Positions 1 through 64,000 of a stretch of 64,000 nucleotides of DNA are shown here, in pieces (the first letter of the stretch is position 1; each line of letters begins with the position of its first letter). Below the pieces are notes generated by a model. It worked only from the letters and a program-made list of their open reading frames with translations, did not search any database and was not told the DNA's origin. This stretch comes from a virus. Where the stretch lies: IMG/VR virus record IMGVR_UViG_3300032265_003779, positions 23,591-87,590 of that record. One strand, written 5' to 3'. Both the position numbers and the translations under genes were made by a program.

Positions 1-243
1 TATGATGGAATAGATGTTAAATACTATTACAATGATGGTTTGGTTTATACTTCATTACAAGAAGTAACTAGTCCATTATACATATTTTTCCCAATTTTAT
101 CAATAAGCGAGGGCATCATAGATATCTGTGTTAAATCTACATCTCCTACACCTACGCCTACACTCACACCTACTCCTACACTCACACCTACTCCTACACT
201 CACACCTACTCCTACACTCACACCTACTCCTACACTCATGTAA
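1..243 (+). CDS. C-terminal part of a protein ending in a Pro-Thr-Leu repeat tail (partial, runs off the window)
   Basis: Frame is open from base 1 (YDGIDVKYYYNDG...) to TAA at 241-243; ends in TPTPTL repeats. Confidence 0.75.
   Translation, partial: YDGIDVKYYYNDGLVYTSLQEVTSPLYIFFPILSISEGIIDICVKSTSPTPTPTLTPTPTLTPTPTLTPTPTLTPTPTLM
144..237 (+). repeat. 18-bp tandem repeat (ACACTCACACCTACTCCT), about 4.5 copies, encoding TLTPTP
   Basis: Direct reading of the sequence. Confidence 0.95.
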
Positions 244-344
244 GCCCCGGAACTATATGGTACTGGGTGCGAGGTTAACAGCTTGAAAAGCTTTTGAAAA
301 AATGGTATAGATTATTATCAATTGTCTCTTAAAAAGGTAAAAAA

Positions 345-806
345 ATGAATCTTGCAACAGAACTTGTAGAAATTTTAAATAATCATTTAAAGAATGAATG
401 GAAACATCATAATTTTTATCTTCACAATGCAAGCAATGTAGTTGGATTGCATTGTCTTGAATATAAAGAATTTTTCTTAAAACAAGCAGCAAGTGAAATG
501 AATCATGTTTCTGAATTTTCAGATCTTATTGTTGGATTAAGAGGAACTCCAACAAAAGAAAGCAATTTCTTTCCATCATTAAAAGATCCTATAAATATTA
601 TTAAATATGCGATAGAAATGGAAGAAGAAGTAATAAACAACTATGTTTCTTTATGTAAATTAATAGAAAACTCTGCCCCATGGCTTAATAAAGTCGAATC
701 AAAATATAGTGAAAGTGATTTTTATTGGGTTGTTTTATTTTTAGAAGAACAAATACAAGATAGCAGAAAAGATAGAGATTTAATGGTTCAAATGATAGGT
801 GTTTGA
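345..806 (+). CDS. Ferritin-like / bacterioferritin family protein
   Basis: NE..hh..Y, E-M-N-H, GGxP-like turn and EMEEEVINNY four-helix-bundle pattern; the C-terminal ExxH ligand is not conserved. Confidence 0.75.
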   Translation: MNLATELVEILNNHLKNEWKHHNFYLHNASNVVGLHCLEYKEFFLKQAASEMNHVSEFSDLIVGLRGTPTKESNFFPSLKDPINIIKYAIEMEEEVINNYVSLCKLIENSAPWLNKVESKYSESDFYWVVLFLEEQIQDSRKDRDLMVQMIGV

Positions 807-809
807 AAA

Positions 810-1376
810 ATGAATAAAATTCTTTTGTTGTGTAGTCATTTAGAATCTGATGTGGATACTCTTTCTGAGAATCTAAATTCAGGAAGCAAACTTCAAAAAC
901 TCAATGGAAACTACAACACTATTGATTGTCTTTTTTTAAAAAAAAATAATTTTCAGTATAACAAAAGACCAAAATTTTATTTTGATCAAATTTTATTTAA
1001 TCATGAGTTTTCATGTAAAGAACTTTATAATCATCTAAATTTTATTTATTTAATAGGAGAGCCTAGAAAAACAATAACAAATATTGTTTATAATAATATT
1101 TATGATGAAAAAACAGCATGTAATTATTATTGCTTTAGAATAAGAAGAATGTATGAAATGATAAGAAGATCTAAAAAATATTTAGTATTTTTTAATGATG
1201 TTAACAATACTGAAACATACGAAAATATTCATAACATGTTGGGTATAAAAGATAAATTAAAAATTAAAAAAGAAATAAAAGAAACAAAAGAAATAAGGTT
1301 GGATAGAAATCTTATAGAAGAAGTAGAAAATTTTTACGAAAAATATAGATATAAAATCAAAAACCAACTAACTTGA
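810..1376 (+). CDS. Degenerate sulfotransferase-fold-like protein
   Basis: N-terminal beta strand plus P-loop-like segment, and FIYLIGEPRKTI resembling the hhhhRDP 3'-PB motif; key residues are divergent. Confidence 0.35.
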   Translation: MNKILLLCSHLESDVDTLSENLNSGSKLQKLNGNYNTIDCLFLKKNNFQYNKRPKFYFDQILFNHEFSCKELYNHLNFIYLIGEPRKTITNIVYNNIYDEKTACNYYCFRIRRMYEMIRRSKKYLVFFNDVNNTETYENIHNMLGIKDKLKIKKEIKETKEIRLDRNLIEEVENFYEKYRYKIKNQLT

Positions 1377-1405
1377 TCCCAACCTTGAGGTGGCTCAACT
1401 ATCAC

Positions 1406-3985
1406 TCATTGTGTTTGTTTATCTTTAACTCCCGGTTGACCTTTAAGTTCTAAAACATGAAGTTCATCTTCGGCTCTTGTGCGACCAATATATTTATTAT
1501 TCATTTCTTGCTCTAGATCTTCTTGTCTTGTTGATCTGGGGTGTGGCCACATATCATCTCTCAATATATAAACACGTTGGAACTGCAGACCTTTTGATTT
1601 ATGAACCGTGGAAAGTATTACTGGGTTTAATTCTTTTACCTTCTTTTTATAATCAGCACGATCACGGTCACCCTGAGGACCAGATTTTTCAAGGTCTAAA
1701 CCTCCAAATTTATCACTTAACCATCTTTTCAGACTATCGATATTTCCATCCGGAGACTCTTGCATAAATTGCTCGGAAGCAGAATACAAAGCATCTGTGA
1801 TTTCTTTCAATTCTTTTAATTTTCCTGACATAGCCGCCTTGCCAGAGTGCTTTTCAACTTGTTCTTCATTGTAATTATACATAGCCATTAACAACTCATC
1901 AACACTAGATGAATTATTTAATTTAAATAATTCAATGATCTTTTTGATGTGTTTGTCTAGGTCGTTAGCAATATCTTTACCAAGAATAATAAAAGGTATA
2001 CCATCTTTCATTAAGCGTAAACTAGCATGGACCAAAGGTTCATTTGTTCTTGACAAGAAAGCTGTTTGTTTAACCTCTCCCATATCACGCATTTCACTGT
2101 TTAAAGTTTCGAAAGCTTCTTCGTAGTTTATTTCACCATTTGTTGCCTGTCCTTTGCCAATTTTTCCCGGACCTTCTTTAAATTCTCTGCCTTTGGATAA
2201 ATTGGAGACGTGTCCCATTTTTCGCCCCTCTTCATTTGTCATATCTATGACAGCCTGTCTAGATCGGAAATTCTGTGTGATCTCTTTTTCCACATCTTTT
2301 TCATGAGATTGGTCCTTCAACATACTAGATAATTGATCAAATGCTCCAGAGTCTGCACCCCTGAATCTGTATATTGCTTGATTAGGATCTCCTACAGCAA
2401 CAATTTTAGCTCCATTTTCTGCCAATTTTTTAAGAATTATTTGTTGGGCTACATTAAAATCTTGGACCTCATCAGCAAATACAACTTCATATTTAGGCCA
2501 CTTAAATTCATCTGCATGAATTGCAGAGAACCATAAGTCATCATCAAAGTCTCGTTTTGTTCCCAAAACTTGCTCTACACCTGCGTGGGGTTCTTTATCA
2601 GCAGTGAATTTTTCTTGAGATGCATGAGGCATTACTTCATTTAAGAGCCAGGATGTTGCTTTTATTAATTCTTCTGTGAAGTCTCTTTTTGTAAAATCTT
2701 CTCCCATCAGCTTATTGATATACTCTGCTGCCCAAGGTGAATTTTTTTGAATCCTTTCTTTTATGTTATCGAGATTTGTATTTAAATCATACTTTTTCAT
2801 TATTTCTCTTAAATCACCATCTAATTCTTGTTTATTTCTTGGATCGGCAGCAAAAGACTTGGCCAAACCTAAAAATTTCAATGCTTCTGATTTAAATTCA
2901 ATGTTAATACTTCTTAATATATACCACAAACTTTTTTCTGTTGAACCGAGTCTTTTGGGATCATCTCCATAAACTTCTTCTTGATTTGGGATGTTTAATG
3001 ATTTAATGAGTTTTTTAAATCCTTGTGAGTCTGCGACCATCCTGGACTTCTCTTTAAAACTAAAACTTTGAATTCTATCTGTAGGTTTTAAATGATTTTT
3101 CCCCAGAATTTCTCTGCCTGCGAAACCATTAGTGGTTTCAACCTGTGTTGTTGGTGGAAATTCGTCTTTAGCCTCAGCTCTATTTTTAGAATTAAAAACT
3201 AAATATAACCATTTTTTACCTTTTCCAAATTTCCAAGCTAAGTGTTTCAATACTGTGGTTTTACCACTACCTGCCAAAGCATTAATCACCATATGAGACT
3301 GTTGGGGGCTGGCAAGCATTTTGACAAACTTATCTTCTATTGCTTTTTGCTCTGGTGTAATTCTTTCTTCTGGAATGGTTTGACTTCCGGATTTTTTTGG
3401 GGGTGTGATAGCTTCCAGAACTTCACTGGGCTTTTTTCCTTTTACGAATTGCCCCAACTCATTTTTTTGACTTTTTACTATGTTTTTAATTTCCATAGCA
3501 GGAATTAAACCTCTGGAGACTAACCTTCCTTCTTCTGGGTCAAGAATCACAAACATCCAATTTTGTTCATCTTTTTTCTTCATTGCTAGATCTAGGTCTA
3601 CTGCCGGGATTCCATACTCATTATTAATCATAATAGATTTTGCCCAAATCCATTCATGTAGCACATCCAGCGTGGCTCTAACTGGTGCCGATTTGGTTTG
3701 TAAAGAGGAAGATTGAGTAGATCTTGATGGAATAGAAGATTGGGTGGGTTTTGGTTGAGAAGAAGATTGAGTAGGTTTTGGAGGGGAATTCATTGCAATA
3801 ATTTTTTTATCTACGGGATGATACCAAACCGTATCGCCCTTAGAGAATTTTCCGTATTTATCATCAAAAGGAACCTTCCATTTAAACCAACCTGGTCCTG
3901 GGGATTCATTGCCTTCGTCAAACTTTTCTTCATTAATAAACCATTCTTTAAAACAGATTGACAACCATTTATTAAATTTGTTCAT
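1406..3985 (-). CDS. UvrD/Rep superfamily 1 helicase with N-terminal extension
   Basis: ALAGSGKTT, DEVQD, VGDPNQAIYRFRGA, NFRS, STVHKSKGLQF, YIGRTRA motifs. Confidence 0.93.
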   Translation of the reverse strand: MNKFNKWLSICFKEWFINEEKFDEGNESPGPGWFKWKVPFDDKYGKFSKGDTVWYHPVDKKIIAMNSPPKPTQSSSQPKPTQSSIPSRSTQSSSLQTKSAPVRATLDVLHEWIWAKSIMINNEYGIPAVDLDLAMKKKDEQNWMFVILDPEEGRLVSRGLIPAMEIKNIVKSQKNELGQFVKGKKPSEVLEAITPPKKSGSQTIPEERITPEQKAIEDKFVKMLASPQQSHMVINALAGSGKTTVLKHLAWKFGKGKKWLYLVFNSKNRAEAKDEFPPTTQVETTNGFAGREILGKNHLKPTDRIQSFSFKEKSRMVADSQGFKKLIKSLNIPNQEEVYGDDPKRLGSTEKSLWYILRSINIEFKSEALKFLGLAKSFAADPRNKQELDGDLREIMKKYDLNTNLDNIKERIQKNSPWAAEYINKLMGEDFTKRDFTEELIKATSWLLNEVMPHASQEKFTADKEPHAGVEQVLGTKRDFDDDLWFSAIHADEFKWPKYEVVFADEVQDFNVAQQIILKKLAENGAKIVAVGDPNQAIYRFRGADSGAFDQLSSMLKDQSHEKDVEKEITQNFRSRQAVIDMTNEEGRKMGHVSNLSKGREFKEGPGKIGKGQATNGEINYEEAFETLNSEMRDMGEVKQTAFLSRTNEPLVHASLRLMKDGIPFIILGKDIANDLDKHIKKIIELFKLNNSSSVDELLMAMYNYNEEQVEKHSGKAAMSGKLKELKEITDALYSASEQFMQESPDGNIDSLKRWLSDKFGGLDLEKSGPQGDRDRADYKKKVKELNPVILSTVHKSKGLQFQRVYILRDDMWPHPRSTRQEDLEQEMNNKYIGRTRAEDELHVLELKGQPGVKDKQTQ

Positions 3986-4073
3986 TTCATAATCCTTTTT
4001 AAAACCACGACTTATTTATGACAAATATTTTAAAAAAATAATATATATCTTTACAAATCATAAAGGAAATTAA

Positions 4074-7000
4074 ATGAAAACATATACCAGCGACCTAACT
4101 TCAAAACCAGATTGGCTCGGAACCTATGGTGACCAAACTGGGAAAACCTTGGATACTGATTTTGGTTTTGGTGTTGATGGCATGTATTTCAATGGGAATG
4201 CCGGAGGGGGCAGTGGTGACAATCCAGCAACTGGGTATAGTGTCAGAACTAATTTCAACATCAGTGGATATCAGGTTTGCGAAGTTATTTTTACGGCAGA
4301 CCATAGTGATAGTTGCACAGATCAAGGAATATGTTTTTATAATGATGGGCAATCACCAAATTGGAATTGGGATCCAGATTCCTCCAGAATAGCTTTTTCC
4401 CTGAACTGTCCTATTCCATACATCTATGGAACAAACAAATTTGTAAATAATAGTGGCGAATATTATGGTAATTCCACGGAGCAATCAGGTTCCGAGGTTC
4501 TGGGGAGTGGCATCTACACATTCAAAGTGACTTATAATCCAATTGCCAGAACCGTAACTGCAATTACCTATGAAGGTGAAGACACTTCGGGAACCGTTCT
4601 AGACACTATTGTTTTACATGAAAAATTGATGAATGGTGGTTCTTACAGAATTGGATTTGATGCTGATAACGATGAAGGCACAGCTTACTTCAAAAGCCTC
4701 AAGATAAATGTGTATGAAACAAACGGCATATCAGATAACACAGAACTAAATAACCAACTTAGCAGCCTCAAAACTGGGTACTATCAAGTTACGGATCTTG
4801 TTGAGGGTCCGTTTCTTTTTTCAGATGATGCAGATATAGATGGTGGAGATGGAGATGGAATAGACCCTAATTTCAATGAATTAGGAATTGGCACAACAGT
4901 ATGCATACAAGAAGACGGCAAAATTGTGGTTGGTGGGCTGTCGGGAACACTTGATGGATCAAAATATTTAAGAAGAATAGATGTTAGTGGAAATGAAGAT
5001 GAATCGTTCACTCCTCCATCTTTTGGACTTAACGGAATGGTAAACAGCGTTGTTCAGATGAGTGATGGAAGGTTGGTTGTGGGCGGCAATTTTCTTAATG
5101 TTGAAAGGTTTGATGGACTATCCAACAGCGGATCAATAACCTTTGACACTGATTATCAAGGCGGAACCGGCATCAATGGAAATGGACTCTTCCTACCTCC
5201 GTCTGCAAACATAGTCGAAGTTGGTTGGACCGTAACATTCCGAGATTCTAGCACAAGAACAGTAATTAGTTCTTATTTTAACGAATTAAACTTCTGGACG
5301 GTTGGACTCGACAGCAACATAACATTGAATCCTGCTTTCCCACTAACAATATCACAGCCAAATTGGAAACCAACAATAGACGGCAACATAGTAAATATTA
5401 GTGGAATGGTTTGCTTGAAAACTGATGGTTCTCTGAGCAAGAGAGATGGTGGAGATGTTGGCTTTGAGGACAGGGCAATAAGTGGTGTTCCCTTACAAGT
5501 TTATGCAATAAAATTATTGAACGATGATAGTGTTTTAGTTGGAGGACATTTTACCCACTATGATGGTGTGGAATCTCCTTTTTTGGCAAAAATAGGCAGT
5601 GACGGAGTTATAGATGAGGGTTTTGCAACTAATATTATAAGCCTAAGTTTGGATAATGGTGTGTCAAGTATTGCTATTGATAGCAATGGCAAAATACTAA
5701 TTGGAGGAACTTTCTCGGAAGCAATCAAGAGGCTTAACAGCGATGGATCGGTAGATAGTTCTTTTGAACCGGGAACTGGTTTCACTGGCAATACCTTTCA
5801 ACAGAATGGAGTTTTTTCAATACTTCCATTTGATAATGGACAAATGTTGGTTGGACATTCTAGCAAATACTACAACGGAACATTATGTGGCAATGGTTTG
5901 GTGAGATTGAACGGTGATGGTTCTCTGGATGTATCTTATACAGCAGATCTATATAACAGCCACAGTAATATTGGAACTGTAACATCGATAGTCCAACAAG
6001 AAAATGGAAAAGTAATTGTTGGAGGGTACTTTAACCTTGCAGATGGATTCAGTGCAAATGAAATATTTAGGTTGAATTCTGATGGTTCTAAAGATGAAAG
6101 TTTCAATAGTGTATTTGGATTTACTCCCGCAGGTTATAATTGGGGACCAGCAACAAATGATATTAAATTAGATTCAGTTGGTAATGTTTATGTTGCAGGA
6201 AGCTTCACCGACTACAACCATGCAGCAAGATTTCAGTATGCCAAATTGGACACAAATGGGACATTGCAAGAATGGAGTGTTCTGCCTGCGTTCAAACAAG
6301 TGGGAATAGACGACGGCATGGACGACATGTATGACGGAGCAAATTTTTTAAATACTAATCTGACGCTTCCTTATCTTTACATTAAGTGCTATGGAGGCAA
6401 TAATGTTGTCAGCGGTGGCGAAGGAGCTTGCGGGTGTCCTGAGCCACCAGTTATTTGTGGGCTTAACGCTAACAGTAGCATTCCTTCCACTCACACTCAA
6501 GCATGGGATCAAGGACCAGAGGACGATTTTTATGATGAATCAAGAGGTTCAGACGAAACAGGTAGCGACGATATTGAGTGGCCTGAGCACAGATATCTTC
6601 CCGTGTGTGATAGCCATGTTATGGTCGCAGATGGATATTTCGGAGATGGAAGCAGCTATTTTACAGCTATGTTCCCCGGCATGTTCGTACTTGCTGCAAA
6701 TAATATTGATATTACACAGTTTTCAATAACTGGTAATATCGGCTCAGACGGTGATGGTGCAGATGTTGCAGAAATATTCCCAATCAATGTCGGGGGCAAC
6801 ACATACACCGCATATCTCAAAACTAATTACGGTGCTGGTGATCCCTCGATAAACCACATCATAATCGTAGATGGCGATGGAAATGGAATTGAACAATTTT
6901 ACGATCCAACATCAGAGGGAGATGAACATTGCATCACTGGTATTGAGGGGAAGACAAAACTCTTCTTTCTTTGTTTAGGAAAAGCTAATGGTGTGGCAAT

Positions 7001-7472
7001 GACAAGGTCAGAGGCACAAAATATTGCAACTAAGTTCTTGGAAGTAATAGGATTAGGGAGTTGCTCAGTAAAAACATATGAATTAGACCTTAGCCCAGAC
7101 AATCCAGAAACAATTCACAATTATAACTATTATGGTGAAGGCAATATGGATACAGCTATAATAGTTGATCCCATTACTGGTAAACGTAGATCTCTACAAA
7201 GAACTGGGTATTTTGAAATAACTGACAATTGTGGAAACAGAAAAGTTGTTTCAGCTAGAGATGGGGAGACATTTACCAATTCAACAAATTGGGAAGATGC
7301 AATATCTCAGTCTATAGTTGGTCCAACGCCAACAGCTACACCAACAGCTACACCAACAGCTACACCAACAGCTACACCAACAGCTACACCAACAGCTACA
7401 CCAACAGCTACACCAACAGCTACACCAACAGCTACACCAACAGCTACACCAACACCAACCTCTACACCATAA
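4074..7472 (+). CDS. Large putative virion/adhesin-like protein: lectin-like N-terminal domain, delta-60 (DUF5122-type) propeller repeats, C-terminal PTAT tail
   Basis: Repeated QxDGKIhVGGxF...RLNSDGSxDxSF units; SD AAGGA; C-terminal PTAT x10. Confidence 0.8.
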   Translation: MKTYTSDLTSKPDWLGTYGDQTGKTLDTDFGFGVDGMYFNGNAGGGSGDNPATGYSVRTNFNISGYQVCEVIFTADHSDSCTDQGICFYNDGQSPNWNWDPDSSRIAFSLNCPIPYIYGTNKFVNNSGEYYGNSTEQSGSEVLGSGIYTFKVTYNPIARTVTAITYEGEDTSGTVLDTIVLHEKLMNGGSYRIGFDADNDEGTAYFKSLKINVYETNGISDNTELNNQLSSLKTGYYQVTDLVEGPFLFSDDADIDGGDGDGIDPNFNELGIGTTVCIQEDGKIVVGGLSGTLDGSKYLRRIDVSGNEDESFTPPSFGLNGMVNSVVQMSDGRLVVGGNFLNVERFDGLSNSGSITFDTDYQGGTGINGNGLFLPPSANIVEVGWTVTFRDSSTRTVISSYFNELNFWTVGLDSNITLNPAFPLTISQPNWKPTIDGNIVNISGMVCLKTDGSLSKRDGGDVGFEDRAISGVPLQVYAIKLLNDDSVLVGGHFTHYDGVESPFLAKIGSDGVIDEGFATNIISLSLDNGVSSIAIDSNGKILIGGTFSEAIKRLNSDGSVDSSFEPGTGFTGNTFQQNGVFSILPFDNGQMLVGHSSKYYNGTLCGNGLVRLNGDGSLDVSYTADLYNSHSNIGTVTSIVQQENGKVIVGGYFNLADGFSANEIFRLNSDGSKDESFNSVFGFTPAGYNWGPATNDIKLDSVGNVYVAGSFTDYNHAARFQYAKLDTNGTLQEWSVLPAFKQVGIDDGMDDMYDGANFLNTNLTLPYLYIKCYGGNNVVSGGEGACGCPEPPVICGLNANSSIPSTHTQAWDQGPEDDFYDESRGSDETGSDDIEWPEHRYLPVCDSHVMVADGYFGDGSSYFTAMFPGMFVLAANNIDITQFSITGNIGSDGDGADVAEIFPINVGGNTYTAYLKTNYGAGDPSINHIIIVDGDGNGIEQFYDPTSEGDEHCITGIEGKTKLFFLCLGKANGVAMTRSEAQNIATKFLEVIGLGSCSVKTYELDLSPDNPETIHNYNYYGEGNMDTAIIVDPITGKRRSLQRTGYFEITDNCGNRKVVSARDGETFTNSTNWEDAISQSIVGPTPTATPTATPTATPTATPTATPTATPTATPTATPTATPTATPTPTSTP
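7329..7448 (+). repeat. 12-bp tandem repeat CCAACAGCTACA x10 (PTAT)
   Basis: Perfect tandem copies. Confidence 0.97.
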
Positions 7473-7738
7473 TGAAAAAGTTAAATTTTAAACAATGGTT
7501 TGAAAGTGGAGGAGGATTTATAGGTCAGTCAATGACTGATCCTGTTGATGACCATCCTCCAGCCGGAAGTGAAATAACTACTGATCCTTTCTATAGACCA
7601 GGTGATTCTCCTCCAACAAACAATAACAAAAAAAGAAAATTAAGAAAATTTAAAGTTGCCAAATTTGGATTTGATGCTGATGATGGCGGAGATAAAGTAG
7701 CAATAAGAAAAGAAGTATTACCAAACTACTTTATGTAA
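7472..7738 (+). CDS. Hypothetical protein with N-terminal tag (MKKLNFKQWFES)
   Basis: ATG overlaps the upstream TAA (TAATG); the track's longer ORF is a shadow of the repeat. Confidence 0.75.
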   Translation: MKKLNFKQWFESGGGFIGQSMTDPVDDHPPAGSEITTDPFYRPGDSPPTNNNKKRKLRKFKVAKFGFDADDGGDKVAIRKEVLPNYFM

Positions 7739-7743
7739 AAAAC

Positions 7744-7770
7744 AACCCACCAGATTTCTCTAGTGGGTTT
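7744..7770. terminator. Hairpin between convergent genes
   Basis: AACCCAC-CAGA-TTTC-TCTA-GTGGGTT. Confidence 0.55.
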
Positions 7771-7780
7771 AAAGATGAGG

Positions 7781-8473
7781 TCATTTCGGAAAAAAGATAT
7801 AGTTTTTATTATAGCTTCCTTGCTCACTATTTCTATCTTTGACTGGAATGTCTTTTAGTGCTGATATCCTATCATTTTTTGCACGAATAATAAACACCCA
7901 ACCACCCCATCTTCTGTTAAATTCATCCATACTCCAGACTCTAATCTTAAGATGTATATCACTGTTATCAATATATTTCACTATTCCTTTTTCTTCATCA
8001 TAGTGAACCATTGTCATAACATGACCTGGAATATCGAAGCCGCAGCCTCTGCCTTCCAAAGTACATCCTTTGATTAAAAGACTTTTATCTTTTTTGTCTG
8101 TGGTCATTTCGTATTCTATTCCGTATTTTTCAAACATCTTTCTTGCAGAGCTTGGACTTGCATAACTCTTATAATTATCATTGCGAGTTAAATTGTAAAG
8201 TCTGTCTTCTCCACAATATCTTGCTAATGTTTCAATACTTGACCAAACACACTGTATTCCAGTCCTATTAGGAACTCTATCCTCCATTGGGATAGGAACC
8301 TGTAGATCGTCTAAATTTTCGTCTACTAACCCTTCAAAACTAGCGGCTGGACTCGTACTAGTATCATAAGGATTAGGATATATATTTTCTGTAAGTTCTG
8401 TTGTTTTAGCAAATAAAACAAAGAATATATAAACAAAAAATATTACCAACAAAAACCATGAAATCCTTTTCAT
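7781..8473 (-). CDS. Membrane-anchored/secreted papain-fold (C39-like) cysteine peptidase
   Basis: N-terminal hydrophobic helix; QCVWSSIE (Cys), GHVM (His), YIDNS; SD AAGGAGG. Confidence 0.65.
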   Translation of the reverse strand: MKRISWFLLVIFFVYIFFVLFAKTTELTENIYPNPYDTSTSPAASFEGLVDENLDDLQVPIPMEDRVPNRTGIQCVWSSIETLARYCGEDRLYNLTRNDNYKSYASPSSARKMFEKYGIEYEMTTDKKDKSLLIKGCTLEGRGCGFDIPGHVMTMVHYDEEKGIVKYIDNSDIHLKIRVWSMDEFNRRWGGWVFIIRAKNDRISALKDIPVKDRNSEQGSYNKNYIFFPK

Positions 8474-8543
8474 AGTCCCTCCTTGTTATCCTTAACTATA
8501 AGTATTTATTATTCCTATTAATAAATTTTTACTATATAAAATT

Positions 8544-8669
8544 ATGACTATAATCTTATATCATGTAGCAATATTTTTATCTTTATTTGTTTTTATATGG
8601 CTTGGTATTTTTTGGATTACAGCCTGTTATGTGTTATTCGAAAATAAAAAAATCAACGATCATCAGTAG
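8544..8669 (+). CDS. Small single-TM protein, 41 aa (not in the ORF track)
   Basis: MTIILYHVAIFLSLFVFIWLGIFW...; TATATA box 5 nt upstream of the ATG. Confidence 0.5.
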   Translation: MTIILYHVAIFLSLFVFIWLGIFWITACYVLFENKKINDHQ

Positions 8670-8928
8670 CAATATTTTTAAATCTACTTAAAGAAACGTT
8701 GGGATTTTTTAACATATTTTCAAATAAAGCATTTGCTTTTGCGGTATGTATTTTTTTCCAAGCACTTTTTCTTGTTTGAAGAGTGTATTTTTTAAATACT
8801 TTTTGTATAGCCGCAGCCAGATCCATAACAGCATCAACTCTGTTGGAGTCTGACTGTGATAATTTTTTATCATCTTTTTTTGATGACTTTTTGTCTTCGT
8901 TTATAATCCACTCATTAAAACTTTTCAT
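8653..8928 (-). CDS. Hypothetical basic protein with N-terminal tag (MKSFNEWIINE)
   Basis: ATGA-coupled to the upstream gene. Confidence 0.8.
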   Translation of the reverse strand: MKSFNEWIINEDKKSSKKDDKKLSQSDSNRVDAVMDLAAAIQKVFKKYTLQTRKSAWKKIHTAKANALFENMLKNPNVSLSRFKNIATDDR

Positions 8929-9284
8929 GGAGCTGAAAACTCCGAATCCATACTTGGCTTCTTAATAACATTGTCCATCGAATCGCCAGATTCTGAACCC
9001 GAGACACCGGTATCATCTCCAGAATGCTTTCTGGCAGCAGCTCTTAACTTGTTTACATCTATCTGGTCGTAAAGTGCTTTCATGCTTGGATCTCTGCTAC
9101 TGAGAGTTCTTAGCATTGTCATTAATCGACTCATATCAGAAGAAGCAGCTTGCATAACTAAATTCACCACAGTTGATACTGCTGCCTCTTGGTCGGCATC
9201 ATATGAAGCATTTCCAAAACTTGTTTCTAATTCACCTCTTAATCCTGTGTCCATCGCTTCTAAAAACTTGTGAAAACTCTTCAT
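8925..9284 (-). CDS. Hypothetical protein with N-terminal tag (MKSFHKFLE)
   Basis: SD AGGA; TATATA box upstream. Confidence 0.8.
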   Translation of the reverse strand: MKSFHKFLEAMDTGLRGELETSFGNASYDADQEAAVSTVVNLVMQAASSDMSRLMTMLRTLSSRDPSMKALYDQIDVNKLRAAARKHSGDDTGVSGSESGDSMDNVIKKPSMDSEFSAP

Positions 9285-9479
9285 ATTTTTCCTATCTTAA
9301 AGTGGTAAAAGTATATATTAAAAAAACTTAAAAATTTTTTAAGCCTTTCTTCATATATATGGTTTAGAGGATTTATTTAAAGAGTTGGAATGAACTCTTT
9401 GAACAATTTGTTCAAAAAGCCCATTAAAGTGGGAGCATTCACAAACGATTAAAAATCAACCTAGGGAGATATAAAAAAT

Positions 9480-11261
9480 ATGAAGCGTAAATTAATCAGC
9501 TATGATGCCTTAAAGAAAATGGAAGAGGCATCCATTTCTAAAATTCAGGAAGAATTGATAAATGCCGAAGAAGTTTTGGCAAATGTTCTGGGTGCCGACC
9601 AGCTTGAACTCGTTTTCTTTAACGAATCAGAGGCTGTTTATAAAACCCTTGATCAAGACTATGTTCGTGCCAATTACAGTGTTGTAAAAGGTGAACTAAA
9701 GCTAGAGAACATCGAAGAGCTTGTAGTAGACGAAGATAGCGAGAAAGGTGAGTCAAAAAAGCTTATCTCCTCGATGATTGATGACCTTGTTGAAAACAAA
9801 GATGAAGAAGCAAGTGCCAAGCTAGATGAGTATCTAGGTCTTGCTGTTGTCCGAAGAAATTTAATTGAAGGATATAAAGCTAAGCTTAGCAATCCTCATG
9901 GAAAACGCAGCAAGCTGTTCCATAAGCACCAAAGAGGAGCACATGTCAGAAAGCGTATTGTTGCCATGATGAAGACTAGGCGTAAGAGAAAAGGAATAAA
10001 GAATTATCTAAAGACCAAAACTGCTCCTATGCGTAAACGACTCAAGGGAATCAGCAATCCAAGAGCAAGAGTTTATGTTGTTAAGACTATGAAAGAATGG
10101 AATAACTTAACAGAGAATGTTCTTGGATATGTTAATTACAAAGAAATGGGTCCACTTTACAAAGAATGCACAATTTCACATGACGATAAAGGTGAAGTAA
10201 ATGCAGTCACAATTCCAACAAAACTAAAGAAGAATGAAGGCAAGATTCTTAGTTTTGACTGGAAGACTATGGACACAGAAGTAAAGGTTTTAAGAAACAA
10301 AGCCAAGAAGCTTAATGAGAACGAAAGATTTATTAGAAGTGTTGTAGAGATCAAGAAGCACAACAATGTTTCAAATAACAGCGGTCTTGAAACTGCTCTT
10401 GAAAATACTGTTGGAGCTTTCCCTGAAGCTCTTTATCTAACTCAAGAAGAAATGGCTGCCACAGTCAAGTCTTGCCTTGAAATGGCTGGATCAAGAAACT
10501 TTGATGATAACACTTGTGATTTTATTGCAGAGGCAATTCTTAGAACAGCTTTTGATGCTTACTCTGAAAGAGTCAACAAGATGGTAGGAATAGCTGGTGT
10601 AAGGCTTGAAAGCACCGACAAATATGTTGAATTCAAAGATGTTGCTAACAAGCTATACAACTATGTTGATGCTTCACAGGAAAAAGATCTAAGCGTGTTC
10701 TCTGATCTTGCCGAAGCTCTTAACAATCTTGCTAAACTTGCTGAAAGTCTTGGTGATGCCGAAGTAGTAACCGAAGCAAAGACTTTACTACAGGAATGCA
10801 TTTACGTTATTAACCAGGAAGTAGAACCAGATGTTCAGTTAGCCGAGTTTGTTGCTAATTATTTAAGAGATATCTACGAGAGTAATTTAAACAGTAAGGA
10901 ATGGGAGCCAATGGATCCAGTGGTATCACCAACAGGTGATCACCCAATGCTTCATGCTCATGCCAAACAAGGTTACTCACCAGCCTCTGATGGTCAGGAT
11001 GACTCAGTAGTAGATTCTGGTAGGGGCTCTGTAAGTGACGGAAAAAATATCAAGAATAATCTTGGTGATGAAATGATGAATAATGGATGGGGTAACATTG
11101 GTGGAGATAGCGTTTATCCTTCACTAAGCAATCCATACTTACTCAAAGACATGGACTTTACCATGAAGGGTGATAAGGGAGTTGACATGGATAGTGATGA
11201 TCTTGGCACAGAACAAGGTAAGGACACTTGGCCAAATCTTCGTAATCCTTTTGCCAAATGA
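9480..11261 (+). CDS. Putative prohead core/internal head protein
   Basis: First gene of the head operon, directly before the protease; Glu-rich helices with a basic internal segment; SD GGGAG. Confidence 0.55.
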   Translation: MKRKLISYDALKKMEEASISKIQEELINAEEVLANVLGADQLELVFFNESEAVYKTLDQDYVRANYSVVKGELKLENIEELVVDEDSEKGESKKLISSMIDDLVENKDEEASAKLDEYLGLAVVRRNLIEGYKAKLSNPHGKRSKLFHKHQRGAHVRKRIVAMMKTRRKRKGIKNYLKTKTAPMRKRLKGISNPRARVYVVKTMKEWNNLTENVLGYVNYKEMGPLYKECTISHDDKGEVNAVTIPTKLKKNEGKILSFDWKTMDTEVKVLRNKAKKLNENERFIRSVVEIKKHNNVSNNSGLETALENTVGAFPEALYLTQEEMAATVKSCLEMAGSRNFDDNTCDFIAEAILRTAFDAYSERVNKMVGIAGVRLESTDKYVEFKDVANKLYNYVDASQEKDLSVFSDLAEALNNLAKLAESLGDAEVVTEAKTLLQECIYVINQEVEPDVQLAEFVANYLRDIYESNLNSKEWEPMDPVVSPTGDHPMLHAHAKQGYSPASDGQDDSVVDSGRGSVSDGKNIKNNLGDEMMNNGWGNIGGDSVYPSLSNPYLLKDMDFTMKGDKGVDMDSDDLGTEQGKDTWPNLRNPFAK

Positions 11262-11277
11262 AATAAGGAGATAAAAA

Positions 11278-11976
11278 ATGAGTAAAGAAATACTATTCGT
11301 AGACAGCTGCAGTAACTCTGGTTTTACTCTGAGTCTTAATGAGTCCGTTAGTGATAAAGGACTCACTAAGTTCAAAGGTAAGTTCCAGGAAGCCGAAGCA
11401 ATTAATAAGAATAAAAGAATGTATCCTTTTGGTGTTCTCAGCGAGAATATTAAAAAACTACAGGAGTGTGTTAAAAATAGAGGCTTGATTGGTGAATTAG
11501 ACCATCCAACAGATAGTATTATTCACTTTGAAAAAGCAAGCCATGTTATTACAAAACTTTGGTGGGAAGGAAATGTATTGATGGGTGAAGGAGAAATCCT
11601 TAATACTCCTCATGGAAAAATATTGAAAAGTCTTTTGAACGATGGTGTAAGAATTGGTATTAGCAGTAGAGGTGTTGGTAATGGTAAGGTTGACGAAAAT
11701 GGCATTCTTGTAATTGGAGAAAGTTACAAGCTTATCACTTTTGATGCTGTAGCCGATCCAAGTACTCATGCTGCTTATCAAGAAAAAGTATCGAGCCCAT
11801 CAGCTAAAAAAGAAGGCTCAATGGTTAATATAGAAAATTCTTCTGCGGATGAAGAATTTTCAAGAAAAAATGAAAGCAGAAGCATATATAAGGGTAATAA
11901 GCAAGCCTTAATTGCATGCTTGGGAACACTAATAGAAAATTCAACTAATTCATTAAAGCGAGGTATAGGCTCATGA
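11278..11976 (+). CDS. gp21: Prohead maturation protease (T4 gp21-like)
   Basis: NKNKRMYP, GELDHP, GISSRGVG, TFDAVADPS motifs. Confidence 0.95.
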   Translation: MSKEILFVDSCSNSGFTLSLNESVSDKGLTKFKGKFQEAEAINKNKRMYPFGVLSENIKKLQECVKNRGLIGELDHPTDSIIHFEKASHVITKLWWEGNVLMGEGEILNTPHGKILKSLLNDGVRIGISSRGVGNGKVDENGILVIGESYKLITFDAVADPSTHAAYQEKVSSPSAKKEGSMVNIENSSADEEFSRKNESRSIYKGNKQALIACLGTLIENSTNSLKRGIGS

Positions 11977-12869
11977 ATCAAAAAATCAAAGAGGCACTTG
12001 AAAAACTATTGCCTGAAGATCAGTTAAGTGAAGTAGTTTCAGCCATTGAGGAAATGCTTGCTGAAGCTAAGACTAGTTTGGAAGAGGAGTTTAACTCCAA
12101 GCTTGAGGAAGCTTATTCTGAGCTTTCAAAAGAACTAAAAGATGCTGAGTCAACTGCTGAAACTGGATATGCCGAAGCATATTCAATCATCAGTGAACTA
12201 AGAAACCGTCTTGAAGTTCAAGGTGAAGAGTATGAGGCTGCTCTTGAAGAGGGTTATGAAGAAGCCTATGGAATGCTCAAAGAAGAGAGAAGCAAGAACA
12301 AAGATCTCGAAGTTTCTCTTTACGAAGAGTATGACAGCAAACTCGCTGAAATGAAGGAATACATTGTCGATAAAGTAGATCAGTTCCTACAGTTCAAGGG
12401 TAGCGAAATTTATGAACAGGCTAAACACGATCTAGTCAATGATCCAAGAACCAGTGAATATAAGAGTGCTTTTGATAAGATCGTTGATATTACAAGTGAT
12501 TACTTAAGTGACGAAGATCATGCAGTCGCTTCAACAGGCAAGCTTGAAGAAGCTAAGAAGGCTGTTGATGATCTTAAGGGTCAGATTAAGCTTCTAGAGG
12601 CTAGAAGTATCCGTTTAAGCACAGAGAACACCAAGCTTAATGAAGCTGTTAGAAGTGCTCACAATGTTATTAACGAACAAAAAGAAACTGTTGTTAAGAA
12701 CAAAAAAGAAGACGTATTAAATGAACAGAATGAAAGAGCCGAAAAGAGTAAGAAAGTATCGGGGAGAGGACAACTAGTTGCTGGTGAAGCTATCATTGCG
12801 GAAAATGCTAGCGAAGACAGCAGCTTTAACGATTTACAAGTCTTAGCTGGTGTTAGAAAAACCAATTAA
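11973..12869 (+). CDS. gp22: Prohead scaffold protein (T4 gp22-like)
   Basis: Acidic coiled coil located between the protease and the capsid gene. Confidence 0.8.
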   Translation: MNQKIKEALEKLLPEDQLSEVVSAIEEMLAEAKTSLEEEFNSKLEEAYSELSKELKDAESTAETGYAEAYSIISELRNRLEVQGEEYEAALEEGYEEAYGMLKEERSKNKDLEVSLYEEYDSKLAEMKEYIVDKVDQFLQFKGSEIYEQAKHDLVNDPRTSEYKSAFDKIVDITSDYLSDEDHAVASTGKLEEAKKAVDDLKGQIKLLEARSIRLSTENTKLNEAVRSAHNVINEQKETVVKNKKEDVLNEQNERAEKSKKVSGRGQLVAGEAIIAENASEDSSFNDLQVLAGVRKTN

Positions 12870-12918
12870 GTAATAATAATAAAGGATTTATAAGTAGTTT
12901 ATAAATAGAAAGTGAAAT

Positions 12919-14349
12919 ATGAATATTAATGCTAAATTTCTTAACGAGGCAAGGGAGTTAGAATCTCGTTGGAAGAAGACTGGCTTATTAGACGGCATCG
13001 AAGATCGTACTGTCCGTAATAACACAGCCGTTCTCCTCGAAAATCAGAGACTGATCAATGAATCAGCAACCGACACAGGTGACGTTGCTCAATTCAAGAG
13101 AATCAGTATTCCTCTTGTTCGTCGTATTTATCCACAGTTGATTGCTAACAAGATCGTTAGCGTCCAGCCATTGCTCGGACCAACCGGTCTTGTTTATTAC
13201 CTCCGTTTTAGATACGGCAGTGATAAAGGTGCCATTCGTGGTGCTAGTAACAAGGTAGGTTTCCCAGGTGACGATGCTAACAGTTTACAACAGCTTGCTG
13301 ATGGAACTGCTAACCTCGACGTCTTCTATTCTCACCAGTTCGTTCAGAATGAAGTTCACCAGAATCTTTCTGCCAATGTTACAAGTGCTACTCTTGAGCA
13401 CATTCCAGTCATTGCTGGAACAGTAACTGGTACAGTTTATGTTGGTACCCAAGTTGTTAACACATTCGTTGTTCCTGCTGCCGGGAGCACCCTTTCATTA
13501 ACAACTGTTGGTGCACCAAGTGCTTATGTTACCGCTGGCACACTCGCTGTTGCTGATGGAACATTATCACTAACCTGGAGTGGTTCAAGCGGTGGTTCTA
13601 AGGTTGTAATCAGCTATGAATACAACATGGAAAACAACCCTGACATGCCAGAAATTAACTTGACAATTGAGAGTCAGGAAATTGCTGCTAAGACTCGTAA
13701 ACTAAAGGCTGTCTGGAGCTATGAAGCTCAGCAGGATTTACGCTCACAGCACAATCTTGACGCCGAAGCTGAGCTAACTGCCGTTCTTGCTCAGGAAATC
13801 AACCTTGAAATCGATCGTGAAGTTCTTGGTGATCTCCGCAATAACGCCGGTACTGTTTCAGCATGGGACTTCAATACTGCTCTTGGTGATACCATCAAGG
13901 AAAAGTATGAATCACTCTACGTCAAAGTTGTTGAAGTAAGTAACGTAATTCACCGTAAGACACTCCGTGGTGGTGCTAACTTTATTGTTACCTCACCAGA
14001 AGTTGCTTCAGTGTTTGAAACAGCTACTGCGGGTTTCGCCCCAGCTCCTTCAGAAACATTTACAAGCTCACTCGGCATCCAGTATGTCGGTACTGTAAAC
14101 AATCGTTGGAGACTGTATAAGGATCCACTGTTCCCAACTGGACAGCTCCTTATGGGTTATAAGGGTGATTCATACATGGATAGTGGATATTTCTACTGCC
14201 CATATGTGCCACTCACTCAGACACCAGTCGTGTTAGATCCAGAATCCTTCTCCCCAAGAAAAGGACTGTTAACAAGGTATGGGAAGAAGTTGCTTCGCGA
14301 AGGGGCAAAATTTTATGCAAGATTGAATATCGCTAACTTCATCGTCTAG
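12919..14349 (+). CDS. gp23: Major capsid protein (T4 gp23-like) with beta-rich insertion domain
   Basis: LLENQ, IPLVRR, VQPLLGPTG, AKTRKLKAVWSYEAQQDLRSQHNLDAEAEL, FYCPYVPL, TRYG. Confidence 0.98.
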   Translation: MNINAKFLNEARELESRWKKTGLLDGIEDRTVRNNTAVLLENQRLINESATDTGDVAQFKRISIPLVRRIYPQLIANKIVSVQPLLGPTGLVYYLRFRYGSDKGAIRGASNKVGFPGDDANSLQQLADGTANLDVFYSHQFVQNEVHQNLSANVTSATLEHIPVIAGTVTGTVYVGTQVVNTFVVPAAGSTLSLTTVGAPSAYVTAGTLAVADGTLSLTWSGSSGGSKVVISYEYNMENNPDMPEINLTIESQEIAAKTRKLKAVWSYEAQQDLRSQHNLDAEAELTAVLAQEINLEIDREVLGDLRNNAGTVSAWDFNTALGDTIKEKYESLYVKVVEVSNVIHRKTLRGGANFIVTSPEVASVFETATAGFAPAPSETFTSSLGIQYVGTVNNRWRLYKDPLFPTGQLLMGYKGDSYMDSGYFYCPYVPLTQTPVVLDPESFSPRKGLLTRYGKKLLREGAKFYARLNIANFIV

Positions 14350-14375
14350 GCTACTACGTGAAGTTTTCACAAACT

Positions 14376-14407
14376 AAACCTTGGCTGGCAACAGTCAAGG
14401 TTTTTTT
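14376..14407 (+). terminator. Intrinsic terminator after the capsid gene
   Basis: AAACCTTGGCTG-GCAA-CAGTCAAGGTTT followed by a T tract. Confidence 0.9.
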
Positions 14408-14448
14408 GTATAATTTGATATGTAAACTCAATAATAAAGGAGATCAAA

Positions 14449-15234
14449 ATGCCAAGTGGTGGAGCAAACAAACTATCTTACGAGAATGTCAAATCAATTG
14501 TTGAATCTCACGGATTTGTTTTTCTTGAAAAAGAGTATATTAATAATAATGAAAAAATGAAAGTAATTTGTGTTTGTGGAAATCAAACAGAGATGAGACT
14601 TAGCAATCTTCAAAAAGGAACAAAATGCAGAAATTGTATGGCTAAATTTAATTCCGAGAATAATAGAACCAAAGATAATGAAATAAAAGAAATATGTGAA
14701 AAAAATAATTGTAAATTTATTGAATCCTGGATACGGCTTAGAAAAACAAGAATTAAATATATTTGTAAATGTGGTAGAGAATCAGAAGCATATTTAACTA
14801 ATTTTAAAAGATATCCTAATTGTAAAAAATGTGGTAATTTAAAAGTATCTGGTGCTAATTGTCATATGTATGATCCAGATAGAGAGGCTGTTAATCTACG
14901 TAAGAGGTTTCGTAAAATGTGTGGTCAACACATCAAAAGATTTATGGAAGCCACAGGACAACGCAAGACACGCCATACACACGAATTGCTCGGCTATACA
15001 CCAAAACAATTACAAGATCATATACTAAGCCACCCAGATTATGAAAATTGTAAAGATAAGGATTGGCATGTAGATCATATAATACCTATACAAGCATTTT
15101 TAGATCATGGAATCTTGGACTTAAAAATCATTAATGCCTTAGAAAATTTAAGACCCATGTTAGGTCCAGAGAATATATCGAAGGCAGATAGTTATGATGA
15201 AGAAGAATTTAAAAGTAAATATTGTAACACATAA
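14449..15234 (+). CDS. Free-standing HNH homing-endonuclease-like protein with Cys zinc-binding repeats
   Basis: Two CxC...CxxC modules; WHVDHIIP...N.LENLRP...ENISK. Confidence 0.85.
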   Translation: MPSGGANKLSYENVKSIVESHGFVFLEKEYINNNEKMKVICVCGNQTEMRLSNLQKGTKCRNCMAKFNSENNRTKDNEIKEICEKNNCKFIESWIRLRKTRIKYICKCGRESEAYLTNFKRYPNCKKCGNLKVSGANCHMYDPDREAVNLRKRFRKMCGQHIKRFMEATGQRKTRHTHELLGYTPKQLQDHILSHPDYENCKDKDWHVDHIIPIQAFLDHGILDLKIINALENLRPMLGPENISKADSYDEEEFKSKYCNT

Positions 15235-15359
15235 AATTATTTTTTAATATTTAAACAATAATTTTTATTTGTCTTTTCGCACCAGCTCCATGTGAGTCAA
15301 AATATTTTTGGTCATGTTTATAATAAGAAATATAATATCTTTCACTATATATTTCTAGA

Positions 15360-15433
15360 CTGGGTATAGCGAAGTTGGCTATCGCACTTGCTTTGGGAGC
15401 AAGGGATCGGGAGTTCGAGTCTCTCTACCCAGA
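15360..15433 (+). tRNA. tRNA-Pro (anticodon UGG), CCA not encoded
   Basis: Acceptor stem CTGGGTA/TACCCAG, D stem GCGA/TCGC, anticodon arm CTTGC-TTTGGGA-GCAAG, T arm GGGAG-TTCGAGT-CTCTC. Confidence 0.95.
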
Positions 15434-15453
15434 TACTTCAAAGAAAGGTTTAT

Positions 15454-15573
15454 ATGAACATATACTCTATATACAATCAAGAATACCGTTATCCTGTCTC
15501 GATAGTTGCTAAAATTTTGGCTGGTGTCGGGGTAGGACTTTTTATTTGGTTTTCTTATCAAGCATGCCTGTGA
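15454..15573 (+). CDS. Small membrane protein, 39 aa
   Basis: SD AAAGG then ATG; hydrophobic C-terminal helix; the track's longer start overlaps the tRNA. Confidence 0.5.
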   Translation: MNIYSIYNQEYRYPVSIVAKILAGVGVGLFIWFSYQACL

Positions 15574-15574
15574 C

Positions 15575-15603
15575 TTGAAATTTTCAGAAACTTCTACTAT
15601 AGT
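15575..15603 (+). promoter_or_regulatory. Sigma70-type promoter
   Basis: TTGAAA-17 nt-TATAGT. Confidence 0.65.
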
Positions 15604-15609
15604 AGAGTA

Positions 15610-15681
15610 GTCCTCGGTAGATGACCCGCTACCAAGATTTTTTAGCGAACAAAAAATCAATGCTCTTTGAGGACAAGGGTT
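15610..15681 (+). ncRNA. Candidate structured 5' leader RNA (multibranch, possible pseudoknot)
   Basis: Stems GTCCTC/GAGGAC, GGTAG/CTACC and GATTTTTT/AAAAAATC, starting at the predicted +1. Confidence 0.45.
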
Positions 15682-15709
15682 TAAACTTTTGGGTTTTTAG
15701 GAGGTTCGT

Positions 15710-16528
15710 ATGGTTTATTCAAATAAGTTTGTAATGTGTATTTTAGTCAATGGTCAAATTGCCAAAGAATTTCCAAATGGCACAACATTGATTCCTTTTG
15801 GCAGTGAATATACAATAAGATTTAGAAATAAAAACTCTAGAAAAGCAGTAGTTAAGTTCTCTATAGATGGAGAAGATGCAGGTGGACAAGGTTATATTAT
15901 TCCTGCTAACGATCATATCGATATAAAACGTTATGCTCACAAAGATGTTGCTTTTAAATTTGTGGATCTAAATAGCCAAGAAGCTATTGATTTCGGAAAA
16001 AATGGAGATAACAAAGATAGAATTAAAGGTGTTATAGAAGCTATATTTTATTTAGAAAAAGAAATTATTAAATGCTACACATATAATAATTCTCCTACTG
16101 TTTATTGGCAAAATGCCTCTCCTAGAAGGACAAAGGGGTTTGGATTTAGTAATCCTACGCACGGAGAAATTACGGCAACTTGTGATAGTTATGAACTCCC
16201 TAGTGGGTGCGTATTGTGTTCAGCAGGTCCGGGAGTTTCCAGCCCAAAGGTTTCTGATGGAGCGACTGTAGAAGGTTCTCAAACAGGACAATATTTTAAT
16301 TATCAACACATAAATCTTGAAAATGATTATGTTGCTGTAAAGACATGTTTACAAGGATATGTCTCAGAAACTAATGATAAGGATTATTGGATTCCTAAAC
16401 GGGCAGAAAAGCTAGAAGAAGAAAATAAAAAGCTTAAGTTAGAAATTACGGAAAAACTTAAGCTAGAAGCTCTTGAAAAAGAAAATAAAAGATTAAAAGA
16501 AGAATTAGAAAAGCTAAAGAACGGTTGA
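15710..16528 (+). CDS. Hypothetical protein: beta-sandwich-like N-terminus, coiled-coil C-terminus
   Basis: Strong SD AGGAGG; EYTIRFRN...FSIDG pattern. Confidence 0.8.
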   Translation: MVYSNKFVMCILVNGQIAKEFPNGTTLIPFGSEYTIRFRNKNSRKAVVKFSIDGEDAGGQGYIIPANDHIDIKRYAHKDVAFKFVDLNSQEAIDFGKNGDNKDRIKGVIEAIFYLEKEIIKCYTYNNSPTVYWQNASPRRTKGFGFSNPTHGEITATCDSYELPSGCVLCSAGPGVSSPKVSDGATVEGSQTGQYFNYQHINLENDYVAVKTCLQGYVSETNDKDYWIPKRAEKLEEENKKLKLEITEKLKLEALEKENKRLKEELEKLKNG

Positions 16529-16531
16529 AAT

Positions 16532-16578
16532 AAAAATCCCCCTGCTAATCTTTATTGGTTAGCAGGGGGATTATTTTT
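16532..16578. terminator. Bidirectional intrinsic terminator
   Basis: AATCCCCCTGCTAA.../...TTAGCAGGGGGATT flanked by A and T tracts, between convergent genes. Confidence 0.9.
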
Positions 16579-16612
16579 ATAATTTAATTATTCAACTTAT
16601 CTAATAATTCTT

Positions 16613-16933
16613 CTATGCTAATTTACTTTTACTCTGTGAAGCATCTCTTGTAGGAGGAGCATAGTCGTTTTCCGTCGTCGCTGGTTTGGTCGTAGGTGGA
16701 CCAGCCATTTTAACTGTTTCAACTAAAACATAAAGACTGGCGGAAAGATTCCTTAACCATTCCTGATCTTCTTCTGAAAAAAAATGCCAGTATTGGTCAA
16801 GTCCTTCTCTAATCTTTTCTCCTTCATCAGACTCATCCTCACCTTTTTTAATGAGTTGATGAAGACTCACAAGGAGATCAACTGATCGTTTCAAAAAATA
16901 CAAATAATCATCTTTTTCGTTTATTTCACTCAT
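16613..16933 (-). CDS. Hypothetical protein
   Basis: ORF within a tightly coupled minus-strand run. Confidence 0.7.
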   Translation of the reverse strand: MSEINEKDDYLYFLKRSVDLLVSLHQLIKKGEDESDEGEKIREGLDQYWHFFSEEDQEWLRNLSASLYVLVETVKMAGPPTTKPATTENDYAPPTRDASQSKSKLA

Positions 16934-17108
16934 AATGACCTCTAGTTACTAGATTTAGACCGAATTGCGAGTCATCTTTATCTTTCCAAGAAAAAATTTC
17001 TTTAGGAATAGAAACAAGAACAGACTCGCCTTCATGATTCGTAATTTCAATTGTGAAATTACGAAATTCATCTGATGATTCTATTACTTTGACAGTGTGT
17101 GTTCTCAT
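16926..17108 (-). CDS. Hypothetical protein
   Basis: SD AAGG; coupled ORF. Confidence 0.65.
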   Translation of the reverse strand: MRTHTVKVIESSDEFRNFTIEITNHEGESVLVSIPKEIFSWKDKDDSQFGLNLVTRGHYE

Positions 17109-17123
17109 ATAAATACCTTTTTT

Positions 17124-17585
17124 TCATTCATCGAAAAAAGCTTTTACTATCGTTAATGCAGAAAATAAATTGTTTACTCTGTATCCGCACATAGCAAACA
17201 GCATGGAATGAGAATGAATATTACTGACATCATCCTCAATAATTAATACAATAGGAATATGTTTGTGGTATGCCCAAGCAATTTCAAACATACAACCAAT
17301 GCTGACTTTGGTTGCACCTAAAAGATTAACAACAATAATATCTGAATTCACCACATCAGAATGATCTCTGGTTAAGATTGCTGGTCCACCAGATAAAATT
17401 CCAAGCTTTTCATTTCCTGTTGCTGAAATATCTTTGCAATCTTTTAAATAATGTTTGCCTCGCATTGGTGATAAACATTTTATTTTGTCAGATTTAGTAA
17501 TTTCATTTTTAAACCACACTCTCCAATCGTTTGATTCATCATAAGAAAGAGAAGTTATTGGTCCAGCCAAGTAAACTTTATTCAT
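17124..17585 (-). CDS. Nucleoside 2-deoxyribosyltransferase-like protein
   Basis: VYLAGPI, D..SDIIVVNL, SIGCMFEIAWA (catalytic Glu), KHIP. Confidence 0.8.
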   Translation of the reverse strand: MNKVYLAGPITSLSYDESNDWRVWFKNEITKSDKIKCLSPMRGKHYLKDCKDISATGNEKLGILSGGPAILTRDHSDVVNSDIIVVNLLGATKVSIGCMFEIAWAYHKHIPIVLIIEDDVSNIHSHSMLFAMCGYRVNNLFSALTIVKAFFDE

Positions 17586-17587
17586 AT

Positions 17588-17941
17588 TTAAAACCTTCCT
17601 TTACCGCCGGCAGGCATTGGTGCAAATCCTCGGAAAGACGGATCAAATGATACTTTTTTTGCAGAACGATTTACAGGCATTTTCTTTTCAATTCTTTCGA
17701 CCGCTTCTCGTAGCAGCTTAATTTCATTGGTTAAATTTTTAATTGCATCAATAGGTTCTCGCCTATTTTTTTCTATTACTGCTTGTTGTTTTCTAGCTCT
17801 TTCGGCTTCAGCTTCATACTTGCGAGTGTCTTGATCTTCGACGCTGCCGACCTCACTGTCCCACGGCGGCACTTCTAATGTATGTGCCACAGAAGACAGT
17901 AGAAACACAAACGCTAAAAATCCTATAAAAACTTTTTTCAT
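17588..17941 (-). CDS. Exported hypothetical protein with coiled coil
   Basis: Signal-peptide-like N-terminus MKKVFIGFLAFVFLLSSVA. Confidence 0.7.
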   Translation of the reverse strand: MKKVFIGFLAFVFLLSSVAHTLEVPPWDSEVGSVEDQDTRKYEAEAERARKQQAVIEKNRREPIDAIKNLTNEIKLLREAVERIEKKMPVNRSAKKVSFDPSFRGFAPMPAGGKGRF

Positions 17942-17942
17942 T

Positions 17943-18242
17943 TTATTTGTCCTTCTTTTTTGCTTTGCGATCTTTTATAACATCTTTCAAAAAATCTCTA
18001 ATTGCACATTGGCGTTTAATATTAATTTCAACATCTTTAAGCCAATCTTTTATATTAGCATCTTCTCTTACGTAAATCTGCTCTGAGCCTTGCTCAACTA
18101 TGATTAAACCACCATCATCTTCATCATAAATACACGCTTTTAATTTAATTTTATCCTTTTTATCTGTGTATTCGTTGTATGGAAAATCACGAGGCTTTTT
18201 AATATTTTTAATATTCATTTGAACTCCGTATTTTCTGCCCAT
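17943..18242 (-). CDS. Hypothetical protein
   Basis: Coupled ORF. Confidence 0.65.
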   Translation of the reverse strand: MGRKYGVQMNIKNIKKPRDFPYNEYTDKKDKIKLKACIYDEDDGGLIIVEQGSEQIYVREDANIKDWLKDVEINIKRQCAIRDFLKDVIKDRKAKKKDK

Positions 18243-18601
18243 TGATATAGATCTTTTTTGTTGAAAAAGACTGGCTTGTTCAACTTTTTAAACTCTTCAA
18301 CTTCTCCATCTGCTCCTGAGCTATCGTATTGGGAGTAGTTTAGTTTTTCATTAACAACGCCCAATCTCAAACATGCATCATATCTGTTTAAAAGAGCCAA
18401 ATCATATGCTATCCAGTCTTTGTAAGGTCTTGGAAAAATTGTATGTTGAAAATGCGACCAAAGAGGAACTACGGGAATTACTATTTTCTCATCCATCAAT
18501 TCATCAAAAACCTTACATTGAAAGTGGACATTAACACTAACGTCACCTTTTGTATATGGAGAAGCAATATAAACTACTGGTTTCATGCTATTATGATACA
18601 C
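18215..18601 (-). CDS. DUF1937/DUF4406-like NDT-fold protein
   Basis: VYIASPY, W...DLALL.RYDA, SSGADGEVE, KPVF. Confidence 0.7.
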   Translation of the reverse strand: MYHNSMKPVVYIASPYTKGDVSVNVHFQCKVFDELMDEKIVIPVVPLWSHFQHTIFPRPYKDWIAYDLALLNRYDACLRLGVVNEKLNYSQYDSSGADGEVEEFKKLNKPVFFNKKDLYQWAENTEFK

Positions 18602-18695
18602 AAATTCTACAGTATAATCAAGAGTTAAAAATAAAAAAATTTAATTTTTTTTATTATTAAAGTAATATATATGTTATAAAGAAGGAGACTTTCAT

Positions 18696-19013
18696 ATGGC
18701 AGACTACATTGTTAAATTAAATCCGGATGTTGTTAATATGGGCACTGAAGGAGGAATGGATAGCTCTTTAGTAGACGGCAAGTCTATTCAAAGAACACTT
18801 CATGGTTTAATGGTAGTAAATGGCGAAGATCGCAAAATGGTTGGAAAATTAGCAGACGGCGAATCATTTAATGATGTTGTAGAAAAAGAAGATCTTACAG
18901 ATATGGTTACGCCAACTCCTACACCTACACCAACAAAGACTCCTACACCTACACCAACAAAGACTCCTACACCTACACCAACAAAGACTCCTACACCTAC
19001 ACCAACAGCGTGA
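18696..19013 (+). CDS. Small protein with C-terminal Pro-Thr-Lys tail (putative virion decoration protein)
   Basis: SD AAGGAG; TATATA box; PTPTPTKT repeats. Confidence 0.8.
   Translation: MADYIVKLNPDVVNMGTEGGMDSSLVDGKSIQRTLHGLMVVNGEDRKMVGKLADGESFNDVVEKEDLTDMVTPTPTPTPTKTPTPTPTKTPTPTPTKTPTPTPTA
18915..19007 (+). repeat. 24-bp tandem repeat ACTCCTACACCTACACCAACAAAG, about 3.9 copies
   Basis: Direct reading of the sequence. Confidence 0.95.
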
Positions 19014-19025
19014 TGAAGATTAGCT

Positions 19026-19268
19026 CTAACGGGGCGAAATTTCGTTACTTGTTCTGTGGATTGTTGGATAAGTGTTAGGCGGAATTTCGTCACAAACTAA
19101 AATTTCATCACCATTTTCAGATTTAGTTCCAAACATAAAAGAATCTTTACCTAAAACTCTAAACTCTACATTGTCTAGTTTCAGGATAACTTTGTCGGTA
19201 TCTTTGTCGGTAAAAACTATGCTATCCCTGTATGAATAAACTATCTGTGAAGATTTCTTAGGCGTCAA
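19026..19268 (-). CDS. Hypothetical protein (TTG start uncertain)
   Basis: Open frame with globular-looking sequence. Confidence 0.5.
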   Translation of the reverse strand: MTPKKSSQIVYSYRDSIVFTDKDTDKVILKLDNVEFRVLGKDSFMFGTKSENGDEILVCDEIPPNTYPTIHRTSNEISPR

Positions 19269-19429
19269 AAAAAATGGTATAAACTAAAGGTCAACAAGGC
19301 GGTGATCACGCAGCATGTAAGTATCCAGGGTCTTTCTTTATCGCTGAATCTCGTAACTTCTGGTCTTTTGTCGCTGAATCTCGTAACTTCTGGTCTGTAG
19401 ATTTTATGGAAAAAATAAAATAGATTCAT
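19265..19429 (-). CDS. 54-aa protein with duplicated RPEVTRFSDK and a hydrophobic C-terminus (not in the track)
   Basis: ATG overlaps the upstream TGA; the 30-bp duplication at 19341-19396 keeps the frame. Confidence 0.5.
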   Translation of the reverse strand: MNLFYFFHKIYRPEVTRFSDKRPEVTRFSDKERPWILTCCVITALLTFSLYHFF

Positions 19430-19752
19430 ACTGGCTCCACACAATTTCTGTCAATGCAAACAATATTTGGGGCATCAACGACTTGAAAAATTCCATCACT
19501 ATTTCTTTTAGCAAGTTTTTCTGACTGGAAAAAGAAATTGGCTAGTAGACCAGCCGTAAACACTTTTTCGTCCCAATCATCAAACTGAATTATCCCCTCG
19601 GGAATAATTTCTTCGACAATATCAGGGAGAACTTGAATTTGCATTTCATGAGGCATTTCGGTAAAACCACTACACTCCAGAACATTCGGCTTAGCATGAG
19701 GAACATACCAAACTAAGTCCTTGATACGATCTTTAAGCAGTTTAAATTTCAT
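19426..19752 (-). CDS. Hypothetical protein
   Basis: ORF in the minus-strand run. Confidence 0.7.
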   Translation of the reverse strand: MKFKLLKDRIKDLVWYVPHAKPNVLECSGFTEMPHEMQIQVLPDIVEEIIPEGIIQFDDWDEKVFTAGLLANFFFQSEKLAKRNSDGIFQVVDAPNIVCIDRNCVEPV

Positions 19753-19762
19753 TTTCTACTTT

Positions 19763-20164
19763 CTAAAGTAGTGTAACATCTTTTGTAAATTTATTAAATT
19801 TTAAAGTAATTTTTCTTACAAGAGGTTTACTTTCATCATAATTAAACGAGCATTCATCTGCTATTACCTCTAATGTGGCAAAGTTAACCTCACGTAAAAC
19901 ATTACCAACTGCGTCGTAGGACTTAAATTTTAATAAGTCCATAGAATGATCCATAAAAATCCAATTCTCTAATTGTTTGTCTGTTAGTGTGTCTTTATGT
20001 TCATTAAAAATTTCATAAAAACCTATTATTATATTTTTTTTAATTAAATCAAATTTAAATTCACAAATTGTATTTTTAAAATTATTATATTTTGACAAAC
20101 TAGACTCTAAAGTGAATCTGTAGTTCATTGAAATAGTTGCTTGTTTTTCAGGTGTAGAATCCAT
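19763..20164 (-). CDS. Divergent tail-tube-fold-like protein
   Basis: YRFTL...W...SYDAVGN...FNYDES...ITLKF parallels the two gp19 proteins at 49.9-51.2 kb. Confidence 0.5.
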   Translation of the reverse strand: MDSTPEKQATISMNYRFTLESSLSKYNNFKNTICEFKFDLIKKNIIIGFYEIFNEHKDTLTDKQLENWIFMDHSMDLLKFKSYDAVGNVLREVNFATLEVIADECSFNYDESKPLVRKITLKFNKFTKDVTLL

Positions 20165-20230
20165 ATTTTTATCTCTTTTTTAATAAGGTTTTTCCAAGTA
20201 TACAGAAATACTAGGAAAAGTCAACTGTTT

Positions 20231-21295
20231 TCACCTTATTAAATTGTTGAATAATATATTTTTTATTGTGCCAAGACCAGTGCAGGCGTCCCAACCGGAT
20301 TTTGCTGTGAATCCGCCATTATTACCAGAAACAATATCATTAAAATTAGACAAACTTAAAGAATAAAGCTTTGGATTAATGAATCCTAAACTTCTACGAG
20401 CAGCTTGATTGCATCTAGCTATATAAGCAGCCCAAATAGGAGATACAGCACTTGTTCCTCCAAAAATATATAATCCACCATCAACTATAACCTTGATTCC
20501 GGTAGCAGGATCAGCAACACCAGAAACGTCTGGAACGCCTCTTTTGTTTCCAGTTGGAATAGCTGAATTTTGCCATACAGGTTTTGAAAACAAAGCACTA
20601 TCTCCCCCACCAGTAGCTCCGTAGCCGTTATTCCAAACCGTTTCTGATAACCAAGTAGCTCCAGAAGAAGAAAGTGTAGTTCCTCCACAAGCTAAAACAT
20701 ATGGACTACTTGCTGGAAAATCTACATGATTACCAATTTCTCCATCGGTACTTCCAGAATCCCCAGATGCTACAGTCACTGTAATGTTTGCAGAAACAGC
20801 TCTTTGAAAAGCACTATTCATTCCTGATATTCCTGATAATGTCCATTGATCTTCTGGTGCTCCCCAAGATATACTAATTATATTAACTCTGTCTGTAACA
20901 GCTCTGTTAATAGCATTTATAAAACCCTGCTCGCTATTAGGAGCTATATAAACAATTGGTGTTATACCATTTGCCAAGCCTATTGTGGTGCACAAATCAA
21001 GCATTACCTCACCATCGTCTGAATAAGCATTGGTTGGGCGATTTCTTGCTCCATCCACGGAAACAAATTGAACAGTAGGAGATCTTAAACCCAATCTTGA
21101 AAAATAAAGATTTAAATCTGGTTGTTTGAAACCACCACCTAATTCTATAAAAGCAACTTTTTGCCCAGTGCCATTATAGGAAGTTGGAAATCCATAAATT
21201 GGAGCCAATTGATTTGGATAATACCATTGTGTAACAATGTTGCTGTTAGCTAATATGGAGCTATTTTCCAGGCGACGATAATAAGGTTTGAACAC
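20231..21295 (-). CDS. Sedolisin/kumamolisin (S53) peptidase catalytic domain, no prodomain
   Basis: GEVMLD, ISISWG, ASGDSG, PASSPYV, RGVPDV, GGTSA, GWDACTGLGT; SD AGGAGG with GTG start. Confidence 0.93.
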   Translation of the reverse strand: MFKPYYRRLENSSILANSNIVTQWYYPNQLAPIYGFPTSYNGTGQKVAFIELGGGFKQPDLNLYFSRLGLRSPTVQFVSVDGARNRPTNAYSDDGEVMLDLCTTIGLANGITPIVYIAPNSEQGFINAINRAVTDRVNIISISWGAPEDQWTLSGISGMNSAFQRAVSANITVTVASGDSGSTDGEIGNHVDFPASSPYVLACGGTTLSSSGATWLSETVWNNGYGATGGGDSALFSKPVWQNSAIPTGNKRGVPDVSGVADPATGIKVIVDGGLYIFGGTSAVSPIWAAYIARCNQAARRSLGFINPKLYSLSLSNFNDIVSGNNGGFTAKSGWDACTGLGTIKNILFNNLIR

Positions 21296-21340
21296 CTTAA
21301 CCTCCTTGTTAAAGTTACTTCTCTATAGTATATATTATTC

Positions 21341-23311
21341 TTAATAATTAATTCTTAAGCTCGACCTGTGATATTTGCTTAGCAAAGCAAGTTTTCTTTT
21401 GCCAAGAATCTTAGTTATTTTTTCCTCAGCCTTATGAATATTTAATTGTTTATATTTTCTAATAAGATTATAAACATCATCTCCATCCATATTTTCATGC
21501 TTGGCTGCAACTCCTTCTAAAAATCCTTTGATTTGTTCTGTGGTAAGATCTACTCCTTGCCATCTTATAAAATTTCCTGTCTGCTCTGATTCCATCTTGC
21601 TGTATAAAAATCCTTGTTTTAAATTAAGTTGGCTTACTATTTCTGATCCTAGCATAGACGCCATCTCTTTCCCAGGAGTGTATGGAACTTTAACAGGCTT
21701 AGACTCAGGCTTCTGGAAATCCCATACCGTCCTGTCCCAGATAGTTGAAGTTGACTTTTGATTGAGTTGGCACATTAGCAAGTCTGTTATATCTGAATTT
21801 CTTAATTTATTTTCAAGAATACCGGATGTTCTAAAGGTGTTGATAGTTTTTTGTTTATCTTTACTTAGCAATAATACTTTAACAAAGTAGTCTGAGGGCA
21901 AATTAATCTCGGATCCTGCTTTTGCTAATATTTTAAGTATATCAAAACTATAGTCAAATTTTTCAATAATCTTTATTAGCTCTTGTGGCGATAGTATTTT
22001 GGCTACCTTTGATGACGATTTGCTATAGATAGTATCTAAATTTTCAAGGTTAGCCGCTTTAATTATATTTGACCATGTATTGCTGTCAAGCATGTGTTGA
22101 TCGTAACTTCCTTTGTAGACTACATCAAGAATCTTTTTAATTACTTTTTGAACAAAGCTTTCTTCGTTCTTTTCAATTATTTCTTCTATAATCGAAGATA
22201 GCCTAAGGCGTCCTGCACCCATGTCCCAAATCTTTACCGCAGCGTTTAAAAACAATTCAATATTATCTATACTTTTTTCATCTGCTGCTCGCATTAAACT
22301 CTTTTCAATAGTTGATAGAGTTACTCTTTTAAGATTTCCAGACTTTATTTTTTCTATAAGATCTTCATAGCTAGAGACAGATACTACCGGAAGGTTATAG
22401 CAGCTTATTGGAGAATTGTGAGCCATTAAGAAGTCATACTCATCACCCAATACTTCTTCTGGTGGCAAGTTTCTTACGTCATGAAATTGATGGTTTAATG
22501 CATCATCACAGCTTACAAATTGATATTTAACTTTATCTTTTACGTGAAAAATATATATGTCGTTTTTGGCGTAATTTCTGTGATATGTTCCTGTAGGGTC
22601 TGCTGTGCAGAAGTTTCCACCTTTGCCATACTTACAGAGAACCATATGTCTTTCACCAATTAATTTTTCTTTTTGTTTTTCATCCTCTTTATAGAAAGAA
22701 AGCTTAGGACACCGGTATAAAGTATAATCGCCTTCTTTTGCTACCGTTTGAATTAATCTTGAATCTTCACTTAATGTTTGACCAGACTTTTTAAGGCGTT
22801 CTTGTTCACGTTTGCTAATTTCCTGACTTCTTTCGATAGCAGCGTCTGTGTAAAATTTAGATTCACTGCCTATGACCAGCCAGCCTTTAGCTCCAATTTC
22901 AGATTTAGGCAACTCTCCGCTACTTATTCTTCTTTTGGTTTCATCTATAGCAGCTCTTAAATCTTCGTCGTGCCAAGCATCATTATAAGAAACAATAAAA
23001 CCCATACTAAAAGCAAACCAATTATAGTTTTCAACATTTTTTTCTTTTAAAACATTTATTATTGATCTCGCCTTGGCTATTCCAGCGAGTCTTTCAAGCC
23101 TGGGTCCTTCGTCAGAACGCAGGTGAGGTATTCCTATAAGGAATTTTAAATCAATATTGCTATAAACACCCCCTAAAAAATCTTTTAATGAGTTTAACAC
23201 TCCATTTTCTCTTGGGTTGTTTTTTGCGTATTTCTCTAGATTATCACACCAAAGACCCCAATTTTGTTCTGCGTTTTCGTTTAATATTAATAACCAATGC
23301 TTAAAATTCAT
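21341..23311 (-). CDS. Large protein with N-terminal tag, paralog A (CKYG..FCTA domain plus helical C-terminus)
   Basis: Shares INVLKEKNVENYNWFAFS, GELPK.EIG.KGW and LCKYGKG..CTA with 23723-25654. Confidence 0.8.
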   Translation of the reverse strand: MNFKHWLLILNENAEQNWGLWCDNLEKYAKNNPRENGVLNSLKDFLGGVYSNIDLKFLIGIPHLRSDEGPRLERLAGIAKARSIINVLKEKNVENYNWFAFSMGFIVSYNDAWHDEDLRAAIDETKRRISSGELPKSEIGAKGWLVIGSESKFYTDAAIERSQEISKREQERLKKSGQTLSEDSRLIQTVAKEGDYTLYRCPKLSFYKEDEKQKEKLIGERHMVLCKYGKGGNFCTADPTGTYHRNYAKNDIYIFHVKDKVKYQFVSCDDALNHQFHDVRNLPPEEVLGDEYDFLMAHNSPISCYNLPVVSVSSYEDLIEKIKSGNLKRVTLSTIEKSLMRAADEKSIDNIELFLNAAVKIWDMGAGRLRLSSIIEEIIEKNEESFVQKVIKKILDVVYKGSYDQHMLDSNTWSNIIKAANLENLDTIYSKSSSKVAKILSPQELIKIIEKFDYSFDILKILAKAGSEINLPSDYFVKVLLLSKDKQKTINTFRTSGILENKLRNSDITDLLMCQLNQKSTSTIWDRTVWDFQKPESKPVKVPYTPGKEMASMLGSEIVSQLNLKQGFLYSKMESEQTGNFIRWQGVDLTTEQIKGFLEGVAAKHENMDGDDVYNLIRKYKQLNIHKAEEKITKILGKRKLALLSKYHRSSLRINY

Positions 23312-23378
23312 TATAATTTATATATAACTTTAATATATAAATTATAATGGTGGCGGGGACTTGTTTTAAAGGAAAATT

Positions 23379-23585
23379 ATGAAGAGTTTCAATCAATGGT
23401 TAGAATCTAAACTTCCAGAAATTAATTGTGAATGTGATTGCAAACCTTGTAGAGAAAGTGATTGCAAAAATTGCAATTGCAAAAATTGTAAGTGCAAAGG
23501 ATGCAAATGCAAAGAAACAGATGAAGACAAAGAAGGAATGTTTAGAAGAGTGAAAACAGTACCTTTAAAATCAACAGAAAAATGA
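23379..23585 (+). CDS. Metallothionein-like Cys-rich small protein with N-terminal tag
   Basis: 11 Cys in CxC/CxxC array; MKSFNQWLE; SD AAGGA. Confidence 0.75.
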   Translation: MKSFNQWLESKLPEINCECDCKPCRESDCKNCNCKNCKCKGCKCKETDEDKEGMFRRVKTVPLKSTEK

Positions 23586-23726
23586 TTATTTGATTTCAAT
23601 AACTATTTTGTTTTTATCTTTGGTTACTTTAAAACCTTTTGGTGTTAAGTTTTTGTAATAATCTAAATACATTTCTATTTTAGACTTTTTACCTTCTTTT
23701 TCTTCTACATATTTTTTAAATTTCAT
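23586..23726 (-). CDS. 46-aa protein with N-terminal tag (MKFKKYVEE...; not in the track)
   Basis: ATGA overlap with the upstream gene; fills the gap exactly. Confidence 0.7.
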   Translation of the reverse strand: MKFKKYVEEKEGKKSKIEMYLDYYKNLTPKGFKVTKDKNKIVIEIK

Positions 23727-25654
23727 TTTAATCCTTCAGAAGAAAGATTTATTTTTTTGTGATATTGTTCAATAAGATCAAAGAATTTTTCTTTTTGCGT
23801 ACCACCAATGTATGAATATAAATATTTTGCAATAGATAAAATCTCTGGTTTCTTGATTTTAGTAATCCTATCACTACCTATTAATTCAAAAATTGATTCT
23901 AAATAGTTTTCTGGGATGTCCTTAGTAGCTTTAGTGAATGCACCGCCGAACATACCAGAATACCACTTTAATATAACTACTACAGCACTAGTGCTTATGT
24001 CTTTACTTAAAAGCCATTTTAAAAATTTAATTTGATAATTAAAATTATTTAACATCATTTGCTTTAATATAAATTCAACTAATTTTCCGGTTATTTTAGC
24101 TGTTCTGTTATTTAGTATCATTTCTAAAACATCAAATCCATTTTGAGTTACTACTGATGATATGCCATATTCATCTAAATTATTAAGAACTTCTGGTCCT
24201 AAAAGGACTATTGTTTTTTCTCGTTCTTTACTATGATCTTTTGGTCCGAATTCGTTAATAATCTTCTCGATAGCACCAGAATTTAAATTTGATTTTTTGA
24301 TAACATCTATGTTATCTTTTAATATTTGATATATATTGCCAGGATCGCTTGAAAGAATATTCTTAATAACAAAGCTTGAAATATTGCTAACCCCAACCTC
24401 CTTAAAAGAGTTTGACATTTTTTCAGCAAACTCATCTATTACTTTTTGTGCACCAAGTTTTTTAATAAAAGATTGTAATAATTTATCTTGGTCGTAAGAT
24501 AAGAATGCACTGTCAAACCAACTTGGATCTTTATATTTTATCAGATTTCTTAAAACTTCTATTGACTGATTTTTATCCATTCTTTCTAAGAATGAGTTAA
24601 TATTTTTAGCACCTATATTTTTATAAATATCAGAAGTATCTTCTGAATTCATCAATTCATCAAAACTATAGCTTCTGCTTAAATTGTAACATTTTATCTT
24701 AGATTTTAAATTTTTATTTAAAATATCATAAACATCACCTTCTAATTCTTTAACTGGTGTGTTGTCTACATCCATGAATTGGTGGTTACGATCATCATTG
24801 CAATCTACGAACTGATAAGCCGGTTTATCATCTATATGAATTGTGTATATGTTGTTTTTAGAATAATATGGATGATAAGTTCCTTGAGGATTTGCTGTAC
24901 ACCAAACTGTTCCTTTTCCATATTTACATAATATCATTTGCCGATCTTTTAATGTTTTATCGTCTGGGTTTACTTTGTCTAACGGAGCTCCTACTAGAGC
25001 ATTTTGTCTTATACTATCAAGAGATGGTCCTTTTTCTATCGCTGGAATAAAATATACTTTAATATTTTTTTCACTTTCAATTAACTTTACATATCTTTCA
25101 TCATCTCCTAGGGTTTCTCCTTTTTTCTTCATCTTTAACTTAGTTCTATTGCTTATTTCTTGTTGAGCAACTATATAAGCGTCCACATACTGTTGTGCCT
25201 CTGCTCCTATTGTCATCCAGCCTTTAGTTCCAATTTCAGTTTTAGGCAATTCACCATTGTCTACTCTTTGCTTGGTTACGTCTATGGCTAACTCAAGATC
25301 TTCTTGATGAATTTCAAGTCTTTTAAATATTGAAAATCCTAAACTAAAAGCAAACCAATTGTAATTTTCAACATTTTTTTCTTTTAAAACATTTATTATA
25401 ATATCTTTGGTTTGTTGGTTTATTATGCTATGTAAACTTTCTTTATCAGCATCACTTAAGGTTTTAGGATCAACTCCTATCACAGACTCACGTTCAAATT
25501 CCGTTTGGTGGTACGCTGGGAGGATAATCCAAGAATAAGGTTTAAGCAATCTTTTTTCATTTCCTTTAGCATATTGAAAAGCCAATTCAAGCCATTTATT
25601 AAAGTTTTCTTCTATGTTTTCATTTAAAAATAACCAATGTTTAAAAAATGTCAT
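23723..25654 (-). CDS. Large protein with N-terminal tag, paralog B (WCTA domain plus helical C-terminus)
   Basis: Paralog of 21341-23311. Confidence 0.8.
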   Translation of the reverse strand: MTFFKHWLFLNENIEENFNKWLELAFQYAKGNEKRLLKPYSWIILPAYHQTEFERESVIGVDPKTLSDADKESLHSIINQQTKDIIINVLKEKNVENYNWFAFSLGFSIFKRLEIHQEDLELAIDVTKQRVDNGELPKTEIGTKGWMTIGAEAQQYVDAYIVAQQEISNRTKLKMKKKGETLGDDERYVKLIESEKNIKVYFIPAIEKGPSLDSIRQNALVGAPLDKVNPDDKTLKDRQMILCKYGKGTVWCTANPQGTYHPYYSKNNIYTIHIDDKPAYQFVDCNDDRNHQFMDVDNTPVKELEGDVYDILNKNLKSKIKCYNLSRSYSFDELMNSEDTSDIYKNIGAKNINSFLERMDKNQSIEVLRNLIKYKDPSWFDSAFLSYDQDKLLQSFIKKLGAQKVIDEFAEKMSNSFKEVGVSNISSFVIKNILSSDPGNIYQILKDNIDVIKKSNLNSGAIEKIINEFGPKDHSKEREKTIVLLGPEVLNNLDEYGISSVVTQNGFDVLEMILNNRTAKITGKLVEFILKQMMLNNFNYQIKFLKWLLSKDISTSAVVVILKWYSGMFGGAFTKATKDIPENYLESIFELIGSDRITKIKKPEILSIAKYLYSYIGGTQKEKFFDLIEQYHKKINLSSEGLK

Positions 25655-25673
25655 AATAATTATTTATCCGTGT

Positions 25674-26348
25674 TTAATTAAACCTACTGTGTTTTTCTTT
25701 AAAAGCTATTGCTGAATTTTTGAAACCTGCTAGGGCGTCCATTCCTCCGTTAACTCCACCTTTTTCTCCGCTTATCCTTCCTGTCCAGTCCATTATTATT
25801 AGGTGTATTAAAATTTTAACTTTTCTTTCATTTTTATAATTTCCATCTTTGTCTAAAATTAAATTACCCAATCTTCTGGATAGTTGTCCGTCTCTTAAAT
25901 TCATATGATTATCTATACAGAAATAAAGATCGCTTAGCTCATCTGGGGCTAAATTATTTAGCATGTTTTTTGCAACTGGGTGTAGCTTATCGATCATAGG
26001 AAGATAGTGAGTAGATCTTTGATGATCTATTGCTTGTATTTTTCCTTCTCCTCCAGCCGACCAATGTTTTCCGCCAATAGTGGTAGCACTAGCTTTGCCA
26101 ATATCGTGAAGCCAAGCTGCCATTTTTAATATTTTTTCTTCTTTTTCATCTAAATGAAAGTTTATATTTTTAAATGGAAATTTATTAGATTCTTTAGATA
26201 ATAAATTTTTAGCAGTATCTAAAGATTTTCTTACCATTCTTGTGTGGTTGAGAACATTACCTTCTGCATGGTGATCTGGATTTTGAGGAACTGGTTCTAG
26301 AAGATCTTTAAAACTTGTTTCTAACCATAATTTAAATTCCATAAACAC
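25674..26348 (-). CDS. HD-domain phosphohydrolase
   Basis: QNPDHHAEGNVLNHT, LHDIGK, DH, NHM, D; likely start at ATG 26342 (MEFKLWLE). Confidence 0.85.
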   Translation of the reverse strand: MFMEFKLWLETSFKDLLEPVPQNPDHHAEGNVLNHTRMVRKSLDTAKNLLSKESNKFPFKNINFHLDEKEEKILKMAAWLHDIGKASATTIGGKHWSAGGEGKIQAIDHQRSTHYLPMIDKLHPVAKNMLNNLAPDELSDLYFCIDNHMNLRDGQLSRRLGNLILDKDGNYKNERKVKILIHLIIMDWTGRISGEKGGVNGGMDALAGFKNSAIAFKEKHSRFN

Positions 26349-26408
26349 CTCTTTAATTTATATTGTATTTAGTCCTATATTTGAAAAATTAACACTAATT
26401 TAATTATT

Positions 26409-26981
26409 ATGAAGCTGCCATATCGTGTGACTGTTACGCCTCCAAAAACATCTGATCAGAGGGGAAATTTAATAACTCCTCCTTCTTTCAATTTAGAGTT
26501 TATTCAAATAAACTATGTAGATAGCCCAAGCAATAAAACTGTTAATGCTAATATTTTCCCTTTTCCTTTGCCTTTAAAGTTATGGCATGGAGAAGAATAT
26601 GATTCCATAGGAGATTGGACTCAAAAACAAGCTGAAAATAGAGTTTTTGAAGTTTTAGGTAATGATATACAAAAAAGTTTAAATGATCTTTATCCGGCTA
26701 CATTGGAGGACGATCCTAATGGTCCAGGAAGCATATTGAGCAAAATGTTAAGTAAGGTTGGAATAAAAGCTACACCTAATTGTAGTTGCAAACAACGTGC
26801 AATAACAATGAATAAAAACGGAGTGGAATGGTGTGAAAACAATATGGATACTATTCTTGGATGGCTCAAAGAAGAATCTGATAAAAGAAACCTTCCTTTC
26901 GTTGAAATTGTCGCAAAAATGCTTGTTTATAGGGCTATAAATAAATCAAAAAAATTAAACAAGAGTATAGATAAAGCATAG
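26409..26981 (+). CDS. Hypothetical protein with GPGS..L...CSC...MN...WC motif
   Basis: Clean ORF upstream of the Cys-rich gene. Confidence 0.7.
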   Translation: MKLPYRVTVTPPKTSDQRGNLITPPSFNLEFIQINYVDSPSNKTVNANIFPFPLPLKLWHGEEYDSIGDWTQKQAENRVFEVLGNDIQKSLNDLYPATLEDDPNGPGSILSKMLSKVGIKATPNCSCKQRAITMNKNGVEWCENNMDTILGWLKEESDKRNLPFVEIVAKMLVYRAINKSKKLNKSIDKA

Positions 26982-26991
26982 GAGAAAACGG

Positions 26992-28668
26992 ATGTCAGAT
27001 GGTCCAGCAACATATTTTAAATACGATCTTTGTTTAGGATCTATTACAGGTTTAATATCTATTTCGTATGATACAAATCCAGGGAATGTTAATCCTTTGG
27101 CTGTGCCGATTAATTTTAAGATAACTTGGAATGGATTGCAGTTTGAAAGTGGGTTTAGAGGATCTTCTAGTTTTGATACAAATCTTCTTGATGCTGGCTA
27201 TACAGCCACGACAGGAGGATCTACTGGAACTTTAGAGTTTAATAAAAACTCTGAAACTCCCTCGTGTGGATTATTAGAAGTTTTCTCTCCATTAAGTAAT
27301 TCTAAAGCTGATTTTAATGTAGTTTGTGGTGTAACCCCTGTACCACCACAAACGCCTGGACCTACACCAACTCCTCCTGCTGTAACACCAACAGCAGCGT
27401 GTGTTATGGGTTGTGCGGATGCTCCGCCACCGACAATAGCTCCTGATGGTCCATTTAACATGAGTTTGTGTTGTCCTGGGGCTGGGGCAGGTGGTGACGT
27501 TCACTTTTATTGGAATGGAAACAGTGCTGTTAGTGGTGGCAGTGGTATGTGGAATAATTTTGCTGTAGCTGATGACAATCATACTTGGATCGGGGACCAT
27601 TGGGTTATAGAGTGGTGTGAAATTAAACAAAACGGAAATGTTAATGCAATATTTAGCCGTAGAACTCAGCCATGTTTGTTTCCAGGAACAACAGTATGCT
27701 CTTCTGTAAAAACTATAGGGAGTCTAAGCTCTTCTGGACTTTCTTTTAGGTGGAAGAGAAAGAAAGTTCCAGTATCAAATTGTGGTTGTACTAAAGATGA
27801 GTATTGGTATACAAGAAGCTGTTCTATAAGACCAACAAGAATTTTTGAAAATCAAAAATTTGGTGGGATACAGTGGGATTTTATGAAATGGATATCAGGA
27901 TATAAAAACTCTAATCTACAAAACGGAATAACTGGACCTTTTGGCTATTTCTCAAGCTTCTCAAGAAACGGCAAATTTAGAATTTTTAAAGATGATACTC
28001 CAACTGCTCAGGATGTAATGAACTTTTATAATCAGTTGGATGCAGACATATTTTCGGCAAACAATATTATTAATGATCTAATTGATATGGCAGCACAAAT
28101 AGATGAGTATAAACAAAATGAAACATTGGATCTAACACAAGCTGTTTCATACAGAAATTCCAACATGCCAAAACCATTAGATCTAGGGAGCTCTGATCCC
28201 TGCTGTAAAGCAGGAGACATAAATTGGCTAGATTCACCATGTGGAATAGATGAAGCAGGTTGGTGGTCAAAATCTGATTGTACTTGTGAATATTCTGAAT
28301 CTGATCCTGGCTATGGTTTGGGTGGTCCTTTTGAAACACAGGCAGAGTGTTTTAATGTTGGATCTTGTGGATCTAGTTTTGATTGTATAGATGGAACTTG
28401 TGTCGAAGTAGCATATGGAGATGGTCCGTTCTCGACATATCAAGATTGTTTAGATTATGGGTGTGAAATTCTTCCAACAGCAACAGCTCCAACACCAACG
28501 GCAACAATGCCAACACCAACAGCAACGGCTCCAACACCAACGGCAACAATGCCAACACCAACAGCAACGATGCCAACACCAACAGCAACGGCTCCAACAC
28601 CAACAGCAACGGCTCCAACACCAACAGGAACGCGTGTAACGCCTGGACCAACCGCTCCCGCTCCTTGA
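26992..28668 (+). CDS. Cys-rich multidomain protein with internal and C-terminal Pro-Thr tracts (putative virion protein)
   Basis: SD AGGAG; repeated C...GPF.T...C...C modules; PTAT(A/M)PT x7. Confidence 0.75.
   Translation: MSDGPATYFKYDLCLGSITGLISISYDTNPGNVNPLAVPINFKITWNGLQFESGFRGSSSFDTNLLDAGYTATTGGSTGTLEFNKNSETPSCGLLEVFSPLSNSKADFNVVCGVTPVPPQTPGPTPTPPAVTPTAACVMGCADAPPPTIAPDGPFNMSLCCPGAGAGGDVHFYWNGNSAVSGGSGMWNNFAVADDNHTWIGDHWVIEWCEIKQNGNVNAIFSRRTQPCLFPGTTVCSSVKTIGSLSSSGLSFRWKRKKVPVSNCGCTKDEYWYTRSCSIRPTRIFENQKFGGIQWDFMKWISGYKNSNLQNGITGPFGYFSSFSRNGKFRIFKDDTPTAQDVMNFYNQLDADIFSANNIINDLIDMAAQIDEYKQNETLDLTQAVSYRNSNMPKPLDLGSSDPCCKAGDINWLDSPCGIDEAGWWSKSDCTCEYSESDPGYGLGGPFETQAECFNVGSCGSSFDCIDGTCVEVAYGDGPFSTYQDCLDYGCEILPTATAPTPTATMPTPTATAPTPTATMPTPTATMPTPTATAPTPTATAPTPTGTRVTPGPTAPAP
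28474..28626 (+). repeat. 21-bp degenerate tandem repeat x7 (PTATAPT/PTATMPT)
   Basis: Direct reading of the sequence. Confidence 0.9.
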
Positions 28669-28674
28669 TTCTTT

Positions 28675-29436
28675 TCAGCTTTCTAAGTAGTCTATTAGGT
28701 CTTCACAATTTTCAAGAGATTTATATTTTTTCTGTTCTATGGTCATATTCTTTATTGCATTTGATAAAGCTTCTTTGTTTAAATCTTTTTCTTCTATTAA
28801 GTATTGCCTTAATATAAAGAGGCAAAAGCCATGATCAGGGAAACCGACAGTTACTTGCCTTTCTATTTTAACATTAACTTCTAGGCATTTTTTATCAAAT
28901 TTTTTATAAGGTAGTCTTGGATGAAAATTATATCTTTTTTCATGTATTACGCTCCAAACAAATCTTTCAAATATTCCTCCATAAACCATGGCTTCAACCA
29001 TCTTTTTACTATTTTTTAAATTCATAGGAACAGGCTGATGTATTTCATCAAAACTTTTACCTATTTTTTCTTCTGGGAACCAGTGACTTGAAAAGCAAAC
29101 ATGAGCACTACTTAAATAATCTTTATCTCCATCTATTCTATGGATCAAAAAGTCTTCATTTAATTCTTTTACTATATCTTTATAATTACTGGATTGGATT
29201 TTTCCGGGATAATTTTCAATTATAAAATTTTTGGAAATTTCATAAAACTCTGCTGGATTATTATATTCAAAAAAACATTTTTGATTTTCGAGGGCTTCTT
29301 TTTTTTCTTTTTGAATTAAAATACTATCATGGTTGTCTTCTTCAAAAACTTCATTTAATTGAAGTTTTCTCAGATTAGGAAGAGTGTTGTAGCCATTTCT
29401 ATAAGCGTGGTATGCCATACTTACAGTATAATTCAA
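28675..29436 (-). CDS. Heme-dependent oxidative N-demethylase alpha-like (DUF3445) protein
   Basis: EDFLI...AHVCFSSHW.PEEKIGKSF.EIH.PVP...ERFVWS...ERQV motifs. Confidence 0.7.
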   Translation of the reverse strand: MNYTVSMAYHAYRNGYNTLPNLRKLQLNEVFEEDNHDSILIQKEKKEALENQKCFFEYNNPAEFYEISKNFIIENYPGKIQSSNYKDIVKELNEDFLIHRIDGDKDYLSSAHVCFSSHWFPEEKIGKSFDEIHQPVPMNLKNSKKMVEAMVYGGIFERFVWSVIHEKRYNFHPRLPYKKFDKKCLEVNVKIERQVTVGFPDHGFCLFILRQYLIEEKDLNKEALSNAIKNMTIEQKKYKSLENCEDLIDYLES

Positions 29437-29915
29437 CTATTCTTATTTTTCAACCATTCTGAGAATTTTTTAATTTCACTATCCTTTTTCCAACTTATTC
29501 TTTTACTACTTTTTTTTCTTTTTTTGCCTTTTGGATTACAGGCAGATAAATTTGGTCTACAGGCAGGATATTTTCTTTCTGCACCTTTGCCTGTTTTTTT
29601 TCTTCCGCAAGGCACTAAATTTCCTTTTTTGCTGGCTTTGCAGTCTATCCATCCTTTTCCATGATTTCTATCAAACCAACCTTTCAAACCTCTTTCTTTT
29701 TCTAGTTTAAATATATTTTCTTGAACTTTAAACTCTCCCTCTATCTCCAATTGTTCTTTTTTTGTTTTATTTCCCCAATTTTTTGCTCCTACTTTGCGAC
29801 ACCTAACCAATGATCCTGAACCGTAGGCCGAAGGCCAAATACGATACCTCGACTTTACTTTATAATAACACGCATCTTTCTCTTCTCTTAATTCAAGCCA
29901 TTTATTAAATTTCAT
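29433..29915 (-). CDS. Basic Cys-containing protein with N-terminal tag (WPSAY motif)
   Basis: Start reassigned to MKFNKWLE; DACYYKVKSRY.IWPSAY, PCGR, YPACRP. Confidence 0.8.
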   Translation of the reverse strand: MKFNKWLELREEKDACYYKVKSRYRIWPSAYGSGSLVRCRKVGAKNWGNKTKKEQLEIEGEFKVQENIFKLEKERGLKGWFDRNHGKGWIDCKASKKGNLVPCGRKKTGKGAERKYPACRPNLSACNPKGKKRKKSSKRISWKKDSEIKKFSEWLKNKNS

Positions 29916-29939
29916 AATACTTATATATATTGTATTATG
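29913..29939. promoter_or_regulatory. Palindromic bidirectional late promoter between back-to-back start codons
   Basis: CATAATAC-ttatatatatt-GTATTATG. Confidence 0.6.
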
Positions 29940-30653
29940 AAAAATTTCATACAATTCCTGCTAGAAGAGAAAACAAAAAACACTGAATTTAAAACAATTT
30001 TTGATTCTTTAGAAAAGAAGAAACAAATATTGTTTTTAACAACAAGCAATAGGTGGAAGCCAGAAGAAAAACCAAAGACTACTCAAATAGCATACTTTAT
30101 CAAAGATAATCTTAAAAATAAAAATTTAAAAATAATAGAAACCCCATCTTTAAACATACATCCTTGCGAAGGAAATATAAGTAGTAAAAAAGGGAATGGT
30201 TGTGGCTTAAAAGAATCTTTATTGAAAGATAAAAATAAAAATCCCAGTGGACTCCATAGGTGTTGGTGCAGCTTAAACAATAAAGATGATGAGCTTTGGA
30301 AAATATCAAAAGAACTATTTACTAGTGATTGTGTAATATTTTTTGGTTCTGTTCGTTGGGGAAGCATGAATAGTTATTATCAAAAACTTATAGAGCGATT
30401 AAGTTGGATTGAAAACAGACATACAACTTTCGGTGAAAATAATGTGGTTAAAAATATTAGTGCTGGTCTTGTTATTATGGGGCACAATTGGAATGTTGAT
30501 CAAGTAATGGAAACACAAAAACAAGTTTTAAAATTTTATGGATTTAAAATTGAAGAAAACTTATGCTGGAATCGCCAGTGGACAAAAGATTCAAAAGAAG
30601 AAACGTCAAAAGGGTATAAAAAAGATAATGAGGAGTTCAAAGAGATTATTTGA
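29937..30653 (+). CDS. Flavodoxin-like NAD(P)H-dependent FMN reductase / iron-sulfur flavoprotein family protein
   Basis: LTTSNR..TT, IHPCEG..C...C..C, DDE, SDCVIFFGSVRWG, LIERL. Confidence 0.75.
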   Translation: MKNFIQFLLEEKTKNTEFKTIFDSLEKKKQILFLTTSNRWKPEEKPKTTQIAYFIKDNLKNKNLKIIETPSLNIHPCEGNISSKKGNGCGLKESLLKDKNKNPSGLHRCWCSLNNKDDELWKISKELFTSDCVIFFGSVRWGSMNSYYQKLIERLSWIENRHTTFGENNVVKNISAGLVIMGHNWNVDQVMETQKQVLKFYGFKIEENLCWNRQWTKDSKEETSKGYKKDNEEFKEII

Positions 30654-30669
30654 AAGCATATATAATATT

Positions 30670-31260
30670 ATGAGATTTAAACTTTGGCTGGAGACTGTGG
30701 CAGGGACACTAGGAACAGAATTGGTAGACGAATCACAAATAGATTCTGTCTATGATAAGGCTAAAATTTCAGTCAAACTTGTTCAACTATATGCCAGAGA
30801 AAATAGACTAAAATTATTAAATAACATATCAACTGTAGCTAATTTAAGCTCGGGAGCATATGGGCTTTATAACTCTGCTATGAATAAAAAGGTCATAAAT
30901 CAAAATGCTATTCAGAAAATAAGATTTAAGTTTGGAGATGATATTTTTAAAAATAATAAAATTAATAGCATTCCAGAAGTTGTTATTAGGAAATATATAC
31001 CAGAAATACAAGATGTAGAAGTACAGCCTAGTGATGTTATTTACGTTAATGTAAATAGAATAATTAAAGAGCTTGGAGATACACCACAAGCGATATTAGA
31101 AATTGCATCTACAATAGTGCACGAAGCAACTCATGAAAAAGAACGTGAGGAAAAAGGTTCTACAAGTGAAACATTACCTGTCATGGAGGAAAAGAAGTTT
31201 TTAAATTGGTTTAAAATAAATAAAATTAGACTTGTTCAAAAATTTCCACAATTATCATGA
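30670..31260 (+). CDS. Protein with N-terminal tag and HExxH zincin motif
   Basis: Start reassigned to MRFKLWLE; STIVHEATH...E. Confidence 0.7.
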   Translation: MRFKLWLETVAGTLGTELVDESQIDSVYDKAKISVKLVQLYARENRLKLLNNISTVANLSSGAYGLYNSAMNKKVINQNAIQKIRFKFGDDIFKNNKINSIPEVVIRKYIPEIQDVEVQPSDVIYVNVNRIIKELGDTPQAILEIASTIVHEATHEKEREEKGSTSETLPVMEEKKFLNWFKINKIRLVQKFPQLS

Positions 31261-31874
31261 ATACTACAGAAGCATTCAAACAATATCAAAAAAATAAATT
31301 TTATAACTCTATAAAGAAACAAACTACAGAGCTTGGCTTTGACCCAAAATATTTACCACAAGAAAAAGATAGAACCAACTTTGGCTATAAGTTAGACTGG
31401 GAGAATAAAACTAAAGAAGTAGAATATTTATTAAGCAAAAATGGATTAGAAGTATATTTGGTAAATTCGAAAAACGACCCAATTTTAACTCCTAATCCGC
31501 ACACACCAGAAAGACCAGTAGGCTCACAGAGTAAACCTGGAATCTCTTACGAAAAAACATATAGAACAAAAAGAATAAAAAAGTCTAGAACTGATTTTGC
31601 ATTATACAATAATATTAAAAACTATTATGAGTCTAATAATAGATTTTTTGATTTTACAAAAAAAAGAGTTGTTAAAAATTCTCCTGTTTATGATGTAATA
31701 GAATCTGTTCTTGATCTTAGGATTGATATTTTATCCTCTAAAGAGTGTATTATAAATGGAGGATCTCCATCTATAAATAATTTTTCATATATGTTATTTG
31801 GAGGAAACTCATCTTCTGATGATCCCATAACGGTAGAAGAATGGTGTGCAACAAATCAACCTAATTATTACTAA
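31257..31874 (+). CDS. Hypothetical protein
   Basis: ATGA-coupled ORF. Confidence 0.7.
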   Translation: MNTTEAFKQYQKNKFYNSIKKQTTELGFDPKYLPQEKDRTNFGYKLDWENKTKEVEYLLSKNGLEVYLVNSKNDPILTPNPHTPERPVGSQSKPGISYEKTYRTKRIKKSRTDFALYNNIKNYYESNNRFFDFTKKRVVKNSPVYDVIESVLDLRIDILSSKECIINGGSPSINNFSYMLFGGNSSSDDPITVEEWCATNQPNYY

Positions 31875-31883
31875 CTTATATTT

Positions 31884-32936
31884 ATGAGCACTATAATCCC
31901 AAATATATCGAAACCTTATTTATTAGATGAATTTTTAGCATCATTTGATTTTACTGTTTGCTTATTTACAAATAATATTGTTGGAAATGAAAACCCGATA
32001 AATTTTGATCAACCTGTTTTTCATGGATATGTTGATAAAAAGCTATCTCCAGAAAAATGGAGCGTATCAGAATTAAATGAAAATTATGCAACATGCACCT
32101 ATATTGAACCAATAATGTTTTTCAATAATGGTAATGAAAATTCAGAACAAATATATGGATATTATGTAAAAAATAATCTTGAAGATATTTTGTGGTATGA
32201 TAAATTTGAAAACTCTAAAGTTATAGACTCTAAAAAAGCAATAATAGTAAAACTTGCGGTTAATTTAAATAAACCTCTTGGAGGATTATCACTTGTTTCT
32301 TTGGTTTTGAAAAGTTCTGATAGCTCTATACCTATAACTCTTTCATCTGTATCTATAGGAACAGAAACTTGGGGTGATGTATCATCTGGGGGCTACCTAG
32401 TGGATGTTACTGGTCGGAGTTTTAATTCTGCTAACAGTATGTTTAATTTATTATTAAGATCCGATATAGTTCCCAGTTCTGATAACCCCTATAATTTTAC
32501 ATATGAAATACAAAGTTATGGGTTTAATAATTTGAGCACAAGCTCTTCGATAGTTAATTCTGGCGTTACTGTTATTGAAAAAACTTTATATCCCACCAAT
32601 CCTCCTACAACAACTCCTCCAGCAACACTTCCCCCAAATGGACAAACAATAACTTTACATGGTCCATCAGAAACAAAAGTAGGATTAACTCTCAACACAG
32701 CAATAGAAGATTCAAATTTTGTTTTTACATATTTAGAAAATTCTCTTGTTTCTTTTCCTGATGTGATGCTTATTTACATTAATAATGTTTTAGTAGCTCA
32801 AGTAGATTGTTTTACTTTATATATGGGACAAAATTTTACATTAAATTATCAAGGATATACCTTAAGTGGAGTTTTTCATTCAGACGTTCATTTTCAAGTA
32901 GCCCCGCCTGGTCCGAATTTTCCCGTGCCTGGCTGA
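31884..32936 (+). CDS. Putative virion structural protein; N-terminal domain paralogous to 45114-45521; Pro-Thr linker
   Basis: LF.N...F.GY...W...IYGYYV...LW..(K/R)F shared motif. Confidence 0.6.
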   Translation: MSTIIPNISKPYLLDEFLASFDFTVCLFTNNIVGNENPINFDQPVFHGYVDKKLSPEKWSVSELNENYATCTYIEPIMFFNNGNENSEQIYGYYVKNNLEDILWYDKFENSKVIDSKKAIIVKLAVNLNKPLGGLSLVSLVLKSSDSSIPITLSSVSIGTETWGDVSSGGYLVDVTGRSFNSANSMFNLLLRSDIVPSSDNPYNFTYEIQSYGFNNLSTSSSIVNSGVTVIEKTLYPTNPPTTTPPATLPPNGQTITLHGPSETKVGLTLNTAIEDSNFVFTYLENSLVSFPDVMLIYINNVLVAQVDCFTLYMGQNFTLNYQGYTLSGVFHSDVHFQVAPPGPNFPVPG

Positions 32937-32939
32937 GTG

Positions 32940-34166
32940 CTACTTTATATCTTTTTTATATTTTTTAAGCCAACCAGAAGACCTGCTATATGGCCATATC
33001 ACTAAGTGGTGTGGATGATGATCAGAACTAAATGAAACATGTTTTGTATTAACCTTCTTATTCATATAATCTGAACTACTTGATAAATTAAAATCATCTC
33101 TAAAAAGAAGATTGTTATTCATATCTTCGATTCCAAAAAACCAAAAATCACAATCATCTTTCGATTCTATTTCATTAATATCCCAAGATACAACTAAATT
33201 ATAATTATTATTATAATTTAATTTCCATTCATTCTCTGTCATAATTCTGGGATCTACACCAGTTTTTGCATTTATTCCTACTTTTTTGTTCTTAAAATCA
33301 ATTCCCGTATAAAGTTCATAATCATGAAAACTTCTTATTTTTCCTATATCAAAACCACTCAAATCCTCATCATTATCTTCTTGTTGCAAAAGTTTTCTTA
33401 GTCTCTTTTTTGCTCTACTATCTAACGAGCACCAAGAATTATCTTTTGTGTGGTCATCCCAATGTTTTTTATTGCCAGATCTAGTGTATTCGTGCCAAAT
33501 AATTGAAAAATGAGGATGAAACAAATCATATCCATTTGTATAAGATCTTATGCTTAAGCTGACTTCTTCTCCGTGAAAATAAAGATTTGGATCATATCGG
33601 CACTCTTCGACCCACTTGCCATCAACAAAAACAAAATGACCAGAAACAAATCTTGCTGGAATCGGACTTTCTAAAGATTTAAAATTTTCTATAAAATGAG
33701 GCTTTAGCATTAAGTTTCCATCATTTGAAAAATCTTCATATCCTACAATTTTTAAAGGATTGTTATCTAGTTTTTGATCGTTGCTAACGTCTAACACAGA
33801 GCAGTAGCCTGTTAGCATAGGTTTTTTTGAATCCAGTTCTTTTATCATCTTTGTAAGATGATCATCCCAATTTGGTAAAAATCTATGGTGAGAATCTAAT
33901 TGAAGATAATATTTTTCTCCATTATATAAATCTTGTACTTTATTTCTTGCCCAACACGCTCCTCTACTTTCAGTAAAGTTTACGTCTAGTATCTTAAATC
34001 TTTTATCGTTTTTAATTTCATCTATAGACTCTTCATCGTCATGTTGCCAGCAAATTCCAAAAACTAAATTTTTTGGAAAATGAGCTTTATTTAAACAGTC
34101 CTTAATAGTAGGAATTAATTGTTTGTCTCTATATGATGCTATACTAACGAATATTTCTTCTGACAT
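32940..34166 (-). CDS. GT60-family (Pfam GlcNAc-type) GlcNAc transferase
   Basis: IFVSIASYRD, SRGACWAR, YYLQLDSHHRF..WD, LYFHGEE.SLS.R.YT.GYD.FHP, WHEY. Confidence 0.85.
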   Translation of the reverse strand: MSEEIFVSIASYRDKQLIPTIKDCLNKAHFPKNLVFGICWQHDDEESIDEIKNDKRFKILDVNFTESRGACWARNKVQDLYNGEKYYLQLDSHHRFLPNWDDHLTKMIKELDSKKPMLTGYCSVLDVSNDQKLDNNPLKIVGYEDFSNDGNLMLKPHFIENFKSLESPIPARFVSGHFVFVDGKWVEECRYDPNLYFHGEEVSLSIRSYTNGYDLFHPHFSIIWHEYTRSGNKKHWDDHTKDNSWCSLDSRAKKRLRKLLQQEDNDEDLSGFDIGKIRSFHDYELYTGIDFKNKKVGINAKTGVDPRIMTENEWKLNYNNNYNLVVSWDINEIESKDDCDFWFFGIEDMNNNLLFRDDFNLSSSSDYMNKKVNTKHVSFSSDHHPHHLVIWPYSRSSGWLKKYKKDIK

Positions 34167-34172
34167 GTTTGA

Positions 34173-34916
34173 TTAATATATTTGTATTTGATTTTTATCT
34201 GATACGAAGGTATTTTCTGCATATGTTAATTCAAACCATATGTCATATAATCCTACATCTAGATCTGTGGTGTCCAAAAAGTAGTATCCGAATCTCTTTT
34301 CTCTCAAAGAAACGTCTTCACCATCTACAATGACGTTCAAATCACTTTCTTCTGCTAAACAATTGCTACAGTTTTTTGATAAATAAACCTTAAGACCAGA
34401 CGTTATTGCTATATTATCATAGTACCTTTGTAGTTCTTCGCTCTTAGGAACATTGGGAACAACCTCTACAATTATATATCTTTTACTTCCTTTGGTTACT
34501 TTATTTGGTTTAAAATAAAAACTAAAGTCATAAATGTTGGGAGATGTTGATGTAAACCATAAATTTGGTATAACTTCAAAATAATTTTCAACTGTTGACT
34601 CTGTGCATGGTTCAGATTCTTCAAACTTTACATACCAAGCATCTACATATTTACCTATAGTATACAGAGGGCTTTCAAGATTTACTGTTGCTAGATATTC
34701 TCCTTCTGCGTTGTTAACAACATCTTCGCCAGCTACAGTCTCTACTAATCTTTTTCCGGTAGGATTATCTTCGGTCTTTTCATAAGGATCTAAAAAATAT
34801 ATTTCAACTTTCTCAACTTTATAGAAATTAGATTTAAAATTTGAATTAAATGCAAATAATCTTAAGTTTAAATCATCTCCACAATTTGGATTTTGAAATC
34901 TTTCTTTTGTTGGCAT
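34173..34916 (-). CDS. Hypothetical two-domain beta-sandwich protein (probably structural)
   Basis: Two G.Y...W beta-rich halves; downstream of the hub gene. Confidence 0.55.
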   Translation of the reverse strand: MPTKERFQNPNCGDDLNLRLFAFNSNFKSNFYKVEKVEIYFLDPYEKTEDNPTGKRLVETVAGEDVVNNAEGEYLATVNLESPLYTIGKYVDAWYVKFEESEPCTESTVENYFEVIPNLWFTSTSPNIYDFSFYFKPNKVTKGSKRYIIVEVVPNVPKSEELQRYYDNIAITSGLKVYLSKNCSNCLAEESDLNVIVDGEDVSLREKRFGYYFLDTTDLDVGLYDIWFELTYAENTFVSDKNQIQIY

Positions 34917-34919
34917 TAA

Positions 34920-35144
34920 TTATTTCCTTTTTATTTTTCTTCTTTCTGACTCCATGTGCTGATTTTCTTTTTCTTTTTGTTCAATAAATTTATTAATTAA
35001 CCATTTTCTTAAGATTATAGGTAGTTTTAATGTCTCGGTCTGTGGCTGTCTCATGTGGTATAAAAAGAAGAATATTTCTTCTGCCAGGTTTTCCCACAAT
35101 TTTATGCTTGAGTTTTCTCCCTCCTCTGACGCGGGAAGAAAAAA
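34920..35144 (-). CDS. -1 frame extension of the gp26-like gene (gp51-like C-terminal segment)
   Basis: Open -1 frame from AAATTTTTTC: ...LWENLAEEIFFFLYHMRQ...LPIILRKWLINKFIEQKEKEN. Confidence 0.65.
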   Translation of the reverse strand, partial: FFLPASEEGENSSIKLWENLAEEIFFFLYHMRQPQTETLKLPIILRKWLINKFIEQKEKENQHMESERRKIKRK

Positions 35145-36145
35145 TTTGCTTCAAGTGGCAAATCTAGTTCGAATTCCTGTAAGCAACTTGGACAAATAGA
35201 ATCAACCTTAGTATCTACACCAAAAGGAGGATCATTAATAAGATTTCTAATATAAGAAACATCAGAGATTGGCAAATTTTTTACAAGTGTTTGTAGATCT
35301 CTTTTATCAGTAATGCCTTGAACTTCTTCTAGCAACAAAGATGTTCTGTATGTTAGGGTATCATCTGTAGCGTTGTCTCCGAAATTTTTAATTCTTTTAT
35401 CTCTGTGGTCCTGAATATCCGTTTCATCTCTTCCTTTGGAAAGCCTATATCTAAATTTATATCCAGATGTTGGCAGAACACCTTCAAGCTGAGGTCCATA
35501 ATTATCAGGGCATTTTTCAACTATCAGTGAATTTAAATCTATTTCAGTAGAAAATTTTCTTTCACATTCAGGGCACTTAATTTCAACATCGTAAGAGTTA
35601 GAATAGGATATTATTCTTAAGTAAATTAAAAGATAGGTTCTATCCACTGTTAACAGATCTTCTGGTCTGAATTTTTCTTTAATACACCTAGAGAATATCA
35701 TGTTTAAGGCTTGTCCTTTTCTGACAAACCTTGGTGTTGCTAAGATCTGTTCTTCTTCACCAGTCATTGGCTTTATATTCAATATTCCATCTGAAGGTCC
35801 ATTGTTTCCATCATAAAAAACTCCTCTTGATGGCAAGATAATCTCTTCATAAACAGATGTAGAACTCTTTAAGTCTTCAAGAAGACTTTTTAAATCTCCG
35901 CTTACAACCTCTTTTTTTTGCTCTGGGACAAAGCTAGTTTTTCCTGTTATTTGTTGCAGTATTTCAGGAGGAACATTTCCTTTTATTTGAAATGGTAAAT
36001 TTTCTGAACTGCCTGGGACCGGCTGGGCTCTATCTGGCTGTTCGTTTGATTCAGAATTAATACCTTCTGCCATTCTTCTTCTAGCCTCTAGCTGTTCGTT
36101 TTTATTTTCATCACCTCTTCTGGGGCGGAAAACTTCTTCAGACAT
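35102..36145 (-). CDS. Baseplate hub assembly protein / tail chaperone (T4 gp26/gp51-like)
   Basis: LPSRG, IKPMTGEEEQIL, DRTYLLIYLR, CPEC, CPSC, ends NFFF. Confidence 0.8.
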   Translation of the reverse strand: MSEEVFRPRRGDENKNEQLEARRRMAEGINSESNEQPDRAQPVPGSSENLPFQIKGNVPPEILQQITGKTSFVPEQKKEVVSGDLKSLLEDLKSSTSVYEEIILPSRGVFYDGNNGPSDGILNIKPMTGEEEQILATPRFVRKGQALNMIFSRCIKEKFRPEDLLTVDRTYLLIYLRIISYSNSYDVEIKCPECERKFSTEIDLNSLIVEKCPDNYGPQLEGVLPTSGYKFRYRLSKGRDETDIQDHRDKRIKNFGDNATDDTLTYRTSLLLEEVQGITDKRDLQTLVKNLPISDVSYIRNLINDPPFGVDTKVDSICPSCLQEFELDLPLEANFFFPRQRREKTQA

Positions 36146-36209
36146 ATTTACCTTTCTTTAAAGAAATCGCTAAGTTTAGTAGAGTTAAAATTTAAAAAAA
36201 TTTTCTATA

Positions 36210-36575
36210 TTGGTTTATATGGAGATAAATTTTTACAATATTAGAGAGAAGATATTTTCTAATTCTGAGGTTCAAAAAAAATTACCTTTTTTTAGAGGAG
36301 TTTTTGATCAATGGAATCTTGCAAACTCTGTCGGCGGTATGGGATCAAGATTACAATTACTTGAAATGGAATTGTTGAAAAACTTAAACTCTGAACATCT
36401 CTCTTCTCTTAGTGATTTTTTCTCAACCGAAGTTACAGTTAGAAAAATTGATAATAATTTATGTAAAAACTATAAATTAGAGCATTATGACGAGTTGCCA
36501 GAAGAAATTAAAGAGTATAGAGAATTTTGTGTTTCTGCGAATAAGGACGGCATTCACTTAACATTGTGGAGATAA
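36210..36575 (+). CDS. Hypothetical protein
   Basis: First gene of a three-gene plus-strand run. Confidence 0.7.
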   Translation: MVYMEINFYNIREKIFSNSEVQKKLPFFRGVFDQWNLANSVGGMGSRLQLLEMELLKNLNSEHLSSLSDFFSTEVTVRKIDNNLCKNYKLEHYDELPEEIKEYREFCVSANKDGIHLTLWR

Positions 36576-36581
36576 TTTTAT

Positions 36582-36887
36582 ATGAATCAAACAGTATTGT
36601 TTATACTAGCTTCTATTGGCATGACTCACATACTAATAGATGGATCTATATTTAGCTCGTTGAGATATTGGATAAAAAATAACCTACCGGAAAAGATTGC
36701 AAAATTATTTGAATGTTATATGTGTTTGGGTTTTTGGTGCGGAATGATTGTTGGATCAGGAATTGTTTCACAAAATCCAATCCAAATTTTTGCATGTGGT
36801 TGTGCAGGTAGTTTGCTTTCACAACTAACAGCAGTAATTCTAAATTTATTAGAAGCGGCGATTATCAAATTAACTTCTACGGAGTGA
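36582..36887 (+). CDS. DUF1360-like membrane protein
   Basis: TM helices, IF..LR, LFECYMCLGFW. Confidence 0.6.
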   Translation: MNQTVLFILASIGMTHILIDGSIFSSLRYWIKNNLPEKIAKLFECYMCLGFWCGMIVGSGIVSQNPIQIFACGCAGSLLSQLTAVILNLLEAAIIKLTSTE

Positions 36888-36890
36888 AAA

Positions 36891-37268
36891 ATGAAACAAC
36901 CAATAAGTTTGACTGATGTAAAACAAGCGTTAAAAGATGATAGGTTTAAAGATAATCTTCCAGAAATTTTTTCAGAAGATATTAAAAAATTTAATGGTAA
37001 TCCAGGATGTGGATGTAATGTAAATTTTTATAAAAGACTTCTAAAAGAAGCAAAACCTCAATTACAAGCATACTTTCCAGATAAAGATGTAATAGATGTT
37101 GATGAACAAATTAAAAAATTATCTCAGAATAATTTTTATGTAATAAATTGCTCTGCAGATGAGCTTGAAGGAAAATTACAGGCTTTACCACCTGGAAGAA
37201 AACAATTAGCTATTGCTAGATATGAAAATCTCGTGACAGTCGTTGTTAATGAACTAGATTTTGTCTAG
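36891..37268 (+). CDS. Hypothetical protein (NPGCGCN motif)
   Basis: SD GGAG; clean ORF. Confidence 0.75.
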   Translation: MKQPISLTDVKQALKDDRFKDNLPEIFSEDIKKFNGNPGCGCNVNFYKRLLKEAKPQLQAYFPDKDVIDVDEQIKKLSQNNFYVINCSADELEGKLQALPPGRKQLAIARYENLVTVVVNELDFV

Positions 37269-38195
37269 TGATTCCTTGCAATTAATTTTCATTTTTTCCG
37301 GATAGTCTTTATATTTTATGATGTCTATTGGCAATTCGTCATCGTTAACTCTTAATTTTCCAAGCATTATGGCATTTTCATAAAAATAAAAAGCTTTTTT
37401 ATATTTTTTTAGTTCAAAATTAATATCTCCCAATAAACACCAAAACTCAGCCATTGTTGGATTTTTCTCTAAACAAAATATAATGTTACTAACCGAATTA
37501 CTAAAATCTTTTTTAATATAAAAGTATATTAAAGCAGAATAATATTTAATCATCAAATAGCTTGGTAAGTCTGTATTCTTCTCAAAGAATAAATATCTTT
37601 TTGATGCTTTTAAAAACTCCTCATATTTTTTATTTTTAATAAAAAAACATGACTCATAATAAAGAGGATAGGATTTTAATTTTTCATTTTCTTTCCATTT
37701 CATTAAAATTTCAAATTCATCTTCTATTTCAACATCTAATATTTGTTTTAAAACTATGCTTGTTTTTATAGATTCGTGATATATGTTTTCATAAATTGGA
37801 TTTTCAAAACTTATATTTAAATTTTTATCAAATAGTCTTATATTTTTAGATAATATACTGTTTTGTAAAAGTAAAACACTATACACGGATTGTTTTTCGC
37901 TAATTAATTTATCTATTTCATTTTTACCATTAATTATTTTTTCGTTAGGCTCTATGAAAAAAATCCAATCATTTTTTGAATATTTAATTAAATTGTTTTT
38001 ATTGTCCTTTTTGTTTTTAGAAACTTGTGGTAGTATTTTATATTTATATCTACGGATTATCTCTAATGTATTGTCATTTGATCCCATATCTGTAAAGATA
38101 ATGTCTGAACATATATCTTTAATAGAATTTATGCACTCATCAAGAGTATCTTGATTATTTTTTGTAACAACACAAATTGATAAATTTTTAATCAT
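37254..38195 (-). CDS. GT2-like glycosyltransferase with TPR domain (degenerate DxD)
   Basis: LSICVVTKN, D.GSNDNT, WIFFIEPNE in place of LDADE; C-terminal TPR AEFWCLLGD. Confidence 0.7.
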   Translation of the reverse strand: MIKNLSICVVTKNNQDTLDECINSIKDICSDIIFTDMGSNDNTLEIIRRYKYKILPQVSKNKKDNKNNLIKYSKNDWIFFIEPNEKIINGKNEIDKLISEKQSVYSVLLLQNSILSKNIRLFDKNLNISFENPIYENIYHESIKTSIVLKQILDVEIEDEFEILMKWKENEKLKSYPLYYESCFFIKNKKYEEFLKASKRYLFFEKNTDLPSYLMIKYYSALIYFYIKKDFSNSVSNIIFCLEKNPTMAEFWCLLGDINFELKKYKKAFYFYENAIMLGKLRVNDDELPIDIIKYKDYPEKMKINCKESLDKI

Positions 38196-38343
38196 TTTCT
38201 AAAGTTTTTATCAAAAGTTCTATGACTTTGGCGAAATTTTCTTTATTTTTACTTTTATAATACTGTATTAGATCTTTGTAGTACTTAATACATCTAGGAT
38301 CTTCGATTATTTTATAGAATATATTATAATAATTTTGGTCCAT
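38188..38343 (-). CDS. 51-aa hypothetical protein (not in the track)
   Basis: MDQNYYNIFYKIIEDPRC...; overlaps the start of the GT2 gene. Confidence 0.5.
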   Translation of the reverse strand: MDQNYYNIFYKIIEDPRCIKYYKDLIQYYKSKNKENFAKVIELLIKTLEND

Positions 38344-38380
38344 AATTTAATAGAATATATTCTTTCTAAAAAGGAGAAGA

Positions 38381-38884
38381 ATGGCATCTGAATATTTGAA
38401 CAATAAGAATTTAGAACGAGTTATTATATCTTTTCAAAAGATTAAAAGACATAAAAAAATGCATGAATATTTAATAAAGAATATAAATGAGCAAAGTCCA
38501 AAAGAAAAAGAGCCAGAATCTTGGACATACATCAAAGAACAGAGTAAAAAAAACATACTTGATTACGAAGATACTCAAAAAGACTTGGCAAAAGCATTTT
38601 ATACATTATCAGAAAATATTGTTAGATATGCAAAATTTAATTTAATAGATCCAGATGATAGTGTTCAAGAAGGAGTTTTAATTTGTTTTGAAAAATTAGA
38701 TAGATTTGATCCAAGATTTGGAAAAGCTTTTAACTACATGACTACTTGTATATTAAATCATTTTAAACAATTGTATAGATCTGCAAGAAATTATACAGAA
38801 CTTAAGAAAAAGTATCAGGAACATGTATCTAAAGAGATTCAGAGTGAAATAAATTATTCAAAAAATAATAAATTTAAAGATTAG
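38381..38884 (+). CDS. gp55: Late sigma factor (T4 gp55-like, region 2 only)
   Basis: YLNNK, DDSVQEG..C......FDP..KAFNYMT.C..N.F. Confidence 0.8.
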   Translation: MASEYLNNKNLERVIISFQKIKRHKKMHEYLIKNINEQSPKEKEPESWTYIKEQSKKNILDYEDTQKDLAKAFYTLSENIVRYAKFNLIDPDDSVQEGVLICFEKLDRFDPRFGKAFNYMTTCILNHFKQLYRSARNYTELKKKYQEHVSKEIQSEINYSKNNKFKD

Positions 38885-39345
38885 GTTTTTGGACCTCGTT
38901 TTAAACTGACTGGCTTTAATTTATCTTGATATCTATCTGGTTGGTCCTTTAAGTCCTGTAGCAGCTTATAAGCCTCTTTGCTTATTTCGCTTGCTGTTTT
39001 GCCGCTACAGCTTTCTGTTTTTATTACAGAAACAGCTTTATTGCTTTTATTATAAAAACCTCTGGATATTACGAAACATTTATTTTTAAAATCCCAACTT
39101 ACAATAGCAACCCATTCTCCATCATCCCAATTTCTAGTGGCTATTATCAGCCTATAAGGCTGTTCTGAGTATACATGTTTTGTGTGAAAACCATAATTTT
39201 TCATTGCAGCACTAACAAAGCCCAACGCTATCTTAGAGTATGCATCTAAGACTTCGTTGGGTTCTGTTCTGTAGTTTATAGATATGCTATATCTGGATAA
39301 ATCTACACTTTCTTCTAGTTTCCAATCATTAAATGATTTCATCAT
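38881..39345 (-). CDS. Hypothetical protein with N-terminal tag (MKSFNDWKLEE)
   Basis: Coupled to gp13. Confidence 0.8.
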   Translation of the reverse strand: MMKSFNDWKLEESVDLSRYSISINYRTEPNEVLDAYSKIALGFVSAAMKNYGFHTKHVYSEQPYRLIIATRNWDDGEWVAIVSWDFKNKCFVISRGFYNKSNKAVSVIKTESCSGKTASEISKEAYKLLQDLKDQPDRYQDKLKPVSLKRGPKT

Positions 39346-40211
39346 TATCCTAATATAATTTGTGGCAAATCACCAAACCTAGTTATTAATCTTTCTTCCC
39401 AATCTTTTTTATCTTGTATTCCTTCTTGCAATATTTGCTGTCCGTCTAATTGAACTCCACCGTTTGGTCCGGGTGGATTGGTTATTTTTGACCTTATTCT
39501 TCCTAACATTATTTTTGCAAAAGACAAAGCACCTTCTTGCATGGCTTGTGTAACTTCCTTGAAATCTGGTCTTTTTTGTAGGTAATGAACAGCAACAAGA
39601 TGGGTTTTATAAGGAACTGGGTATAATTTTATACTTCCGTATCCTCCTATCCATTCCCATCCTCCTTGTTGGCTTGACATTCTATTATATGTATCTTCGT
39701 ATTGCTTATACAACATCCATTCATTCATTTTGCCCCAAACTGGCGTTTGTGGGTTTATGCCTCCAGCAATACTGCCATAGGCTCCTGCTCCCATATATTC
39801 AAGAGGTATTACTCCTCCTAAATCGGATGCACTAAACGCGTATTGGGCTGTTTGTTTGTATGCTACCTCTCTTATCATCCCTATGTCGCAAGGCATCTCA
39901 TATATTGTTTGACCAGGAACAGTATTAAAAACATACCATTGGTAGTATTCTCTTGGTGCATAATCTTCAAATATTTGTAAAGCAAAATCAATAGCCCCAT
40001 CTAATTGCTGCTCGTCTAGCTCTATTGATACTACTGGGGCTCCCAACATTAGGAGAACATAGTCTTTTATCTGATCTCTAACTTTTTCTCGGTTTTTTCT
40101 TGGTGCTATTTTGCACAAAGGTTCAGTAGGTCCAAGCAACTGTCCGCATGGTGTGCCACTTTGACAATTTGCATTTTGTGATGGTCTCGGTATTTCTAAA
40201 ATATTAGCCAT
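39345..40211 (-). CDS. gp13: Neck protein (T4 gp13-like)
   Basis: DYVLLMLGAPVVSIELDEQQ...A; LGRIRSK...GGVQLDG. Confidence 0.85.
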   Translation of the reverse strand: MANILEIPRPSQNANCQSGTPCGQLLGPTEPLCKIAPRKNREKVRDQIKDYVLLMLGAPVVSIELDEQQLDGAIDFALQIFEDYAPREYYQWYVFNTVPGQTIYEMPCDIGMIREVAYKQTAQYAFSASDLGGVIPLEYMGAGAYGSIAGGINPQTPVWGKMNEWMLYKQYEDTYNRMSSQQGGWEWIGGYGSIKLYPVPYKTHLVAVHYLQKRPDFKEVTQAMQEGALSFAKIMLGRIRSKITNPPGPNGGVQLDGQQILQEGIQDKKDWEERLITRFGDLPQIILG

Positions 40212-40246
40212 ATATTATATATATAAAATACAAGGATAAATTCAAA

Positions 40247-43200
40247 ATGTATAACTTCAAAGAATTTTTTAATAAAAACTGCACTTTTAAAATGTTGTTA
40301 GAGGCATATCGTGGATGGCATTCAGAAAAACCAATTCTTTATGATTACGAAGATTTAGATTTCTTATATCAAATAGATCAAAAATATTGGGAAGATGCAT
40401 TAAAAGCAAGATATATGAAAACATGGGAGCTTCTTAAAAACAGAGAAAATATAAGAAATAAAATAATCAAAGAAATGATAGATGCTTCTAAGGCGAGTGG
40501 TTTTTTGAAAGTAGTAAAAACTCCTGCTAAAAATGTTATGGGCTTTAAAAAGTCTACAAAGTTCAATGTTGATGAAAACAATGTTAATGAATTTAAAGAA
40601 TTTTTGTTAAAAATAAGCAATAGGTATGACTCTTACGGAAAAGAAGTTGGCTCTGTGAATGAGAAAGAGGCTTCTGAAAGAAAACGTTGGATTGATGATT
40701 TTTTTGAAAGATATGATATAGAAACTATCACGCCTGGTGGTAGCAAAGATAATTACAAAACTATAAGGAACTTGATATTTGATATTATCAAAAGAATAGT
40801 AATATATGTAAAAGGCGGAGATGAAGAAAAGTATCTTGCAGGTGGTAGTATTAATATAAAATTCTATATTAATAGATTAATACAAAAATTAGAAACTACA
40901 GAGGGTGAGGCACATTATCTAAAAACAAAACTTGTGAATTTGAGTAAAATTTACAAGAAAGATATGTATTTTGAACCACAAGGAAAATATGGATTTGACC
41001 TATCGCTTCCTCGTAGAAAAACAATAATAACAAATAATGAAGAAGGAAAACCAGAAAAAGAAACCACATATGGTTTTGACAGCAGCGGATTTTATTTTCC
41101 TAAAAGCACTGGGATAAGAGACTCGTTATCTAGACTTATGTCTTTAAATTATCAAAGACATCTTCCAAACGAGACTGGCTCTGGGGATCTGCCGTCTGAT
41201 AGTCCTGAGAAAATGCATGATGTAACGTATAAAATAGTAAGATCTAAGATGGGAAAAGTAAAAAGATATAAAGATACTTTTATTTTTGATGTATTTCAAA
41301 AAAAGTTTGCCAATCAAATAGCAAAATTTGTATCAAATAATTCTGATATTAACTGGTATGATGATAAAGTAAAAGAGATGCTTGAAGGAAGTTTGGACTC
41401 AGAAAAAGAGATGGAAGAAATTAATAGTGGAGTATGGTTAGTTAAAAGTATTTTAAATAACCCTAATGCTGGAGTAGAAAAAGCTAACGAGATATCCAAG
41501 CAACTTAAAAAAATATTTCATGGAACAGTTTATGGTGCTGATAAAAAACTGTATGATAGAGAAGTAATTGATTATACAAAAAAAGAAGATAATAAAATAG
41601 GTCCAGCAACACTTAGAAACATTACCAAATTTGAAAATATAAAAAAAATAAGAAAATTAAAAGATATGTTTTCTGAGTATTTCGCCACATTAAGAGCTAC
41701 AGATACTCTAGAAAAAATAAAATTGTCTGGTCCAAAAATATTATCTACCATGGAAACTGGAGATGCTGAAAAAGATGCTGAAATTATAAGAAAAGAACTT
41801 ACTTTGCTGGATTCTAGGGACAAAGATGAGCTAAAAACCATTCTTGGAGAAGAAGATTGGAAAAAATTTATAAAAACTGGAAGATTACCCTATAAAATAG
41901 ATAAAGATACAAAAGAAATTTTAGTAGGAGGAGAACATCCTCCTATAGTGCTTCCACACGTAACTGTTAAGGATGAGAATGGAGTCCACTCCTTTCCTCT
42001 ACTAAATCCCGGATCTTTTGTAATGCCACTAAAAATGTTGACTTCTGAGGAACTAGAGGATATAGATCGAACAAAGAGAGAAATCCAAGATAACATCAAC
42101 TCTTATAGTGAGTTGAAGAACATAAATTTAGATGATGATGAAGAGTTGGAATCTTTGTTGAATTCAATAGAAAAACAACCTAAATATAAAAATCTTGATA
42201 ATAAAGATTTTAAACAAAAATTAAATAAATTAATAAAAATAATAAAGAGTCAAAAAGAAGCAGAAAATAGAAAAATAACAACTTCTAGAAGTAGTAGTGT
42301 TTTGGGAGAAAAAGGAGAAGCCACGCCTATTATTCAGTATCACAAAGCTGACCGATATGCCAGAGAAAGAGGATCAATAGTTCCAGGGCATAGACCAAGA
42401 TCAGCCATGTCTATGCCTAGCTCTCCTCAAGAAATAAAAACAATGATAGGATATTATAAAATATTTTCATCAACTCAAAGGGAAAATCAACCAACAACTA
42501 TCGTTAATCCGAGAGGAGGAACGCTGATAGATGGCGGCACTTGGAAAACAATAAATAAAATATTTGAAAAAAATCCAGAAAAAAAACCAGATAAAGAAAC
42601 AGTAAATCCCATGAGATTTTATGTATATGATATCTTTAATAAAGCTGAAAGGGATTTGGAAGGCAACAAACAGTTAGAATCCGTTAATTTAAATAATTTT
42701 ATATTAATAAAAGAATTTAAAATCAATGAAGCGAAAGAAGCATATTATGAAATAGAAAAATCAAAAGATGATAGTGGCGGGGCACGAGATCAAATAGAAG
42801 GATGGGATGATATTGTAGAAGGAATGAAGTTATTTCTACTGAGAAAAATGTATGGTGGAAATGAATTAGATTCAGGCGTTAAAGAAAAATATTTAAAGCC
42901 TCGAAAGTTTCAAGATATACATGATGAAATTGCTGCTGAATTTGTTAAGGAGGCATCAAGCCCAACACTGTGGTCGCCGGAAGCCAGAAGAATTGCTGCT
43001 GCTGGAATTATTGGAAAGATAGCACAAAAAGAAACAGGATTCAGAGATGTTAAAGATGATGATGATGATGATGAGATAAAACAAGTGGCTAGAAAAAGAA
43101 GAACGGGACAAGGTGCTGAAAAAACTGAAAAATCTAGCTCTAGATTGGATATTAGTCCTTTAAATTCTAGTAGTTCTGGGGGCAAGGATGTATTAAAACT

Positions 43201-44266
43201 AATCTTCATAGATATGAAGAACCCATTTATAAGACGTGCGCAAGATGGATCTAAAGTTGCATTGTTGAGATTTGGATGGAGAGCAAATCCTTCAGAAGCA
43301 ATAGAGCAAGAAGATAGTATTGAAAATCATATTTATAAATATTCTAAATTATTAGAATCTGCAAATACTCTTTTGTCAGGATCAGATAAAACAAACAAGA
43401 TTGTTTTTGATAAAATTATAGATAATATTGAAAATGAAAAAAATAATCTACTTTCATTTTGGGACGATTTTTATAATCTAGCTCTAAATAAGTTTAATGA
43501 TTCAACCAAAGATAAATCTACCGATAGCTATAAAACAATTCTAGATTATTTTAGTGAATCCGATGAAATAACTCGTAAAAAAGTATCTAGTCTATATGAC
43601 AGCGTAACACAAAAGATGTTAGCAAAAGAAGATGTAATTGTAACTTCTATATCTTTTGATACAAACGAATCTATTAATAATATAGTGTCAACAAAAATAG
43701 AAGATTTAAAAATAATATTCAATCAAATAAACGATATTATAAAAGAAGATCCAGAAGTAAAAATTACTTCAACACCTTTTACTGCAAAGGGCAGAGGTCC
43801 TGGGGTGAGTAAAGATGAGACTGATGATGAGTACAAAGAAAGAAGAAGACTTTGGTTTCAAAAAATTGGTTATATAGCACCTATAGTTCCTGTTAAGATG
43901 AATGCAATGGAGAAGCCAATAGTTTATTGGGCTAGATTAGTAAAAGAATTATTTGTGTATCTTAATCATCACACGAATAAAAATCACATAGAAAGTGATA
44001 TTGATACTCGTCTAACGATTCAAAAATTTATTGCAATAAAACTGGGTGGTATATCTAGATTATCTAGAGATCTTAAGTATCCTGTACATTCATTCTTTGA
44101 CAGAATAGATAAAAATATAAAAGAACTTAGTGAAATTTTCAATAAAAATAAGGATAAATTAAGTCTTTCTATAGGAGAAAAAGAGTCTATAATAAAAACT
44201 ATAGGAATGTTTTCTGGGTCTATACCTAATTTGAAAGGCACATTGTTTAAGAGTCTACAGAAGTGA
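40247..44266 (+). CDS. 1339-aa hypothetical protein with N-terminal tag
   Basis: Long ORF with SD AAGGA; MYNFKEFF...FKMLLE. Confidence 0.85.
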   Translation: MYNFKEFFNKNCTFKMLLEAYRGWHSEKPILYDYEDLDFLYQIDQKYWEDALKARYMKTWELLKNRENIRNKIIKEMIDASKASGFLKVVKTPAKNVMGFKKSTKFNVDENNVNEFKEFLLKISNRYDSYGKEVGSVNEKEASERKRWIDDFFERYDIETITPGGSKDNYKTIRNLIFDIIKRIVIYVKGGDEEKYLAGGSINIKFYINRLIQKLETTEGEAHYLKTKLVNLSKIYKKDMYFEPQGKYGFDLSLPRRKTIITNNEEGKPEKETTYGFDSSGFYFPKSTGIRDSLSRLMSLNYQRHLPNETGSGDLPSDSPEKMHDVTYKIVRSKMGKVKRYKDTFIFDVFQKKFANQIAKFVSNNSDINWYDDKVKEMLEGSLDSEKEMEEINSGVWLVKSILNNPNAGVEKANEISKQLKKIFHGTVYGADKKLYDREVIDYTKKEDNKIGPATLRNITKFENIKKIRKLKDMFSEYFATLRATDTLEKIKLSGPKILSTMETGDAEKDAEIIRKELTLLDSRDKDELKTILGEEDWKKFIKTGRLPYKIDKDTKEILVGGEHPPIVLPHVTVKDENGVHSFPLLNPGSFVMPLKMLTSEELEDIDRTKREIQDNINSYSELKNINLDDDEELESLLNSIEKQPKYKNLDNKDFKQKLNKLIKIIKSQKEAENRKITTSRSSSVLGEKGEATPIIQYHKADRYARERGSIVPGHRPRSAMSMPSSPQEIKTMIGYYKIFSSTQRENQPTTIVNPRGGTLIDGGTWKTINKIFEKNPEKKPDKETVNPMRFYVYDIFNKAERDLEGNKQLESVNLNNFILIKEFKINEAKEAYYEIEKSKDDSGGARDQIEGWDDIVEGMKLFLLRKMYGGNELDSGVKEKYLKPRKFQDIHDEIAAEFVKEASSPTLWSPEARRIAAAGIIGKIAQKETGFRDVKDDDDDDEIKQVARKRRTGQGAEKTEKSSSRLDISPLNSSSSGGKDVLKLIFIDMKNPFIRRAQDGSKVALLRFGWRANPSEAIEQEDSIENHIYKYSKLLESANTLLSGSDKTNKIVFDKIIDNIENEKNNLLSFWDDFYNLALNKFNDSTKDKSTDSYKTILDYFSESDEITRKKVSSLYDSVTQKMLAKEDVIVTSISFDTNESINNIVSTKIEDLKIIFNQINDIIKEDPEVKITSTPFTAKGRGPGVSKDETDDEYKERRRLWFQKIGYIAPIVPVKMNAMEKPIVYWARLVKELFVYLNHHTNKNHIESDIDTRLTIQKFIAIKLGGISRLSRDLKYPVHSFFDRIDKNIKELSEIFNKNKDKLSLSIGEKESIIKTIGMFSGSIPNLKGTLFKSLQK

Positions 44267-44270
44267 ATTT

Positions 44271-44540
44271 ATGGATTTTTTACAAAATCACAGAAACCAT
44301 TATATTAAAAAAAATATATTTGAAATATTAAAAGAGAGATTTAGTAGAAATGAAAATCTACTTGATCGGATGCTTCATTATATAATAATAACAGAAAAAG
44401 ATATTAAAGATTTAAATCAATTTGTAGCCGATATTTATGAAGTTGCATATCTTAGGTGTGTAGAAGATCATAAAAAAAAGTTTGAAGAATTGGGGTATCA
44501 AGTTAAAGTAACAGCAGATCATTCAAAGGACGGAGTATAG
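44271..44540 (+). CDS. Hypothetical protein
   Basis: Coupled ORF. Confidence 0.7.
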   Translation: MDFLQNHRNHYIKKNIFEILKERFSRNENLLDRMLHYIIITEKDIKDLNQFVADIYEVAYLRCVEDHKKKFEELGYQVKVTADHSKDGV

Positions 44541-45073
44541 TCAGAAGTTGATCCTAGGTAATAGTAGCCCGAAGGAGCAGATGAAACTTCTATTATTTTC
44601 CACCATCTTTTATCTTTGTTTCTAGGATAAAGAATAGATTTTTCAGTCAATTGATCTTTACACCAAATTTTTATATATAGATCATCTTTGTCTAAGATTA
44701 TTATCTCTATTGTAAACTTTTCCAAATATTCCGTTCTTCTAAAAGACTCATCATATAAATCATCTTTTTTTTCAGTAGTTTTTGCCGGCAGACAGAAGCA
44801 AGGAATTGGATTATATTTTTTGATATTTTCACTTTTGATTATTTTTTCTGCGAGTTGTTTAATAACTTTTTGCTCTTGCTCTTTTTCTTCTTGTTTTTCC
44901 TCAGGTTTGACTTCTTGATCTTTAATTACATTGATAAATGTTTCATCTTTAACAACTTCTGGTAGCCAGTCAAAATTATACTTTTTATAATCTTTCCATA
45001 AATATTGATTATTCATTAAAGGGTTTGGTCCTGATATTTTGTAAAAACTGCCATCTTTCTTTTTTATTACCAT
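44519..45073 (-). CDS. Hypothetical protein, possible divergent neck/head-closure paralog
   Basis: N-terminus IKKKDGSFYKISG resembles gp14-like IKKSDGTPFCVSG; start reassigned to ATG 45073. Confidence 0.55.
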   Translation of the reverse strand: MVIKKKDGSFYKISGPNPLMNNQYLWKDYKKYNFDWLPEVVKDETFINVIKDQEVKPEEKQEEKEQEQKVIKQLAEKIIKSENIKKYNPIPCFCLPAKTTEKKDDLYDESFRRTEYLEKFTIEIIILDKDDLYIKIWCKDQLTEKSILYPRNKDKRWWKIIEVSSAPSGYYYLGSTSDYTPSFE

Positions 45074-45113
45074 AATCAATATATATTAGTGTAAATTATA
45101 TTGAAAGAGAAAT

Positions 45114-45521
45114 ATGGCAATTGTAATACCGACAATATCAAATAGATTGTTTTTAGAACTTATTTTTAGAAAAAAGATAGCTTCTGCTACCCAAAAATTA
45201 AAACTTTTTAAAAATGATTACATTCCAACAAAAAACTCTATTTTAACTCATTTAGAAGAAGCCGATTTTGGTGGATATCACGAAATCACTTTATCAAACT
45301 CAGACTGGATAGTGGATACTTTGTCTGGGGTGACATCTGCAAGTTGTCCCGAACAAGTGTTCGTGATAGAAGAACTTGCTGTAATTTATGGTTATTATGT
45401 TACCGTAGAAATAGATTCAGTAGAATACTTATATTGGCTTGAAAGATTTTCTGATGGTCCTTATGAACTTCCCCCTGATGGTGGCAGTGTTGCTATAACG
45501 GCAAATCTTGGAGTATTTTAA
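45114..45521 (+). CDS. Putative virion structural protein
   Basis: LKLFKND...EA.F.GY...YGYYV...ERF. Confidence 0.65.
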   Translation: MAIVIPTISNRLFLELIFRKKIASATQKLKLFKNDYIPTKNSILTHLEEADFGGYHEITLSNSDWIVDTLSGVTSASCPEQVFVIEELAVIYGYYVTVEIDSVEYLYWLERFSDGPYELPPDGGSVAITANLGVF

Positions 45522-45550
45522 AAGATTAAAAAAGATTAATATATAATAGT

Positions 45551-46084
45551 ATGATAAAAAAATCTGATGGAACTCCTTTTTGTGTGTCAGGAAGCTATCA
45601 ATTATTTGATCCCTCAGATCCTCAATTCACTCTTTATGATAGTTGGGATCAAGAGGCAATTCAAAGAGGTGGAATTCCAATATTTTATTATGAAGTTTTT
45701 ATTCAATCGGCTACAGTTGATCCACTTTATCTTGAAGACAGAGGCAAGATATTTTCCCAAACACCGGTACAACTTTGGGGATATTATGAGCCAGCGGCTA
45801 GTCAGAACTACGTAAATCAGTTTGGAATAGATGCTCCAGATGAGCAAATTTTTGAAATGAATTACAAGGCAGTCTTGAAGGCAATTGGACACGCTCCCAA
45901 AATAGGGTCCAGATTGTATACTCCTCACTTACAAGAAAATTGGGTTATTATTCAAAGAAATCTTGCAGAATTTAAACAGTGGGGAGTTCTTCATATTCAA
46001 TTAGTATCACAGAAGTTTCAAGAAAGTGTTACTACAAACGAAGGAAAAATTCCTCAACCAAAACAAGATTTTAAGATTATTTAA
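45551..46084 (+). CDS. gp14: Neck/head-closure protein (T4 gp14-like)
   Basis: EAI..GG..IFY, DPLYLEDR.K.F, QFGID, PKIG..LY.P. Confidence 0.7.
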   Translation: MIKKSDGTPFCVSGSYQLFDPSDPQFTLYDSWDQEAIQRGGIPIFYYEVFIQSATVDPLYLEDRGKIFSQTPVQLWGYYEPAASQNYVNQFGIDAPDEQIFEMNYKAVLKAIGHAPKIGSRLYTPHLQENWVIIQRNLAEFKQWGVLHIQLVSQKFQESVTTNEGKIPQPKQDFKII

Positions 46085-46254
46085 TCTTATTTTTAATAAG
46101 AACAAAAGGAAATTTTGGTTTTTTAAATAAAGTGGGCTCAAATATTACCACTTCCACTTTTCTTTTACATGTGTTTTTTTCTATTTTTATTAATTTCATA
46201 TTGTATTTATCCATTTTTCTCCACTTTAATTTAAGGTTACTCATATATAATATT

Positions 46255-47202
46255 ATGGAAAATCATCCTGAAAAAAGCCTTGTAGATTGTAATTCAAAAG
46301 GATTTAATTTTCAAGAAAATAAAACAACGCCAGAAGGTTGTAGCCCGTCGCCTGATAGTCTTGATTTTTTAGAGGATAGTTTTAGAAACGAAAAAACTAA
46401 TCTTGGGAAAGGTAATCTTGGCGACCCTATGCAAACGGGTCACATTTTAAATGATGGAACAAACTTTAACACAATATACAGATATAGTAAAGCTTTAAGA
46501 GGAACAGATGAAGCTGTTATGGATCTATTCAAAGATATAGTTGTTCTAGATGAAGACGGTAAGGCACATAGAGTTCCTATAATTTGGGGATCACAAGAAA
46601 AAGCAGTAGCTGCTATAGTTCAAGATAATGTAAGAAAAGATAACTCATTAGTTGTTGACAGAATTAGACTTCCTATATTAGCAATTAACAGCCAAGACTA
46701 TCAATTTAATCAAGGCAGATATGTTTATCACAAAGCTTTAGATTATGCAAGAGATTTAAGATCGGATAAAAAACCAGGAAGAACAATCAAAGAAAAGCAT
46801 GAAAGAGACACCATACTCGGTATGGCAAAAGGAATACCAATAGATATAAGTTATTCTCTATACGCTTGGACCATGTATATAGAAGATATGAACCAAATAT
46901 TAGAGCAAATAATTTTAAAATTTAGCCCTTTTGCATATATAAAGGTTAGAGGTGTTGTTTGGGAAATTCAAGTAAAGTTAGATTCAATTGCTAACAACCT
47001 TGAAATAGAACCGGGCAACCAAGCGATCAGAGTTGTTAAGTTTCAATTCAACTTAACTGCCGAGTCATTTATACCTCAGCCAATTGTAAGAAAAAAATCA
47101 ATTCTAACAACAAGAATAGAATTGACAGAAGGATTAAAAGAAGAAGATATAAAAGAGATAATAAACAGAATAGAAGAAACGGTTAAGGAGAATAAGTGTT
47201 AG
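46255..47202 (+). CDS. gp15: Tail terminator / sheath stabilizer (T4 gp15-like)
   Basis: F.DI.V...VPIIWG.QEK, LP, PIDISYSL, DMNQILEQI..F.P; start reassigned to MENHPE. Confidence 0.8.
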   Translation: MENHPEKSLVDCNSKGFNFQENKTTPEGCSPSPDSLDFLEDSFRNEKTNLGKGNLGDPMQTGHILNDGTNFNTIYRYSKALRGTDEAVMDLFKDIVVLDEDGKAHRVPIIWGSQEKAVAAIVQDNVRKDNSLVVDRIRLPILAINSQDYQFNQGRYVYHKALDYARDLRSDKKPGRTIKEKHERDTILGMAKGIPIDISYSLYAWTMYIEDMNQILEQIILKFSPFAYIKVRGVVWEIQVKLDSIANNLEIEPGNQAIRVVKFQFNLTAESFIPQPIVRKKSILTTRIELTEGLKEEDIKEIINRIEETVKENKC

Positions 47203-47408
47203 AAATAACAAATAGAAAAAAATTTCCCATGCAACTAGTTGTTAAGGCACGGAAGGCACCCGGTTCGTTTACAGTTTTAAACATACCCGGAATTGGTTCA
47301 GGAAAAAATATTTTCTTGCTCGAAGAAGAGAGGTCAACTGACTATATACTTAGGGCAGAGAAACAAGGATTTATCACTACAAAAATTTTAGATATAAAGG
47401 GAGCATAA
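47196..47408 (+). CDS. Small hypothetical protein preceding the sheath
   Basis: SD AAGGAG with GTG start. Confidence 0.7.
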   Translation: MLEITNRKKFPMQLVVKARKAPGSFTVLNIPGIGSGKNIFLLEEERSTDYILRAEKQGFITTKILDIKGA

Positions 47409-47410
47409 AA

Positions 47411-49834
47411 ATGGCAATTTTACGGGGATTTCCACCTTCCAACACAATCAGTCCTAGTGTAAGAATAGCTGAAAAAGATTTAAGTTATGTTGCATCTACA
47501 CCTTCGACTCACAGAGGAGCTCTTGTGGGTTTTGCTAGCAAAGGTCCTATAAACACCCCCACACTAGTTACTAGTGTTAGACAATTGCATACTATTTTCG
47601 GATATCCTCATCCAGATGTTAGTGATCCATTTTTAATTTACGCTGCTCAGCAGTATCTTAACGTTTCTAATCAACTTTATGTGGTTAGAGTGGCAGAAGA
47701 TAATGCAGTTAGTGATGAAAGAGCTGAAACTGCATATATAGATATTCCAAGTGCTGGAAGTGTTGTTGAAATAGTATCTGGAGTTAACGAAAGTTATGTT
47801 TTTGATAACGATGGTTTCTTTAGATGGAAGTTAAACGGCATGCTTGCATCTAAAACACTCGTAGTTCCTGCTCACACTTATACAGCAAATGAACTTGCGA
47901 TGACTTTAAACGAGCAACTAGACACTGTTATCGATGGAATTATCTTCTTTGCAAGTAATGATGGACCAGATAATTATATTTCTGTGAAAACAGTATGGGC
48001 ATACGGTCCAGACGCAAGCCTTGAATTAATATCTGTAAAAGATTCCATATATGGCGGAGCATCTTCAATCACAGGTTTAGGCACTGGTATGACCCAGGCA
48101 GTAACCGTAGCCTCAAATGTAAAGTATGGCTCAGGTTCTGAAGAAACTTTTGATTTTACAGGACTATCTGGATTGACAATGCAACTAATAGTAGACGGAT
48201 CTGGTGTTGCATCTATAGACGGAGTTGTTCAGGTTCTAGATCTATCGTCATTTGACAATACTTCAGCAGTAACTCTAGCCAATATAATTTCAAATCTTAA
48301 TAATCAAAAAATATCAGATGAAGGCGGAACAGGTGATCTTCCGGGTGGTTGGACAGCCGAAAGTGCTAATATTGGCGGAAAAAACTACCTTTCAATAAGA
48401 ACAAACAGCTATGGTAGAGATGCTCGACTAAGAGTTAAATCGGATGGAATGGCTGCACTTGAAGTATTTGCAATAGACACAAGAACAAAAGTTGGTGAAA
48501 GTCCTGTTAAATCTAGTGCTCTTGATATAGACGGAAATCCTGCTGCTACGGATGCAGATGTTGGAGGGATTATAGTTGGATTAGACAACACCAATATGTC
48601 CCAAATGACTTTTAGAGTTTATGCTGACAGTCCTGGCATCGAGGGCAATAAAACTCAGGTTAAAGTAATAAATAATGCCGAAGAAAACAATTTCTCTTTA
48701 CAAGTTTATAATAATGGAGTTCAAGTAGAGTCTTGGGGAGGTTTAACAAAAGATCCTGCAAGTAGATTCTATGTAGAATCTTATATAGCTCAAGTTTCTG
48801 ACTTTATCAGAGTAAGTGATATGACAGACGTAGACTCTCCTCCTCTAGATTCTTTAACTTATTCTCCATTAAATGGAGTTTATAGTCTTAGCGGAGGATC
48901 AGATGGAATACCTTCTGACCCTGATAGGCAGGATGAACTTATAATTGGAAATGATATGGGATATACCGGAATTTATTCTTTAAGCGAACCAGAACAAGTC
49001 GATATAGATTTAATTGCTGTTCCTGGTCATGGTAGCACTCGTGTTGTTCAAGCTCTGATAGACCTTTGTCAATATGTCAGAACAGATTGTATGGCTATAA
49101 TAGATCCTCCTTTTGGACTCACGGTTAAAGAAATAGTTCAATGGCAAAATGGTGTTCATCCACTAAATCCTGATAGATTTGATAGTGATTTTGCAGCACT
49201 ATATTGGCCTTGGTTAAAGATTAGAGACACATTCAACAAAATTGATGTTTGGGTTCCACCAAGTGGATCAGTTCTTGCAACAATAGCAAACAGTGACAAC
49301 ATATCAGCCCCTTGGTTTGCTCCTGCAGGTACAACCAGAGGCATTGTATCTAATGTGCTTGATGTTTATGCCAGACCTACGCTTGAAGAACGAGATCAGA
49401 TGTATGGAAATAGAAATTGTGTAAATCCCATTATTCAGTTTGTAGACACACAAGGATTCTTAATATTTGGTCAAAAGACACTTCAAAGAAGACCTACTGC
49501 TTTGGACCGAATCGGTGTAAGAAGAATGATGCTTTATGTAGAGAAGAGAATTAAAGTTGCTAGTAGAGATTTGTTGTTTGAGCCTAATGATGAAGTATTC
49601 AGAAATAGATTTATCTCTGTTGCCAAGGGAATATTACAAGAGGTTCAGGTCGGCAGAGGAATTACAGACTTTGTAATAAAAGCTGACGCTGAATTGAATA
49701 CCCCAGACGTTATCGATAGAAATGAATTTAGAGCAAGAATAGGAATACAGCCTACCCATGCAGCAGAATTTATATTTATTGAATTTAGCATTCACCGAAC
49801 TGGAAGCTTTTCAGAAAATGCCGATACACTTTGA
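47411..49834 (+). CDS. gp18: Contractile tail sheath protein (gp18-like)
   Basis: SPSV...EKDLS, GFASKGP, YWPW, VPPSG, PWFAPAG..RG, GQKTLQ, DRIGVRR, FEPND. Confidence 0.97.
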   Translation: MAILRGFPPSNTISPSVRIAEKDLSYVASTPSTHRGALVGFASKGPINTPTLVTSVRQLHTIFGYPHPDVSDPFLIYAAQQYLNVSNQLYVVRVAEDNAVSDERAETAYIDIPSAGSVVEIVSGVNESYVFDNDGFFRWKLNGMLASKTLVVPAHTYTANELAMTLNEQLDTVIDGIIFFASNDGPDNYISVKTVWAYGPDASLELISVKDSIYGGASSITGLGTGMTQAVTVASNVKYGSGSEETFDFTGLSGLTMQLIVDGSGVASIDGVVQVLDLSSFDNTSAVTLANIISNLNNQKISDEGGTGDLPGGWTAESANIGGKNYLSIRTNSYGRDARLRVKSDGMAALEVFAIDTRTKVGESPVKSSALDIDGNPAATDADVGGIIVGLDNTNMSQMTFRVYADSPGIEGNKTQVKVINNAEENNFSLQVYNNGVQVESWGGLTKDPASRFYVESYIAQVSDFIRVSDMTDVDSPPLDSLTYSPLNGVYSLSGGSDGIPSDPDRQDELIIGNDMGYTGIYSLSEPEQVDIDLIAVPGHGSTRVVQALIDLCQYVRTDCMAIIDPPFGLTVKEIVQWQNGVHPLNPDRFDSDFAALYWPWLKIRDTFNKIDVWVPPSGSVLATIANSDNISAPWFAPAGTTRGIVSNVLDVYARPTLEERDQMYGNRNCVNPIIQFVDTQGFLIFGQKTLQRRPTALDRIGVRRMMLYVEKRIKVASRDLLFEPNDEVFRNRFISVAKGILQEVQVGRGITDFVIKADAELNTPDVIDRNEFRARIGIQPTHAAEFIFIEFSIHRTGSFSENADTL

Positions 49835-49867
49835 TAATAAATAATACTTATAAGGAGAATTTAAAAA

Positions 49868-50470
49868 ATGATACCAGGAGCAAATACAGGATCCGGGCAA
49901 ATGGGTTTAGGATCACATGCTAATAGCAACTCGTTTTATAAAAGAAAATATAGATGGACCTTTTCTTTGCAAACCCCATGTGGAGATGTTCCAGAAAATT
50001 TAGTTAAGATATCAAGTAGACCTCAACTAAACATAGAAGAAACTCAAATAGACTTTATGCATGGAAGAATGTGGATTCCAGGTAAAGGCAACTGGGAAAC
50101 AATGACGGTAAATTACTATGATATGGTTTCTGGCTCTGAGGATATATCAAGACTATATTCTTGGTTAAGAACAGTTTATGAGTTTGATAATCCAACTCTT
50201 TTAAGACAATCTTCTATTAGGGGTGGAAATGGAAGCAATGGATGGGGAGCAAATGCTGTTTTAACTCTATATGATGGGGTGGGTAATATAGCTGAAACTT
50301 GGGGTCTGGGTATGGTTTTTCCAACCAGTGTCAACTTTGGAGACTTAGCCTACGACAGTAGTGATATTGTTGAAATTGAATTAACACTAAGATATTCAAC
50401 TGCTACGTATACTCCAGGATCATGCATGAGACCAATAGGAGATTGTGCAATTGCTGGTTGTAATGGTTGA
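49868..50470 (+). CDS. gp19: Tail tube protein (gp19-like)
   Basis: KRKYRW, RPQL, PGKGNWE, YDGVG...W....FPTSV.FGDL.Y; directly after the sheath. Confidence 0.9.
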   Translation: MIPGANTGSGQMGLGSHANSNSFYKRKYRWTFSLQTPCGDVPENLVKISSRPQLNIEETQIDFMHGRMWIPGKGNWETMTVNYYDMVSGSEDISRLYSWLRTVYEFDNPTLLRQSSIRGGNGSNGWGANAVLTLYDGVGNIAETWGLGMVFPTSVNFGDLAYDSSDIVEIELTLRYSTATYTPGSCMRPIGDCAIAGCNG

Positions 50471-50488
50471 ATTATAAAAATCTAATTT

Positions 50489-50524
50489 AAAAACACAGAA
50501 TCGAAAGGTTCTGTGTTTTTTTTT
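50489..50524 (+). terminator. Intrinsic terminator
   Basis: AAAAACACAGAATC-GAAA-GGTTCTGTGTTTTT followed by a T tract. Confidence 0.9.
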
Positions 50525-50547
50525 ATATTTATTTACTAAATAAATGT

Positions 50548-51180
50548 ATGGCAGAAAATACAATGGGTTTTAACTATGGTGGGGCTCAACTAACAGATCC
50601 AAAAGTTTATTTTAAAAGAAAATATAGATGGAGGTTTTTTATTCCCGAAGTGTGCGGGAGAGCGGAAAAAACAGGCTCTCCTTTATTGCCGCCAGGTAAA
50701 GCAGGAAGACCAAGCTTATCTTTTAAAGAAATAGACGCACAGCATGTTACAGAAACAGTATATTTTCCAGGAAAACCTGAATGGAAACCGATAAGTTTAA
50801 CTTTATATGATATAAGCAACCGAGGCGATGGCGTGTCTCTAAAAAATCCGGTAATTGAGTGGATTAAAAAACTTTATGAAGTAAGCGATCAAAGTGTAAA
50901 TTGGAAAACCAGCAGTGGTTTCAAGCAAAATTGTAGTGTGGAGGCGTATGACGGAGTAGGAAATATCGTTGAAGAATGGAAGCTAGAGAATGTGTGGCCC
51001 ATATCTATTGATTTTGGAGAATTAGACTACAGCCAAAGTGACATAATGACAATAGATTTACAATTAAGATATGATAGAGCTTATATTATTGAACACACAG
51101 AACAATTCGAAAAGCAGTCTACTAAATATCTTGATCGCAGTTCAGGCAATAATTATAGTTTTAGAAAAACCATAGCATAA
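50548..51180 (+). CDS. Second tail-tube-like protein
   Basis: Same motifs as 49868-50470; has its own TAAATA box. Confidence 0.85.
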   Translation: MAENTMGFNYGGAQLTDPKVYFKRKYRWRFFIPEVCGRAEKTGSPLLPPGKAGRPSLSFKEIDAQHVTETVYFPGKPEWKPISLTLYDISNRGDGVSLKNPVIEWIKKLYEVSDQSVNWKTSSGFKQNCSVEAYDGVGNIVEEWKLENVWPISIDFGELDYSQSDIMTIDLQLRYDRAYIIEHTEQFEKQSTKYLDRSSGNNYSFRKTIA

Positions 51181-51186
51181 TTTACT

Positions 51187-51215
51187 TTGATTTAAATAAA
51201 ACAATTTGTTATAAT
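51187..51215 (+). promoter_or_regulatory. Sigma70-type promoter with extended -10
   Basis: TTGATT-17 nt-TATAAT with TGn. Confidence 0.75.
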
Positions 51216-51245
51216 TAAAATTACACAAACAAAAGGAACTTATTA

Positions 51246-51479
51246 ATGAAATCTAGTTTTTTAGAAATAATAGAGAGACAAGAATTGCTTCAAAAACTAA
51301 TAGACAAAGGATTTGGAAGCATAATAGATGCCTTATTATTAAATGAAAATAAAGTTTATACTAAAAAAGGAAGATTAAATAAGTCCGGTGCTTGTAGATT
51401 ATTAAATTGCAAGCCTAAAGAATTGGAGGAAACCATGCAGAAATGCAGAGAAATACTTAGAAAAGAGATGGAAGGTTAA
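51246..51479 (+). CDS. Small putative HTH-like protein
   Basis: LNKSGACRLLNCKPKEL helix-turn-helix-like segment; SD AAGGA. Confidence 0.6.
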   Translation: MKSSFLEIIERQELLQKLIDKGFGSIIDALLLNENKVYTKKGRLNKSGACRLLNCKPKELEETMQKCREILRKEMEG

Positions 51480-51482
51480 TAA

Positions 51483-52022
51483 CTACTTTTGAGCAACCAA
51501 AAAATTATCATTTTCTTCATCTGAATATAAAATATAATTTGAATTATTAGAAACCAATTCATTGTTCTTGTTAATAACATCAAAATTTTGTTTTGAAGAT
51601 TGATTATATCCTTTGACTTTATATTTATTTGCAAGTTTAACCCATAAAGATTTAGCTTCTGGTGTTTGCATTTTATCGCTATAAAGTTTTGTTTTAGATA
51701 AAACATAGTCATACATAATTGATGCCAAACCTTTTCCTCTGGCTTGTGGTTTCACACCTAGAGTGCTAATTTTATATCCATCTTCAAATTTTTCTAATCC
51801 CACATATCCCGTTGCATTATTTTTGTCATAAACTATAACTTTAACGCCATCTGGACCTTCTGACCATTGAAAATCAAAATTTAAAAATTTTTCTCTATTT
51901 AAATTAATTTTGTCGGCTTCGGATTTTGCCCAATCAATAAATTGATCGTAATTTATCGAAGATTGTAAGAGTGACGAATTATTTTTTATTTCTTTTAATA
52001 TTAAATATTGCTTAAAATTCAT
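51483..52022 (-). CDS. GNAT-family acetyltransferase with N-terminal tag
   Basis: GVKPQARGKGLASIMY motif A; SD..QTPEA..LW. Confidence 0.75.
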   Translation of the reverse strand: MNFKQYLILKEIKNNSSLLQSSINYDQFIDWAKSEADKINLNREKFLNFDFQWSEGPDGVKVIVYDKNNATGYVGLEKFEDGYKISTLGVKPQARGKGLASIMYDYVLSKTKLYSDKMQTPEAKSLWVKLANKYKVKGYNQSSKQNFDVINKNNELVSNNSNYILYSDEENDNFLVAQK

Positions 52023-52024
52023 AA

Positions 52025-52579
52025 TTAAACTTCTTTAATATTCCAAGTTCCACCTTCTCCGGGGTCTGGGATGAATTCTTTGTTCTTTTTATAAGATGGC
52101 TTTCCTTTTAATTTAGTTATATCCCAAGGAGATTTTTCTCCAACAGTAAACTTGGGGGGCTTATCTCCCTTAATGTGCTTTATACTCCATATTCCTCCTT
52201 CTCCTTGATCTGGGGTGAATTCTTTATTCTTTTTATATGTGGGAGCACCTTTAATATGCTTTATGTTCCACATTCCTCCCTCTCCATTGTTAGCAGCCAT
52301 TCCATGCTTATCAGGAGCTTTAGGAGTATCTTTTGGACCTTCTAGCTTGCTTATATCCCATAACCCTTTATCGCCAGAGTTTAAGTATTGATTCTGAAGT
52401 TTATGATTTTTAAAGTTATAGATTCTATCATCTAGTGATAAGTAAAAAATAGCATCAGCACTTCTTGTGATATACCATTGTGGTGGATAAAGACCTATTC
52501 CACCATAACCTAATGGATAGAGTCCTGTTTTAGATCCTGGGTTGGATCCCTCATTTAATAACCACTCTTTAAAGTTCAT
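52025..52579 (-). CDS. Protein with N-terminal tag and GEGGxWxIK repeats
   Basis: MNFKEWLLNE; five WxI repeats. Confidence 0.8.
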   Translation of the reverse strand: MNFKEWLLNEGSNPGSKTGLYPLGYGGIGLYPPQWYITRSADAIFYLSLDDRIYNFKNHKLQNQYLNSGDKGLWDISKLEGPKDTPKAPDKHGMAANNGEGGMWNIKHIKGAPTYKKNKEFTPDQGEGGIWSIKHIKGDKPPKFTVGEKSPWDITKLKGKPSYKKNKEFIPDPGEGGTWNIKEV

Positions 52580-52594
52580 ACATTATATATTAAT

Positions 52595-52789
52595 TTATTT
52601 TCGTTTTTTGTGTTTTTTGTGTCTAGGATATTGTCTTCTTACAACATCTGATCCTATTGGACGTAAAAACGGTGCTATATCTTTTGAAGTTGTGGCTCCA
52701 GGGCTGCCTGAAATTGAAGCAGAAGTTGTTGCCGCTGGTGCGGCGGCAGGTGCGGCAACATCTTCTAGCCATTTCTTAAAACTTATCAT
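52595..52789 (-). CDS. Small protein with N-terminal tag (MISFKKWLE)
   Basis: ATGA-coupled; Ala-rich with a basic C-terminus. Confidence 0.75.
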   Translation of the reverse strand: MISFKKWLEDVAAPAAAPAATTSASISGSPGATTSKDIAPFLRPIGSDVVRRQYPRHKKHKKRK

Positions 52790-53715
52790 TTACTTTTTTT
52801 ACCATGTTTCTTTTTGCAAACTAAGTATTCTTTTAATGAAAGTTTATATTTTGATGTTTCTTTATTTTTCTTTAAGTGATCTTTGCAGTCTTTAAAAGAA
52901 GCATTTGGCTTTTTTCCAAAACAATCCTTCATGCATTTTTCAGCCATTGACTTCATATCATCACTTGAATCGGTTGAGTCATCAGAGTCTGAGTCATTTT
53001 CTTCATCAGAATCTTCTTTTTTAGACTTTTTAGATTCAGATAATTCCTCATAAGTAGTAAAATTGTCAGATATTCTACCATTTGGAGCAAATCCAACTTC
53101 TCCTGGGGCTGGTTCGTCTCCCAAGCCACTAAAATGTTTGGCTGTTGGGTTTCCCATTTGCCCAATTATGCTTCCCATCCAATCTTTTTCAGCAGAAACT
53201 TCAATAGAGTCTGTTGATTCATTTTTCTTTTTCTTTTTATTTTTTGAAATTTCTTTCTTCTTTCTTAATATCTCAAAATCTTTTCCAGTTATTTTACCAT
53301 CACCATCAGCATCTAGTTTTTTCTGTCCGCCCTTTAAAAATTTAGGCTTTTCGTCCTCATCTTCATCTTCGTCTTCGTCTTCAATATCTTTATCTTCTTT
53401 TTTAGCCTTAGCTTTTTCTAAATCTACGTCATCTTCGTCAGAAAACATTGCTTTGCATGATTTGCAAGCTTTACAACCCTTGCTACAGCCACATTCTTTT
53501 TTTGAATTTGGTTCATCTGCTTTGCTGGCTGGGGGTACTGTTTCTCCGTCACCTGTAACGTCTACTTTAACTTTTTTCTTTCTTCTTCCTTCTTCAAAGT
53601 CTATTCCTTCAACACCGTTTGAAGAAATACCTAAAGATTGTGGTTGAGATAAACCTAAAGAAAAAGAACTAAAAACTGACTCATTTAATGATTTCCACTC
53701 TTTATAGCTAAGCAT
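52786..53715 (-). CDS. Highly charged protein with N-terminal tag, EF-hand-like loop and Cys cluster
   Basis: MLSYKEWKSLNE; LDADGDGKITGKDF; CGCSKGCKACKSC. Confidence 0.8.
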   Translation of the reverse strand: MLSYKEWKSLNESVFSSFSLGLSQPQSLGISSNGVEGIDFEEGRRKKKVKVDVTGDGETVPPASKADEPNSKKECGCSKGCKACKSCKAMFSDEDDVDLEKAKAKKEDKDIEDEDEDEDEDEKPKFLKGGQKKLDADGDGKITGKDFEILRKKKEISKNKKKKKNESTDSIEVSAEKDWMGSIIGQMGNPTAKHFSGLGDEPAPGEVGFAPNGRISDNFTTYEELSESKKSKKEDSDEENDSDSDDSTDSSDDMKSMAEKCMKDCFGKKPNASFKDCKDHLKKNKETSKYKLSLKEYLVCKKKHGKKSK

Positions 53716-53762
53716 ATTAAACCTCTTTTAAAAGTTAAAGTTTGATATTATATATATCATTA

Positions 53763-54362
53763 ATGATTAAAAAAATTTGCTTATTATCAATAATATTTTT
53801 GTTATTTTATTTAACAAAAAATACAAAAAATGAAATAGAAATACCAAAAAATCAAATTATAATTAATTCTAAAGATCAAGAAGAATTATCAATAAGCTGT
53901 GAAGTAAGTTTAGGATTTTTAAAAAAAACACTTGATGGGACTATGTTTTTAGAAGATGATGCATTTAGAATACTTCTTTATTCTTATTCAGAAAAAAAAA
54001 TTGACATAGGATGTAATAAAAAATACTTCTGGTATTGGTCTAAAAAAGAAGAAGAGAATACTCTTTTTTATTCTGACGTGGATGATATGGATTTGGTTTT
54101 AAAAGAATGTTATAGCCCAACTTGGATGTTAAGCGTTTTTAAAAATATAGATAAAATAGGAGAAGTTTACAGCTTAAATAAAGCTAATAAATTAATATCT
54201 ACAGCTAAAATTTTACCTAATAATATTATAAAGTTTTATATTATTGAAGAAAAACTAACAATAATGTTTAAAATAAAAAACGCTTCCAAAAAAAATTTTG
54301 ATGAAAGCGTTTTTAAAATGCCTAATTATAGAATATTAAACAAGATGACTCCTGGAAATTGA
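53763..54362 (+). CDS. Membrane-anchored hypothetical protein
   Basis: Start reassigned to MIKKICLL; N-terminal TM helix. Confidence 0.65.
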   Translation: MIKKICLLSIIFLLFYLTKNTKNEIEIPKNQIIINSKDQEELSISCEVSLGFLKKTLDGTMFLEDDAFRILLYSYSEKKIDIGCNKKYFWYWSKKEEENTLFYSDVDDMDLVLKECYSPTWMLSVFKNIDKIGEVYSLNKANKLISTAKILPNNIIKFYIIEEKLTIMFKIKNASKKNFDESVFKMPNYRILNKMTPGN

Positions 54363-54364
54363 AA

Positions 54365-54574
54365 TTATTTACCTCCCAGAGATTTTTTAATAGCATCTTG
54401 TCTTTGTTGATTAACTGCTTGACGATTGACAGATAACCCAGAAATACTTGGAGTTTTTCTAGGTGTTACATTAGCTTGTTGTGTTCTTGGAGGCACATTA
54501 GCCCTAATCACACCTGGGGTGTTAGCAGTTGTGCGTGTTGGTCTATTTGCATTTTTTCCACATCCGCATCCCAT
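54365..54574 (-). CDS. Small basic protein starting MGCGCGK
   Basis: SD AAGGAG. Confidence 0.75.
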   Translation of the reverse strand: MGCGCGKNANRPTRTTANTPGVIRANVPPRTQQANVTPRKTPSISGLSVNRQAVNQQRQDAIKKSLGGK

Positions 54575-54628
54575 ATTTAACTCCTTTAATAAAAGAAAAC
54601 AACCTATATTATATATGGGTATGTAAAT

Positions 54629-54660
54629 AAAAAAACCCTCCTGAAAATCAGGAGGGTTTT
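54629..54660 (-). terminator. Intrinsic terminator
   Basis: AAAACCCTCCTGA-AAA-TCAGGAGGGTTTT. Confidence 0.9.
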
Positions 54661-54688
54661 AAAACTAACTATTGTTTTAGTTTTAGTA

Positions 54689-54982
54689 TCAACTCTTGCA
54701 AAGTGTTAAAGGCTTCTTTTTAATCATTTTTGGTGGAACAGACTTACTTGCACGCTTAACCATGGATGTTCCATCCTCTGTTATTTTTACGTTCGTATAT
54801 CCTAGCTTCTTGGCTATATTCTTGGCAGCCGTGATCAGGGCAGATCTTGTTGTGAAAAACGTGCTACCGTCAGCCTTTCTCTCCAACTTTGTTGGACGAA
54901 GACCCTCAACGCCCACAGTTGCCTCAAAATAACTAACATTGCTACTCTTCTTGTTTGTAACCTGAACATTAAGATTAGTCAT
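54689..54982 (-). CDS. Small basic protein, probably early
   Basis: SD AAGGA; own sigma70 promoter and terminator. Confidence 0.75.
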   Translation of the reverse strand: MTNLNVQVTNKKSSNVSYFEATVGVEGLRPTKLERKADGSTFFTTRSALITAAKNIAKKLGYTNVKITEDGTSMVKRASKSVPPKMIKKKPLTLCKS

Positions 54983-55080
54983 GACAAATCCTTTGTTTTG
55001 AGTTTTTATTTTTTAAAAAGCATTAAAAATATACACTTATTTTATTGCTTTTTACTTTTATTACTCGTTTGATAAGTTGT

Positions 55081-55108
55081 ATTATATCAATAAAATTTGT
55101 TCATTCAA
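55081..55108 (-). promoter_or_regulatory. Sigma70-type promoter
   Basis: TTGAAT-16 nt-TATAAT with extended TG on the minus strand. Confidence 0.6.
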
Positions 55109-55192
55109 CAAAATTCTAAATTATTTTTACATATTTTTTAATATATAAGAATAGATATTTTGCACACCTGCAAATAAAGAGGTAACAAAACT

Positions 55193-55387
55193 ATGAAGAG
55201 TTTTATTGATTATTGCTCAAACAACAAAAAAGAACTACCTGTTTTTGTTATTGATGAAAAAACAAAAAGAGGTGGAATAGCAACATGGGCTTATCCTGAT
55301 GCTTACGTAAGAACACAATATCCAGATTCTTACTTCTTGCCAATTGCTGCCGATGCTCTATTTAAGCTAAAGGGCGGAAAAAAGTAA
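55193..55387 (+). CDS. Small protein with a weaker N-terminal tag (MKSFIDYC)
   Basis: SD GAGG; YP..Y...YP...ADA.F.L shared with 52025-52579. Confidence 0.75.
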   Translation: MKSFIDYCSNNKKELPVFVIDEKTKRGGIATWAYPDAYVRTQYPDSYFLPIAADALFKLKGGKK

Positions 55388-55392
55388 TTTAT

Positions 55393-55436
55393 AAAAAAAT
55401 ACAGCCTTGCTTTAAAAACAAGGCTGTATTTTTTTT
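55393..55436. terminator. Bidirectional intrinsic terminator
   Basis: AAAAAAATACAGCCTTG...CAAGGCTGTATTTTTTT. Confidence 0.9.
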
Positions 55437-55453
55437 ATAAAATCATAAAGGTT

Positions 55454-56677
55454 TTAGCTGTTTATTTCGGCATCAATTAGATCATCATCGTCTTCTGATG
55501 ATTCTACTTCCACAACATCACCAGATATTTCAAAATTAATTGCTTCCATATATGGAGCAAAATAATTTTCAACCTGTTCTCTGCTTTCTGCATTAATTAA
55601 TGCTGGATGATTGAGGAGAATTTCTAGCGGCATTTCATTTCTATCTAGACTAGCTTTGAATTTATTATCCTCTTTATCTTCTCCTAAATACTTTTCTTTA
55701 ATAATAAAATTGCCTGCTCCTTTAGCTTCCAACCTGTCATCTTCCATAAGACAGCTAAGAAGACCGCTAAGAGGATTTATTCCTTTTTCAAAAAGAAGCT
55801 GAATACCTTCTGATTCAACAAAAGGTCTATGTGTCTTGTTTTTAACATTCTTTAATTTAATGTTAACTCCAAGAATCTTGCTTTTCTTTGCAGTTATCTT
55901 CTTCTCTATTTTCTTTTGAGTCTGAGGTCTGATTCTACAACTAGCATAGAATGGAAGAGCATTTCCTCCTCCGGCAGTCGTTTCTGGATTGCCGAACATT
56001 ATTCCTATTTTTTCTCTCGTTTGATTTAGAATTATTACCGTAGCTCCGGTCTTTTCCATAACGCTATTAAGCTTTCTTAATTCACGAGAGCATATCTTGG
56101 CTCTTTCGCCAGGTTGCTCATTGCCACCTACAATTCTTTTATATGTGGCTTTGTCATAACCTTCTGGCAGATCAACTTCTCTTAATTCTCTTGCACTTGG
56201 AGAAACTCCAATGCTATCATAGACTATAACAATTGGTCTGTCTGGGTCTTTCTTTCTAATTTTTTCTATAAGAGAATACATCTTAGAAAAAACCTCCTCA
56301 AGAGACTGAGGGGTATATCTCAATACCCTGTTTAGGTCACAATGACTTGCTTTTTTAATAAACTCTTTGTTTGCACTATTTTCACAATCAAGAAGAACTG
56401 GTATTCCGCCCATCTTTTGACAACCATAAAGAATATTGTTGCCAAATAAACTTTTAGCAGAACTTGATGGTCCATAAATTTCTGTTAACTTTCCACCAGG
56501 TATTCCTCCATCAATAAATTTACCACTACAAATATAATTTAATGCTAAGCTTCCTGTGTCTACAAAGTAGTTTACGCTGTCTATTTTGTCTAATACATCA
56601 CCACCAGTTTCTTCGGCTATTTCCTTAAAAAGATCGTCCAGAGAGTCGTTTGATACTGATATTTTTTTTCTTGCCAT
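55454..56677 (-). CDS. uvsX: RecA/UvsX recombinase
   Basis: TGSLALN, GGIPGGKLTEIYGPSSSAKS, DCEN, YDSI, NQTR.KIG.MFG.PETTAGG.ALPFYAS.R. Confidence 0.95.
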   Translation of the reverse strand: MARKKISVSNDSLDDLFKEIAEETGGDVLDKIDSVNYFVDTGSLALNYICSGKFIDGGIPGGKLTEIYGPSSSAKSLFGNNILYGCQKMGGIPVLLDCENSANKEFIKKASHCDLNRVLRYTPQSLEEVFSKMYSLIEKIRKKDPDRPIVIVYDSIGVSPSARELREVDLPEGYDKATYKRIVGGNEQPGERAKICSRELRKLNSVMEKTGATVIILNQTREKIGIMFGNPETTAGGGNALPFYASCRIRPQTQKKIEKKITAKKSKILGVNIKLKNVKNKTHRPFVESEGIQLLFEKGINPLSGLLSCLMEDDRLEAKGAGNFIIKEKYLGEDKEDNKFKASLDRNEMPLEILLNHPALINAESREQVENYFAPYMEAINFEISGDVVEVESSEDDDDLIDAEINS

Positions 56678-56700
56678 TTTAATTTTTTCCTTTTTTGTTT

Positions 56701-56742
56701 AAAAAAACCCTGCAGCCCAACTTTTAATTGAGCTGCAGGGTT
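56701..56742 (-). terminator. Intrinsic terminator after gp32
   Basis: AACCCTGCAGC.../...GCTGCAGGGTT; A7 on the plus strand gives a U tract on the minus strand. Confidence 0.85.
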
Positions 56743-56766
56743 ATCACGGGGCATCACCACACAAAA

Positions 56767-57759
56767 TTATAGATCGTCAATTTCCTTCAAAAATTCATCA
56801 TCAGCCATAATTTCTTCTTCTTCAACAACTGCTGAAGAGGATACGGAGTCCAATCCTAGATCTTTGGGAGCAGACTTTTGAACAGGCTTAGATGTCGATG
56901 TTGTTGTTTTAGATGGAGATGAAAACTCACTTGAGTCATATCCATCATCATCGTGGCTCATCTCTTGAATGATTCCAAGATGAACCTTAAGAGCATGCTT
57001 AAGTTCTTCTTCGCTCTTAACAACTCTGATTGCTTGCAGATCATTCAAATTGTCGAGCCAACCATTGATCTCTTCAGGGTCACCCAGAGGCGATGATTCA
57101 ATAAACTTTGAAAGATCGTAGTTAGGATACTCACCATTCAATTTCTTGACTACTCTAAAATCTCTACCATTCTTGGGATTAGTTACATCTCCAAGAGGTT
57201 CTTCTCCAGCAGCTTTATCGCCAACAATTGCTCTTACAATCATCGAGTGAATAGTCTTACCACAACTAAAAATCTTTGGACCAACGTTTTTAATTATCTC
57301 GCCAGTCTTAGGATCTTTTTCTTGACGAACTAGGGCGTTGTAGTAGTATCTTTCAATACCTTTTAATTCTCTATACTGAGCTTGAAGCTCCTGTCTTTCT
57401 TTCTCTGGGGCTTTTTCACTCTTTGCCCAAAGATCTCGTAGATACTTGTCTATTATCGTATTTTCTCCCACCCACTTTGGGCGACCTTTCTCATCTTTAA
57501 CCAGTTCTTTTGGGCTAAAAAACACTCGCTTGTTACCACTGCCGTCCTTCAGCATGTGGTATTTAACAGCACAAAACAATGGCTGTCCCTTACGGCGTGG
57601 GAGAAGTCTGATTGTCAGGAATGAATTTCCTTCACCAGTACCTTGCCCGCTGGGCATACGAACATAGTTTGTAGAATTTTCCTGTCCTGTGTTCTTTGAA
57701 TTAACTCTAGCACTCTCAAGTTCAAGTTCACTAATATCCAAGGCTTCATAATTTGCCAT
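56767..57759 (-). CDS. gp32: Single-stranded DNA-binding protein (T4 gp32-like)
   Basis: IRLLP, RYYYN.LVR, PKIF..GKTI, G.DF...K....YPNYD.SKF, acidic C-terminal tail. Confidence 0.88.
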   Translation of the reverse strand: MANYEALDISELELESARVNSKNTGQENSTNYVRMPSGQGTGEGNSFLTIRLLPRRKGQPLFCAVKYHMLKDGSGNKRVFFSPKELVKDEKGRPKWVGENTIIDKYLRDLWAKSEKAPEKERQELQAQYRELKGIERYYYNALVRQEKDPKTGEIIKNVGPKIFSCGKTIHSMIVRAIVGDKAAGEEPLGDVTNPKNGRDFRVVKKLNGEYPNYDLSKFIESSPLGDPEEINGWLDNLNDLQAIRVVKSEEELKHALKVHLGIIQEMSHDDDGYDSSEFSSPSKTTTSTSKPVQKSAPKDLGLDSVSSSAVVEEEEIMADDEFLKEIDDL

Positions 57760-57811
57760 TTTTAAACTCCTCGTTTGATTGGTAACACCCTAATGCTTAG
57801 ATTATACAAAA

Positions 57812-58180
57812 CTATTTTTCTGAATCAACATCTTTTTCTGATTTTTCAAAATTTTCTTCTTTTTTGCTTGATTCTAAAGCATCAAGCCTTTTCTGCTCCT
57901 CGGCTAAATATTCCTGCTCAAGAGCTTCGACAATTTTCATATTATGTTCTAGTTTTTTCTTAATGTTTTCATTCTTAATTCTTTCGCGTTCTGGGTCTAT
58001 GTTTTTAATAAATGGTTGTTTTTTTCCATTTTTTAATTCATATTCAGTATCAAACCTTAATTGATCTTGTCTTTCTTTTTTAAGAGTTTCTCTTAATTCT
58101 TTTCTTCTTGCTAAAACTCTAATTTTTGCAATATTTTTTCTTTTTTGCTTTTTTCTATCTTTTTGTTTTTTGCTTGTCAT
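57812..58180 (-). CDS. Basic coiled-coil hypothetical protein
   Basis: Start reassigned to MTSKKQ (SD AAGGTG). Confidence 0.7.
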   Translation of the reverse strand: MTSKKQKDRKKQKRKNIAKIRVLARRKELRETLKKERQDQLRFDTEYELKNGKKQPFIKNIDPERERIKNENIKKKLEHNMKIVEALEQEYLAEEQKRLDALESSKKEENFEKSEKDVDSEK

Positions 58181-58185
58181 TTTTA

Positions 58186-58857
58186 TCACCTTATTGAAGG
58201 AATGTCTGTGTTTACGGTACCTTTCCAATTTAAACCATCATCGCTTAGTCCAAAATCGTTTGTATCTTCTTCCAACTGAGCTTTTGGAACAAAATACTCA
58301 TCTGAAACATTTTTTTCTTTTCCATTATCATCTATTACAAGATAAATTTCTGTTGCTGGGAGTACGGGATGTTGTTGAATTTTAAATATATCATAAGACT
58401 TATTTTGAGTTAATTTAGTTCCAGATTTCAACAATTTTATATGTTGTTGTGGTTCTGGGACATATGCCATTCTTTTGATAGATCTACGCACAGAGTCAGG
58501 TTGAACTACATTGGTGTAAGTAAAGGCTTCTTCTTCTGTGTTGTTGTTGATCACATGGGTTTCAGTATTCTCTGCTTTTACTTCAAAAGTATCATCTAAT
58601 CCAAATTTTTTATTTTTAATTACTATACCGCTTTTTGATTCTTTGAAATTTATCTTTTTCTTTGTTATTTCAAATATTTCAACATTTTCTACAAGAATAT
58701 CTCTTCTTGCCAATTGTCTTAAAATAACACTCGCCAGATTTTCGATTGGGGTATCTTCGTAAGGATCTCCAACTCTTTTCTTAAAAGTTCCAGATTCATT
58801 GTATTCGCCCGTTTCTTTATCTTTTTCTTTATGGTAAAAAGTTATTTCGTATCCCAT
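58186..58857 (-). CDS. Hypothetical protein
   Basis: Coupled ORF in the replication operon. Confidence 0.75.
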   Translation of the reverse strand: MGYEITFYHKEKDKETGEYNESGTFKKRVGDPYEDTPIENLASVILRQLARRDILVENVEIFEITKKKINFKESKSGIVIKNKKFGLDDTFEVKAENTETHVINNNTEEEAFTYTNVVQPDSVRRSIKRMAYVPEPQQHIKLLKSGTKLTQNKSYDIFKIQQHPVLPATEIYLVIDDNGKEKNVSDEYFVPKAQLEEDTNDFGLSDDGLNWKGTVNTDIPSIR

Positions 58858-59459
58858 TATTTTTTTACAACTCCTGTTATGTTTCTTGTTTCAAACACTT
58901 TATATTCTTTTTTATATCCATTTGCAATATTAAAAAATATTTCTTTGCTTTTATTATTTTTTATGTGATCAAAAACCATATATCCATTCTTGTTTAAATT
59001 TAAATAGATAAAATCGCAAAGAGCAAAAAGTTTATCATAATTATCTTTTATGCTTATTATAGCAACATCAAATTTTTTATTTTCTATGTTTTCTAAAAAC
59101 GTTTTATCAAGAAAGTCTCCATAATATGTTTCTATCTTTTTTTTATAATTTTTTTTAATATTTGAAAGATATAAACTTTTATCCCAATTTATTTCTGTTT
59201 TTGATTGAAATCCAAAGTAATACTCTACAGTTTTACAAGATTTTAAAAAACAACTACTTATAAAACCTAAATCGACACCGACTTCTAATAATGAATTAGG
59301 TTTTAAATATTTTCCAAGATGGTAATAAAAAGGTATATACAAACTATCGTTGTAGGCATGACTTTTCTTGCTAGCTTCGTCAATAAATTTAAAATTACTT
59401 GTTAATACTTTGGTTGTAATTAAAGATTTTTTTAAATCGTTTTCTAGTGTGTCTAACAT
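58857..59459 (-). CDS. Class I SAM methyltransferase-like protein (possibly degenerate)
   Basis: LLEVGVDLG.IS motif I; FDVAII; LNKNGYMVFD. Confidence 0.6.
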   Translation of the reverse strand: MLDTLENDLKKSLITTKVLTSNFKFIDEASKKSHAYNDSLYIPFYYHLGKYLKPNSLLEVGVDLGFISSCFLKSCKTVEYYFGFQSKTEINWDKSLYLSNIKKNYKKKIETYYGDFLDKTFLENIENKKFDVAIISIKDNYDKLFALCDFIYLNLNKNGYMVFDHIKNNKSKEIFFNIANGYKKEYKVFETRNITGVVKK

Positions 59460-59473
59460 TTTATTTTACAAAT

Positions 59474-60742
59474 TTAATTAATTATCGCTCTTTTTAACCA
59501 AAAATTTTCCAGGCTTACTTCACTAATCTTAATTTTTGACATTTTTATAATATCTTCTCTCATCTTACTGGTTTCTTCATTTTCTGTAATAGAACCCATT
59601 CTTTTGGCGTATATTATATCTGTGATCCCAAAATTAATAATTCTTTGTAGACAATTAACACAAGGAATTCCTGTTATATAAATTTTAGCTCCACCTATTG
59701 TTAGAGGATTTTCTCTGCTATTCAGCATAGCATTTTCTTCAGCATGAATCATCCAGGGTCGTTTTTTTTCCCTTATATTATAAGGAATTTTACTTTTATC
59801 TGAGTTTCTAATTGTGTTGTTATAACCAGTTCCAATAATGTGATTTTGATTAGTGACTATTACTGCTCCATGCCTAATATTAGGATCATCTGATCTGAGT
59901 GAGACGTCGAATGCTATATTTAAAAAATATTCATCAAAGGTTGGACGATCAATTTTACCAACAGAGTATTGATTCAAAAAACAAGCTCTACAATATTCCA
60001 AAAATTGTTCATCATTTAAAGCCATTCTCATAATATTTATTTTTTTATGAACCCACCTAACATTTCCTTCTATATATCCAATTGAATTATCTATCCGATC
60101 TAGAGAGGCGTTTGTGAAATCTTTTCTTGTTGAGGTGTCCGATCTGTGAGGGGTGAACTGAAGTGGTATATCGGAGAGAGCACATTTTTTGTTTTGTTTA
60201 ATAAATAAATCCCATAAATATTCGGGAGTTACAGTAAACAAAAAATTTCTTTTAATAGCATTTTGTTTTGTATTATTAATATGACTTAGTGGTATTTCAC
60301 CACATCTTCGTCTAAGTGGATCTAATTTATTATTTGTATGATTTTTCTTATTGCCACATGTTATTTTATTTCCTGACGTCAAAGAGTTTGTGGGAACATC
60401 GCAGATTTCTCCACATTCGCATTTACAAACCCAAATAACACCTCTGGTTTTTGTAAATTTATCACTTTTATTGACGACAGTTAAATACCCAAATTTACAA
60501 CCAGTCAAATCATTAAAATTATATTTTTTTGATTTTAAGAATTTACAACCACAAGATCTTGTGCCTTTTCCCTTATTTCTCAAATTGGTAGCCATCACAA
60601 ATACTTCTTTACCACAAGAACACCTACATCTCCATGTGGATTTAGATATACGTTTTTTCTTTCCAATAAATTTGCTTTGTACTTTTTCAAGAACAAGCAA
60701 TTCTCCAAAAGTTTGACCTTTTAAGTCTGCTGCTTTAGGCAT
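59474..60742 (-). CDS. HNH-type endonuclease fused to dCMP deaminase
   Basis: Two FG.L.V...W.C.C.CG repeats and SLDRID...GY..GNVRWV, followed by RPTFDEYF, TGYN, HAEENA, PCVNC. Confidence 0.88.
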   Translation of the reverse strand: MPKAADLKGQTFGELLVLEKVQSKFIGKKKRISKSTWRCRCSCGKEVFVMATNLRNKGKGTRSCGCKFLKSKKYNFNDLTGCKFGYLTVVNKSDKFTKTRGVIWVCKCECGEICDVPTNSLTSGNKITCGNKKNHTNNKLDPLRRRCGEIPLSHINNTKQNAIKRNFLFTVTPEYLWDLFIKQNKKCALSDIPLQFTPHRSDTSTRKDFTNASLDRIDNSIGYIEGNVRWVHKKINIMRMALNDEQFLEYCRACFLNQYSVGKIDRPTFDEYFLNIAFDVSLRSDDPNIRHGAVIVTNQNHIIGTGYNNTIRNSDKSKIPYNIREKKRPWMIHAEENAMLNSRENPLTIGGAKIYITGIPCVNCLQRIINFGITDIIYAKRMGSITENEETSKMREDIIKMSKIKISEVSLENFWLKRAIIN

Positions 60743-60793
60743 TTTTATTTTTACCTAAAATGGTGGTGGAGGCAAAAGTCCATTTAATATTAC

Positions 60794-61375
60794 TCATACT
60801 GTCTTTACTCTGTATTTTTTCCATATCTCTAAATCAAACTCGCTTACAGTTTTTCCAGAATTTTTAGCCAATTCAATGAATATTTTTTCAATCTCTATAT
60901 ATTGTTTTTTGTTAGGAGTAGATTTTGGAACTTTATATCCCAATTCTCCCAGGTATCTTAAAACATGTCTGTCTAATCCTGCCAGATTTTGGTCTTTTCT
61001 TGTGTGTATCAAAAAACACCTTACACTTTTAGGTCCAAGTCCCCAAACACTTTCTAGCTCTTCTATAGTGCATTTTGATAAATCAAAATTTTTACTTATC
61101 AAATCTTTTATAGATTTGCTTTTATTATTAAAACAACCTACACCGAATCTTTTTAATTCTTGAGGTAAGTCTTCTATGTTTCTAACAATATCAAAAGGGC
61201 TTTCTAAATTTGTTTTTTTACTATACTCTTGAAGAATATTGTCTAAACACCTTGAGGCTGTATGTCCATTTTTGCCTGCTGCAAATATCCAAAATAAAAT
61301 ATGGAGTTCCAATCCACTTTTATCTAGATTAAAATCTGTACAGTTGTCTGGGTCTATCTTGTAATTCACTTTCAT
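60794..61375 (-). CDS. HhH-GPD DNA glycosylase (Ogg/EndoIII-like)
   Basis: LESVWGLGPKSVRCFL, LDRHVLR.L, Y.EIE..F, DL.IW. Confidence 0.85.
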   Translation of the reverse strand: MKVNYKIDPDNCTDFNLDKSGLELHILFWIFAAGKNGHTASRCLDNILQEYSKKTNLESPFDIVRNIEDLPQELKRFGVGCFNNKSKSIKDLISKNFDLSKCTIEELESVWGLGPKSVRCFLIHTRKDQNLAGLDRHVLRYLGELGYKVPKSTPNKKQYIEIEKIFIELAKNSGKTVSEFDLEIWKKYRVKTV

Positions 61376-61857
61376 GCCTCTGATACAAAACGGTCTATGT
61401 CTGAGAGTTTATAAACATCTTTGTTAAGCTTATCTATTTCTTTTCTTAAAGTATATCCACGATTTTGAGCGTTATCATGATTTCTATCCCATGCTTTTAA
61501 GTGAGCTTTTATTTGACCAACAACTTCGATTAATTCTACAACTTTTTTCTTTGCAGAAATAACATCTGGATTTGCATTAGCTTTTGCTTTTGCATATTGT
61601 TCTGTTCCGCCATCATCTTTGGCTTCTATATACTTTTGACTAAAAATGGCTTCTGCATCTATTTCGGCATCAAGTCTTTCTTTTTGGGCATATTCTAATT
61701 GCTTACCAAAATAATCTACCCATCCATATTCTTTTTCCATGTATTCATTCAGAGTATTGTCTGAGAATTCCATGTTCTTTGCATCAAGAGTTATCTCTTT
61801 ACCATTAACATTAACTTTAACAGTCTCAATTGGAGCATTCATAGATTTTACTTTCAT
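61372..61857 (-). CDS. uvsY: Recombination mediator (UvsY-like)
   Basis: Helical protein of about 160 aa between the helicase and gp32/UvsX; composition and position only. Confidence 0.5.
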   Translation of the reverse strand: MKVKSMNAPIETVKVNVNGKEITLDAKNMEFSDNTLNEYMEKEYGWVDYFGKQLEYAQKERLDAEIDAEAIFSQKYIEAKDDGGTEQYAKAKANANPDVISAKKKVVELIEVVGQIKAHLKAWDRNHDNAQNRGYTLRKEIDKLNKDVYKLSDIDRFVSEA

Positions 61858-63410
61858 TCAAATGTGTCAACATTAGATTCGTCTGTCGGATCAAAAAGAA
61901 TTTTACTTTTTCCTTTTTTACCTTTACTGTTTGAATCTTTTGTAATGGAGTCTTTGTTGTCCATTATTGTATCAGCTTTCTTTTGATTTACAAGATTCAT
62001 TTTTTGTTTATAAGATTCTTGGCTTATTTCATTTATGTCCAAAGTTCCAAATTCATAATCAAAATTAACCCATAATGGAAAACGACTTTTTCCATTTCTG
62101 TGTTTGATTATAAATAATCTGGCTACTCCTGCATCCTTTTCAATTGGTTGTTGATTGATGCTCCAAAAACAATCTAATGGTTTAAATTGGTCGAAACTTG
62201 TGCCTATATTACTTTCATCAATATATTGTCCTTGTTCAAGCTTGCTTGCACTTGAGTTTGGTTGAACACATGTTATTGTGCAGTGTTTTTGCTCTATTCC
62301 AAATGCTCTTAAATCTCTTAAAATTCTATATGCACTTTCGTATTTTTGTAAACTCGGATCATCCTTCATTTCACCAACATAATCAACAACAAGTAAATCA
62401 GGTTTGAATCCCCTCATTACTAATTGAGCATAATATGCTTTAATTCCATTGACGTCCATTGTTCCACCAGGAAATTGTTTAATTATAAGCATGTTGGAGT
62501 CTAGTTTATCTTCTTTGAAAGCTTCTACATGATTTATAATTCTTTGTTTGCTACTCATTAAATCATTAATATCGCATTTAATCCATTGACTTGTAAATCT
62601 CTGGCTTATTCCTAGTTCATCCATCTCCATTGTTATGTAAAGAACCTTTTTTCCTCTTTTTACATTCTCAACAGAGGCTCGACACATGGCAAGTGATTTA
62701 CCAGTGCCCGGAAGGGCTATCCAAGCTCCAATATTTCCTATTTGCAGTCCGCCGCCAGTTAAAGCGTTGTCTATGCCATCAAAACCGGTGGTGAATGTAT
62801 CCACGCCTTCATATGTCTTTTTCATCCTTTCAAACATTTCTTCAATATTTTTGAAATATTCAAACCCAGGCTCATAGTTTCTATCTATGAGCATTGTTTG
62901 TCTCATTTGATCATAAATATAATTCCAAGTAGCCTCATCTTCTGGGGCTTTGGTCATTTTATCTAAGCACTTATGAAATGCGATTTTAACAGATTGAACC
63001 TTAGCAAAATAAGTTATTTTATCTATTAAAGCTTCTCTTGTGTCTATTCCTGGGATATAGAAATCATAAACCTTTTCAATTTCAGCAAGAGATGCTATTT
63101 GAATTTCTGGAGTTCTATCTTTATATTCTTTAAAAATTTCTTCTTTTAAAAACCATTTTTCAGGTAATGTTTTATATCTGTCAAAATATGAATAAAGAAA
63201 ATTAACTATTTGAACGTGTATTTCTTTTGAAAAATAATTTGGTTTTACTTTATCCAAGGATTGAATTAAAAAATATCTATCAGTTAGAAGCATTCCAACC
63301 AATCTAGTTTGGAAACTGTCGTCCCAACTAAACTTTGATATTTGACTATTGTCCTCTTCAGAAATAATTTGTGCTAGACGGTGCTCTTCTTCTTTTGTTA
63401 GTTCTGTCAT
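61854..63410 (-). CDS. gp41: Replicative DnaB-family helicase (T4 gp41-like)
   Basis: TTGF.GID..L.GGG, ALPGTGKS, ITMEM, VVDY, TCVQ.N, IIKHRNG; start uncertain (MTELT). Confidence 0.92.
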   Translation of the reverse strand: MTELTKEEEHRLAQIISEEDNSQISKFSWDDSFQTRLVGMLLTDRYFLIQSLDKVKPNYFSKEIHVQIVNFLYSYFDRYKTLPEKWFLKEEIFKEYKDRTPEIQIASLAEIEKVYDFYIPGIDTREALIDKITYFAKVQSVKIAFHKCLDKMTKAPEDEATWNYIYDQMRQTMLIDRNYEPGFEYFKNIEEMFERMKKTYEGVDTFTTGFDGIDNALTGGGLQIGNIGAWIALPGTGKSLAMCRASVENVKRGKKVLYITMEMDELGISQRFTSQWIKCDINDLMSSKQRIINHVEAFKEDKLDSNMLIIKQFPGGTMDVNGIKAYYAQLVMRGFKPDLLVVDYVGEMKDDPSLQKYESAYRILRDLRAFGIEQKHCTITCVQPNSSASKLEQGQYIDESNIGTSFDQFKPLDCFWSINQQPIEKDAGVARLFIIKHRNGKSRFPLWVNFDYEFGTLDINEISQESYKQKMNLVNQKKADTIMDNKDSITKDSNSKGKKGKSKILFDPTDESNVDTFE

Positions 63411-63465
63411 CTTTTGCTTTATTTTTAAGGTGTTTGTAACATTGTATAGCACAGAAGAATTTTTA

Positions 63466-64000
63466 TCAACCGGTAACCAAATAATCGTATTCACTCAAGC
63501 TGCATTGCCCGGATCTTATGTTTTTTTCTTTAGTTATTTTTTTACCCATAGATTTTTGACCATTCCAAACAATTGCTTTGCAGTATGTGGAAAACTTGCA
63601 ATCAATTTTTAAAATATCATTTTTATTAGGTTTGTTTTCTTTTGGAATATAATTTTCTATTATTTTTTCTAGTATGAATTCTTGATAATCTCCAAATTTT
63701 TGTCTGTTTGCACCATGTTTAGTTTTGTTCTCCCATAGGTTATCCAAACTTTCAACAATCTTACTGATGAATAAATTTTTAACATAAATTTTACTTAATT
63801 TAATACATTTTTCTATGTAGACTTGCCTTTTATAGTATGAACCAGCTCTTATAATTGACATTTGTAATTCTTGGTTAATATCTTCAATGTCCTCTGCTAC
63901 ATTGTTTCTAGAATTCTTTTTCTTTAATTGATGTGCAGCATAATAACATAATTTTCCAAATTTTTTATTTAACTCAAAATACTCTTTGTCAGTTATTGGG
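63466..64000 (-). CDS. Sigma-factor region-2-like protein with insertion (partial)
   Basis: Frame is open to the window edge: ...EDIEDINQELQMSIIRA...KFSTYCKAIVWN. Confidence 0.5.
   Translation of the reverse strand, partial: PITDKEYFELNKKFGKLCYYAAHQLKKKNSRNNVAEDIEDINQELQMSIIRAGSYYKRQVYIEKCIKLSKIYVKNLFISKIVESLDNLWENKTKHGANRQKFGDYQEFILEKIIENYIPKENKPNKNDILKIDCKFSTYCKAIVWNGQKSMGKKITKEKNIRSGQCSLSEYDYLVTG

What the first reader, a model, noticed from the sequence alone, without database searches (positions are those of the whole stretch)
1406..55387. Shared N-terminal capsid-targeting-like tag on about 19 unrelated proteins: a candidate head-packaged enzyme cargo system
SEEN: the following genes share no other homology (apart from the paralog pairs reported separately) yet begin with M-x(1-3)-F-x-x-[WFY]-L-x(0-3)-E (number = start coordinate). 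UvrD helicase MNKFNKWL..FKEWFINE (3985); MKKLNFKQWFE (7472); MKSFNEWIINE (8928); MKSFHKFLE (9284); MNFKHWLLILNE (23311); MKSFNQWLE (23379); MKFKKYVEE (23726); MTFFKHWLFLNE (25654); HD hydrolase MEFKLWLE (26342); MKFNKWLE (29915); flavodoxin MKNFIQFLLE (29937); zincin MRFKLWLE (30670); MKSFNDWKLEE (39342); 1339-aa MYNFKEFF..FKMLLE (40247); GNAT MNFKQYLILKE (52022); MNFKEWLLNE (52579); MISFKKWLE (52789); MLSYKEWKSLNE (53715); weaker MKSFIDYC (55193). UvsX, gp32, gp41, sheath, tubes and neck proteins lack the tag. Six tags end in (L/I)NE, matching RLINE in the gp23 N-terminus and LSLNE in gp21. KNOWN: T4 internal proteins IPII/IPIII carry the capsid-targeting sequence MKTYQEFIAE, which gp21 removes after Glu. 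INFERENCE: this phage uses a modular tag to load a helicase, phosphohydrolase, acetyltransferase, flavoprotein, protease and metal binder into the head for delivery at infection. That would be a much larger and more enzymatic cargo than T4's.
Basis: partly seen in the sequence, partly recalled or inferred. Interest (0 to 1): 0.9.

Follow-up and report, generated by a model that had tools for sequence, protein, structure and literature searches.

The report
T4-type capsid-targeting tag, greatly expanded
Nineteen otherwise unrelated genes in this fragment of an uncultured freshwater T4-related phage begin with the same short peptide, which matches the tag phage T4 uses to load proteins into its head, so this phage probably packs an unusually large, enzyme-containing protein cargo, although packaging has not been measured.

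Summary
All 19 listed genes start with M-x(0-4)-[FY]-x-x-[WFY]-[LIFKVC], and 18 have a Glu 2-7 residues later. A strict regex hits 12-14 of 115 ORF starts in the 87.6-kb contig. It hits 0 of 342 internal Met and 1 of 265 decoy ORFs, and shuffled N-termini give a mean of 0.7. Codons vary, so selection acts on the peptide.

The motif matches the T4 capsid targeting sequence read from the T4 record (ipII/ipIII MKTYQEFIAE). The match falls on the residues reported to matter in T4: 4 and 7 for targeting, 8 and 10 for processing (PMC9026906). The window encodes a gp21-type protease, a gp23-type capsid protein and a gp55-like late sigma factor. [LIF]NE, which ends six tags, is also enriched in the head-module proteins.

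The tag is kept in a 595-kb relative and in metagenomic homologues of the HD hydrolase and the helicase. It is absent from cellular-type helicases. T4 gives 5 of 277 hits and a cultured Flavobacterium phage 1 of 230.

Packaging and cleavage are inferred, not shown. This scan has found the same phenomenon on other DNA: e1-5408298, e1-5757282, e1-5748134 and e1-5806885.

The parts
1406..3985 (-). Tagged SF1/UvrD-like helicase, 859 aa. N-terminus MNKFNKWLSICFKEWFINEE holds two tandem tag copies. About 215 residues, including a Ser/Pro/Gln-rich linker, precede the helicase core.
   Evidence: N-terminus. Pfam UvrD-helicase 3.9e-18 (starting at residue 227) and UvrD_C 9.5e-17. phrog_1967 DNA helicase 1.1e-66. 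Homologues: 53 of 92 phage-type are tagged, 0 of 28 cellular-type.
7472..7738 (+). Tagged 88-aa protein, MKKLNFKQWFE. Its start overlaps the stop of the 1132-aa gene by one base.
   Evidence: No Pfam or PHROG family.
8653..8928 (-). Tagged 91-aa Lys-rich protein, MKSFNEWIINE, resembling an internal protein.
   Evidence: PWM score 12.7 with a matrix trained on another phage.
8925..9284 (-). Tagged 119-aa protein, MKSFHKFLE|AMD, the closest in form to T4 ipII/ipIII. It is divergent from the putative portal gene.
21341..23311 (-). Tagged 656-aa protein of unknown function, MNFKHWLLILNE.
   Evidence: No Pfam family, no PDB sequence match.
23379..23585 (+). Tagged 68-aa Cys-rich protein, MKSFNQWLE.
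   Evidence: Top PWM hit of the whole contig, 18.0.
23586..23726 (-). Weakly tagged 46-aa ORF, MKFKKYVEE, coupled to the upstream gene.
   Evidence: PWM 10.5.
23723..25654 (-). Tagged 643-aa protein. MTFFKHWLFLNE is followed at residue 17 by a second copy, NFNKWLE.
   Evidence: The second copy scores PWM 14.5.
25674..26342 (-). Tagged HD-domain phosphohydrolase, 222 aa, MEFKLWLE.
   Evidence: Of 67 homologues, 53 carry the tag and the PF01966 outgroup P0068 does not. F3 is at least 90% conserved and the H/HD/H/H/D columns are invariant. AF2 model pLDDT 92.5, with the tag in helix 3-15 and pLDDT 64 over the first 10 residues. Fold matches are to the HD superfamily, all with E>0.001.
29433..29915 (-). 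Tagged 160-aa basic protein, MKFNKWLE. A further tag-like KKFSEWLKNK sits at its C-terminus.
   Evidence: phrog_727, unknown function, 2e-19. PWM 12.6 and 12.3.
29937..30653 (+). Tagged FMN-reductase/flavodoxin-like protein, 238 aa, MKNFIQFLLEE.
   Evidence: ESM Atlas structure matches to PF03358 clusters at TM 0.72, aligned only from residue 17-28 onward. No Pfam or PDB sequence hit.
30670..31260 (+). Tagged 196-aa protein with an HEATHE (HExxH) motif, MRFKLWLE. Candidate zinc metalloprotease.
   Evidence: The motif is conserved in the LR756511 homologue, which starts MRTWHEFVKAVDE after an internal Met. The Atlas gives only a lead, 0.85 to Peptidase_M85.
38881..39342 (-). Tagged 153-aa protein, MKSFNDWKLEE, downstream of the gp13-like neck gene.
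   Evidence: Its LR756511 homologue is 60% identical and begins MLNFKDYVEE. The stretch between tag and conserved body is 16 residues longer there.
40247..44266 (+). Tagged 1339-aa protein of unknown function, MYNFKEFFNKNCTFKMLLE, with further internal tag-like copies.
   Evidence: PWM 12.7 at residue 3, 12.6 at residue 115, 12.1 at residue 474. No Pfam, PHROG or PDB match.
51483..52022 (-). Tagged GNAT acetyltransferase, 179 aa, MNFKQYLILKE.
   Evidence: Pfam Acetyltransf_1 1.2e-06, residues 41-110. phrog_3810 acetyltransferase.
52025..52579 (-). Tagged 184-aa protein, MNFKEWLLNE, with a 'LYP..Y' block shared with 55193.
   Evidence: Three LR756511 homologues start MDFKGWFYTE, MLFNEKEH and MNKLDFKLWIEH.
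52595..52789 (-). Tagged 64-aa protein with a basic tail, MISFKKWLE.
   Evidence: PWM 15.7.
52786..53715 (-). Tagged 309-aa highly charged protein, MLSYKEWKSLNE.
55193..55387 (+). Weakly tagged 64-aa protein, MKSFIDYC.
   Evidence: Its LR756511 homologue has MVKTFMQWAEE.
11278..11976 (+). gp21-type prohead maturation protease, with LSLNE at residues 18-22. Proposed to remove the tags.
   Evidence: phrog_207 head maturation protease 3.7e-49. Sequence.
11973..12869 (+). Putative scaffold (gp22 position), acidic and probably coiled-coil, with three [LI]NE sites. Proposed docking partner of the tags.
   Evidence: Lies between protease and capsid gene. 49% identical to the LR756511 gene in the same position. 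No PHROG family. [LIF]NE sites.
12919..14349 (+). gp23-type major capsid protein, with FLNE at 7-10 and RLINE|SA at 44-48.
   Evidence: phrog_138 3e-85. 31% identical to T4 gp23 from residue 53. 74.8% identical to LR756511.
9480..11261 (+). Putative portal, by position upstream of the protease.
   Evidence: 39% identical to the LR756511 gene in the same position. No PHROG family at E<=0.001.
38381..38884 (+). gp55-like late sigma factor.
   Evidence: phrog_234 late sigma transcription factor 7.5e-06.

Best explanation
The shared N-terminus is a T4-type capsid targeting sequence (CTS), a short propeptide of about 8-12 residues.

Proposed mechanism. The two aromatic residues, three apart (F then W/F/Y), dock the nascent protein onto the scaffolding core of the assembling prohead. 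The following hydrophobic residue and Glu form the site where the phage's gp21-type prohead protease cuts the tag off once the shell has closed. The mature proteins stay in the head with the DNA and are expected to enter the host at infection. They include an SF1 helicase, an HD phosphohydrolase, a GNAT acetyltransferase, an FMN-reductase-like protein, an HExxH protein, several small charged proteins that resemble T4 internal proteins, and large proteins of unknown function.

Shown:
- The motif exists, is non-random and sits on unrelated protein bodies.
- It is conserved at the peptide level.
- It corresponds residue for residue to the T4 CTS.
- T4-type head genes are present.
- The [LIF]NE motif is enriched in both tags and head proteins.

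Inferred:
- Docking to the scaffold.
- Cleavage after Glu.
- Retention in the virion and injection.
- How many of the 19 proteins behave this way.
For: 1. Same determinants as T4. The T4 record gives ipII/ipIII MKTYQEFIAE|A and ipI MKTFKEF.... The review PMC9026906, section 2.6 (passages read), reports from Mullaney & Black 1996 that residues 4 and 7 carry targeting and residues 8 and 10 carry processing. Here those positions are F (18 of 19), W/F/Y (19 of 19), a hydrophobic L/F/I/V (16 of 19) and a nearby Glu (18 of 19).

2. T4-type head machinery in the same window. The protease matches phrog_207 at 3.7e-49 and the capsid protein phrog_138 at 3e-85. A gp55-like late sigma factor is present.

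3. A shared cleavage-like motif. [LIF]NE occurs in the first 20 residues of 6 of 19 tagged proteins (binomial P 7e-6). It occurs 8 times in the 1599 residues of putative portal, protease, scaffold and capsid protein, against 1.7-2.4 expected (P 0.0004-0.003). One copy is RLINE48|SA, five residues before the capsid protein starts to align with T4 gp23. I place T4's own cut at LTE65|A; the LTE is read, the cut position is recalled. LR756511 has LFNE|IA at the same place.

4. Peptide-level selection. Ser, Leu, Phe and Glu codons differ between tags and the tag length varies.

5. Conservation in relatives.
- The strict regex hits 41 of 1107 ORFs in the 42%-GC relative LR756511.
- All 4 tagged window proteins that have homologues there match tag-bearing proteins.
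- A PWM trained only on LR756511 tags places window tags at 8 of its top 10 hits in the contig: 7 N-terminal tags and one tandem second copy.
- 53 of 67 HD-family and 53 of 92 helicase-family metagenomic homologues carry the tag. Many of the rest look like truncated or mis-started gene calls.
- The HD outgroup with PF01966 and 0 of 28 cellular-type PcrA/UvrD carry it.

6. Modularity. The tag lies outside the folded domain. The Atlas structure alignments for the FMN-reductase-like protein start at residue 17-28. The first 10 residues of the HD model have pLDDT 64 against more than 90 elsewhere. The helicase core starts at residue 227.

7. Specificity.
- Identified tail, neck and replication proteins of the window lack the tag. 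The out-of-window primase is an unresolved case, listed under evidence against.
- T4 gives 5 of 277: ipII, ipIII, gp61.1 and two hits I read as chance.
- Phage immuto gives 1 of 230.

8. Timing. A T4-late-like box TATA[TA]A[TA] lies within 70 nt upstream of 11 of 19 tagged genes, 25 of 95 other genes (Fisher P 0.013) and 1 of 10 genes in the replication cluster.

9. Turnover like the T4 internal proteins. 3 of 15 tagged ORFs have a BLASTP hit in LR756511, against 46 of 89 untagged ORFs. That count files the tagged HExxH protein, which has a hit, among the untagged because its ORF call is longer.
Against: - No virion proteome, N-terminal sequence or expression data exist for this phage or any relative, so packaging and cleavage are untested.
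- No RNA run holds the sequence.
- The late-promoter enrichment is modest, and the box is short in AT-rich DNA.
- Two tags are weak (23726, 55193).
- In 8 of 19 tags the Glu directly follows W-L, so P3 is Trp rather than the Leu/Ile I recall as T4's preferred P3. The protease's real specificity is unknown.
- A helicase kept with its tag across most relatives could act in the cytoplasm rather than as cargo.
- The DnaG-type primase outside the window (Toprim) and its LR756511 homologue begin MGIFENFQKWAED and MVDFDSFVDWCED. These fit the motif. A replication primase is not an expected cargo, and I could not decide whether this is a tag or the family's own N-terminus.
- The cultured relative immuto (capsid protein 37% identical) lacks the tag, so no laboratory system is at hand.
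- A lead from earlier notes, that the scaffold's repeat unit resembles the tag, was not reproduced. No scaffold position is among the top 45 PWM hits.
Confidence: 0.7

Rival explanations
1. The peptide is a docking or sorting tag for a hub other than the prohead. Candidates are a phage chaperone, a replication or assembly compartment, or a cytoskeletal element (this contig also encodes an actin-like protein according to an earlier unchecked note). Its likeness to the T4 CTS would then be convergent: a short amphipathic helix with two aromatic residues.
For: - Two DNA-metabolism enzymes carry it or something like it: the UvrD-like helicase and possibly the primase.
- The tag is modelled as an N-terminal helix, residues 3-15, which could bind many kinds of partner.
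- No direct evidence of packaging exists.
Against: - The motif matches T4's CTS at all four experimentally defined positions.
- It ends in the Glu-containing motif that is also enriched in the head proteins.
- Most carriers are small charged proteins or enzymes with no link to replication.
- Recognised replication proteins (UvsX, gp32, gp41-like helicase) lack it.
Confidence: 0.15
2. The tag does target proteins into the prohead core. Most carriers are then transient assembly factors or core fillers that are degraded and expelled at maturation, as T4 gp22, gp67 and gp68 are. They would not be cargo delivered to the next host.
For: - Several carriers are small, highly charged, low-complexity proteins (8653-8928, 52595-52789, 52786-53715).
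- [LIF]NE sites are frequent in the scaffold.
- In T4 most core mass is degraded (passage of PMC5694885 read).
Against: - Folded enzymes with intact catalytic motifs carry the tag. The HD protein keeps its invariant ligand columns, and the helicase and GNAT have full Pfam domains.
- In both large families checked, most homologues down to about 30% identity carry the tag: 53 of 67 HD and 53 of 92 helicase. That argues for a function of the mature protein.
- T4 CTS proteins (the IPs) and Alt are retained and injected.
Confidence: 0.1
3. The motif is not a protein signal at all. It would be a by-product of AT-rich codon usage at starts, a repeated DNA element or recombination hotspot at gene starts, or a translation-initiation enhancer.
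For: - The genome is AT-rich, 29-39% GC in 4-kb windows.
- Many carriers sit just downstream of similar TATA-type boxes.
Against: - Codons for the conserved residues differ between genes.
- Shuffled N-termini give 0.7 hits against 12-14 observed.
- AT-rich T4 and immuto give 5 of 277 and 1 of 230, while the 42%-GC relative gives 41 of 1107.
- Homologues at 30-40% identity keep the peptide.
Confidence: 0.02

Closest known systems
Capsid targeting sequence (CTS) of phage T4 internal proteins IPI, IPII and IPIII (Mullaney & Black 1996, known to me through the reviews PMC9026906, PMC3012670 and PMC5694885, passages read)
   Same: An N-terminal propeptide of about 10 residues placed directly after the start Met. 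Aromatic residues at positions 4 and 7, a hydrophobic residue at 8 and Glu near 10. It is fused to unrelated protein bodies. The same genome encodes a gp21-type protease and a gp23-type capsid protein. The cargo genes turn over quickly between relatives.
   Different: T4 has three IPs plus one further CTS-like ORF, gp61.1. This fragment has 19 in 64 kb, and a 595-kb relative has about 40. The second aromatic is mostly Trp rather than Phe. Tag length varies and tags are sometimes doubled. The cargo includes recognisable enzymes (SF1 helicase, HD hydrolase, GNAT, FMN-reductase-like) and proteins up to 1339 aa. None of the bodies matched a PHROG internal-virion-protein family. Function here is untested.
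CTS-like basic proteins of other T-even phages (T2, T6 and others), as summarised in PMC9026906 section 3.1
   Same: Different relatives carry different proteins behind a conserved CTS. The review itself suggests the CTS is a general way for T4-like phages to load varied proteins.
   Different: Those are a few small basic proteins in close relatives of T4 that infect enterobacteria. This is an uncultured freshwater lineage, with a capsid protein 31% identical to T4 gp23, dozens of carriers and enzyme cargo.
Long N-terminal propeptides of ejection and inner-head proteins in giant phages SPN3US, phiKZ and 201phi2-1 (PMC5694885, passages read)
   Same: Many head-internal proteins, including enzymes, are loaded during assembly and trimmed after Glu by a related prohead protease.
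   Different: Those propeptides are about 80-130 residues long and are not one shared short motif. Here the tag is the short T4 type.
Phage P1 Dar antirestriction proteins packaged in the head (recalled; PMC9024508 and PMC12810830 seen only in search listings)
   Same: Precedent for a large helicase-domain enzyme (DarB, recalled) carried in a myovirus head and injected to protect incoming DNA.
   Different: Different head lineage and a different incorporation pathway, with no shared short Glu-terminated tag that I know of. Not compared here.

Membership tests
T4-type capsid targeting sequence (CTS) | Located at the extreme N-terminus of the precursor | tested here: met
   The first aromatic is residue 3, 4 or 6 in 19 of 19. 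The regex hits 0 of 342 internal Met.
T4-type capsid targeting sequence (CTS) | Targeting determinants at residues 4 and 7, aromatic in IPIII (Y4, F7) | tested here: met
   F or Y in 19 of 19, and W, F or Y three residues later in 19 of 19. T4 sequence. Determinants from PMC9026906.
T4-type capsid targeting sequence (CTS) | Processing determinants: a hydrophobic residue at 8 and Glu at 10, cut after Glu | tested here: inconclusive
   The sequence requirement is met: L/F/I/V in 16 of 19, Glu within 2-7 residues in 18 of 19. The spacing varies, and cleavage itself cannot be tested.
T4-type capsid targeting sequence (CTS) | A gp21-family prohead protease and a gp23-family shell encoded by the same phage | tested here: met
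   phrog_207 3.7e-49 and phrog_138 3e-85. BLASTP to T4 gp23 2e-41.
T4-type capsid targeting sequence (CTS) | The same cleavage motif is used in the head structural proteins | tested here: met
   [LIF]NE occurs 8 times in 1599 head-module residues against 1.7-2.4 expected, and in 6 of 19 tags. RLINE48 lies just before the capsid protein's conserved core. That these sites are actually cut is inferred.
T4-type capsid targeting sequence (CTS) | Portable: fused to unrelated bodies and absent from homologues outside the phage lineage | tested here: met
   Carriers belong to unrelated families or to none. 0 of 28 cellular-type helicases and the PF01966 outgroup lack it.
T4-type capsid targeting sequence (CTS) | Late expression together with the head genes | tested here: inconclusive
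   The late-like box lies upstream of 11 of 19 tagged genes against 25 of 95 others, P 0.013. A gp55-like sigma factor is present. There are no transcript data.
T4-type capsid targeting sequence (CTS) | Protein found inside the mature head, tag removed, injected with the DNA | not testable with these tools
   No cultured member and no proteome. A cultured distant relative lacks the tag.
T4 internal proteins IPI/IPII/IPIII (homology of the mature bodies) | Sequence similarity of the mature protein to a T4 IP | tested here: not met
   None of the 19 bodies matched a PHROG annotated as an internal virion protein at E<=0.01. Only the tag is shared, as also between the T4 IPs themselves.

The most novel reading that the evidence does not exclude
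A lineage of uncultured, mostly huge, freshwater T4-related phages has turned the T4 capsid targeting sequence into a general address label. With it the phage pre-loads its head with a large enzyme-rich 'starter proteome'. This fragment carries at least 19 such proteins and a 595-kb relative about 40. They include an SF1 helicase, an HD phosphohydrolase, an acetyltransferase, a flavoprotein-like enzyme and a putative metalloprotease. These would be injected with the DNA to act before any phage gene is expressed, for example against host defences. If so, the tag alone would let one read the injected proteome of uncultured phages from sequence.
Probability: 0.45. Interest if true: 0.8.

Novelty: new variant of a known kind. 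Interest (0 to 1): 0.65.

Why it matters
Proteins that a phage injects with its DNA act first in an infection, and several known ones disarm host defences (T4 IPI and Alt). They are hard to find without virion proteomics.

If this tag works as in T4, it marks such proteins directly in sequence data from uncultured phages. It would also show that some T4 relatives carry far more cargo, and more enzymatic cargo, than the model phage: roughly one gene in five in this fragment. That would give a testable catalogue of candidate early-acting effectors and a natural toolbox of packaging tags.

I found no open-access paper linking 'capsid targeting' with 'huge phage' (0 papers). The 5 papers that link it with 'jumbo' concern other phages or only cite the term. 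Subscription journals and supplementary files were not searched.

Tried and rejected
Complex prediction. Two scaffold copies plus residues 1-45 of the HD protein (alignment A1) gave 'no answer', score 0.01 against a mark of 0.32. This is neither for nor against binding.

Sequencing runs. No RNA holder is listed for window 9480-14349, so nothing can be said on expression. Contigs from four DNA runs were laid on 21300-31300. They show relatives in lake-water metagenomes; for example one 2351-base contig differs at 191 positions. Only 40 of about 1050 differences were printed. One of those, 25622, lies in a tag codon and is synonymous (AAT to AAC by my reading). This is too little for a selection test.

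Function searches that led nowhere:
- PDB sequence searches for 29937, 30670, 21341 and 40247 gave nothing better than E 0.02.
- Foldseek of the HD model gave no match at E<=0.001. The best rows are HD-superfamily enzymes at E 0.06-0.5.
- tblastn of the HD protein against 50,697 phage records found no match.
- The second Atlas search (30670) scored only 0.85-0.86, a lead and no more.

Scaffold lead. Earlier notes e1-5408298 and e1-5748134 suggested that the scaffold's repeat resembles the tag. By eye, the scaffold has [FY]-x-x-x-L-E-E units and starts MNQKIKEALEKL. No scaffold position is in the top 45 PWM hits. Not reproduced here.

False or unresolved extra members outside the window:
- The large terminase (Pfam Terminase_6N/6C) contains MDFKEYYEKHY. 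Its LR756511 homologue reads KSLEEYYKARY in the same position. I read this as the protein's own body, not a tag.
- The primase N-terminus is left unresolved.

Cultured relative. Phage immuto gave 1 of 230 regex hits, and that one is unconvincing.

Not done. I did not use the last homologue search or the profile search against protein representatives, because two families already gave the same answer. Mullaney & Black 1996 was not read; its results are taken from the review passages. The T4 gp23 cut after Glu65 is recalled, with the LTE sequence read.

Full report
WHAT THE DNA IS. The window is bases 23591-87590 of a single 87,590-base contig, with 29-39% GC in 4-kb windows. It encodes:
- a T4-type head module: putative portal 9480-11261, prohead protease 11278-11976 (phrog_207, 3.7e-49), putative scaffold 11973-12869, major capsid protein 12919-14349 (phrog_138, 3e-85);
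- a gp55-like late sigma factor, a gp13-like neck protein and a baseplate hub;
- a gp15-like protein, a sheath and two tube proteins, UvsX and gp32;
- a gp41-like helicase.

The capsid protein is 31% identical to T4 gp23 and 37% to Flavobacterium phage immuto. It is 74.8% identical to LR756511.1, an unannotated 595,163-base 'uncultured phage' record. Gene order is largely shared with that record, so the contig is probably a fragment of, or a smaller relative of, a huge phage. Contigs about 90% identical occur in runs labelled lake-water metagenome.

THE OBSERVATION. Aligned on the first aromatic residue, the consensus is M-(K)-(S/N)-F-(K/N)-x-W-L-(0-5 residues)-E. The counts are:
- first aromatic: F 18, Y 1;
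- second aromatic: W 13, F 3, Y 3;
- next residue: L 12, F 2, K 2, I 1, V 1, and C 1 (the C read);
- a Glu within 2-7 residues in 18 of 19.

A strict regular expression hits 12 of 115 greedy ORF starts in the contig, or 14 if the start may be reassigned. Controls give 0 of 342 internal Met, 1 of 265 non-selected ORFs, and a mean of 0.7 (maximum 4) over 1000 shuffles of the same N-termini. The codons behind the conserved residues differ: Ser AGT/TCA/AGC, Leu TTG/TTA/CTT/CTG/CTA, Phe TTT/TTC, Glu GAA/GAG. The tags also differ in length. What is conserved is therefore a peptide, not a DNA element. All carriers lie in the window; the first 23.5 kb of the contig has none that is clear.

CONTROLS IN OTHER GENOMES. 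The same ORF caller and regex were run on three other genomes.
- T4 (35% GC): 5 of 277. These are ipII, ipIII, the 54-residue gp61.1 (MKTFKEFIKE) and two hits I read as chance (61.4, gp38). Internal Met give 4 of 798.
- Phage immuto (34.5% GC): 1 of 230.
- LR756511 (42% GC): 41 of 1107, against 10 of 2439 internal Met. Its N-termini include MKTFNQWLE, MKTFSEWLEA, MKFADWLELKDE and MKNFRVWLEE.

AT-richness therefore does not explain the motif. Its frequency is a property of this lineage.

WHAT IT MATCHES. From the T4 record, ipII and ipIII begin MKTYQEFIAE|A and ipI begins MKTFKEF. The review PMC9026906 (section 2.6, passages read) reports three points from Mullaney & Black 1996:
- the first 10 residues of IPIII suffice for incorporation into the head;
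- targeting depends mainly on residues 4 and 7, and processing on residues 8 and 10;
- Asp at position 10 blocks processing but not targeting.

In the present motif those four positions are exactly the conserved ones: aromatic, aromatic, hydrophobic, Glu. PMC3012670 and PMC5694885 (passages) state that the CTS brings internal proteins into the scaffolding core and that gp21 then removes it.

LINK TO THE HEAD PROTEASE. Six tags end in [LI]NE. In the whole greedy proteome [LIF]NE occurs 41 times in 27,693 positions. Six of these are in the first 20 residues of tagged proteins (binomial P 7e-6). Eight are in the 1599 residues of putative portal, protease, scaffold and capsid protein, where 1.7-2.4 are expected (P 0.0004-0.003). 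One is RLINE48|SA, five residues before the capsid protein begins to align with T4 gp23. The T4 maturation cut after LTE65 lies twenty residues before the same alignment point; the sequence is and the cut position is recalled. LR756511 has LFNE|IA at the corresponding place. This fits a protease that cuts after [LIF]-N-E in both head proteins and tags, but no cut has been observed.

CONSERVATION AND MODULARITY. Four tagged window proteins have homologues in LR756511, and all of those have a tag-like start. In one pair the stretch between tag and conserved body is 16 residues longer in LR756511. A position matrix trained only on LR756511 tags, run over every position of the contig's proteins, puts window tags at 8 of its top 10 hits: 7 N-terminal tags and one tandem second copy. 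It also finds second, tandem or internal copies inside proteins that are already tagged.

Two families were followed into the 5.8-billion-protein collection.
- HD hydrolase: 68 homologues were found, some on contigs up to 462 kb. Of the 67 close ones, 53 carry the tag by regex. Most of the other 14 have an upstream-extended or truncated start. The single distant hit with Pfam HD (P0068) has no tag. In an alignment of 22 sequences, F3 is at least 90% conserved, alongside the invariant metal-ligand columns H25, H79-D80, H107, H146 and D185.
- Helicase: 53 of 92 phage-type homologues (E<=1e-47) carry it. None of the 28 distant PcrA/UvrD-type proteins does; they start directly with the ATPase core.

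The tag lies outside the folds:
- The helicase core begins at residue 227.
- Atlas structure alignments of the FMN-reductase-like protein begin at residue 17-28.
- The AlphaFold model of the HD protein (pLDDT 92.5) has an N-terminal helix, residues 3-15, whose first ten residues average pLDDT 64.

TIMING AND TURNOVER. A T4-late-like box TATA[TA]A[TA] lies within 70 nt upstream of 11 of 19 tagged genes and 25 of 95 others (Fisher P 0.013). It precedes only 1 of 10 genes in the replication cluster. By my reading, such boxes also precede the putative portal, capsid and neck genes, and several untagged-box carriers lie in operons behind a gene that has one. In several cases the box ends 5-8 nt before the ATG with no Shine-Dalgarno sequence. 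This is suggestive only.

Tagged genes are less often shared with LR756511: 3 of 15 against 46 of 89 (which files the tagged HExxH protein, a hit, among the untagged). That resembles the turnover of internal-protein genes among T-even phages described in PMC9026906 section 3.1.

WHAT THE CARGO WOULD BE.
Confirmed families:
- SF1/UvrD helicase.
- GNAT.
- HD phosphohydrolase.
- FMN-reductase/flavodoxin-like fold.

Motif-level only:
- an HExxH protein;
- a Cys-rich 68-residue protein.

The rest are small, strongly charged proteins and three large proteins (643, 656 and 1339 aa) with no family.

WEAK POINTS. Nothing shows that any of these proteins is in a virion or is cut. The Glu directly follows W-L in 8 tags, which puts Trp at P3. 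Two members are weak. A primase outside the window and its LR756511 homologue start with a sequence that fits the motif. I could not tell whether that is a tag. If it is, either this phage packages replication enzymes or the tag has a wider role. The terminase 'hit' is a false positive. The complex prediction gave no answer.

VERDICT. The motif is real, specific and under selection. It is best read as the T4 capsid targeting sequence used on a much larger and more enzymatic set of proteins (confidence 0.7). This is a new variant of a known kind. In the open-access library no paper joins 'capsid targeting' with 'huge phage', and the five that join it with 'jumbo' deal with other phages or only cite the term. 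This scan has already reported the same phenomenon on four other huge-phage fragments. Here it is therefore a further instance and a replication, with T4 and immuto added as controls, two protein families traced through metagenomes, and the [LIF]NE link to the head proteins.

Noticed in passing
window 29910-29942, 23312-23378, 30655-30669, 40212-40246, 52580-52594: T4-late-like TATA[TA]A[TA] boxes end only 5-8 nt before the ATG and no Shine-Dalgarno sequence is present. This suggests leaderless late mRNAs. One palindromic TATATATA box lies between the divergent starts at 29915 and 29937. First-stage notes e1-6112382 and e1-6112371 also report this.
   Followed up: partly
L016:18966-19130 (-), T4 gene 61.1: The 54-residue T4 protein gp61.1 begins MKTFKEFIKE. 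Its first seven residues are identical to ipI's, and a Glu follows in CTS register. It may be a fourth, small CTS-bearing protein of T4. I did not check whether this is in print.
   Followed up: no
window 23723-25654 (residue 17), 40247-44266 (residues 115 and 474), 29433-29915 (C-terminal KKFSEWLKNK), 1406-3985 (residues 11-19): Proteins that are already tagged carry extra tandem, internal or C-terminal copies of the tag motif (PWM 7.8-14.5).
   Followed up: partly
contig bases 13091-14146 (-), outside the window (L024:5091-6146); LR756511 543819-544832: A DnaG-type primase (Toprim) and its LR756511 homologue start MGIFENFQKWAED and MVDFDSFVDWCED. These fit the tag motif. It is unresolved whether this is a tag or the family's own N-terminus.
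   Followed up: partly
window 4074-7472 (+): A 1132-aa protein starts MKTYTSDL and ends in Thr-Pro repeats (coding for TATPTATP...). Metagenomic contigs vary in length in a similar repeat near 28530-28700. First-stage notes propose O-glycosylation, and a glycosyltransferase lies at 32940-34166 (phrog_24687, 1.3e-105).
   Followed up: no
window 52025-52579 and 55193-55387; LR756511 71311-71550, 588507-588749, 502604-502846, 487260-487520: A family of small tagged proteins shares a 'LYP..Y...YPP.Y...ADA' block directly behind the tag.
   Followed up: no
LR756511 531014-533587 and 244357-244602; helicase homologues P0141-P0143: A second recurring N-terminus, M-[AS]-W-Y-(D/N/K)..., for example MAWYDLFKIF, MSWYNLFKIW and MSWYKR. 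It may be another shared tag in this phage group.
   Followed up: no
window 59474-60742 (-): One 422-aa ORF matches both HNH/endonuclease VII families (residues about 70-260) and dCMP deaminase (residues 265-412). This could be a fusion or an endonuclease inserted at the deaminase gene.
   Followed up: no
window 21300-31300: Lake-water metagenome runs hold contigs about 88-92% identical to this stretch, so close relatives are widespread in freshwater.
   Followed up: partly
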